Part shown: in pieces, positions 1 through 34,476 of the stretch
Position numbering within the stretch: position 1 is the stretch's first letter
How the letters are laid out: each line of letters opens with the position of its first letter
NCBI GenBank assembly: GCA_017555665.1
Contig: JAFZFY010000215.1
Span: 1-34,476, forward strand
DNA: 34,476 nucleotides
Direction: 5' to 3'
Source of the DNA: Pseudomonadota bacterium
Lineage (GTDB): Bacteria; Myxococcota_A; Bradymonadia; UBA4248
Position numbers and translations under genes: made by a program
Notes under the pieces: generated by a model
What the model was told of the DNA's origin: nothing
Databases searched by the model: none
What the model saw: the letters and a program-made list of their open reading frames with translations, nothing else

Positions 1-76
1 CTCCTTCAAGGCAAACCCATCAGATTTTCGCAATGAAGCAAGGCTACGTCAATTGAAATGATCCACATTACCTTAG

Positions 77-109
77 AAAAAAGTGGCGTTTTGTCCCAAA
101 ACGCCACTT
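77..109 (-). terminator. Rho-independent terminator ending the minus-strand rlmK-recF-dynamin operon
   Basis: Perfect 13-bp inverted repeat AAGTGGCGTTTTG-TCC-CAAAACGCCACTT (81-109) next to an A-run (77-82) that reads as a U-tract on the minus strand, about 80 bp past the lipoprotein stop. Confidence 0.75.
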
Positions 110-137
110 ATTTCACAGTCTCCGTGACACGTCTCTT

Positions 138-163
138 GCGCGGCGTATCGCAGATAGCCGCGC
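138..163. repeat. Bulged-hairpin REP-like repeat
   Basis: GCGCGGC-G-TATC-GCA-GATA-GCCGCGC; same core as the copies at 15339, 15380, 18481, 18519, 24411, 24446, 28652, 34420 and 34451. Confidence 0.75.
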
Positions 164-190
164 CATATAAAGACGTTCTGCGGAACGCCT

Positions 191-895
191 CTAAAGCTCC
201 TGGCAGTTGCAGAGGCCATCGGTGCATACGGCAAGCGTGCCGGGTTTGAATTTCTCGCAGATTTTGGTGCATCTGGCTGCGGCATCCTCACCGGTGCAGG
301 CGAGTGTTTCGCGGCTGAGGCACTGGCATTTGTCGTTCTGGCACACGGACATGACGGCGCCGATGGCTTGGCAGGATAGTTCGCAATCCGAGTCGGCCTG
401 GCAGTCGTTTGACTGACATTCGCATTTGTTGTTCTGGCATATCGGTGTCGAATTGGGCTTGTAGAGCTCGCAAACCGCGGTACATGCGCTTGAGATGCCG
501 GTGCCTTCGCAGGCAAGTTCGATATCAGAGGCGCAGGCGCAGATGCCGTCATGACATGCGGTCATCGGGGCATCCGGGCATTTGGCGGCACAATCGGAGG
601 CGGCGTTGCATTCACGCGCCTGACATTCGCAGTATCCCTCAAGGCAGACGCCCTTTGTGCCGGGCTGGAAGGAATTGCAGATGGCTGTGCAGTTGTCTGT
701 TTCGGCATTTCCGGAACAGGCGAGAGCTTCTTTGGAGACGCATCTGCAGGCGTTGTTTTGGCAGTCGAACATGATCGTGTTGAGATCGTAGGCACGGCAG
801 AAGAGCTCGCAGTCCGCTTTTGCTTTGCACAGGCTGTTGTCGTCACAGGCGGTCAGAGATACGAGAAGGAGTAGGCAGAGGGAGAGTTTTTTCAT
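191..895 (-). CDS. Cys-rich lipoprotein with six tandem CSab (defensin/scorpion-toxin-like) 6-Cys modules
   Basis: ATG at 895 gives MKKLSLCLLLLVSLTAC (signal peptide II, lipobox LTAC); the mature part has 36 Cys in six C-xn-C-x3-C-xn-C-x4-C-x-C units. The ORF track start at 940 overlaps the dynamin stop. Confidence 0.8.
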   Translation of the reverse strand: MKKLSLCLLLLVSLTACDDNSLCKAKADCELFCRAYDLNTIMFDCQNNACRCVSKEALACSGNAETDNCTAICNSFQPGTKGVCLEGYCECQARECNAASDCAAKCPDAPMTACHDGICACASDIELACEGTGISSACTAVCELYKPNSTPICQNNKCECQSNDCQADSDCELSCQAIGAVMSVCQNDKCQCLSRETLACTGEDAAARCTKICEKFKPGTLAVCTDGLCNCQEL

Positions 896-936
896 AGGGT
901 CTTGGAATGGCTCGAATGATATGCCCATTCGGGGAT

Positions 937-2526
937 TCATTTGTAAAGTCCGGCTTCGATCTCGCTCCAGTCAGTGCGCGGCGATTCGAGGAGCCGTGCC
1001 GCAATATTCTGGATGTGTTCGGTGAGCTGGTGACAGTGGTCGCGAATCAGTTCGTTGAGGAGGTTGTTTTGATGATCCAGCTCGTCTTTGAAGGCTTTTC
1101 TGAAGGCGTCTGCGCGTCTGTGTATATCGTTTTCGGCCATGTTTCGGAGCACTTCACGGCGTGGGCGTTCGGCGCGTCCGGAGAGCAGGATGGGGACTGG
1201 CGTGAAGAACATGGCGACGTTGTCTGTCGTGTCAAACGCGCCGGTTCGGGCGGGGCTTTTGAGGAGGAGGCAGATGCGCCTGAGATGGAACTCAAAGCGC
1301 GGGATGTCAGGGGATTGCGGCATGAGTTCATGCCAGAGCGCGTGCATGAGCGTGTCTAGGCTGTCGATCACGAGATGATAGGTGTTTTTGCCGAATTCCA
1401 GAAATGCGTCGCGGATAAAGTCTTCGAGGTATTTTTCGACATCTTCGAGGAAGACCTTGTTGATTTCGCGCGGAATCGCTTTGAGGAAAGCCTGTTCGAA
1501 CCGGTCTGTATCGTCGGATACGAGCTGTTTGAGGTGTGCCGTGTGCTGGGTGATCCGATGCAGGATGTCGGCGATGATGAGGGGCGTCATCTGCCTGTCG
1601 GTGGCGGGACTGGCTTTTTTGAGGCTTTTGAGCGCGGGGGGATCGAGCTGTTCGATGGCGCGATAAAGCGGATAAAAGCCTTCGAGTGATGCCTGAAGCT
1701 GGCCTCCGAGCTTGTTGATATATCTGGCTTCATAGGACTGTTTTCCAGCCGTGATGTCGCTTGCGATGCGCGCCTTGAGGGCGTTCCAGTCGCCCGAGCG
1801 TTTCTTTGAGGAGATCATGTAGAACGGTTCGTTCGCGATCGTAAGCGCAAGGCATGATTCCGTATAGTGGCAGACTTCGAGGTGTTCGTCGTCGTCCAGA
1901 CGGTCGCATTTGTTGATCACGATCGCGCGCGATTGTGCGGGGAGCGCGTCTGTGATCTGGGAGAGGATATCCTGTTCCGTATGTGTCATGGGCTGGTTGG
2001 CATCGAGCAGGAACAGCAGGAGGTCGGCTTTTCGCACATACCGGTTGAGAAAGCTTTCCCGAACAAAGGATGCCTCATTAAGTCCCGGTGTGTCGATGAA
2101 CACGCATTCTCTGTCAAATGCTTGAGATTCGAGGTAAATGTCGAGTCTGTCAGCCGATTTTTTGATGAGGATATCCGGGAGTTTGGATCGTGAATCTCGC
2201 CGCCAGTCTGACCATTCCCATGTGGCGATCTTCTCAGAGCCGGCCGATGATGTCACGAGGCGGTGTTCCGCGCCGAAATGCAGGAACGTGTCGATCTGGG
2301 TTGTCGGGGTGACGCCGTATGGGAGGATATCTTCACCGATGAGCGCGTTGATCAGTGAGGATTTTCCGTGGTTGAATTCCCCCAGGAATATCACGTGTAT
2401 CGCCCTGTTCTGGAGCGTTTGCTCAAAGTCTTGCTGCCATTGGGCGGCAAATCGGGAGAGCCCCATTTGATGCGCGATCGAGAGGAGCTCGTTGATATGA
2501 TCGGGTATCAGGATGTCAGCTGACAT
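937..2526 (-). CDS. Bacterial dynamin-like GTPase (Dynamin_N domain)
   Basis: G1 GEFNHGKSSLIN, G2 GVTPTT, G3 DTPG, G4 NKCD; helical C-terminal half. Confidence 0.85.
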   Translation of the reverse strand: MSADILIPDHINELLSIAHQMGLSRFAAQWQQDFEQTLQNRAIHVIFLGEFNHGKSSLINALIGEDILPYGVTPTTQIDTFLHFGAEHRLVTSSAGSEKIATWEWSDWRRDSRSKLPDILIKKSADRLDIYLESQAFDRECVFIDTPGLNEASFVRESFLNRYVRKADLLLFLLDANQPMTHTEQDILSQITDALPAQSRAIVINKCDRLDDDEHLEVCHYTESCLALTIANEPFYMISSKKRSGDWNALKARIASDITAGKQSYEARYINKLGGQLQASLEGFYPLYRAIEQLDPPALKSLKKASPATDRQMTPLIIADILHRITQHTAHLKQLVSDDTDRFEQAFLKAIPREINKVFLEDVEKYLEDFIRDAFLEFGKNTYHLVIDSLDTLMHALWHELMPQSPDIPRFEFHLRRICLLLKSPARTGAFDTTDNVAMFFTPVPILLSGRAERPRREVLRNMAENDIHRRADAFRKAFKDELDHQNNLLNELIRDHCHQLTEHIQNIAARLLESPRTDWSEIEAGLYK

Positions 2527-3640
2527 GTTGGATGCATCCGTTATCGACGCTGAACATTCTCGCGACGCTGTCGATATGGACGTGTTCGCGGGATGTTGTG
2601 GTTAAAAAAGTCTGGGCGGTGAGGTTGTTGAGATATTCGAAGAGACGTTTGTGGCGGACGGGGTCGAGTTCGCTTGAGATGTCATCGAGCAGGAATATCG
2701 GTTCGATATCCGCTTCAGTTTTGAGGCATGCGATTTCGGCCATTTTGATCGCGAGGCTCATGGCGCGTTGTTGTCCTTGGCTGGCATAGAGCTTTGCGGG
2801 TCGTCCGTTGAGCGCGATAGACCAGTCATCACGGTGCGGGCCTTCGACCATCTGCTGTCTGGCGAGTTCGCGTTGACGGGCATTTGCCATGGCATGTCTG
2901 TATGCGTCAATGATCTGTTCCAATGGGGGTTCGCAGCCGTTGCCGAGGACGATCTCGTCGTGCATGTTGGCATTTTTATAGACAGGCAAACATGCCATGT
3001 CTTGGTCGAATATGGCGGCGAATACCTGCCGTATGTGTGGGGCGATCAGCTTGAGGTATTGATATCGCGCTTCGATCAGCCGGCATCCGATAGGGATGAG
3101 CTGTTCATCGTAGATGTCGAGCAGCGATGCATCAGGCGTATCAGCCCTGAGCGCGGCGGATTTTTGTTTTTGCAATTTCTGGTACTGTTCGAGATCGATG
3201 AGATATGCCGGTCTGAGATTGAAGACCATGCGGTCTAGCGATGTGCGCCTTTGCATCGGCGGCGCCTGCAGGAAGGCGACATCCATCGGAACGAACAGGA
3301 TTGCCCGGAGTATTCCGAGATAATCGCGTGCACGCGTGCATGGGGAGCCGTCGATATAGGGTCTGCGGAGTTTCGTGTCGAGCTCAAGGCCGAGGCGTAT
3401 CGTGGACGCGCCGTTATGTACGACAGCGGATAGTTGTGCTTTTGGGGTGTCGAATGCGATGAGGTCGCTGAGCTTGTCGGCGCGAAAGCCTTTGAGGAAA
3501 GCTAACGTGTAGATGGCTTCGAGGAGATTGCTCTTTCCCTGTGCGTTTGCGCCGTAGAACACGTTGAACCCGCTTGAGAACTCAAGGCTTGCGAGGGCGA
3601 GGTTTCGGAAATGCAGGATGTCGAGTGAAGAGATGTGCAT
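2516..3640 (-). CDS. recF: DNA replication/repair protein RecF
   Basis: MHISSLDILHFRNL, Walker A GANAQGKSNLLEAI, GPHRDD, SQGQQR and LLDDISSELD signatures; true start is ATG 3640, not 3916. Confidence 0.95.
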   Translation of the reverse strand: MHISSLDILHFRNLALASLEFSSGFNVFYGANAQGKSNLLEAIYTLAFLKGFRADKLSDLIAFDTPKAQLSAVVHNGASTIRLGLELDTKLRRPYIDGSPCTRARDYLGILRAILFVPMDVAFLQAPPMQRRTSLDRMVFNLRPAYLIDLEQYQKLQKQKSAALRADTPDASLLDIYDEQLIPIGCRLIEARYQYLKLIAPHIRQVFAAIFDQDMACLPVYKNANMHDEIVLGNGCEPPLEQIIDAYRHAMANARQRELARQQMVEGPHRDDWSIALNGRPAKLYASQGQQRAMSLAIKMAEIACLKTEADIEPIFLLDDISSELDPVRHKRLFEYLNNLTAQTFLTTTSREHVHIDSVARMFSVDNGCIQHVS

Positions 3641-3641
3641 G

Positions 3642-4184
3642 TCAGGGGGTGACCTCAACGCCTTGATTAATGGTGACGCCGTCGACATCAATGGGGGCAG
3701 GGAGCGGCCTGTGGAGGACTGGGGGCTGTGCGTTTTTTTCGATATGGGGGGGATAGGTTTCGTGCACTTCGATGCCGAATCCGCCGTCCTGAAGCGAGAC
3801 CGTGACTTTGGCAGCGGGGGCTGTGCCGCGCAGTCTGAATGTTTTGGCGATCCGCTGGCCTTTGATCGGCGTTGCCAGCCGTATATCAGGGATCCCTTCG
3901 ACGAGTTCCGTGTCATCCAGGAGATCGAGGTGCATGACGGGCTGCCCTGAGAGCGCGTCGTTGTAGCTTACGGTAGCGGTGAGGAGCGTGTCGGTATCGT
4001 CTGTCGTGGCCGAAAGCTCAAGCGTGTAAGGCATGACGAAGGCGCGAGCCGCGAGGGCTTCTTGGGTCTGGGAATCGGCGGGCACGGCTTCGTGGGCGTT
4101 TGATTCGGGCGCTTCATTTTTGCTGGTGCAGCAGCCGGTCGCGAGTAGGGTAGCCAGTAAGGCTGTGAGGAGAGTTCTGTTCAT
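3642..4184 (-). CDS. Hypothetical lipoprotein
   Basis: MNRTLLTALLATLLATGC lipobox; stop lies 1 bp from the recF start; beta-rich-looking mature region. Confidence 0.75.
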   Translation of the reverse strand: MNRTLLTALLATLLATGCCTSKNEAPESNAHEAVPADSQTQEALAARAFVMPYTLELSATTDDTDTLLTATVSYNDALSGQPVMHLDLLDDTELVEGIPDIRLATPIKGQRIAKTFRLRGTAPAAKVTVSLQDGGFGIEVHETYPPHIEKNAQPPVLHRPLPAPIDVDGVTINQGVEVTP

Positions 4185-4209
4185 GAGTGATGCCTAGATC
4201 GATCCTGTG

Positions 4210-4797
4210 TTAAGTCTGCGAGTCAGCCCATCTGATGCGGGCGCGCGTCGCGTCCGTGAGGCGCGCTCTGATTTCATTTTCGAGATCAGCTTGGAAACTG
4301 ATCCGAAAATCGACACCATCTGGCGTATACGTTTCGGCTTCTTTTACCAGTTTTTTCTGTGTGATGATGCCATAAACGGCATAAGTGTCTGAAAAATCGA
4401 CGGAGAATGCGAGCGAGATCTGCGGGACGCGCGTGATTTTTTCGGCAGTTCTGAGGCACTCGGCGACGGTGTTTCCGTAGGCGCGCACGAGGCCGCCGAC
4501 ACCGAGTTTGATGCCGCCGAAATAGCGGACGACATGTGCCAGAACGTTGTCGAATTCCTGCCCGTCGATGGCAGCCAGTATGGGCCTTCCGGCGCTTCCG
4601 CCGGGTTCGCCGTCGTCATTGAAGCGGTATGTGTCGCCGATGCGGTAAGCCCAGCAGTTGTGCGTCGCATCCGGACAGTTGAGGCGCCGTATGGCATCCA
4701 TGGCTGCTTCTGGCGTATTCACGGGGACGCAAGTGGCGATAAAGCGCGATTTTTTGATATCGACAGCGAGCTGCGGTTCTCCAACGAGTTCGTACAT
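4210..4797 (-). CDS. yigZ: YigZ/IMPACT family protein
   Basis: IKKSRFIA, ATHNCWAY, DDGEPGGSAGRPIL and VVRYFGGIKLGVGGLVRAY motifs; start at ATG 4797 (MYELVG). Confidence 0.92.
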   Translation of the reverse strand: MYELVGEPQLAVDIKKSRFIATCVPVNTPEAAMDAIRRLNCPDATHNCWAYRIGDTYRFNDDGEPGGSAGRPILAAIDGQEFDNVLAHVVRYFGGIKLGVGGLVRAYGNTVAECLRTAEKITRVPQISLAFSVDFSDTYAVYGIITQKKLVKEAETYTPDGVDFRISFQADLENEIRARLTDATRARIRWADSQT

Positions 4798-4804
4798 GTG
4801 CGCC

Positions 4805-5833
4805 TCAGCTGTTGAGCGTGAATTTCCAGCACCTGTGTATGCGATGTGCCTTGAAATCTTCGGGGATAGATCGATCCGTGACATCGAGGACGGAGACGGC
4901 ACGCGAGCCGATCGTTGCCGGGACACGCTCGCGGTCAAAGGAGATCTTGCGGCTGTTTGTCGAGAAATAGAGGATGCCGTCCGGCGTGAGGAGGGACAGG
5001 CAGTTCCGGACGAGATCGGGCCACTGCTTGTTCGTGTCGAGCACGGCTTCGGTTTTCTTGGAGTTTGAGAATGTCGGCGGATCCAGGAGGATGATATCGA
5101 ATCCCTGTGCGTTGTTGTGCGCGCGTTTGCGCGACTCGATCTGCAGGAACTCGACGACATCGAAGCGTGTGCGCGGATAACGTTTGGTATCGGTGAAGCC
5201 GTTGAGCTCGAGGTTTTGTCCGGCCCAGTCGAGATAGGTGTTGGAGAGATCGACGGTCTGCACGAACGCCGCGCCGCCTTTGGCCGCAGCGCAGGTCAGG
5301 GTGCCGGTGTAGCCGAAGAGGTTGAGGACGCGTTTGCCGCTGGAGATCAAGGTCAGGTGTTGCCTGAGCGGTCGGTGATCCATGAACAGCCCGGTATCGA
5401 GATAATCGCTGAGATTGACACCGAATTCGAGCGTGTTCTCACGGACGACGCCGGAGATGGCGTCAGGCGCGTGCGTCTTGACGTATTGATTCGCGCCTTT
5501 CTGGCGTTTTCGCGTTCTGAGGATGACGTGATCCCTAGGGATATCGAGTGTCTGGGCGGCGCGTGCCGCCATTTCTTCGAGCCATGCATCCTCTTCTGCG
5601 GGGTCTTTTTCGTAGGGGCGTTCGAAGCGTGCCATATAGGCGTATGTGTCGACGACAGCGCCTTCATGGCCGATCATGCCGTAGAGATCGACGCAGAGCG
5701 GTATTTCGGGGATGTCGCGGTCATAAACTCTGTAAGCCGTGATATTTTGTCGTGCCGCCCATTTTTTGAGGTAGAGCGCGCGTTTTTTGAGTCGATTGGC
5801 GAACATTGTCGCCTGCGATTGAAGTTTGTCCAT
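4805..5833 (-). CDS. Class I SAM-dependent rRNA methyltransferase, stand-alone RlmK-like (C-terminal half of RlmKL)
   Basis: YRVYDRDIPE, RQKGANQY, VNLSDYLDTGLFMDHR, VLNLFGYTG, VDLSNTYLDW and LDPPTFSNSKK motifs. Confidence 0.85.
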   Translation of the reverse strand: MDKLQSQATMFANRLKKRALYLKKWAARQNITAYRVYDRDIPEIPLCVDLYGMIGHEGAVVDTYAYMARFERPYEKDPAEEDAWLEEMAARAAQTLDIPRDHVILRTRKRQKGANQYVKTHAPDAISGVVRENTLEFGVNLSDYLDTGLFMDHRPLRQHLTLISSGKRVLNLFGYTGTLTCAAAKGGAAFVQTVDLSNTYLDWAGQNLELNGFTDTKRYPRTRFDVVEFLQIESRKRAHNNAQGFDIILLDPPTFSNSKKTEAVLDTNKQWPDLVRNCLSLLTPDGILYFSTNSRKISFDRERVPATIGSRAVSVLDVTDRSIPEDFKAHRIHRCWKFTLNS

Positions 5834-6279
5834 GAGCGTCCAGATCAGAGAGAATCGATTCTGCGGTCATTCGACCGGCGTGTGCAGAGTATCACATCGC
5901 CGGGGTAAAGATAAGGGGCTGAGTGTGTATTTGCGGTGACTGTGATGCAGTTCAGCCCGGCTGAATGGCGTATTATGCGCGGCGCGTATGGCACGCGAAC
6001 GAAAAAAAACTGGCATAATGCTTTTTTTATGCGCATTAGAGGCATTGCTGTTGTATCAAAATGCGTTGTCGGCATGGATATGCCGTCAAAATTTTGATAT
6101 GCGTTGCAATGGTCATCAGGCATGTGGGGGGCCGGTGGTGCATTTGAGCCGAAAAAACGTCCTGGGCGATACTTTTTTTAACGGGATGTGGACAAACAGG
6201 TCGGACTTGCATTAAAACGGCGGTAGGTTTCCTTTTGCGCGAACTTTGAGAACGCGAACTATGAGAAGGAGAGAAGTCC

Positions 6280-8232
6280 TTGGTAAAGTTAGTTTACAGC
6301 GATCAGAGTGGTTGGGAGAAATCGGTAGAGGTCAACGAGCTAAATCCGACAGTCATGATTGGACGCAATCCGGATTGTGCGGTACAGACGGCGAATGCCT
6401 CGGTTTCTCGTGTTCATGCAATGGTGACTTGGAATAATGGCAAGATTTTTGTCCAGGATCCACCGAATGGCCGTCCGACGAATGGGACGAAGGTAGACGG
6501 CATGCGGCTTCAGCCGGGCCAGAAGCTGGAGCTTCTGGCGGGAAGCGAGCTTGTGTGCGGGAACTTTGCGATCCGAGTGGAAAGCGAGGGTCCAGGGGAG
6601 CGTGTGTCGCACATGGGAGAGCAGGCGGTGCCCGCCCAGCAGGCGAACGGGATGTACCAGCAGCAGGGGTACAACGGATATCAGCCTCAGGGACGTGGCG
6701 CGGCGGGGTGGATGCAGCAGGGACAGATGCCGCCGCAGCAGGGACAGATGCAGCAGCCTCCGATGGCGCAGCAGCCTCCGATGGCGCAACCCCAGATGCA
6801 GCAGCCTCCGATGGCGCAGCAGCCTCCGATGGCGCAGCCGCAGGGCGCAGTCGCGCAGCCAGCCGATGTGTCGCGCAAATCGCGCAGCAACAACCCCCGT
6901 GGCGGTTATGTCCAGGCACGCGATCGAGGCGCGATGTCTGCCGGTGTCGTGCCTCATGGCGACGACTCGCTAAGGCTTCAGGAAGAGATATCTCGCCTTC
7001 AGGAAGAGAATTCGCGTCTTCAGGCTGACAATCAGATCGCGCGTCAGGAGATCGAGCAGCTGCGAGCGAATGGCGGCGGCGGTGATGTCAAGGCGCTGCA
7101 GGACAAGCTTGAGGAGCGCGATCAGATCCTGACGGATTATGAGCGCCGCATCGAGTATCACGAGACGGTCGTGACCGGCCTGAAGGACATGATCGACAAG
7201 CTCAAGGAGCAGATCGATCACCAGAAGGAACAATATCAGGAGTGCCGTCGTGACCTTGTCACGTCGCAGGAAGAAGCGGAATCGCTCCGGATGGAGCTTA
7301 CGACGCTGAAAGAGACGCTCGACTCGAAGGGTATGGCGACATCGAATGCGGAGACGACGATCGCTGATCTGAAGGTGCAGCTTCAGCAGAAGAACCGCCT
7401 GCTGTCGGATCTTCAGAGGGATCTGGATATCGCGCAGTACTCGTGCAAGGAAGAGCGCGAGAATGTCGAGCATTTGAAAGAGAATGTGGACAAGCTGAAT
7501 GCAGAGCTTGAGGAGAGTCAGCGCCGCAATCGCGATATGAAGAAAGTGGTTGAGCAGCACGAGGTGATGTTCAATGAGCTCAAGGGCAACCTGAACGACC
7601 GGGCGCGTGAGATCCGTCAGCTTCAGGATTCGCTTCGCCAGCAGGGCGGCGGTGACAGCGCGGCATTGATGCAGGAGCTGTCGCAGGTTCGCGACAGCCT
7701 GACGAAGCGCAACAGCGAGGCAGAGCTGCTCCAGAAGCAGCTTGAGGAAGCGCTGAAGGCGACAGCGGGCGCGGAGGCGGCCAATGTGACGCTGAAGGTT
7801 CGTGTGAACGAGCTCGAAAAAGGCGCGGGCGGCGATGCCGCGCTCAAGGATCGCGTGAGTGCGCTCGAAAAAGAGAATGCAGACCTCAAGGACAAGCTGG
7901 CGTCTGGCAGCGGTGGTGGCAGCGTGGATGGCGATCTGATGGAGCGCATCCGCGGTCTGTATAGCGACATGAATGATGTCGTGAGCCAGTGGCGTGAGGA
8001 TCTCGGGATGCTCGATGCGAGCATATCAGATCTCCAGCGCGTGTTCGTGGCATACGTGAAGATCGATATCTCGAAGCTTCAGGAGAAGGATCGCAAGCGT
8101 TTTGAAAAAATTTCTGACCTTGATCCCAGGCTGATTTTCGAGGATATCGCGAATGCGCTTGATTCGAGCCAGAATTCACTCGGGTCGATCAAGGAGAAGC
8201 TGAAAGATTTAAGGAGCGTGCTTCAGGCGTGA
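6280..8232 (+). CDS. FHA-domain protein with Q/P-rich linker and long coiled coil
   Basis: TTG start with AAGGAG RBS; FHA motifs IGRNPDC, SVSRVHA, TNGT; QQPPMA repeats; about 400 aa of heptad-rich E/L/Q/K sequence. Confidence 0.88.
   Translation: MVKLVYSDQSGWEKSVEVNELNPTVMIGRNPDCAVQTANASVSRVHAMVTWNNGKIFVQDPPNGRPTNGTKVDGMRLQPGQKLELLAGSELVCGNFAIRVESEGPGERVSHMGEQAVPAQQANGMYQQQGYNGYQPQGRGAAGWMQQGQMPPQQGQMQQPPMAQQPPMAQPQMQQPPMAQQPPMAQPQGAVAQPADVSRKSRSNNPRGGYVQARDRGAMSAGVVPHGDDSLRLQEEISRLQEENSRLQADNQIARQEIEQLRANGGGGDVKALQDKLEERDQILTDYERRIEYHETVVTGLKDMIDKLKEQIDHQKEQYQECRRDLVTSQEEAESLRMELTTLKETLDSKGMATSNAETTIADLKVQLQQKNRLLSDLQRDLDIAQYSCKEERENVEHLKENVDKLNAELEESQRRNRDMKKVVEQHEVMFNELKGNLNDRAREIRQLQDSLRQQGGGDSAALMQELSQVRDSLTKRNSEAELLQKQLEEALKATAGAEAANVTLKVRVNELEKGAGGDAALKDRVSALEKENADLKDKLASGSGGGSVDGDLMERIRGLYSDMNDVVSQWREDLGMLDASISDLQRVFVAYVKIDISKLQEKDRKRFEKISDLDPRLIFEDIANALDSSQNSLGSIKEKLKDLRSVLQA
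6751..6834 (+). repeat. Intragenic tandem repeat (CAGCAGCCTCCGATGGCG x4, encoding QQPPMA)
   Basis: Four exact 18-bp units at 6751, 6769, 6799 and 6817, interrupted by one 12-bp spacer. Confidence 0.9.
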
Positions 8233-8334
8233 TGCTTGAAGGATCGATTGGTTATGGGCGGTGCCGCATGTGCGGTCGATGACTGCGCGATCGCGGCGGC
8301 CGCCTGATTTATAATTATTAGACGGGAGCAGACG

Positions 8335-9888
8335 ATGGAAGGAATTCGGGCGAATGTTTCTTCAGAAGAAGAGATCGAGTATTTGATTCGAGCGAGATAC
8401 CCGCTTATGTATGTCACGAGTACGGAAGAGGAGCGCGTGGAGAAGAATTTGCGCATCATCTGCGAACGCCGCAACCGTCGTTTTGTGACATGGTCCTGCA
8501 CGGAAGGTTTTCAGGGCGGCGACGGTGACACGTTTAACGACATTCGCGATCCGCAGCGCGCGATGGAGCATATTTTCCGCTATGAGAATGACGCTCTGTT
8601 CTGCCTGAGGGATTTCCATCCGTATCTTTCGGATCCGCAGGTCACGCGCCGCCTTCGCGACCTGAGCCGCGAATTCAAGACGAGCCGTTATAAGAAACAC
8701 GTGCTCCTTCTGAGCCCGACGTTCAAGATCCCTGTCGAGCTTGAGAAAGAGATGAGCGTGATCGATTACGATCTGCCGAATCGTACCGTTATCAATGAAC
8801 TGGTGCTCCAGGTCCTCAAGAGCGTTCCCGATGAGCTTTGCCAGCAGGTCCGCAACGATCCTCTCTTCCGTGAGAAAGTCGTTGAAGCGGCGCTCGGCTT
8901 GACAGCCGTTGAAGCCTCGAACGTGTTCTCGAAGTCATTGATCATCAAGAAAGACTTCGATATTGAGACGATCGTCGATGAAAAGAAGAACCTGATCCGC
9001 AAGAACGGTCTGTTGGAATTCTATCAGTCAGACCTCAAGCTTCGTGACATCGGCGGCCTTGAGATCCTCAAGAGCTGGCTTAAGACCCGTAACCTCGCGT
9101 TCAGCTCGAAGGCTCGTGAGTTCGGTCTGCCTCTGCCGAAAGGTATTCTGCTTCTCGGTCTGCCTGGTTGCGGTAAATCGCTGACCGCAAAATCCGTCGG
9201 CGCGCTCTGGAAGATGCCGCTGCTCCGCTTGGATGTCGGTAAGGTGTTCTCGTCGCTCGTCGGTTCATCGGAAGAGAACATGCGTAAAGCGATCGCCACG
9301 GCAGAAGCTGTTGCGCCTTGCATTCTCTGGATGGATGAGTTGGAAAAAGGCTTCTCGGGCACGAAATCATCCGGTCAGACGGATGGTGGTACGGGCGCAC
9401 GTGTTTTCGGTTCGTTCATTACATGGCTCCAGGAAAAGACGAGCCCGGTATTCGTTATCGCGACGGCAAACGATGTCTCGATGCTTCCGCCGGAACTTCT
9501 CCGTAAAGGTCGTTTCGATGAGATCTTCTTCGTCGATCTTCCGAGCCCCGCAGAGCGCAAGACGATTATCGAGATCCACATCATCAAGAAGAACCGTAAG
9601 GTTGCCGACTTCGATATTCCCCGTATCGTGGCTGCAACGCAGGGCTTCTCCGGATCCGAAATCGAGCAGGCGATTGTTTCCGCATTGTTCGATGCTTACG
9701 AGGCCAAGAAAGATATCGATACCGAAAGCGTCATCCGTTCGTGCAACGAGATCATCCCGCTGTCCTATCAGATGAAAGAACGTATCGACTACATGCGCGA
9801 CTGGGCGAAGAGCCGTGCTCGCCGTGCTTCTCTCGACGAAGAGGGCGCGCATGAAGAAGACAAGCAGATCCGTCACCTTGAGATGTAG
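8335..9888 (+). CDS. Ycf46-like AAA+ ATPase
   Basis: LIRARYPLMYV N-terminus, LRDFHPYL, Walker A GLPGCGKS, Walker B LWMDELEK, TAND...LPPELLRKGRFDEIFFVDLP. Confidence 0.92.
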   Translation: MEGIRANVSSEEEIEYLIRARYPLMYVTSTEEERVEKNLRIICERRNRRFVTWSCTEGFQGGDGDTFNDIRDPQRAMEHIFRYENDALFCLRDFHPYLSDPQVTRRLRDLSREFKTSRYKKHVLLLSPTFKIPVELEKEMSVIDYDLPNRTVINELVLQVLKSVPDELCQQVRNDPLFREKVVEAALGLTAVEASNVFSKSLIIKKDFDIETIVDEKKNLIRKNGLLEFYQSDLKLRDIGGLEILKSWLKTRNLAFSSKAREFGLPLPKGILLLGLPGCGKSLTAKSVGALWKMPLLRLDVGKVFSSLVGSSEENMRKAIATAEAVAPCILWMDELEKGFSGTKSSGQTDGGTGARVFGSFITWLQEKTSPVFVIATANDVSMLPPELLRKGRFDEIFFVDLPSPAERKTIIEIHIIKKNRKVADFDIPRIVAATQGFSGSEIEQAIVSALFDAYEAKKDIDTESVIRSCNEIIPLSYQMKERIDYMRDWAKSRARRASLDEEGAHEEDKQIRHLEM

Positions 9889-9906
9889 TTCAAAGGGAGT
9901 TAATTT

Positions 9907-10302
9907 ATGAGTCACTTTTCAACCGTTGAATCCCAGATGAAAGACCTCGAGTGCATTCTTGAGGCAATCAAAGACCTTGGCTTGGAATGTGTGCATTCCG
10001 AAGAAGGCGTGAATGTTCGCGGCTACAATCAGCAGCTCGAAAAAGCCGATATCTCGATCAAGGTGAGCGGCAAATACGATGTCGGCATCCGCCTGACAGA
10101 GAACGGCTGCGAGCTTTTGGCCGACTGGTGGGGCGTGGAAGCGACGCGCGGCGTGAACGAACAGCAGTTCACGAACCAGCTTCAGCAGCGCTATGCCTAT
10201 CACAAAGTCGTGAAAGAGCTTAAAGCGAAACACTACACGCTCGATATGAACGAAGACAAGGTCACGAACGTGATCAAGTTGACAGCCACCAAATGGGGCT
10301 AA
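9907..10302 (+). CDS. DUF1257 (Ycf35-like) protein
   Basis: MSHFSTVE start, VRGY, YDVG, ADWWG and LQQRYAYHKV motifs; follows the Ycf46-like ATPase. Confidence 0.88.
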   Translation: MSHFSTVESQMKDLECILEAIKDLGLECVHSEEGVNVRGYNQQLEKADISIKVSGKYDVGIRLTENGCELLADWWGVEATRGVNEQQFTNQLQQRYAYHKVVKELKAKHYTLDMNEDKVTNVIKLTATKWG

Positions 10303-10349
10303 TGCACATCGTCTGGGCCTTCTAGAAAAACATTATTGAGGAAAATCAA

Positions 10350-10559
10350 ATGGCAACAAAACAGGAAATCGAATTTACCATCAATCCCGACGGCTCTGTG
10401 GAGATTCATCCTGTGGGCTTCAAAGGCAAGAAGTGCACGGAAGTGACCAAGGAGATCGAGGAAGCGCTCGGTATCGTCAAGAACGTCACCTACTCGAGTG
10501 AATACTATCAGCAGGAAGAAGAAGTTCACACGACGGTCAAGGTCGGCAGCGACAAGTAA
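10350..10559 (+). CDS. DUF2997 family small protein
   Basis: IEFTINPDGSV..GFKGKKC..VTKEIEEALG...SEYY pattern; GAGG RBS; usual partner of DUF1257 and the AAA ATPase. Confidence 0.88.
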   Translation: MATKQEIEFTINPDGSVEIHPVGFKGKKCTEVTKEIEEALGIVKNVTYSSEYYQQEEEVHTTVKVGSDK

Positions 10560-10568
10560 TGCGATTAC

Positions 10569-10608
10569 ACAAAACTTTCAGGCGCATGTCGCCTGAAAGT
10601 TTTGTTTT
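10569..10608 (+). terminator. Rho-independent terminator after the DUF2997 gene
   Basis: ACAAAACTTTCAGGCG-CATGT-CGCCTGAAAGTTTTGT followed by a T-rich tract. Confidence 0.85.
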
Positions 10609-10623
10609 ATTTTGGGTATAGTT

Positions 10624-11388
10624 ATGGCGGAAGAAACTGCGGAAAAGCTTGATCTGTCGATACTTGATTTGTCTATTGTTCAGGCAGATCTCGGGCCGGA
10701 AAAGTTTGTGCCGCGTCGGAGGCCGTTATATGGGTTTTGGCGTGCTTCTTATGCAGAAGCCGATATGGCTGTGAGCGTGCGCCGGACGGTCGATATCCAT
10801 ATCGATAAGCCGATTTCGCGCGATCAGAGTGTCTTTTCTGAAAAGATATTTGATCTGCATAAGATGGAACTCGATTCATCTGCAGAACCAGATGTGATTG
10901 AGCGTCCGAATGAGGTCGATGATCAGATCGTGGAATGCACGCCCCAGTTTATTTTGAGAAACATTCCCAAAATTGAAAGATATTATGATTTGGATCGCGT
11001 GCCGCCTTTTGAAGTGACCGATATGCCCAAGATGGAGGCAGACGATCTCCTTGCAGAGGCTAAAGAAGCGCATCTCGGCGATATCGAGTTCATTGAAGTC
11101 GAAAGCGTCAACTTTATGAATGACTTTCGTTCGTTCCTCGAAGAAATCTTTTATCTGTGCCCGTGGGATCAGATCACGCGGCAGGAACCGGATGAAGATA
11201 ACCCGTGGCATATCAAGAATTCGACAACAAAACTTGCGCAGGATCTGCTGTCGCGTAAGAATACGCTCTTTATCTTTAGTGCCAAGGGCATGACGCAGAT
11301 GGGCATGAAGGCTTATAAGCCGCGTGAAGAGAAGAACGAGCCGACAGAGGCGCGGCCGAGTTTTGTGAGAAGCTACGGACCGGGTTAG
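10624..11388 (+). CDS. Hypothetical acidic protein
   Basis: ORF of about 254 aa filling the gap between the terminator and the DUF4491 gene; no motif recognised. Confidence 0.65.
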   Translation: MAEETAEKLDLSILDLSIVQADLGPEKFVPRRRPLYGFWRASYAEADMAVSVRRTVDIHIDKPISRDQSVFSEKIFDLHKMELDSSAEPDVIERPNEVDDQIVECTPQFILRNIPKIERYYDLDRVPPFEVTDMPKMEADDLLAEAKEAHLGDIEFIEVESVNFMNDFRSFLEEIFYLCPWDQITRQEPDEDNPWHIKNSTTKLAQDLLSRKNTLFIFSAKGMTQMGMKAYKPREEKNEPTEARPSFVRSYGPG

Positions 11389-11401
11389 TGGTTCTGAGGT
11401 C

Positions 11402-11689
11402 ATGAATTTTGACGGTCTTGTACTTGCGGTCGCATCGTTTATCGTTATCGGTCTTTTTCACCCAATTGTGATCAAGGCTGAATATCATTTCGGCACGAGA
11501 TGCTGGCCGCTGTTCGCGTTTGGCGGCGTGGGATCTATTATTTTGGCACTGTTCGCGTCATCGACGTTTATATCCTCCTTTATGGGCGTGCTCGGGTGTA
11601 CTTTTTTCTGGAGCATCCTGGAATTATTTGAGCAGAAAAAACGTGTAGAAAAAGGCTGGTTTCCTAAGAATCCGAATCGGAAGTATTAA
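11402..11689 (+). CDS. DUF4491 family small membrane protein
   Basis: IGLFHPIVIKAEYHFG...WSILELFEQKKRVEKGWFPKNP; three hydrophobic segments; GAGG RBS. Confidence 0.88.
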   Translation: MNFDGLVLAVASFIVIGLFHPIVIKAEYHFGTRCWPLFAFGGVGSIILALFASSTFISSFMGVLGCTFFWSILELFEQKKRVEKGWFPKNPNRKY

Positions 11690-14600
11690 ATTCTGGGTGC
11701 TGGGTGTAGATTTCTTTTAACATATTTTGAGGATATTGATGTTCCGGGAGGATATGGATCAAAGCGCGATAAATTGTGACGGCTTCGCTGATTTTATTGC
11801 ATTTATGATATAGGATATCGGCGTATTCTCGGAGCGCGTTGCTCGCAGTGGAGATATTGGCATCGTTCAGGTGTTGTTCCAGATGCTCGTGTATCTCGAC
11901 GGGCGGGATTTTCATTAAACATGCGATTTCTGTTTTGAGGATATCGAGCAGTTCAGTCCATTCGTCACGTTCACGGCAGATATGTTTATAAATTTCAATG
12001 ACCGCAAGTTTGTCAGAGAATTCATTGCTGTCGATGAATCTGTTGATTTTGTTTTTGGCGGTTTCGATATCCCCTGTTTCGATATAAAGTTTGATCAGGC
12101 GAATCAGATGCTGTGCCATCTGTTTTGAGCCGGGCACGCGATATTTTGTGATTTCGTTGAGGATACGGATGGCGTTGTCGTAATCTTTGATATCGATATA
12201 GATTTGTGCCAGGAGTTGTAATGCAGCTTCGTTATCAGGTGTTTTCTTGATGATCTGGTCAAGCGTTTCGATGGCGAGTTCGGTTTCGCCGAGATGCTCA
12301 TACCTGAGCTGGGCCAGTCTGATCTCGTATCGTCTGCGTTCATCGGACATCGTGAGGATGCGGCATTTCTTCTGGTAAATATCCGACAGGTCGCGATAAC
12401 ACTTGAGGGAGAGATAGACGGCTTCGAGCGCGTTCAGCGTCTGTTCGCCATTGGCGACTTCCGGGCTGAGTTTTGAGGCGCGTTCGAGGAATTGCCGTGC
12501 TGTCTGAGGGGCGTGTTGGTCATAGAGGTAGATACAGCCGATTTCCTGAAGCACGCGCGGCGGAATCTCGGACTCTGGGATATCTTGTATGGATTGGAGC
12601 AGATGATTGAGGAGCGATTCGGTATCGCCGCGCATGCGGTCGTGCATGATCTGCACCTGAAGCGGGGAATGCTCGTCGCTATCTGCACAGGCAGATGTGG
12701 TTTCGGTTTCGTCTTCCGGGAAAGCAGTGGTGACGATGGCTGCCGAAGTGGATGAGATGAGTTCTGCCGAGATCGAGACTTCGGATGATGGCATCTGTGT
12801 GTAATATTGCGATTCGGAATCGTCTGAAATGATCGGGATATCGGCGATAGAGACAGATCTTGAGCTGAGCAGGATCGAAGTGAGCGAGGATACCGGTTCG
12901 AGCTTGGACTTAGATGGGGACGCAAAACCGGGCACGATATCGTTGGGTACGAAGTCGAATTTATCTGGATTGATGGGGCTGCACAGCTGCGCCTCGTGAT
13001 AGAGCGCCTGCGCGCGCTGGGTATTGCCGAGTTTGTCGTTTGTTTCGCTGGCTTCGAGGAGCAGGTTTTTCTTGGCCTGAAGATCTTTTGTCGTGCGCGC
13101 GAGTTTTTCGAGGATGATTGCGAGTTCAAAGAATTGACCGCATTTTCTTAGATATTGGCGAAGCTCAAGCAAGATCTGCGGATGGTTGGGCGACCGTGTG
13201 TTTGTTTTTCTGAGGATATCGAGGATCTTTTCTGAGGGCGTATTGAGCGATTCCAGGTGTTTGACGAGCTCAAGCGTTTGTTCGGCGGCCTCGGCTGGCG
13301 GGAGCACGTCGATGAGCGTTGTCATGAACCGGACCTGTTCCTTGGGCAGGTTTCTTCGCTGGCATCTCTCGATCTGAGTGATCAGCACACGTGGATCGAA
13401 TTCCGAGATATTTGTTGCGGCATCGAGATGTTTTTGCGCTTCCTCAGGCTGGTCGAATTCGCATTCATAGAGATTGTGTAGCATCAGATGGAGCGTGATC
13501 GCATCGTCAGGGGAGAGGTTGTTCTGGTTCGCGTGCAAGAAATCGAGACACGCTTTTGCCATTTCTGGGAAAGCCTGTTTGGGCGATAAAAAATTCAGGC
13601 GTTTGGTGAGGATGTGCATGTCATTGGGCACCAGCTTGAGATGAAGTTCGAGCACCCGGTTATAGCCTGGGTAATCGGGGACTTTTTCAATGACATTTTC
13701 GATGGACTGCGCAGCCTTTATGGCATTCTGTCTGGAGATCGCGAGCGCCTGTGCGTTGATCGCGGAAGGCGAGAGTTCCGCGAGTGTTTTGGCTTGTTCC
13801 CAGATGGAGACGAGCAGCTCGAAGCAGGCGAGATAGGCATCGATGGCTTCTTCAAAGTTGTCAGAGTTTTCGAGGCTTTGGGCCAGGATGCTGAGGATTT
13901 CGAGATTCTGCGGTTCGATATCGAGGATTTTTCGGCAGATATTGATGATCGATTGCAGCGGTTCGTTATGATCGAGCAGGATGCGCGCGAGACATTCGCC
14001 AAACTTGACGATCTGTGCAGGGCTGTCGGTCTGGTTTATCCATAAACGCAGATATTGAATGGCGGTATTGTGGTATTGTGCCTGGCTGTAAGCGTTTGCG
14101 AAGTCGATTTTTTCTTCGGGTGTGGCGATCGTCTGTATGAGCGGCTTGATCGTTTCGAGTTTTTTGACAGCCGAGTCGAAGCGCTGAAAGCTCTGGGTAA
14201 GAATATTGGCGGCCTCGATTTGGAGGCGTATGCGCATGTGCGGCGCGTGGCTGCATTCGTGCGCGCGTTGCTGTATGAGGGCGAGCAGCATCTCGTCGTC
14301 GTCTTGACGGAGGTAGATGTCTTTGAGAATATCGAATGCCACGGGATAAAACCCCGTTTGATCGGTATTTGTGAGCAGGTTCATGCGGACGAGATCAGCC
14401 GAGTCGGGCGCCCATTTGTAAATATAGTAGAGCAGCGTGGGCATCTCGTAGGAGGGGCGGAGGTTTCGCGCCTCTTGTATGGCCTTTTGGATTTCGTCTT
14501 TTGAGAGCGTGTCATGCCTGCTCGCGGCATGATGGATGTGTTCGATATCCGGGCAGTCTGAAGGCTGAGGGGAGAGCCTGAGGCCGGGCAGCGCAAGCGG

Positions 14601-15293
14601 CTGTTCTGTGGCGCATTCGGGCAGGAATGTCGAGATCTTGATCTCATGGATGTCGACTTTGGGGGTTGCACAGAAGTTTCGCTCGAACTTGAGACGAATG
14701 GCCGAGTGATGCATCAGGAGGGAAATCTGACCGTGTGTGCAGTCTATCCTTGCGCAGTCGAGCGCGTTAAATATCCATGCGACCGGGTTGATCGTGAACG
14801 TGGCGTGATCTGCGGAGAACTTTGCGTGGACGGCATTTGGCGCGTCAATGCCGAAATTTTGGGCGGTTTCTGAGAGAAGGTCACAGGTGAGATCGTATGG
14901 ATCGCGCGGGGGGATGCCGAAGACGGTGATGGCATCTATGGCGAAACTGAGATCGGAGGGTGAGGGCGTCTTGTGTTTCCAAAGGATTTCAAGCGCATAT
15001 TCGCCGCAGAGGCTGAGCGTGGCAAATTGTCCGTCCTCGGTGATGAAAAAACGCGTCGAAGCGGATGACTTTCCGGGATGCGTATCCTCCATGCGCTCGA
15101 AGAGCTGGGTGAAAAATCTTGGGTCGATGACCGCATGCAGCGAGAGCAGCCTGGGGGTATGGCCGGGCTTGTTTTCGACGGTAAGCTCTTTGATGAAGCA
15201 GAGCGCGGAGCATGCGAAATCTTTGATGACCTCGCGGCGTATGGCTCTGTGGTGTTCAGTATGGACAGGAAATGCAGGCGGAAAGATATGCAT
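11664..15293 (-). CDS. Large tetratricopeptide-repeat protein
   Basis: Many TPR-like helix pairs (e.g. PDNEAALQLLAQIYIDIKDYDNAIRIL, PQNLEILSILAQSLE) and an S/T/D/E-rich linker; start taken as ATG 15293 because the upstream extension runs through hairpin repeats. Confidence 0.8.
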   Translation of the reverse strand: MHIFPPAFPVHTEHHRAIRREVIKDFACSALCFIKELTVENKPGHTPRLLSLHAVIDPRFFTQLFERMEDTHPGKSSASTRFFITEDGQFATLSLCGEYALEILWKHKTPSPSDLSFAIDAITVFGIPPRDPYDLTCDLLSETAQNFGIDAPNAVHAKFSADHATFTINPVAWIFNALDCARIDCTHGQISLLMHHSAIRLKFERNFCATPKVDIHEIKISTFLPECATEQPLALPGLRLSPQPSDCPDIEHIHHAASRHDTLSKDEIQKAIQEARNLRPSYEMPTLLYYIYKWAPDSADLVRMNLLTNTDQTGFYPVAFDILKDIYLRQDDDEMLLALIQQRAHECSHAPHMRIRLQIEAANILTQSFQRFDSAVKKLETIKPLIQTIATPEEKIDFANAYSQAQYHNTAIQYLRLWINQTDSPAQIVKFGECLARILLDHNEPLQSIINICRKILDIEPQNLEILSILAQSLENSDNFEEAIDAYLACFELLVSIWEQAKTLAELSPSAINAQALAISRQNAIKAAQSIENVIEKVPDYPGYNRVLELHLKLVPNDMHILTKRLNFLSPKQAFPEMAKACLDFLHANQNNLSPDDAITLHLMLHNLYECEFDQPEEAQKHLDAATNISEFDPRVLITQIERCQRRNLPKEQVRFMTTLIDVLPPAEAAEQTLELVKHLESLNTPSEKILDILRKTNTRSPNHPQILLELRQYLRKCGQFFELAIILEKLARTTKDLQAKKNLLLEASETNDKLGNTQRAQALYHEAQLCSPINPDKFDFVPNDIVPGFASPSKSKLEPVSSLTSILLSSRSVSIADIPIISDDSESQYYTQMPSSEVSISAELISSTSAAIVTTAFPEDETETTSACADSDEHSPLQVQIMHDRMRGDTESLLNHLLQSIQDIPESEIPPRVLQEIGCIYLYDQHAPQTARQFLERASKLSPEVANGEQTLNALEAVYLSLKCYRDLSDIYQKKCRILTMSDERRRYEIRLAQLRYEHLGETELAIETLDQIIKKTPDNEAALQLLAQIYIDIKDYDNAIRILNEITKYRVPGSKQMAQHLIRLIKLYIETGDIETAKNKINRFIDSNEFSDKLAVIEIYKHICRERDEWTELLDILKTEIACLMKIPPVEIHEHLEQHLNDANISTASNALREYADILYHKCNKISEAVTIYRALIHILPEHQYPQNMLKEIYTQHPEFNTSDSDS

Positions 15294-15338
15294 GGCGCGT
15301 TCTGGCAGTGAGAAGCCGTGATATACGGCATAAAAAGG

Positions 15339-15415
15339 GCGCGTTCGTATGGAGGCGTAGCCGAAATAGAACGCGCGAACCGCCGCGTATCGGGGCATCG
15401 TCCCGATAGCGGCGG
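15339..15415. repeat. Pair of bulged-hairpin REP-like repeats
   Basis: GCGCGTTC-G-TAT...ATA-GAACGCGC (15339-15376) and CCGCCGC-G-TATCGGG-N7-CCCGATA-GCGGCGG (15380-15415). Confidence 0.7.
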
Positions 15416-15532
15416 CAAAAAATCACGCTTGAGAAAAGAATACACGCGGGAACGCTCGCAGGGCGACAGGGTCGCCGTGAGGGGGCGTGCGTTTGTCTCA
15501 AATCGCCTTGAAAATGGCGGTTTTGGCGCGGA

Positions 15533-17020
15533 TCATTTCACCGGGATCCCTTGATCGGACCAGAATTCTGGATCGGGCAGGTTGAGGTCCGAGAGGTCTT
15601 TGAGCTGGGAGAGAATGGCGTTTTTGTCGCCGACGAGAACGATGGTGGCTTTGTCGAGCGTCGGGAATTCACGCGCAACGGCGTTGAAATCATCGAGCGT
15701 GAAGGATTCGAGCTGGCGCGCGAAATCGTTGATGGCAGAGACCGGTTTGCGGTTGAGGTAGAGCCCGGCGATGGTTACGAGAGCCCCTGACTGCGTCTCG
15801 AAAGACTGGACGAATTCGGATTTCCAGGTTTCGCGGGCGCGTTCAAATTCATCTTGAGAGAAGTTTCCGGTCGGGAGCATGCTGAGTTCCGAGATGAATT
15901 CGCGGAGCGCGAGGCCCGTGACATCGGCCGCAACGGAGGATGTGGAGAGCAGCACCCCCGCATGTTTCATGGCAGAAACGGCAGAGCTGGCGCCGTATGA
16001 GAAGCCTTTGTCTTCGCGGATATTCTGCATGAGACGGCTGGTGAAGGAGCCGCCGAACGGGATATTGAGGAACTGCCAGGTGAGCGTTTTGAGCGAGGGG
16101 GCGGGGATCGCGGGCTGGAAGATGCGGATGACGGTCTGCGGCGCGGCAGGCTTGTCGACGATGATCAGGCGCATTTTTTCCTGCCGGTTGGTGAACGATT
16201 CGGCCTGTGCAGGTGCCTGTTCGGGGAGTTTGCGTGCGCCGAAACGCTTGTCGAGCATGTCGCGCACCGTGCCTGCGGGGAGGTTGCCGACAGCGAAAAA
16301 GACGGGCGGCGTGTTCTGGAAAATCGCCTGATAATCCGCCTTGATGTCCTCAAGCGTGACCGCGGAGATGCTCGCTTCGGTGCCATCTGCCGAACGGGCG
16401 TAGGGATGGCCTTCAAAATAGGCGGCATTCGAGACGAGCTTTGCGACGGCGTTCGGGTTGTCCTGGCGTTGTTTGAGGCCGTTGAGGATCAGCTTCTGGA
16501 TACGGCTGAATGATTCCTGCGTGAAGTCGGGATGCATCCAGATCTCGTCGAGGATGTCGAGCGAATTTTCAAAAAACTGGGAGAGAACCTGAATCGTGAT
16601 GAGCGCGTTGTCCTGCGTGACGGCTGGCGAGATGGAGGCGCCGATATATTCGATATCGTCGGAAATCTGCTGTGCCGTCTTGCCGTTTGCGCCTTCCTTG
16701 AGGAGCGCGGCGGTGAAGTTTGCGCAGCCGGATTTGTTCGGATCGTCGCCGGATGCCCCGCGTTCAAAGACGACGCGCAAGGTCATGAGGGGGACGAGCG
16801 CGTTCTGGATGTACCAGAATTGCGCGCCGTTGCTGAGCGTCATCTGTGTCGGGAGCGGATGCTGGAATGTCTTGGCCGGCGGTATTTCTGGAAGTGCGAA
16901 ATCGGTATTCTGAGTCATGGGATTTGTATCCTGTGTGGCATTCTTTGGGGACGTGGTGTTGGCGCATGAGGTGAGCAGGATGCCGGATAGCATAAGCGCG
17001 AACGCAAGCTTGAGGTTCAT
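15533..17020 (-). CDS. M16B peptidase, non-catalytic subunit, lipoprotein
   Basis: Lipobox LLTSC; LSNG, FGGSFTSRLMQNIREDKGFSYG (R/Y pair); no HxxEH motif. Confidence 0.88.
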   Translation of the reverse strand: MNLKLAFALMLSGILLTSCANTTSPKNATQDTNPMTQNTDFALPEIPPAKTFQHPLPTQMTLSNGAQFWYIQNALVPLMTLRVVFERGASGDDPNKSGCANFTAALLKEGANGKTAQQISDDIEYIGASISPAVTQDNALITIQVLSQFFENSLDILDEIWMHPDFTQESFSRIQKLILNGLKQRQDNPNAVAKLVSNAAYFEGHPYARSADGTEASISAVTLEDIKADYQAIFQNTPPVFFAVGNLPAGTVRDMLDKRFGARKLPEQAPAQAESFTNRQEKMRLIIVDKPAAPQTVIRIFQPAIPAPSLKTLTWQFLNIPFGGSFTSRLMQNIREDKGFSYGASSAVSAMKHAGVLLSTSSVAADVTGLALREFISELSMLPTGNFSQDEFERARETWKSEFVQSFETQSGALVTIAGLYLNRKPVSAINDFARQLESFTLDDFNAVAREFPTLDKATIVLVGDKNAILSQLKDLSDLNLPDPEFWSDQGIPVK

Positions 17021-18453
17021 GGCATCTCCTGATTTTTCTTGGGGATGACCGTGATGACGGCGCGCCTTGCATCGTCAGTGAACATGTCGCGCACGGTCTT
17101 CATGAGCGTGTCGACGGTGGCGTTCCTGTATCGGTCGAGGTCGCCTGCCGGGAAATCGGTGGCGTGCGCGTAGAAGTAATAGCTGTTGAAATTGTCTGCA
17201 CGCGTGCCGATGGACTGGAGCTGCTTGACGAAAGCTGTCTCGATCGAATTCCGGGTGCGCGCGAACTCGTCACTGGTGATGCCGTCCGCAAGAATCTCCT
17301 TGAAAATGGAGAGAATCTCGGCTTCGAGCGTGTCGAGAGGCACGCCGGGAAGGGGGATGGCATCGACGATAAAGACGGATGCGCGTCCGGACATCTGGCC
17401 GCAGGAGAGGTTCGAGGCGAGCTGCTTTTCGTAGATGAGCCGGTTGATGAGCCTCGAGTTCTGGCCTTTGCAGAGGATATTGGAGAGGATGTCGAGCTCG
17501 GCATCGCCTTTTTCCATGATCGCAGGCGAGTGGAAGAGCAAGGTCAGGCGTGGGAGCTGGACATTTTCGTCTTCGATGGTCATCCGATTCGTGACCGGAG
17601 TGTCGAGCTGCGGGATCTCGACAGCGGCAGGTTTCGGCTTTTTGGGAATGACGCCGAAATATTTCTCGACGAGCGCGCGCGTCTTGTCTTTGTCGAAGTC
17701 GCCGCCGACGACAAGCGTCGCGTTTGCAGGCACGTAATAGGTGTTGAAGAAGTCGATGACGTTGTCGAGCGTGGCGGCCTTGATATCCTCGACGGAGCCG
17801 ATCACGGGATGTCCGTAGGGATGCGAGGCGGGGTAAAGCATGCCCGGCATATCGAGCCAGACTTTGCCATAAGGCTGATTTTCGTAGGTCTCGCGGCGTT
17901 CATTGAGGACGATGTCTCGCTGCTTGTCGAGCTTTTCCTGGGTCATGGCATCGGCGAGGTGCGCGAAGCGGTCGGCCTCGATAAAGAGGACGGTTTCGAG
18001 CATATTTTCGGGCGCGACGGTGTAATAGTTCGTGACATCTTCGCGCGTGGACGCGTTGTTCGAGCCGCCGCCGCTTTCGAGCAGCAGGTCGATATTCGGG
18101 ACTTTGTCTGTGCCCATGAACATGAGGTGTTCAAAGAGGTGCGCGAAGCCGGTGCGTCCTGGCGTTTCGTCTTTTGAGCCGACATCGAACCAGAGATTGA
18201 CGGCGATGATGGGCAGCGAGTTGTCCTGAAGCAGGAAGACTTTGAGGCCGTTTTCGAGAGAGAATTGTTCAAAGGGGATGGCGATATTTTCCTGGACCAT
18301 AGGGATCTCCTGTTTATCGGGGCTGGCCGTGATCTGAGCGTTCTGTGCCGGGGTGTCTGCGTCGGATGGCGCGCGATCCGGGGTATCCGCGAGTGCTGGC
18401 GCGGCGAACGCGAGCATTGCCACGAGGCTGAGCAGCAGGCGTTTGAGTTTCAT
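17017..18453 (-). CDS. M16B zinc peptidase (pitrilysin family), catalytic subunit, secreted
   Basis: VGSKDE, GFAHLFEHLMF (inverted HxxEH), NASTREDVTNYY, VLNERRE; Sec signal MKLKRLLLSLVAMLAFAAPALA; 4-bp overlap with the partner gene. Confidence 0.92.
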   Translation of the reverse strand: MKLKRLLLSLVAMLAFAAPALADTPDRAPSDADTPAQNAQITASPDKQEIPMVQENIAIPFEQFSLENGLKVFLLQDNSLPIIAVNLWFDVGSKDETPGRTGFAHLFEHLMFMGTDKVPNIDLLLESGGGSNNASTREDVTNYYTVAPENMLETVLFIEADRFAHLADAMTQEKLDKQRDIVLNERRETYENQPYGKVWLDMPGMLYPASHPYGHPVIGSVEDIKAATLDNVIDFFNTYYVPANATLVVGGDFDKDKTRALVEKYFGVIPKKPKPAAVEIPQLDTPVTNRMTIEDENVQLPRLTLLFHSPAIMEKGDAELDILSNILCKGQNSRLINRLIYEKQLASNLSCGQMSGRASVFIVDAIPLPGVPLDTLEAEILSIFKEILADGITSDEFARTRNSIETAFVKQLQSIGTRADNFNSYYFYAHATDFPAGDLDRYRNATVDTLMKTVRDMFTDDARRAVITVIPKKNQEMP

Positions 18454-18480
18454 GGTTATCCTTGTGCAGTGTGTTTTGGG

Positions 18481-18550
18481 GGCGCGGCTATCGGCGTGAA
18501 ACGCCGATACGCGCGCCATGTGCGGCTATCCCTGCGGGATACGCCGCACA
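18481..18550. repeat. Pair of bulged-hairpin REP-like repeats
   Basis: GGCGCGGC-TATCGGCGT-GAA-ACGCCGATA-C-GCGCGCC (18481-18517) and TGTGCGGC-TATCCC-TGC-GGGATA-C-GCCGCACA (18519-18550). Confidence 0.78.
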
Positions 18551-18565
18551 AGACTGTATGCCGTA

Positions 18566-18595
18566 AAGATATGCGCGTGCGGCTGTCGCCGTCAA
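18566..18595 (-). promoter_or_regulatory. Possible sigma70 promoter for the M16 operon
   Basis: Minus strand TTGACG-N18-TATCTT, about 110 bp upstream of the ATG at 18453. Confidence 0.3.
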
Positions 18596-18722
18596 TCATG
18601 CGCAAAGGGCTTGTGCGCAGGGGGGATGCCCCCTCGAAAGCTCGCCACGTCCGAAGATGGCACGCGTGATATCGGGCAGATGCCTGGGGGGGCGTACACC
18701 GTGGGGGCGACGGGATGCAAGC

Positions 18723-18932
18723 TCAGGATTCTTTCATGGCATTGAGCTTCGCGAGTGCCTCGTTGATCTGGACCCCCGTGCTGATGAGCTTGTTCTGGCA
18801 TTTTGCGATGAGCGCGGTGGCTTCGTTCACCAGCTTGAGCATGTTGTCGATATCGCAGTCTTTTTGTCCGAGCAGCTCGACGATCTGCTGGATACGCTGG
18901 ATATCCTGTGCGTAGGTTGATTTTTCTTCCAT
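18723..18932 (-). CDS. xseB: Exodeoxyribonuclease VII small subunit
   Basis: TYAQDIQRIQQIVELL...IDNMLKLVNEATALIAKCQNKL pattern; 69 aa; downstream of xseA. Confidence 0.85.
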   Translation of the reverse strand: MEEKSTYAQDIQRIQQIVELLGQKDCDIDNMLKLVNEATALIAKCQNKLISTGVQINEALAKLNAMKES

Positions 18933-19110
18933 CTCTTGTCTCTCTGGCGCGGCATGTGTGCCGCAGATAGAGGCCCCGGCGTGGGGCCGTGTGTATAAGG
19001 AGAAGTGTGTCGCGTGTGGCAGTGTTTGGTTTGTTCAGGCGCAGTATTTTGAGAAGCCGGAAGCATCCTGGCCGTGTCGAGTGTCGTTGCGGGGGATGGT
19101 CGTTTCGAGG

Positions 19111-20946
19111 TCACGTGGGCTCGACGGTTTCGACCGTGACGCGCAGCTTGCCGTCTTTGAGGCGTATGATCAGCGTGTCGTTTTGCCTGATGTTTTCGAC
19201 GGAGGAGACGGGGCGGCCGTCTTTGTCGGAGACAGCGGCGAAGCCACGGACGAGCAGGGATTCAGGGCTGAGCTGCCTGACGGATCGCGAGAGCTGTTCG
19301 AGCGTGTCATGCGCGCGCTGCGTGCTGTCGCGGAGGCGTTCAGCGGACATGGCTGCGAGCGCGGCACATTGGCTCCGGGCGATCTGCAGCCGCTGTTCGG
19401 CGTTGTTCTGTAGCGCGGTCGAGAGGCGTTCGAGTTCGTGTGACTGATCGAGGCAGATGCCTGCGCTGAGGGACGCGATGCGCTCGCGCATGCAGGAAAG
19501 CTCGCGTTCCTGCATGTTCTGATATTTTGTTGCAAGGCTTTGCAGTTCGTTCGCGCATGATCTGAGGCGGCTGTCGTGCATGTGGAGGGAGGACTGCACC
19601 CCGGCGGTGATCTGTGTGCGCAGGTCAAAGAGCGTCTGGCGCGCGGTATCTCTGTTTGTGGCGATCTGGTTGCGGCACTGCTCGGAGAGCGTCTGCAGCC
19701 TGAGTTCGGCAGTTTCGAGCTTCTGACGCGCCTGGTTGGTCACGCTGTCTCTGGATTTGGCGAGGATTTGCGAGAGCGTGTTGAGGCGGTCGATCAGGTG
19801 GTGGACGACCATGCTCGGCGTGGAAAAGCTGAGCGCGATCTCGTCGATGATGGTGGTATCCTTGTCGTGGCCGATGCCGCAGATGAACTTGAGCGGGGAG
19901 GTCGCGATATACTCGGCAATGCGTATGTTGTTGAAATCCCAGAGGTCTGCGGAGCTTCCGCCGCCGCGCACGATGATGCCGTAATCGAAATTCTGCGGCC
20001 CGATCTTGTCGAGCAGCGCGAACGCCTCCATAAAGGTCGATTCGAGCTTGTCGCCCTGGAGCGTGACTTTGAACAGCGTGATATCGAAATTATAGCCGCT
20101 TGATTTGAGATTTTCGTAAAAATCCCCTTTTCCGGCCGCAGTCTCGTTTGTAAACACCGCGAGTCTGAGCGGCAAAAACGGCATCTGAAGCGCGCGGTTC
20201 TGTTGAAAAATGCCTCGCTTGATGAGTTCCGCGCGTATCAGCTCTCGCTGGCGCAGTTTTTCCTCGGCGGCGAACGTCTCGTCCACTTCCTCGATGTAGA
20301 AGGAGACCTGGCCTTTGGAGGCGTAATAGTCGAGCTTGCCGAGCACCCGAATCGCTTCCCGGTTCTTGAAATCGCGCAGTTTTCCAGCACGTATGCGTTC
20401 CTGGAACAGCTTGAATTTGTTGCCCCAGATGACGGCGTTGATCTTGTCTGCCTTTGAAGAGACGAGCGCCTCTGTGGACTCAGCCTGTGTCTCCGAGTAA
20501 TGCAGCAGTGGGAAATAGACATGTCCGCCGTCGCTGATCTTGAAATCGGTGACGACGCCTTTGAGCCAGATGGCATCGGGGAAAGCGGTTCGGATGTTCG
20601 CGCGGATGACATCCGAGAGTTCCTTGACGGTGAAGGTTTTGACTTCGGTGTTCGGGCGTGCTCTGGCGATCCTGTATTCGGTCTGGGCAGGCGCGGGCAG
20701 CCCTGTAAACTGCTTGTAACCGGCGCTGTCTAGCGTGGCCTTGATGCTGTCGAATGTGGCCTGAATGACTTGCCAGTACCGCTTGATCGTGCCGGTCTGG
20801 CTGTTCTGCTTTTCAAAGTATCTGGCGTCTGTGCGATCCATGATGTTCAAAATGCCGGGATCGTCCGTGTAGGCGACGAACCAGGCGTTGCTTTTGAACA
20901 TGTAGAACTTGTCTTGGTTTTCGTAGATTTTCGTTGTATCCGTCAT
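19111..20946 (-). CDS. xseA: Exodeoxyribonuclease VII large subunit with N-terminal extension
   Basis: FTVKELS, IWLKG, GHVYF OB fold; IIVRGGGS..DLWDFN, GIGHDKD, STPS; C-terminal LSPESLLVRGF; start at ATG 20946. Confidence 0.92.
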   Translation of the reverse strand: MTDTTKIYENQDKFYMFKSNAWFVAYTDDPGILNIMDRTDARYFEKQNSQTGTIKRYWQVIQATFDSIKATLDSAGYKQFTGLPAPAQTEYRIARARPNTEVKTFTVKELSDVIRANIRTAFPDAIWLKGVVTDFKISDGGHVYFPLLHYSETQAESTEALVSSKADKINAVIWGNKFKLFQERIRAGKLRDFKNREAIRVLGKLDYYASKGQVSFYIEEVDETFAAEEKLRQRELIRAELIKRGIFQQNRALQMPFLPLRLAVFTNETAAGKGDFYENLKSSGYNFDITLFKVTLQGDKLESTFMEAFALLDKIGPQNFDYGIIVRGGGSSADLWDFNNIRIAEYIATSPLKFICGIGHDKDTTIIDEIALSFSTPSMVVHHLIDRLNTLSQILAKSRDSVTNQARQKLETAELRLQTLSEQCRNQIATNRDTARQTLFDLRTQITAGVQSSLHMHDSRLRSCANELQSLATKYQNMQERELSCMRERIASLSAGICLDQSHELERLSTALQNNAEQRLQIARSQCAALAAMSAERLRDSTQRAHDTLEQLSRSVRQLSPESLLVRGFAAVSDKDGRPVSSVENIRQNDTLIIRLKDGKLRVTVETVEPT

Positions 20947-21105
20947 AATTCTGCCCACGCGCAAAACGGCGCGATTCTATCTGATTTATCCCCAAAGGAC
21001 AATTTGAAATGCCGAGTCGTCGGAGACGGGTCATGGGACACGCGAAGGCGCAGCAGAAGGGGATTGCGCTGATTCGGATATCGAAACAGGCGTTGCAGAT
21101 TTCAT

Positions 21106-21277
21106 GTTACGACTCAGCCCACAGATGTGTCTGAAGTATGGAGAGCATTGCGGACAGGCAGTAGGCAGTCGTTAGCCGCACAGGAACTTTTGCCTTTAGG
21201 GGATATAAATATTCGACAGCTTATAGGCGTGAAAGGTGTTGAAATGCTCATGATTTAGAGGGCGGCTGAGTAGTAAC
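21106..21277. mobile_element. MITE-like non-autonomous element, 172 bp, 14-bp TIR, 8-bp target-site duplication
   Basis: Left end GTTACGACTCAGCC (21106-21119) and right end GGCTGAGTAGTAAC (21264-21277) match at 13/14 as inverted repeats; both are directly flanked by GATTTCAT (21098-21105 and 21278-21285). Confidence 0.8.
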
Positions 21278-21390
21278 GATTTCATATTGCGTAGAAATAT
21301 GGGGATATGATAAGCTAATCAAAGTTGTATAGGTTGCGGCTGGTAATGGCCGTATTTTTATTTTTCACGAGAAAGGAAGTTTAGAGGTAC

Positions 21391-22035
21391 ATGAGGCGGC
21401 GTCAGACAGGCCCCGGCGTTCCGGGTGAGGAGAATCAGTACAGAATCAACCATCAGATCCGCATCGCGCAGATCTTGGTCATTGGCCCTGAAGGAGACAA
21501 GCTTGGCGTGATGAGCCCGGACGAGGCACGTTCGATCGCAGCAGATCACGGGCTTGATCTTGTGGAAGTTGCGCCAAACGCGAAACCGCCTGTCTGTAGG
21601 ATCATGGATTTTGGCAAGTTCAGATACGAACAGGCCAAGAAAGCGGCGAGTTCTAAAGCGGCGAAAGTCGATTTGAAAGAGCTTCGCCTGCGCCCGAAGA
21701 CGGATGATCACGACATGGAGACGATGGTGCGCAAAGCGAAGGGCTTTATCGCCCACGGCGATCGCGTGCGCCTTGTGATGCGCCTTCGTGGCCGCGAGCA
21801 GTCGCATGCCGAGCTTTGGCTCGACAAGATGGTCGAGATCATCGCGATGTTCAGCGATTGTGCGTCTGTCGCGCAGCCCGCAAAAGTCGAGGGCAAGATG
21901 ATTACAGCCACGATTGAGCCGATGAGCAACGCCGAGAAAGAGAAGGCCGATAAGGCGGCGAAGGCTGAAAAGGCGGACAAGCCCGCCGAAAAGCCTGAAA
22001 AAGCAGACAAGCCTGAGAAAGCAGAAAAGAAGTGA
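21391..22035 (+). CDS. infC: Translation initiation factor IF-3 with K/A/E/D-rich C-terminal tail
   Basis: RINHQIR, LDLVEVAPNAKPPVCRIMDFGKFRYE, KELRLRP, LRGRE motifs. Confidence 0.96.
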   Translation: MRRRQTGPGVPGEENQYRINHQIRIAQILVIGPEGDKLGVMSPDEARSIAADHGLDLVEVAPNAKPPVCRIMDFGKFRYEQAKKAASSKAAKVDLKELRLRPKTDDHDMETMVRKAKGFIAHGDRVRLVMRLRGREQSHAELWLDKMVEIIAMFSDCASVAQPAKVEGKMITATIEPMSNAEKEKADKAAKAEKADKPAEKPEKADKPEKAEKK

Positions 22036-22077
22036 CACGGTCTTTTTTGCAGCCGTGTGTCTGCACTGAACACTCGT

Positions 22078-22105
22078 AAAAACGGCGCGTTACGCGCCGT
22101 TTTTT
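22078..22105. terminator. Bidirectional Rho-independent terminator between convergent infC and rarA
   Basis: AAAAACGGCGCGT-T-ACGCGCCGTTTTT(T), with A and T tracts on both sides. Confidence 0.85.
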
Positions 22106-22154
22106 GTTCGTGTGTATGGCCAGGCTGGGGCGCGGCATGCACCATGCCCGGCAC

Positions 22155-24362
22155 TCAGCTGCCGGGGGCAGGCTTGGTATAGGTGGCAATGAGGAGGCAG
22201 GTCGGCCAGTTGCAGGTCTGGCCTCTCAGTTTGAGCTGCGCCCACTGCGAGATCGCTTCGCATGAGGCTTCGGATAAGCATTGACCGAGCCTGTCGATGT
22301 AACTGGGGGCTGCGTTGCTGTGCTTGAACCAGTGCGCGAATATCGAGGGCGTGATCGTCAGCTTGCCGGAGAGCTCGATCTTTCGGATGTGCATGTCGAG
22401 CTGCGCTTCGCGGCATGCCTGTTCGAGCTTTTGGGCCGTGAATTGCTGCGTTTTGTCTTGTGCGATGATCGATTCTTCCGCGTTTTTCCACGCCGTGACG
22501 AGGTGGTTGTCGAGCTTTCCGGTCGCGTCTGCCAGGCTGTAGATGCGCGGCATGTCGGCGGGCAGGATGTTGGAGAATGCGATTTTTCCGCAAGGCGCGA
22601 GCCTGTCTCGCGCGGCGCGGAGCAGGGCGGCCAGGTCATCGCAGGTGTGCAGATGGTTTCGCCCGATGATTGCGTCGAATTCGATATCGCCGAAAGCATC
22701 GAGGGACGATGCGGAGATCGCGTCTGTGCGCGCGACGGTCGCGCGTTCGAGTTCCGGGCGTTTTGACATGAGCGATTCAAAGCTGTCGGCCATTTCTGAA
22801 GGCGTGATGACGGAGAAAACGCCGCCGTCCGGGCATCTTCTCAAGGCCTCAAAGGAGAGCAGGCCGGAAGCCGCGTTGAGGTCGAGTATCCTTGCGTTCG
22901 CTTGGGGGGCGATGAAGTCAAAGATCTCGGTGCGCACGAGTTCCGCGCGTGCGGCTGCGCCATCGAACGTGCGCCCGATCCACTTTTCTTCGGAGGATGA
23001 CTGCGCATCGAGCGCGCGCTGTTCTTCAAACAGGGCGAGCTGCGCTTCCCGGTTTCGCGACACCTTGGCGGCGATGGTCGCTTCATAGCCGCTGTCTGCG
23101 GGATGATAGAAAATGCGCCCCTGGAGGCCGTTTGGCAGGTATTGCTGTGCGACCCAGTGGTCTCGATAGGCATGCGGATAGAGATAGCCCAGGCCGTGTC
23201 CCAGGCCGTCTTTGTCGCGCGAGGCATCCTTGAGCGGGTCAGGCACGTCGTAAGAGGATTCCTTTTGGACGACGGAGAGCGCGTCAAAGAAAGCCATGGA
23301 GGAGTTGGATTTGGGGGCCGTGGAGAGATAGAGCGTGGCATGTGCGAGGTGATACCGCCCTTCGGGGAGCCCGATGCGGTCGAACGCCTGTGCGCAAGAC
23401 TCGACGACGGAAACGGCATGCGGATCAGCCATGCCGATATCTTCGCAAGCGCTGATGAGCAGTCTTCTAAAAATAAAGTTTGGCGATTCGCCGGCCTGGA
23501 CCATCCTCGCCAGCCAGTAGAGTGCGGCATCTGGGTCGCTGCCACGGATGCTCTTGATGAAAGCGCTGATCGTGTCGAAATGCGCGTCGCCTTCTTTGTC
23601 GTATAGGACGGCGCGTTGCTGTATGGATTCTTCGGCGACTTCGAGCGTGATTTCAATCTGTCCCGAATCGTCTGGCGGCGTGGTGACGACGGCGAGTTCG
23701 AGCGCGTTGAGCAGGGCGCGGGCATCGCCGTTCGCGACGTTGACGAGATGCGCCATCGCGTCTTCGCGCAGGATGACGTTGAACAGCCCGAAGCCGCGAT
23801 CCGGGTCTCTGAGCGCCTGCATGACGATGCCCCGGAGGTCCGCGTCCTGGAGCGGTTTGAGCTGGAAGATCCTCGACCTGCTGACGAGCGCCTTGTTGAC
23901 TTCAAAGTAAGGGTTTTCGGTGGTCGCGCCGATCAGCGTGATCGTGCCGTTTTCGACCCAGGGTAGCAGTGCGTCCTGCTGGCTTTTGTTGAATCTGTGC
24001 ACTTCGTCGACGAACAGGATGCTCTTTCTGCTGACAAGCGTGAAGTTCTGTTTTGCGGTATCGATGGCATCTCGGATGTCCTTGACACCGGCGAGGACGG
24101 CGTTGAGCGAGAGGAATTTGGCGCGGGTCGTGTTGGCGATGATCCTGGCGAGCGTGGTTTTTCCAGTGCCCGGCGGTCCGTAGAAGATGAGGCTTGAGAG
24201 TTGGTCGGCTTCGATGGCGCGTCGCAGCAGCCTGCCTTTTGCCAGGATATGTTCCTGTCCCCAGAATTCGTCGAGCGTTCGCGGCCGCATGCGAGCGGCG
24301 AGCGGTTCGTGTGCGTTGTCGGGTTCTGGCCTTGGGGCGTGGCGGTCAAAGAGAGATGGCAT
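22155..24362 (-). CDS. rarA: Replication-associated recombination protein RarA/MgsA fused to a C-terminal SAM-methyltransferase-like domain
   Basis: PLAARMRP, GPPGTGKTT, FVDEVHRFNKSQQDALLP, GATTENP, ISAFIKSIRGSDPDAALYWLARM, GYLYPH; C-terminal ILDLNAASGLL...FDAIIGRN. Confidence 0.92.
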   Translation of the reverse strand: MPSLFDRHAPRPEPDNAHEPLAARMRPRTLDEFWGQEHILAKGRLLRRAIEADQLSSLIFYGPPGTGKTTLARIIANTTRAKFLSLNAVLAGVKDIRDAIDTAKQNFTLVSRKSILFVDEVHRFNKSQQDALLPWVENGTITLIGATTENPYFEVNKALVSRSRIFQLKPLQDADLRGIVMQALRDPDRGFGLFNVILREDAMAHLVNVANGDARALLNALELAVVTTPPDDSGQIEITLEVAEESIQQRAVLYDKEGDAHFDTISAFIKSIRGSDPDAALYWLARMVQAGESPNFIFRRLLISACEDIGMADPHAVSVVESCAQAFDRIGLPEGRYHLAHATLYLSTAPKSNSSMAFFDALSVVQKESSYDVPDPLKDASRDKDGLGHGLGYLYPHAYRDHWVAQQYLPNGLQGRIFYHPADSGYEATIAAKVSRNREAQLALFEEQRALDAQSSSEEKWIGRTFDGAAARAELVRTEIFDFIAPQANARILDLNAASGLLSFEALRRCPDGGVFSVITPSEMADSFESLMSKRPELERATVARTDAISASSLDAFGDIEFDAIIGRNHLHTCDDLAALLRAARDRLAPCGKIAFSNILPADMPRIYSLADATGKLDNHLVTAWKNAEESIIAQDKTQQFTAQKLEQACREAQLDMHIRKIELSGKLTITPSIFAHWFKHSNAAPSYIDRLGQCLSEASCEAISQWAQLKLRGQTCNWPTCLLIATYTKPAPGS

Positions 24363-24410
24363 GTCGTCTGAAGTCCTGGAGTCGCAGATGTGTGAGGATA
24401 TGTGTGCTCC

Positions 24411-24470
24411 GGCTATCGCGCCGTGGCGCGATACGCCTTCGCGCCGGCGCTATTCTGACGAATACGCGCC
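24411..24470. repeat. Pair of bulged-hairpin REP-like repeats
   Basis: GGC-TATCGCGCC-GT-GGCGCGATA-C-GCC (24411-24437) and GGCGC-TATTC-TGAC-GAATA-C-GCGCC (24446-24470). Confidence 0.78.
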
Positions 24471-24472
24471 AG

Positions 24473-27400
24473 CTATTCGCAGTGGATGCATCCAGCCGGG
24501 CAGGTTTCTGCCGCGTCGCGGCAGTCTTCGGGCGTGGCGTCGTCCCGTATGATCACGGCCTGGCCGTCATCATTGAGGCCGAACGTCTTGTCATCGATAG
24601 AGACGCATGCGCCGCAGGAGAGGCATTTTGCCGTATCGAGCCAGGGGCATTTCTGTGTGCACTCGTCAGGCGCGGGTGCGGTCTGGGGGGCAGCCTCAGG
24701 CATCTGGACTGCCTGAGGCGTTTGTGCGGTCTGGGAGGCAGCCTCAGGCATCTGGACTGCCTGAGGCGCTTGTACGGTTTTGGCATCACGGACCTTTCCT
24801 TCGCCCGCAAGCCCTTCGATATAGGCGGTTTCGTCGCGTATGTCGTCGTTGATATCGGCTGTGTCGTCGGTATCTTGGCCGAGCTGTACGCGCAGTTCAT
24901 GCAGGCATTGTGCGAGCGTGTCTGCCGTGTGCTGGATGAGCTCCTGCGAGGCATCGAAGCGCTGGGCGGCCTGTTCTGCGGCCTTTTGCGTGGCTTCGAG
25001 CTGCTGGAGGTGTCTGGATTCGCGGGCATCTTTGGCAATCTGAAGCTGCGCTTTTGTGGAGAGCGACAGCTCGCGGAGCGTTTTCCATCGCTGCATTCGG
25101 TCGATGCAGGCGTTGACGACATCTCGTGTCATGATGCATTTGCGCAGCGTGGAGTCGACGACACCCCAGATGAACGGGATCTGCGGCTTGTCGAAAGACG
25201 GGGATTTGAGGAATTCGCCGATCTCGATGAGCTCGTCGTTCCAAGCGTCGTTGGGAAGGATGCGGAAATACTTGTGGTAGCCGGGTTCGAGTGCGAGTGC
25301 GTGTGCGAACGTGAAGGTGCCGGGCATCTGTTTGGTGGTGCCGTCGACATCGATATAGGAGAACTGGCAGGTGGGCCAGACCTGGTCGATCTGCGGATTT
25401 TCGTCTACATTGAATCGTTCGACACGGGTTTCGCCGATACTCGGATCATACTGGAACATGGGTGCCGTGCGCGCGTAATGCGCGGCTTCGAGCTGGACCC
25501 GTGCGGGCAGCCGCCATGACCACGTGGGGCATGCGACGACGGTGATGGCGGGGCGAAGCAGGCGGTTCATGCGCGTGAGCGTCGCGACGAGATGTTCGGG
25601 GCGAGCAAGCGAGGATTGCGCGACAAAAGCCTCCCGGAAGGCGGTCGCGAGGTAGCTGAAGCCGGGATCGTAGTTGGAGACGCCGGCGCTCAGATCGCCG
25701 CCCATCGTTTTGGATGTCGATTCGAAGGTGAGCGCGACGATGGGTTTTCCTGCGCGTATCAGGCGTGACAGCGGCGTGAGCTGCGCATAGATCCTGTCGG
25801 TGGTTTCGGCGATGCAGATGACGGGCAGGAGCCTGAGCTCGTCTTCGGAGAGATCCTGCCATGTAAACTGTTCCAGGATATCGGCGTGATAGACAGGATC
25901 GTAGGCGTTATCGATGTCGAGCCGTGCCATGCGCATGGCTTTGAACGCCTCGACATGCTTCTGGCTGATCGCGTCGAAGAGGCCGGTGGCGACAGCGATC
26001 GGCTCTTCGTGGCAGATGCTCCGGACGCGGTCATAGGAGGTCTTGACCTGTATGTCTGGCGGATAGGTGAAGATGAGGTCGTCGGAGGTGTCGAGATGTT
26101 TGAGGAAGGCTTCGAGTGTGTGCAGGGAGTAGGTCATCCTGCGGATGCGTTCGGGATCATGCTGGATGTGCCCTCTGTGCTGGTGCGCGAGGTCTTTTGA
26201 GATTTCGTGGATATCGAGCAGCCCGCCGGCGGCATCGCCGAAAGCGTCGCTGAGCGCAGATTCGGACATGCCGAAAGGCCCGTAGGCATCATCGAGCCTG
26301 AGCGCTTCGCGCAGCTGTGTGATGAGGCCTCGGATATCGGAGCGCACGTCTCGGATCCTGCTTCGCCGGGCGGCTCGGACGGCGAGCACATAGAGATCGA
26401 GCAGCGTGTGCGGATTGAGCCCGATCAGATAACATTCGTCGGAAAGCGCGGTGATGAAATCGCGCAGGCCGGAGCGGATCACGGGTGAGAAGAAGGGATC
26501 TGAGGCCGTGGCTTCTGAAAGCGCTACATCGAGCAGTTTCTTGGCTGGCGTGATGAGCTGGGTATCATCGGAGATTTTTTCGGCGCAAGCCAGGAATGCG
26601 GCCAGGCATCGTTTGACGGCGTCATCCTCGGAGAGATCGCCGAATTTCATCGCGAGCGCGTGATCCAGACGCTGTGTTTGCAGGGATGGATTGCCGGAGA
26701 TGCGCGTCGCGAGCAGGGGGTAATAGTGTTCAGTGTTGAGCGATTGCAGGTAGGGATTGAGCGCGGCAGGGCGTATGGATAGTCCGGGGAGCGGGTGGTG
26801 ATGCGCGTCTGTGGACTGTCCGCGCACGAAGAAGTTGCGGATAATCGTGCGCCATGTCGAGGCTTCTGCGCGGTTGCGGATGCTGGGCTGCATGCGCGGC
26901 AGCTTGATCTGAGGGGCAAAATATGGGTCGAACTGATCGGAAGACTGGATCGATCGGTCGACTTCGCGGACTTCCTGTGCGCCGGTGAGGAGGCGTGCGA
27001 AGGCATCTTGGGAGAGCAGTCGGTTTTGCAGGATTTTTTCGCTGTCGATGTTCACGCCTGTGTGTGTCTGGACGAGCTTGAGCAGTGCGCCGTGCACGAC
27101 GTAGCAGCCGTATCTGTCTACCGTCCTGTATTCGTCGAGCAGGCTTCCGGCGAGGGAGTAGATGCCGATATGCTTTTTTTCGATAAACGTCTGCATAGCG
27201 GGGCTGAATAGCGGCCAGATGGAGGCTTCTTCGACGCTTCTTCCGAGGACGAGGACGAGCGCGTGCTCGGCGAGGTCATGCAGGATATCCTTGATGTCGA
27301 TGAGACCGGGATGTGAGAGGAACAGGACATCGATGGGGCGTTTTTCGCAATCGGGATGTTCATGTGGGGTATTTTCGAGGCCGAGCGTGCTGATCTGCGG

Positions 27401-28429
27401 GTGCGGGCTTTTGACCTGGAAGGCGGAGAGGCCGTTTGTTTTGCTGAGATACGCGGCGAGATCGAAGAGCAGGCCACGGCTCATCTGACCGCCGGGAGCT
27501 GCGCCAATGACAAGGGGATGGCTGTCTTTGGGGCTTGTGAACGTGATGGCATTTTCGATAACGTCCGGGCTGATCTCGAGTGCGAATGCGATGTCTTCGA
27601 TGGCGGTATCGCCGTGCATGTCGATATAGCGGTATCGTTTATTCGCGAGTGCGTGCGCGAGATGGGCGTGCAGGTCGGACTGCTCGAAGGATTCATTTTC
27701 GTCGAGGATGAGGATCAGCTTTTGGTTGACGAAGCATTCGGTGAAACGTTCGGGGAAAGGCCGGATGACTTTGGGGCAGACGTAGAAAGCTTTTCTGCCG
27801 AGTTTTGCGAGCATTGCGGATAGCGCTTTTGCCTCGTCGATATATCGTCCGGACGTGAAGATGCATACCGCCTGTGTGAGGAAAGCGTCCATTTCCGCGA
27901 TATGCATCGGGATGTCGAACCGATCCTTGAAAGCGCACATGCTTTTCGTGATGGTATCGAGGATGAGTGCATCATCGATCACGTCTCTGTTTTTTGAGCC
28001 GATCGGCGTGATGAAGTCGAGCATCTCCTGTGAGATCATGCGAGCGCCTTCGAGCTTGCTGGCGTGCCTGTCATCGATGGAGCAGAGGCCAGGCAGACCG
28101 AGTTTTGCGGCGACATCATGCGCGATGAGGCAGTGATAGACGGCTTCCTGGGCAGAGGTGGCCTGAAGCTCGAAGGGGAGCTTGATCTGCAGGGGGTCGT
28201 AGGGTTTTCGTTCTCGATGGCAGACGAGTGTGGAGGGCATGGAAGGGAGCGCGAAGTCTGTGTTGTTGTCGCAGAGGAGTGCGGCAGCGCGTTGCCCGAG
28301 CATGGCAAAGCCTTCGGCTTCGGCGACGGAGAGCCTTGCGCCGGAACGGCAGATTAGAGCTTCGGAGATGTTGATGTGCCTGCGCGTGGCACGGACGAGC
28401 CATTTGTCTAGCAGTTCAAATGATTCCAT
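24473..28429 (-). CDS. Degenerate pyruvate:ferredoxin oxidoreductase-like protein with C-terminal ferredoxin domain
   Basis: PFOR-like segments ATSAQEAVYHCLIAH, VIRPFP, IDVLFLSHP, FVAQSSLA, PMFQYDP; C-terminal CLSCGAC...CPAGCI Fe-S motif; GAGG RBS before ATG 28429. Confidence 0.7.
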   Translation of the reverse strand: MESFELLDKWLVRATRRHINISEALICRSGARLSVAEAEGFAMLGQRAAALLCDNNTDFALPSMPSTLVCHRERKPYDPLQIKLPFELQATSAQEAVYHCLIAHDVAAKLGLPGLCSIDDRHASKLEGARMISQEMLDFITPIGSKNRDVIDDALILDTITKSMCAFKDRFDIPMHIAEMDAFLTQAVCIFTSGRYIDEAKALSAMLAKLGRKAFYVCPKVIRPFPERFTECFVNQKLILILDENESFEQSDLHAHLAHALANKRYRYIDMHGDTAIEDIAFALEISPDVIENAITFTSPKDSHPLVIGAAPGGQMSRGLLFDLAAYLSKTNGLSAFQVKSPHPQISTLGLENTPHEHPDCEKRPIDVLFLSHPGLIDIKDILHDLAEHALVLVLGRSVEEASIWPLFSPAMQTFIEKKHIGIYSLAGSLLDEYRTVDRYGCYVVHGALLKLVQTHTGVNIDSEKILQNRLLSQDAFARLLTGAQEVREVDRSIQSSDQFDPYFAPQIKLPRMQPSIRNRAEASTWRTIIRNFFVRGQSTDAHHHPLPGLSIRPAALNPYLQSLNTEHYYPLLATRISGNPSLQTQRLDHALAMKFGDLSEDDAVKRCLAAFLACAEKISDDTQLITPAKKLLDVALSEATASDPFFSPVIRSGLRDFITALSDECYLIGLNPHTLLDLYVLAVRAARRSRIRDVRSDIRGLITQLREALRLDDAYGPFGMSESALSDAFGDAAGGLLDIHEISKDLAHQHRGHIQHDPERIRRMTYSLHTLEAFLKHLDTSDDLIFTYPPDIQVKTSYDRVRSICHEEPIAVATGLFDAISQKHVEAFKAMRMARLDIDNAYDPVYHADILEQFTWQDLSEDELRLLPVICIAETTDRIYAQLTPLSRLIRAGKPIVALTFESTSKTMGGDLSAGVSNYDPGFSYLATAFREAFVAQSSLARPEHLVATLTRMNRLLRPAITVVACPTWSWRLPARVQLEAAHYARTAPMFQYDPSIGETRVERFNVDENPQIDQVWPTCQFSYIDVDGTTKQMPGTFTFAHALALEPGYHKYFRILPNDAWNDELIEIGEFLKSPSFDKPQIPFIWGVVDSTLRKCIMTRDVVNACIDRMQRWKTLRELSLSTKAQLQIAKDARESRHLQQLEATQKAAEQAAQRFDASQELIQHTADTLAQCLHELRVQLGQDTDDTADINDDIRDETAYIEGLAGEGKVRDAKTVQAPQAVQMPEAASQTAQTPQAVQMPEAAPQTAPAPDECTQKCPWLDTAKCLSCGACVSIDDKTFGLNDDGQAVIIRDDATPEDCRDAAETCPAGCIHCE
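24676..24771. repeat. Two in-frame 48-bp tandem repeats, each containing a 10-bp perfect palindrome
   Basis: Units start at 24676 and 24724; each carries GCCTCAGGCA-TCTGGAC-TGCCTGAGGC and encodes PQAVQMPEAA. Confidence 0.85.
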
Positions 28430-28615
28430 GACGAACCTCACCTCGTTGAAAAGGCGGCATGATTTGGCCGCAGAAGCTGGAAGATTTAATCCTTTTAAGG
28501 ATATGTGTGAACAGAAAAAGATGCCAAGGCACCGTGGTGAGGGATCTCGGCGTGCCGTGTGTATGCAGGTCAGGATGTGCGAAAGGCGCATCAAATGTGG
28601 GAATGCGGCAGGGAG

Positions 28616-28683
28616 GCGCCGGCGTATTGAGCGCAGCGAGAAGCCGGCGCTCGCCCGCGTATCGCCGTGGGCGATAGCGGGCG
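28616..28683. repeat. Bulged-hairpin REP-like repeats (one degenerate, one intact)
   Basis: GCGCCGGC-G-TATT...GCCGGCGC (degenerate, 28616-28650) and CGCCCGC-G-TATCGCC-GTG-GGCGATA-GCGGGCG (28652-28683). Confidence 0.72.
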
Positions 28684-28876
28684 TCCCGAAAAATGCGCCT
28701 TGGCGGCCTGGCGTCGCTTGTCGCGATTGCTGAACTTCGTGTATCGTCTCGTTTACGATAGAAGTGGAAAAAACGAGTGAGATGGGTTACACTGGGAATG
28801 TTGTGTGTCGTTCGGATACTGAATCGTTTGAGGATGCATGCGGTATCTGGCTGCGCGAGAAGCAGGATAGTATTGG

Positions 28877-30877
28877 ATGTTTCAACGATATGGGCTTTTT
28901 CCTGGCTATACGATCCAGGAAAGATTTGACTCGCCGCGTTATTACGAGAGATTTCTTGCGACGGAGAACGCAGATCCGCGTAATTGGTGTGTGATACGCT
29001 GTCTGAACAAGGAGCTGGCGGGCACGGCAGAGCTCAGGCTGTGTTATCAGGACGCGTGCCGTCATTATGCGCATTATCAGTTGGACGGCCTGATCCCCGT
29101 TCGTGAGATGGGGACGAGCCGTGCCTACGGATTTTATATCGCCTATGCGTATGAGTTTAGCTCGCTATCGATAGGAGAGATATCGGCGCTGAGCCAGCAT
29201 CACAAGCTGAATATGAGCCCGGCGTTTATGATGTCTGTGCTGTTGGATGCGGTTCGTATTCTTGATGTGGCGCATGCGAACAAGCTCGAACATTTTGGCG
29301 TGATCCCGCCGAATATCATCGTGTCGCCGAATGGTGATGTGTATGTGAAGGGATTTGTGGAAGTGGCGATGCGCCGGCGGTACCATTTCGAGACGGAGAT
29401 GCTTGAGAAGTTTGACGCGCCGGAATGGCGTCGTCATGAGGCGGTGGGCGTGGCGAGCGACGTGTATGCGATCTCGGCGTTCCTCTATCAGAGCCTGACG
29501 AACGAGCTTCAGCCGGACGAGTGGGAGCCGCGCTGGATGGGGATGATGGATGTCCTGAACCGCTCGGGTGTGCCTGGCGAGTCGCTGACGGCGATGATGT
29601 CGTTTTTTCAGCACACGCTTGCGGAGCGTCCGCAGCAGAGGTTTTCGAGCTATAGCCAGCTTGCCCAGGCGTTAGAGCGTCTGCTGCATGAATTTGGCGG
29701 GTATCAGCCGCGCGAAGTGCGCGCGGAGATATTGAGCGGTCAGTTTGATGATTTTCCGCCGCGCATGCGAGTGGAGAACTGCGAGTTCCGAAGCGACGTG
29801 ATCAATCTGATCACGGGCGAGCTGCCGTGTATATCGGCGGAGATGCCGGAGCCGAGCGAGGAGCAGGCTGTATTGACGGGACTGACGGGGATGCAGCGGC
29901 GAGAGGCTCCGTCCGAGTCATCAGGCGGCAGCGGCGGCGATATCAGTTTTGAAGAGACGCTGACATCCTCGCCGTTGGAGGGTATCGAGACGCGCGTGCT
30001 TCACCGCAGTTCCAACAGTTTCCGGACGATCAACCCGAATCTTCGTGCATCGATCCATGCGTCTCCGCTGGAGGTCTTGGCGCGTTCTCGCTATCAGATC
30101 CTGGACGAGCTTGGGTCTGGCGGCACGGGCACCGTGTACAAAGTGCTGGACACGACGCTGACGGAAGTGCTGGCGCTCAAGGTATTGAAGCCGGAGCTCG
30201 TGTCGGATGCGGCGTGGCTGCAGCGGTTCAAGCGCGAGCTCAAGATCACGCGCGACTTGGAGCATGCGTATATCTTGCCGGCGTATCATCTCGAACAGTT
30301 GGAAGGGCTGTATTTCTTTACGATGCGCTATATCGACGGGAAGAATCTGAGCGAGCATCTGCATGAGTCATCGCTGCCGCTGATGATGAGCTTGCGTATA
30401 TTGACGCAAGTGGCGGAGGCGCTGGTGGCGGCGCATGACCGAGGTATCATTCATCGGGACCTGAAGCCAGCGAATATCATGGTCGAGGCCGGGACGTACC
30501 ATCCGTATCTGATGGATTTTGGGATCGCGAGCACGCTCGATATGCCGTCTCTGACGATCGAAGGGCAGGGGATCGGGACGCCGTTTTATATGGCTCCCGA
30601 GCAGTCCCGAGGCGAGCAGATCACGATTCAGGCGGATGTGTATTCGTTTGGGGTGGTGTGTTACGAGTGTTTTACGCAAAAGCTGCCCTTTACGGGGGCG
30701 ACAGCGGTGGCGATCTATACGGCGCAGCAGTCGGGTATATTTGAGCCGATCCGAGATCTGAACCCGATGGTGCCGCCCGCGATCGCGAAGCTCGTGGAGA
30801 GCTGTCTTGCGCCGCAGGCGCAGAACAGGCCGGCCTCGATGCGCGTGGTTCTGGATGGCTTTGGGCGAATGGGATAA
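28877..30877 (+). CDS. Hanks-type Ser/Thr protein kinase with N-terminal pseudokinase domain
   Basis: C-terminal domain has LGSGGTGTVY, ALKVLK, HRDLKPANIM, DFG, GTPFYMAPE, DVYSFG; N-terminal copy is degenerate (HFGVIPPNI, KGF, APE, SDVYAIS); no transmembrane segment seen. Confidence 0.92.
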   Translation: MFQRYGLFPGYTIQERFDSPRYYERFLATENADPRNWCVIRCLNKELAGTAELRLCYQDACRHYAHYQLDGLIPVREMGTSRAYGFYIAYAYEFSSLSIGEISALSQHHKLNMSPAFMMSVLLDAVRILDVAHANKLEHFGVIPPNIIVSPNGDVYVKGFVEVAMRRRYHFETEMLEKFDAPEWRRHEAVGVASDVYAISAFLYQSLTNELQPDEWEPRWMGMMDVLNRSGVPGESLTAMMSFFQHTLAERPQQRFSSYSQLAQALERLLHEFGGYQPREVRAEILSGQFDDFPPRMRVENCEFRSDVINLITGELPCISAEMPEPSEEQAVLTGLTGMQRREAPSESSGGSGGDISFEETLTSSPLEGIETRVLHRSSNSFRTINPNLRASIHASPLEVLARSRYQILDELGSGGTGTVYKVLDTTLTEVLALKVLKPELVSDAAWLQRFKRELKITRDLEHAYILPAYHLEQLEGLYFFTMRYIDGKNLSEHLHESSLPLMMSLRILTQVAEALVAAHDRGIIHRDLKPANIMVEAGTYHPYLMDFGIASTLDMPSLTIEGQGIGTPFYMAPEQSRGEQITIQADVYSFGVVCYECFTQKLPFTGATAVAIYTAQQSGIFEPIRDLNPMVPPAIAKLVESCLAPQAQNRPASMRVVLDGFGRMG

Positions 30878-30929
30878 TCCGTCATGCGCGGCGTTTTGCC
30901 GTGATTGGCATTGTCAGATGGGGAGAATT

Positions 30930-31460
30930 ATGGAAAAACCGAGCGTGATCTGTATCGATCTGGATGGCGTTCTTGTGGACATGCACTGGGGGCTTGTTCG
31001 TCTTTTTGGCGATGATCCCGAAAAGTACACGGAGGCGCAGTGGGCAGAAGTCGGCGAGTGGGGGCTTTCGATCCCGAAGGGGGATTTTTGGGGCAAGGTG
31101 CGCAGCCAGGGGATCCAGTGGTGGCTGAATCTTCCGAAACTGCCGTGGACGGATGAGCTGTGGGCGGCGGCGCAGGCAACGGGCGCGACGTGCGTGGTGC
31201 TGACGACGCCGGCGCCGTTTCCGGAGTCGTCGTATGGCAAATGGCAGTGGGTGAACGATAACCTGCACACGCAGAACATATTGATCGGCCGGCCGAAGGA
31301 GATCTGTGCGCAGCCAGGGACGTGGCTGATCGATGACCGCGCGGGGTATGGGCCGCGCTGGGAAGGGCGCGGCGGCCGCTTGTTGTCTTTGCAACGTCCG
31401 TGGAACAAAGGCGGTCTGAAGATTGAGGAAATACTTAAGATTTTGAAGGAGGCCTGTTGA
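30930..31460 (+). CDS. HAD-superfamily 5'(3')-deoxyribonucleotidase-like hydrolase
   Basis: Motif I IDLDGVLVD, LTT, GKWQWV, motif IV LIDDR, RPWN; GGAG RBS before ATG 30930. Confidence 0.8.
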   Translation: MEKPSVICIDLDGVLVDMHWGLVRLFGDDPEKYTEAQWAEVGEWGLSIPKGDFWGKVRSQGIQWWLNLPKLPWTDELWAAAQATGATCVVLTTPAPFPESSYGKWQWVNDNLHTQNILIGRPKEICAQPGTWLIDDRAGYGPRWEGRGGRLLSLQRPWNKGGLKIEEILKILKEAC

Positions 31461-31461
31461 T

Positions 31462-32316
31462 ATGACCGCAGAATTACTCGATGGCAAGGCTGTATCGGCG
31501 GCGATACAGGCAGAGATACGCGATCGCGTGCAAGCGCATTTTACGCCGGAGACGGCACCGAGGCTTTGCGTGATCCTCGTGGGCGATAATCCCGCGAGCG
31601 CGAGCTATGTGCGCACGAAGTGCAAGATGGCAGAGAAGCTGGGTTTCCGGCATGAGATCTATCACTTTGATGCCGATGTATCGCAGGCGGAGGTCGAGGC
31701 TCGCATCGATGCGTGCAACGCGGATCCGATGTGTGATGCGGTGTTCGTGCAGCTTCCGCTGCCGAAGCATCTGGATGCGGTCGCGCTTCCGAACCGCGTC
31801 CGCGCGGACAAGGATGCCGACGGCCTGACGCGAGCCGCGATGGGCGCGCTGCTTTTGGGCGAGACGAATGCGTTTCAGCCGTGCACGCCGCGCGGGATCA
31901 TCCGGCTGTTGGATGCCTATCACATCGATATGACCGGCATGGATGCCGTCGTGATCGGGCGCAGCAATATCGTGGGCAAGCCGATGAGCCTGATGCTTCA
32001 GCGCCGTAATGCGACCGTGACGATGTGCCATACGCGCACGAAAGACCTCGCATCACATGTGATGCGAGCGGATCTTCTCGTCGTGGCGGCAGGCAGTCCC
32101 GAGCTCGTCAAAGGCGATTGGATCAAGCCGGGTGCGGTCATTGTCGATGCAGGGTTTACCAAGACGCCAGATGGCGTCATTCACGGCGATGTCGATTTCG
32201 AGAAGGCGCGTGAACGCGCCAGCTATATCACGCCGGTGCCCGGCGGCGTCGGGCCGATGACCGTGATCAGCCTGATGGAGCAGACACTCGAAAGCGCGCT
32301 GGCGCATCGCGCGTAG
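31462..32316 (+). CDS. folD: Bifunctional methylenetetrahydrofolate dehydrogenase/cyclohydrolase
   Basis: LLDGK, VGDNPAS..YVRTK, VQLPLP, KDADG, PCTPRG, GRSNIVGKP, ITPVPGGVGPMT. Confidence 0.97.
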   Translation: MTAELLDGKAVSAAIQAEIRDRVQAHFTPETAPRLCVILVGDNPASASYVRTKCKMAEKLGFRHEIYHFDADVSQAEVEARIDACNADPMCDAVFVQLPLPKHLDAVALPNRVRADKDADGLTRAAMGALLLGETNAFQPCTPRGIIRLLDAYHIDMTGMDAVVIGRSNIVGKPMSLMLQRRNATVTMCHTRTKDLASHVMRADLLVVAAGSPELVKGDWIKPGAVIVDAGFTKTPDGVIHGDVDFEKARERASYITPVPGGVGPMTVISLMEQTLESALAHRA

Positions 32317-32491
32317 GTGGCGTTGTTCGTTATGTGTAGGTGAAAGTGCGGCATTGTGTGCGCATTGCCGCATGAATCCTTGAGATGGCGATATTTTTGG
32401 TTGTTTCAGACGGGCAAAAAGCCCTATAAGAGAGAATTGGGTTTACCTGCGCATCTGCGCTTTTTTTAACTCTATTTTAGGAGCAGGGAAC

Positions 32492-33229
32492 ATGAGCGAC
32501 ACTTTTGATCACATCATTATCAATGGCCGTCCGGGCGGTGGCAAATCGGAACTGATCGATTTCATTCGCAATACGCCGATCGAAAAGCGCAAAGAACTTT
32601 TCCATATCGGAGAGATGGTGTTTGAGGATGATTTCGTCTGGCTGTGGGAAAAATTCCAGGAAGATGATATGTGGGAATCGCTCGGTTATGAACGCATGTA
32701 TTCCCGCACGCACAAGCTCGGCTATGTCCAGTTTGACGATCAGAATTCCGGTCATCCGCTTCTCGACCTGTGCTGCCAGAAATTCAACGTCGCGATCAAA
32801 AAGAAATATCTCTCCAATCCCGACTTCTATAAAGATCACACGCTGTTCATCGAGTTCGCGCGCGGCATGGCAGACGGCGGCTACAAGCATGTCTATGATC
32901 TCCTCGATGACGAGATTCTGAAACGCTCCGTGATTCTCTATATCAAGGTTTCATTTGAAGAGTCCAAACGCAAGAATGATGCGCGCTATAAAGAGTGGGA
33001 AAAAGGCTCGATCCTTTCGCACAGCCTTCCCGAAGAGAGCCTGCTGCGCTTCAGCAGCGCGGATGACTGGGAAGAATTGACCGGCGGCAAAGAGACTGGT
33101 TTCATCAACATTCGCGGTATCGAGATTCCGTTCGTGACGATGCCGAATGAGCCGGAACTCAAAGATGGTCCCGAACTCGATGCGCGTTACAGCCGTGCGC
33201 TGACGCTCCTCAAGAACCTCGTCAAGTAA
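32492..33229 (+). CDS. Hypothetical P-loop (nucleotide-kinase-like) protein
   Basis: N-terminal Walker A IIINGRPGGGKSE, IEFARG, ILYIKVSFEESKRKN; AGGAG RBS; own terminator. Confidence 0.8.
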   Translation: MSDTFDHIIINGRPGGGKSELIDFIRNTPIEKRKELFHIGEMVFEDDFVWLWEKFQEDDMWESLGYERMYSRTHKLGYVQFDDQNSGHPLLDLCCQKFNVAIKKKYLSNPDFYKDHTLFIEFARGMADGGYKHVYDLLDDEILKRSVILYIKVSFEESKRKNDARYKEWEKGSILSHSLPEESLLRFSSADDWEELTGGKETGFINIRGIEIPFVTMPNEPELKDGPELDARYSRALTLLKNLVK

Positions 33230-33248
33230 GCCGAATTTGTGTATGTCT

Positions 33249-33273
33249 AAGCCCCCATCCGGGGGCTTTTTTT
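33249..33273 (+). terminator. Rho-independent terminator
   Basis: AAGCCCCC-ATCC-GGGGGCTT followed by TTTTT. Confidence 0.85.
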
Positions 33274-33295
33274 GTGTCTGTTTCGAGTGCTTTGT

Positions 33296-34408
33296 ATGTT
33301 TCATAAATTTTGGCCGATATTTATATTTTTAACGGGCTGTGCCTCTGCATCTTTGCCGGCAACGAATGTGCCTGAAACGCCCGTGGAGGCGCTTGATCAC
33401 GAAGCCGATTCGATGATCATCCCAGAGCATGCGCAACGCACGCCATCGGGTTATGCGTATATGACGCTTCATCCGGGCGGCGAGAAGCCGTTGCCGACGG
33501 ATGCGGTTCGCGTGCATCTCAAGGTGCTCACGGTCGAGGGGACGGTCGTCGATGAGAACGACGCGACGCTTGCGGTCTCGCATTCGACACCTTTTTTTGA
33601 GGAATTTTTGCCGCAGATGGCGATTGGCGAGAAGATTCGTGTGTGGGGTGACCAGGCGCGGATCTGGGAAATCGAGATGCTGTCGGTCGATGCGCATTTT
33701 CGGGCACCCGAGGATGTGTCTGCGCCGCCTGCGGATGCGCTTTCGCTGCCGGAAGCGGCTGGCGTGCGCTATCGCGTATTAGATGCCGGTCATGGGGAAA
33801 AGCCGAAGCCCGGGCAGGCGTTGCGCGTTCAGGCGACGCGCTGGAAGGATACTGGCGAGATCTTGGAGAGCAATCGCGACAGCAGGGGAATGGTCATTTT
33901 TTTGACGGAGGAGGCGACACAGGTCGATCCGGTGCATGATGCCGTGCTGCGCGAACTCAACGAGGGCGCGCATGCCAGGCTTTGGATTCCTGCGGAGATG
34001 CTGGGGGCTGGGTTCGGGATCACGGAAGATCTTTGGCTGGTGGAATACCTGCATGGGCTGGATGTGCCGACGGAACTGGCAGCACCTGCCGATGCGCAGA
34101 TCGTCGAACCCGATGCCGCGTGGATGCGCTTTGAAACGCGCACGGGCGCAGAAAATCTAAAGGAGAACGATGCTGTGGCCGTCGAGATGACCTGCTGGAA
34201 CGGCGCGACTGGTGCGCTTGTAGATTCGAGCATTGTCCGCGATAAACATGATATTATGGAAATCAAGCCTGCCCTCGGTGTTTGGCAAAAGATCATGATG
34301 GCGGCAGCGCCGGGGGATATATTTATGACCTGGATCAAAACATCGGCGCTTCCTGAACAGGTGAATATGGATCTTGTGTGTCGTGTAAAGGTATTTGAAA
34401 AAGTATAG
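33296..34408 (+). CDS. Lipoprotein with three divergent FKBP-type PPIase-like domains
   Basis: Lipobox FLTGC; repeated FKBP-like segments (TPSGYAY..LHPG..MAIGEKIRVW; GVRYRVLDAGHGEKP..LNEGAHARLWIPAE; GALVDSS..PGDIFMTWI). Confidence 0.72.
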   Translation: MFHKFWPIFIFLTGCASASLPATNVPETPVEALDHEADSMIIPEHAQRTPSGYAYMTLHPGGEKPLPTDAVRVHLKVLTVEGTVVDENDATLAVSHSTPFFEEFLPQMAIGEKIRVWGDQARIWEIEMLSVDAHFRAPEDVSAPPADALSLPEAAGVRYRVLDAGHGEKPKPGQALRVQATRWKDTGEILESNRDSRGMVIFLTEEATQVDPVHDAVLRELNEGAHARLWIPAEMLGAGFGITEDLWLVEYLHGLDVPTELAAPADAQIVEPDAAWMRFETRTGAENLKENDAVAVEMTCWNGATGALVDSSIVRDKHDIMEIKPALGVWQKIMMAAAPGDIFMTWIKTSALPEQVNMDLVCRVKVFEKV

Positions 34409-34415
34409 TTTGGGG

Positions 34416-34476
34416 GCGCGGGCTATGCCTGCGGCATACGCCCTGCGCGCGCGGCTATTGCTTCGCAATACGCCGC
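34416..34476. repeat. Pair of bulged-hairpin REP-like repeats
   Basis: GGGC-TATGCC-TGC-GGCATA-C-GCCC (34420-34443) and GCGGC-TATTGC-TTC-GCAATA-C-GCCGC (34451-34476). Confidence 0.8.

Follow-up and report, generated by a model that had tools for sequence, protein, structure and literature searches.

The window analysed here, a contig of 34,476 nt taken at its full length, carries a set of short intergenic hairpins whose stems vary from copy to copy around an invariant core, C-TAT...ATA-C-G (Table 1). The initial annotation of this DNA had listed ten clear copies sharing the core and two that it called degenerate, mostly in same-orientation pairs. An anchored scan of both strands of the window for CTAT..ATACG returned exactly the ten clear copies, all of which have the core (10/10), and one chance match (29148–29174) that is stemless and lies inside a coding region. 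The two other elements are indeed degenerate, and the more doubtful of them, 28734–28765, was not picked up by the anchored-core scan of the window. The arrangement is likewise as described, with four same-orientation pairs and one degenerate–clear pair (28616/28652). Positions 78–115 are occupied by an ordinary terminator without the motif.

Folded as single-stranded DNA, nine of the ten clear copies have a one-base bulge in the minimum-energy structure, the exception being 18481–18517, which folds with a 2x2 internal loop; fold z-scores for the ten range from -2.3 to -5.4. When the ten copies are aligned, 93.6% of cells are paired compared with 72.3 +/- 3.3 in shuffles (reached by 0 of 500), slid controls give only 20–50% pairing, and both sides have changed in 9 of 13 pairs, which bears out the early observation that the stems differ between copies yet stay complementary. 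Across the entire window, Rfam gave no match at the gathering score.

Table 1. Hairpin copies in the window. Strand - denotes the G-bulge form on the + strand and strand + the C-bulge form on the + strand; orthologs are those in the related genome G006.
Feature	Position	Strand	Structure or context	Fold, model match or G006 ortholog
Hairpin copy, single	138..163	-	Outer stem 7 bp, loop 3 nt, inner stem 1 bp past TAT/ATA	MFE -10.6 kcal/mol, 1-nt bulge
Hairpin copy, first of head-to-tail pair	15339..15376	-	Outer stem 8 bp, bulged G, TAT/ATA, inner part imperfect	Model match E 8.2e-5; ortholog retained
Hairpin copy, second of pair with 15339..15376	15380..15415	-		Model match 45.1 bits; ortholog retained, loop and stem altered
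Hairpin copy, first of pair	18481..18517	+	Outer-stem register imperfect	5' half of core decayed in ortholog
Hairpin copy, second of pair with 18481..18517	18519..18550	+	Outer stem 8 bp and inner stem 3 bp, both perfect	Compensatory changes in outer and inner stem of ortholog
Hairpin copy, first of pair	24411..24437	+	Outer stem 3 bp, inner stem long	Retained
Hairpin copy, second of pair with 24411..24437	24446..24470	+	Anchored core and fold	Ortholog exists, both triplet arms mutated
Degenerate copy	28616..28650	-	Outer stem, bulged G and TAT kept; ATA arm missing	z -1.4; ortholog nearly identical
Hairpin copy, abuts degenerate 28616..28650	28652..28683	-	Divergent intergenic region	Single compensatory outer-stem change in ortholog
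Doubtful relative, TAT/ATA hairpin	28734..28765	-	AT-rich outer stem, 3-nt bulge	z -1.9
Hairpin copy, first of pair	34420..34443	+	Downstream of gene ending at 34408	
Hairpin copy, second of pair with 34420..34443	34451..34476	+	Last base is the contig end	

Genome-wide abundance and architecture

The hairpins form a real and very abundant intergenic DNA family, in which variable stems surround an unchanging junction with a flipped-out base. The genome to which the window belongs (G000) is a 416-contig draft, 99.26% complete with 4% contamination. A descriptor requiring perfect stems finds 768 copies in it, 353 with a 3' bulged C and 415 in the reverse-complement form with a 5' bulged G, as against 0–1 in each of five dinucleotide shuffles of the genome; the motif thus far exceeds the composition-matched shuffles that the initial annotation had named as its check. 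The same descriptor with other bulge bases finds 0–19 copies each, and without a bulge 27. In total, about 1,200 copies (roughly 770 of them perfect) are present in 4.1 Mb. The intergenic placement seen in the window also holds at this scale: 742 of the 768 copies lie outside gene calls, made with a crude hexamer caller, in a genome with a coding fraction of 86.5%.

Units are about 24–38 nt long, and the 768 copies comprise 685 distinct sequences, built from 314 different outer and 131 different inner arms. In the TAT/ATA triplet and at the bulged base it is the sequence that is held constant, beyond mere pairing: when two-tier bulged hairpins of any kind are collected from the genome, C and TAT with a bulged C make up 500 of the 696, and compensated alternative triplets are near-absent among those 696 (TAC 4, AAT 2). 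The stems, in turn, covary strongly, their complementarity being maintained by compensatory change. Among 1,376 cores selected on the anchor CTAT/ATACG only, with no selection on stems, outer pairs 2–7 are Watson-Crick in 64–83% of cases (32–44% expected) and inner pairs 1–3 in 75–87% (35–37% expected), while outer pairs 8 (37%) and 9 (21%) are at background. From outside to inside, the unit is composed of a GC-rich outer stem whose length is defined (7 bp) but whose sequence is free; a single extrahelical base (C or G, depending on the strand); the triplet T-A/A-T/T-A, which is invariant; an inner stem of 2–6 bp, again free in sequence, with a C:G closing pair; and a loop of 3–4 nt with the sequence GNA or GNNA when the G-bulge strand is read.

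Units are usually found as abutting head-to-tail pairs. The two members share one orientation in 300 of 302 doublets (152 and 148), the other 2 being inverted; abutting units have 0–4 nt between outer stems, with core-to-core gaps of 14–18 nt.

Distribution and conservation among relatives

The comparison of presence and absence among genomes that the initial annotation had proposed reveals a lineage-restricted repeat: within one bacterial family 15 of 17 genomes have it, and it is absent from about 390 other genomes sampled across the phylum. Pattern counts across the 15 carriers range from 101 to 694.

Between G000 and G006, hairpin columns in four hairpin-bearing intergenic regions are identical at 221 of 269 positions (82%), compared with 402 of 1,117 (36%) for the other columns of the same regions, and the orthologous hairpins show compensatory stem changes. 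For six hairpin-free regions, none of the 15 mapped orthologs has a core. The hairpins are not merely mobile copies, since purifying selection between species retains them at orthologous positions. Cores can nonetheless decay in place, as in two G006 orthologs with mutated cores, so the constraint does not act on every copy. Dispersal is seen in 45 identical sequences that recur on different contigs, where their flanks are unrelated, and copies are occasionally gained, lost, tandemly duplicated and dispersed.

Folded DNA or RNA

We propose that these are lineage-restricted palindromic units of the REP class that fold as single-stranded DNA and whose junction is read by a protein, a reading to which we assign a probability of about 0.5. 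The unit would fold as a hairpin or as one arm of a cruciform, and the junction C-TAT/ATA-C-G with its flipped base would be the site that the protein recognises, by sequence as well as by structure. Folded DNA is favoured over RNA because of three features: random orientation, the lack of a G-U excess, and the strand on which the loop sequence is found. Tandem intergenic regions hold 295 sense and 242 antisense copies, in agreement with the early remark that orientation does not follow transcription, and orientation relative to contig GC skew is near random (170:213 vs 171:187). Mismatches that would allow G-U pairing in the mRNA sense were looked at for an excess, which is absent (G-T 56 vs A-C 45). 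Triloops read GNA on the G-bulge strand in 228 of 478 cases, as against 13 on the other strand, with a C:G closing pair in 449 of the 478, and tetraloops read GNNA on the G-bulge strand in 116 of 148, as against 3. Loops of the d(GNA) type with a C:G closing pair, and the mini-hairpins GCGNAGC/GCGNNAGC, are described as very stable in DNA (PMC3201870, PMC13037366).

An RNA-level element, acting as a 3'-end stabiliser or terminator with a junction read by an RNA-binding protein or RNase, is in our view an unlikely explanation of the family, although several aspects of placement speak for it. Copies lie closer to the upstream stop codon than to the next start (medians of 57 and 83.5 nt vs 152 and 144 nt), hairpins are enriched in convergent intergenic regions (88/307, compared with 238/1,343 tandem and 63/363 divergent), and the first hairpin past a stop codon is more often the C-bulge form in sense (240 vs 176). 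Mixed arrays run from C-forms to G-forms in 15 cases and the reverse in 2, as expected between convergent genes. A T-rich tail is present on 120 of 936 intergenic cores, with 56 sense and 8 antisense T-tailed copies in tandem regions, and in 93 of 745 copies the C-bulge form is followed immediately on its 3' side by TTTT. The initial annotation had reported no U-tails; this is correct for the window, where no copy is followed by a T-tract, but not for the genome. The T-tract minority (about one-eighth of copies) is oriented like intrinsic terminators and makes an RNA role likely for at least part of the family.

For the family at large, however, the side and base of the bulge switch with orientation, yet sense and antisense copies are nearly balanced in tandem regions; the mismatches show no G-U bias; the strand with GNA/GNNA loops is slightly more often antisense; and the divergent regions that hold copies are promoter-side. 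The hairpins resemble intrinsic (Rho-independent) terminators in being GC-rich and located past genes, with a correctly oriented T-tract subset, but differ from them in the invariant internal motif and bulge, in the small fraction of copies with TTTT, and in an otherwise near-random orientation.

Candidate partners and known hairpin systems

A link to the expanded family of genes encoding AAA-ATPase_like and PDDEXK_9 (DUF1703) domains, with the hairpins serving as a nuclease substrate (REPtron-like) or as a preferred insertion site, is distinctly improbable. In G000, gene calls of this type number 41, grouped in five clusters, and PF08011 has 38 matches. Among these genes, 20 of 32 have a core in the 250 nt upstream, compared with 459 of 2,765 genes overall and 9 of 54 genes from six other multi-copy families, and cores flank both sides of 6 of 21, compared with 67 of 2,355 overall, but the paralogs have partly been copied along with their flanks and so these counts are not independent. 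A conserved ACTCGCCATTT-type motif is found just downstream of the hairpins, and in genus g3 the raw count of such ORFs with a core within 300 nt upstream is 6 of 17. Against the link, carriers G007 and G014 lack any match to PF08011 or PF09820, whereas the non-carrier G013 has 4 PF09820 matches and other non-carriers have 5–7 PF08011 matches.

That the hairpins are canonical REPs moved by a RAYT (Y1 HUH transposase) merely missing from the draft is very improbable, even though the units share the traits of the class (short, palindromic, high copy, extragenic, with a stem irregularity) and nine of the 14 other carrier genomes have full-length Y1_Tnp matches. The irregularity in particular recalls E. 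coli TnpAREP, which is described as needing one (a bulge) in the stem (PMC8266576). The RAYT/HUH gene flanked by hairpins for which the initial annotation had suggested a search was not found: Y1_Tnp has no match in G000, at 99.26% completeness, or in 4–5 of the 14 other carriers (including G005, G007, G009 and G012), and one further carrier has a weak and partial match only. Where RAYT-like genes were read, in G006, G001 and G016, the palindrome that flanks them is another one, GCGGCT(TCC/GGA)AGCCGC, which occurs once in G000, and no well-formed TAT hairpin directly adjoins them. REPs are described as having a GTAG or CGTC tetranucleotide at one palindrome end (PMC3733652, PMC8266576); in G000, the 8-nt flanks contain a given tag, whichever its orientation, in at most 25 of 745 copies, and no single base exceeds 46% at any flank position.

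The hairpins are thus REP-like in their working but outside REP membership, with no tag, no cognate RAYT and head-to-tail dimers; the earlier suggestion of a REP-like family stands as regards REP-type behaviour and the lack of an Rfam match, while a reader of the HUH, RAYT or tyrosine-recombinase type stays hypothetical. As described for REP and BIME sequences, they are palindromes of 20–40 nt in hundreds of copies, nearly all extragenic and clustered, with sub-variants that have complementary stem changes; recognition as folded single-stranded DNA, which we propose for the TAT hairpins, is the established mode in the REP class, and CGTC-tagged REPs are likewise reported without a dedicated transposase (PMC3733652, PMC8266576). 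In contrast to REPs, their conserved sequence is internal, at the stem junction, and not a terminal GTAG/CGTC; their doublets are head-to-tail where REP dimers are mostly inverted (HH/TT, REPIN, BIME); their stems are far more variable; and they have no G-T pairing excess.

The subterminal hairpins of IS200/IS605 elements, substrates of TnpA (Y1 HUH), are also imperfect single-stranded DNA hairpins, in which the enzyme is described as contacting an extrahelical or mismatched base and loop bases (PMC8266576). Unlike these, the TAT hairpins do not bracket a transposase gene and stand alone or in tandem in about 1,200 copies, in a genome without Y1_Tnp. Integron attC sites conserve structure and not sequence, with short conserved triplets that pair at the stem base, extrahelical bases that mark the strand, and a shared orientation within one array, and the TAT hairpins parallel them in each of these respects. 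However, attC sites are 57–141 nt long, with gene cassettes between them and core triplets AAC/GTT, whereas TAT hairpins are shorter, have TAT/ATA triplets, and abut with no cassette between.

A double-stranded operator for a dimeric DNA-binding regulator reading two half-sites is disfavoured and the least probable of the alternatives: the two halves that are conserved do make an imperfect inverted repeat, and independence of orientation suits duplex binding, but the variable inner stem and loop give a half-site spacing of anywhere between 7 nt and 17 nt or more, duplex binding gives no cause for stem covariation of the flanking and intervening sequence, and about 1,200 sites, mostly past genes, would be unusual for a regulator.

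Returning to palindromic units read as folded DNA, a bolder form of this proposal is possible, and we offer it tentatively: a RAYT-independent, "junction-coded" system constituting a new REP-like superfamily, with a novel reader of the flipped base and the adjacent T-A/A-T/T-A triplet in folded DNA, irrespective of stem sequence, acting at more than 1,000 sites that the host keeps by purifying selection. The putative reader or mobiliser could conceivably be a PD-(D/E)XK/AAA protein or a genome-organising factor.

The hairpin units would be overlooked by k-mer repeat finders, and they break the assembly of carrier genomes: a copy is found no more than 20 nt from 38 of 832 contig ends. For REP-type repeats, common as they are, an understanding of how they spread and what they do is limited to cases with a RAYT and a GTAG tag, both of which the TAT-hairpin family lacks. 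Its recognition code can be read with unusual ease, the stems being free and the junction and flipped base fixed, and the occurrence of carriers and non-carriers inside one bacterial family, together with conservation at orthologous sites, makes the reader protein and the role of the hairpins in the host directly testable.

The hairpin family in the window and across the genome

The twelve stretches listed in the initial annotation were inspected, and the ten clear copies share one layout. A GC-rich outer stem with C as its last base leads into the triplet TAT, a short GC-rich inner stem and a small loop; the strand then returns through the matching inner arm, ATA and a single unpaired C to a complementary outer arm that begins with G. 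For four of the ten, the plus strand carries the reverse complement, with an unpaired G before TAT; we refer to the two strands of these TAT hairpins as the C-bulge and G-bulge forms. Scanning both strands of the window for CTAT..ATACG returned exactly these ten and one stemless match inside a coding region, which is a chance match. When folded as DNA, nine of the ten show the one-base bulge in their minimum-energy structure and one has a 2x2 internal loop instead, while both degenerate copies fold weakly. In a MAFFT alignment of the ten copies, pairing cells amounted to 93.6%, versus 72.3 +/- 3.3 in shuffles (0 of 500 reached the observed value), and both sides change in 9 of 13 pairs; in a control with the partner slid by 1–3 columns, pairing was only 20–50%. 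The stems are thus variable yet complementary, as had been claimed. A search of the whole window against Rfam at the gathering score gave no match. The window also contains an ordinary bidirectional terminator without the TAT core, indicating that canonical terminators coexist with the hairpin family.

The draft assembly of the source genome (G000; 4.12 Mb, 416 contigs, 53.6% G+C) was searched with our own descriptor, which requires a perfect inner stem of ≥2 bp beyond the triplet, a perfect outer stem of ≥4 bp and a loop of 2–16 nt. This returned 353 hairpins with a 3′ bulged C and 415 with a 5′ bulged G, the latter being the same element on the other strand; any other bulge base gave 0–19 hairpins per class, and the class lacking a bulge gave 27. 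Five dinucleotide-preserving whole-genome shuffles contained 0–1 of the two real bulge classes. A looser anchor, CTAT-N7-17-ATACG, occurred 1,422 times in G000 versus 3–28 times for three control patterns. Genes were called with our own hexamer-based caller (3,059 genes, covering 86.5% of G000). Of the 768 perfect copies, 742 fall outside its gene calls; among the 26 inside, 18 are no more than 150 nt from a gene start that the caller may have over-extended. Among 1,376 cores anchored on CTAT/ATACG with full flanks, 185 fall in gene calls, probably mostly by chance, which puts the family at about 1,200 members. Shuffle-level frequency, equal frequency inside coding sequences and a match to a known family had been set beforehand as outcomes that would speak against the family; none of the three was found, and the observation of a dispersed family of bulged hairpins is confirmed.

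Coordinates of features in the window and of example DUF1703 genes elsewhere in G000
Feature	Location	Strand	Remark
Terminator	window 78-115		A-run/hairpin/T-run
Look-alike of second palindrome	window about 111-137		degenerate
TAT hairpin	window 138-163		clear copy, beside both look-alikes
Look-alike of second palindrome	window about 168-191		degenerate
Segment matched by metagenome contigs	window 15000-24999		matches in coding parts
TAT hairpin	window 18481-18517		clear copy, 2x2 internal loop
Coding region	window 22155-24290	-	MgsA/RarA-type AAA+ protein, apparent fusion to methyltransferase domain
Intergenic region	window 24291-24472		no hairpin in two more distant species
Coding region	window 24473-28429	-	1,318-aa protein; Pfam recognises only a C-terminal single-cluster ferredoxin domain
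TAT hairpin	window 28616-28650		degenerate copy
TAT hairpin	window 28734-28765		degenerate copy
CTAT..ATACG match	window 29148-29174		stemless
TAT hairpin	window 34451-34476		clear copy at contig end
DUF1703 gene	C216:4314-6128
DUF1703 gene	C291:372-2186
DUF1703 gene	C133:161-1810

Hairpin anatomy and relation to genes

The perfect copies comprise 685 distinct sequences, with 314 distinct outer arms and 131 distinct inner arms, and the base preceding TAT is C in 758 of 768. To avoid selecting for stems in advance, covariation was measured on cores defined by the CTAT/ATACG anchor alone. Outer pairs 2–7 are 64–83% Watson-Crick versus 32–44% expected from column composition, with G:C and C:G both common at every position; the drop to 37% at pair 8 and 21% at pair 9 gives an outer stem of 7 bp. 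Inner pairs 1–3 are 75–87% Watson-Crick versus 35–37% expected. Among generic two-tier hairpins with a one-base bulge in G000, C-TAT-C accounts for 500 of 696 and compensated alternatives are nearly absent; the triplet is therefore constrained by sequence, not by pairing alone. A free-triplet scan largely recovered hairpins already found, but in a shifted register, and its Hamming-distance tally alone was used (394 exact cores, 26 one letter away).

The hairpin loops are polar, with the GNA/GNNA side on the G-bulge strand. On that strand 228 of 478 triloops read GNA, versus 13 on the other, and 449 of the 478 are closed by C:G; for tetraloops, GNNA occurs in 116 of 148 versus 3. According to the abstracts of PMC3201870 and PMC13037366, DNA structures of very high stability are formed by d(GNA) loops that have the right closing pair, and by GCGNAGC/GCGNNAGC mini-hairpins.

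Among intergenic regions of ≥30 nt, a perfect copy is present in 88 of 307 convergent, 238 of 1,343 tandem and 63 of 363 divergent regions. In tandem regions both orientations lie closer to the upstream stop than to the next start, and the C-bulge form is sense to the mRNA in 295 cases and antisense in 242, bearing out the proposal that orientation does not follow transcription. Orientation showed no relation to contig GC skew, and thus no link to the replication strand by this measure. Non-Watson-Crick pairs in anchored cores are symmetric by hairpin strand; in the mRNA sense, G-T pairs number 56 versus 45 for A-C, and strand-specific wobble, sought by hairpin strand and by mRNA sense, was not detected. 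A T-rich tail follows the C-form in only 120 of 936 intergenic cores; of the T-tailed cores in tandem regions, 56 are sense and 8 antisense. Near-even orientation, the lack of a GC-skew link, symmetric mismatches and loop polarity argue against specific recognition in RNA. The data fit a family that folds as DNA and in which a minority of copies act as terminators.

Arrays, dispersal and conservation among relatives

The 1,376 anchored cores fall into 865 clusters, 478 of them single. Doublets make up 302 clusters, 300 of which are same-orientation, and larger arrays reach up to 7 units. Core-to-core gaps of 14–18 nt imply that the 7-bp outer stems abut. In mixed-orientation arrays, C-forms precede G-forms in 15 cases versus 2 in the reverse order, and tandem duplication of unit plus spacer accounts for some arrays. 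Forty-five identical sequences were found on different contigs with unrelated flanks. Of the 832 contig ends of G000, 121 have a perfect copy within 300 nt and 38 have one within 20 nt, the window's own end among them; hairpin repeats probably fragment this assembly.

Other repeats occur alongside. A second palindrome family, AGACGTGTC-(GTG/ACG)-GACACGTCT, is better conserved in sequence and gave 114 regex matches in G000 (97 exactly 20 nt), with 36 palindromes ≤30 nt from a TAT hairpin; the strict regex had no match in the window, where degenerate look-alikes flank one copy. On contigs C109, C206, C288 and C125, some TAT hairpins are embedded in a third type of repeat, which has a GGGGGAAG..CTCCCCC hairpin at its centre and flanks common to its copies; this suggests mosaic (BIME-like) composites.

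Among relatives, the pattern GCTATS-N5-15-SATACGC matched 565 times in G000, and 101–694 times per genome in all ten other genomes of the genus. A second genus, represented by three genomes, gave 145–295 matches per genome, and a third genus gave 121. The two remaining genera of the family gave 4 and 9 matches. The search was extended to 24 class-level relatives and to 401 genomes, from 254 genera, that sample the phylum; every other genome searched had 0–9 matches, and reversed-pattern controls were similarly low. The ten window copies were also used to build a covariance model, which yielded at least 39–120 matches per genome at E ≤0.01 in the same 15 carriers, and none at this threshold among 150 candidates scored in each of the two non-carrier genomes.

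Orthologous regions from five congeners (67–83% DNA identity in genes) were mapped by flanking coding sequence. In one of them, G006, hairpins keep their position and orientation in all four hairpin-bearing intergenic regions that were mappable. A copy upstream of the M16 peptidase pair is kept in 4 of 4 mapped species with unrelated stems; the region at 24291-24472 is hairpin-free in two more distant species. Six regions without hairpins were mapped to 15 orthologs, and all 15 lack a core. In G000–G006 alignments, 221 of 269 hairpin columns are identical versus 402 of 1,117 in the rest of the same intergenic regions, and several stem differences are compensated on the opposite arm. Mutated cores in two G006 orthologs indicate that decay also occurs.

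Two further observations concern the organism. Coding parts of the window match short contigs from a public run with the label bovine gut metagenome (12 pieces, 8 at ≥99% identity), a hint of an animal-gut habitat. Protein-atlas look-alikes of the 1,318-aa protein fall in pyruvate:ferredoxin-oxidoreductase-like clusters (scores 0.87–0.89) and serve as leads only.

Candidate partners and comparison with REP elements

Turning to possible partner genes, 41 gene calls in G000, grouped in five clusters, encode proteins that combine an AAA-ATPase_like with a PDDEXK_9 domain (DUF1703); PF08011 matches number 38. A core lies ≤250 nt upstream of 20 of 32 DUF1703 genes, compared with 459 of 2,765 for all genes and 9 of 54 for six other multi-copy families; cores on both sides are found for 6 of 21, 67 of 2,355 and 1 of 36, respectively. 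A conserved ACTCGCCATTT-type motif precedes DUF1703 genes, and TAT hairpins lie directly upstream of it. In another genus, the raw count of such ORFs with a core ≤300 nt upstream is 6 of 17. Other expanded families in G000 are DUF285 (23 calls), two Ser/Thr kinase clusters (12 and 10) and DUF6273+Stig1 (11), and upstream hairpins were not enriched at any of these. According to passages of PMC6387759, the function of DUF1703 is not known and expansions to ≥10 copies are uncommon. Both domains are missing from two carrier genomes, and AAA-ATPase_like has four matches in one non-carrier; DUF1703 was thus rejected as either a necessary or a sufficient partner of the hairpins. By position next to the hairpins DUF1703 is a partner lead. 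The hairpins may simply mark where DUF1703 gene units land or are insulated.

The initial annotation had proposed a REP-like family and a check for RAYT genes (Y1_Tnp transposases tied to REP repeats) flanked by the hairpins. In passages of PMC3733652 and PMC8266576, the REP class is described as carrying a terminal GTAG or CGTC tag, with RAYT genes flanked by repeats, dimers that are mostly inverted and rarely head-to-tail, and recognition of the folded single strand, stem bulge included. In contrast, these tags occur at no more than 25 of 745 TAT hairpin ends, and the dimers are head-to-tail. No Y1_Tnp match was found in G000 (99.26% complete). Among the 14 other carriers, nine have a full-length match and one more a weak partial match. 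RAYT-like Y1_Tnp genes in three relatives (L088 in G006, L089 in G001 and L090 in G016; 149–181 aa) have a different palindrome, GCGGCT(TCC/GGA)AGCCGC, on one or both sides, of which G000 holds one copy. These look like a separate REP/RAYT pair absent from G000, and a RAYT was rejected as partner of the TAT hairpins. A dedicated transposase is likewise reported to be lacking for CGTC REPs (PMC3733652). The REP-like reading therefore stands for the manner of working and not for membership: without tags or a RAYT in G000, and with head-to-tail dimers, the TAT hairpin family works like REP elements but lies outside the tagged, RAYT-linked families.
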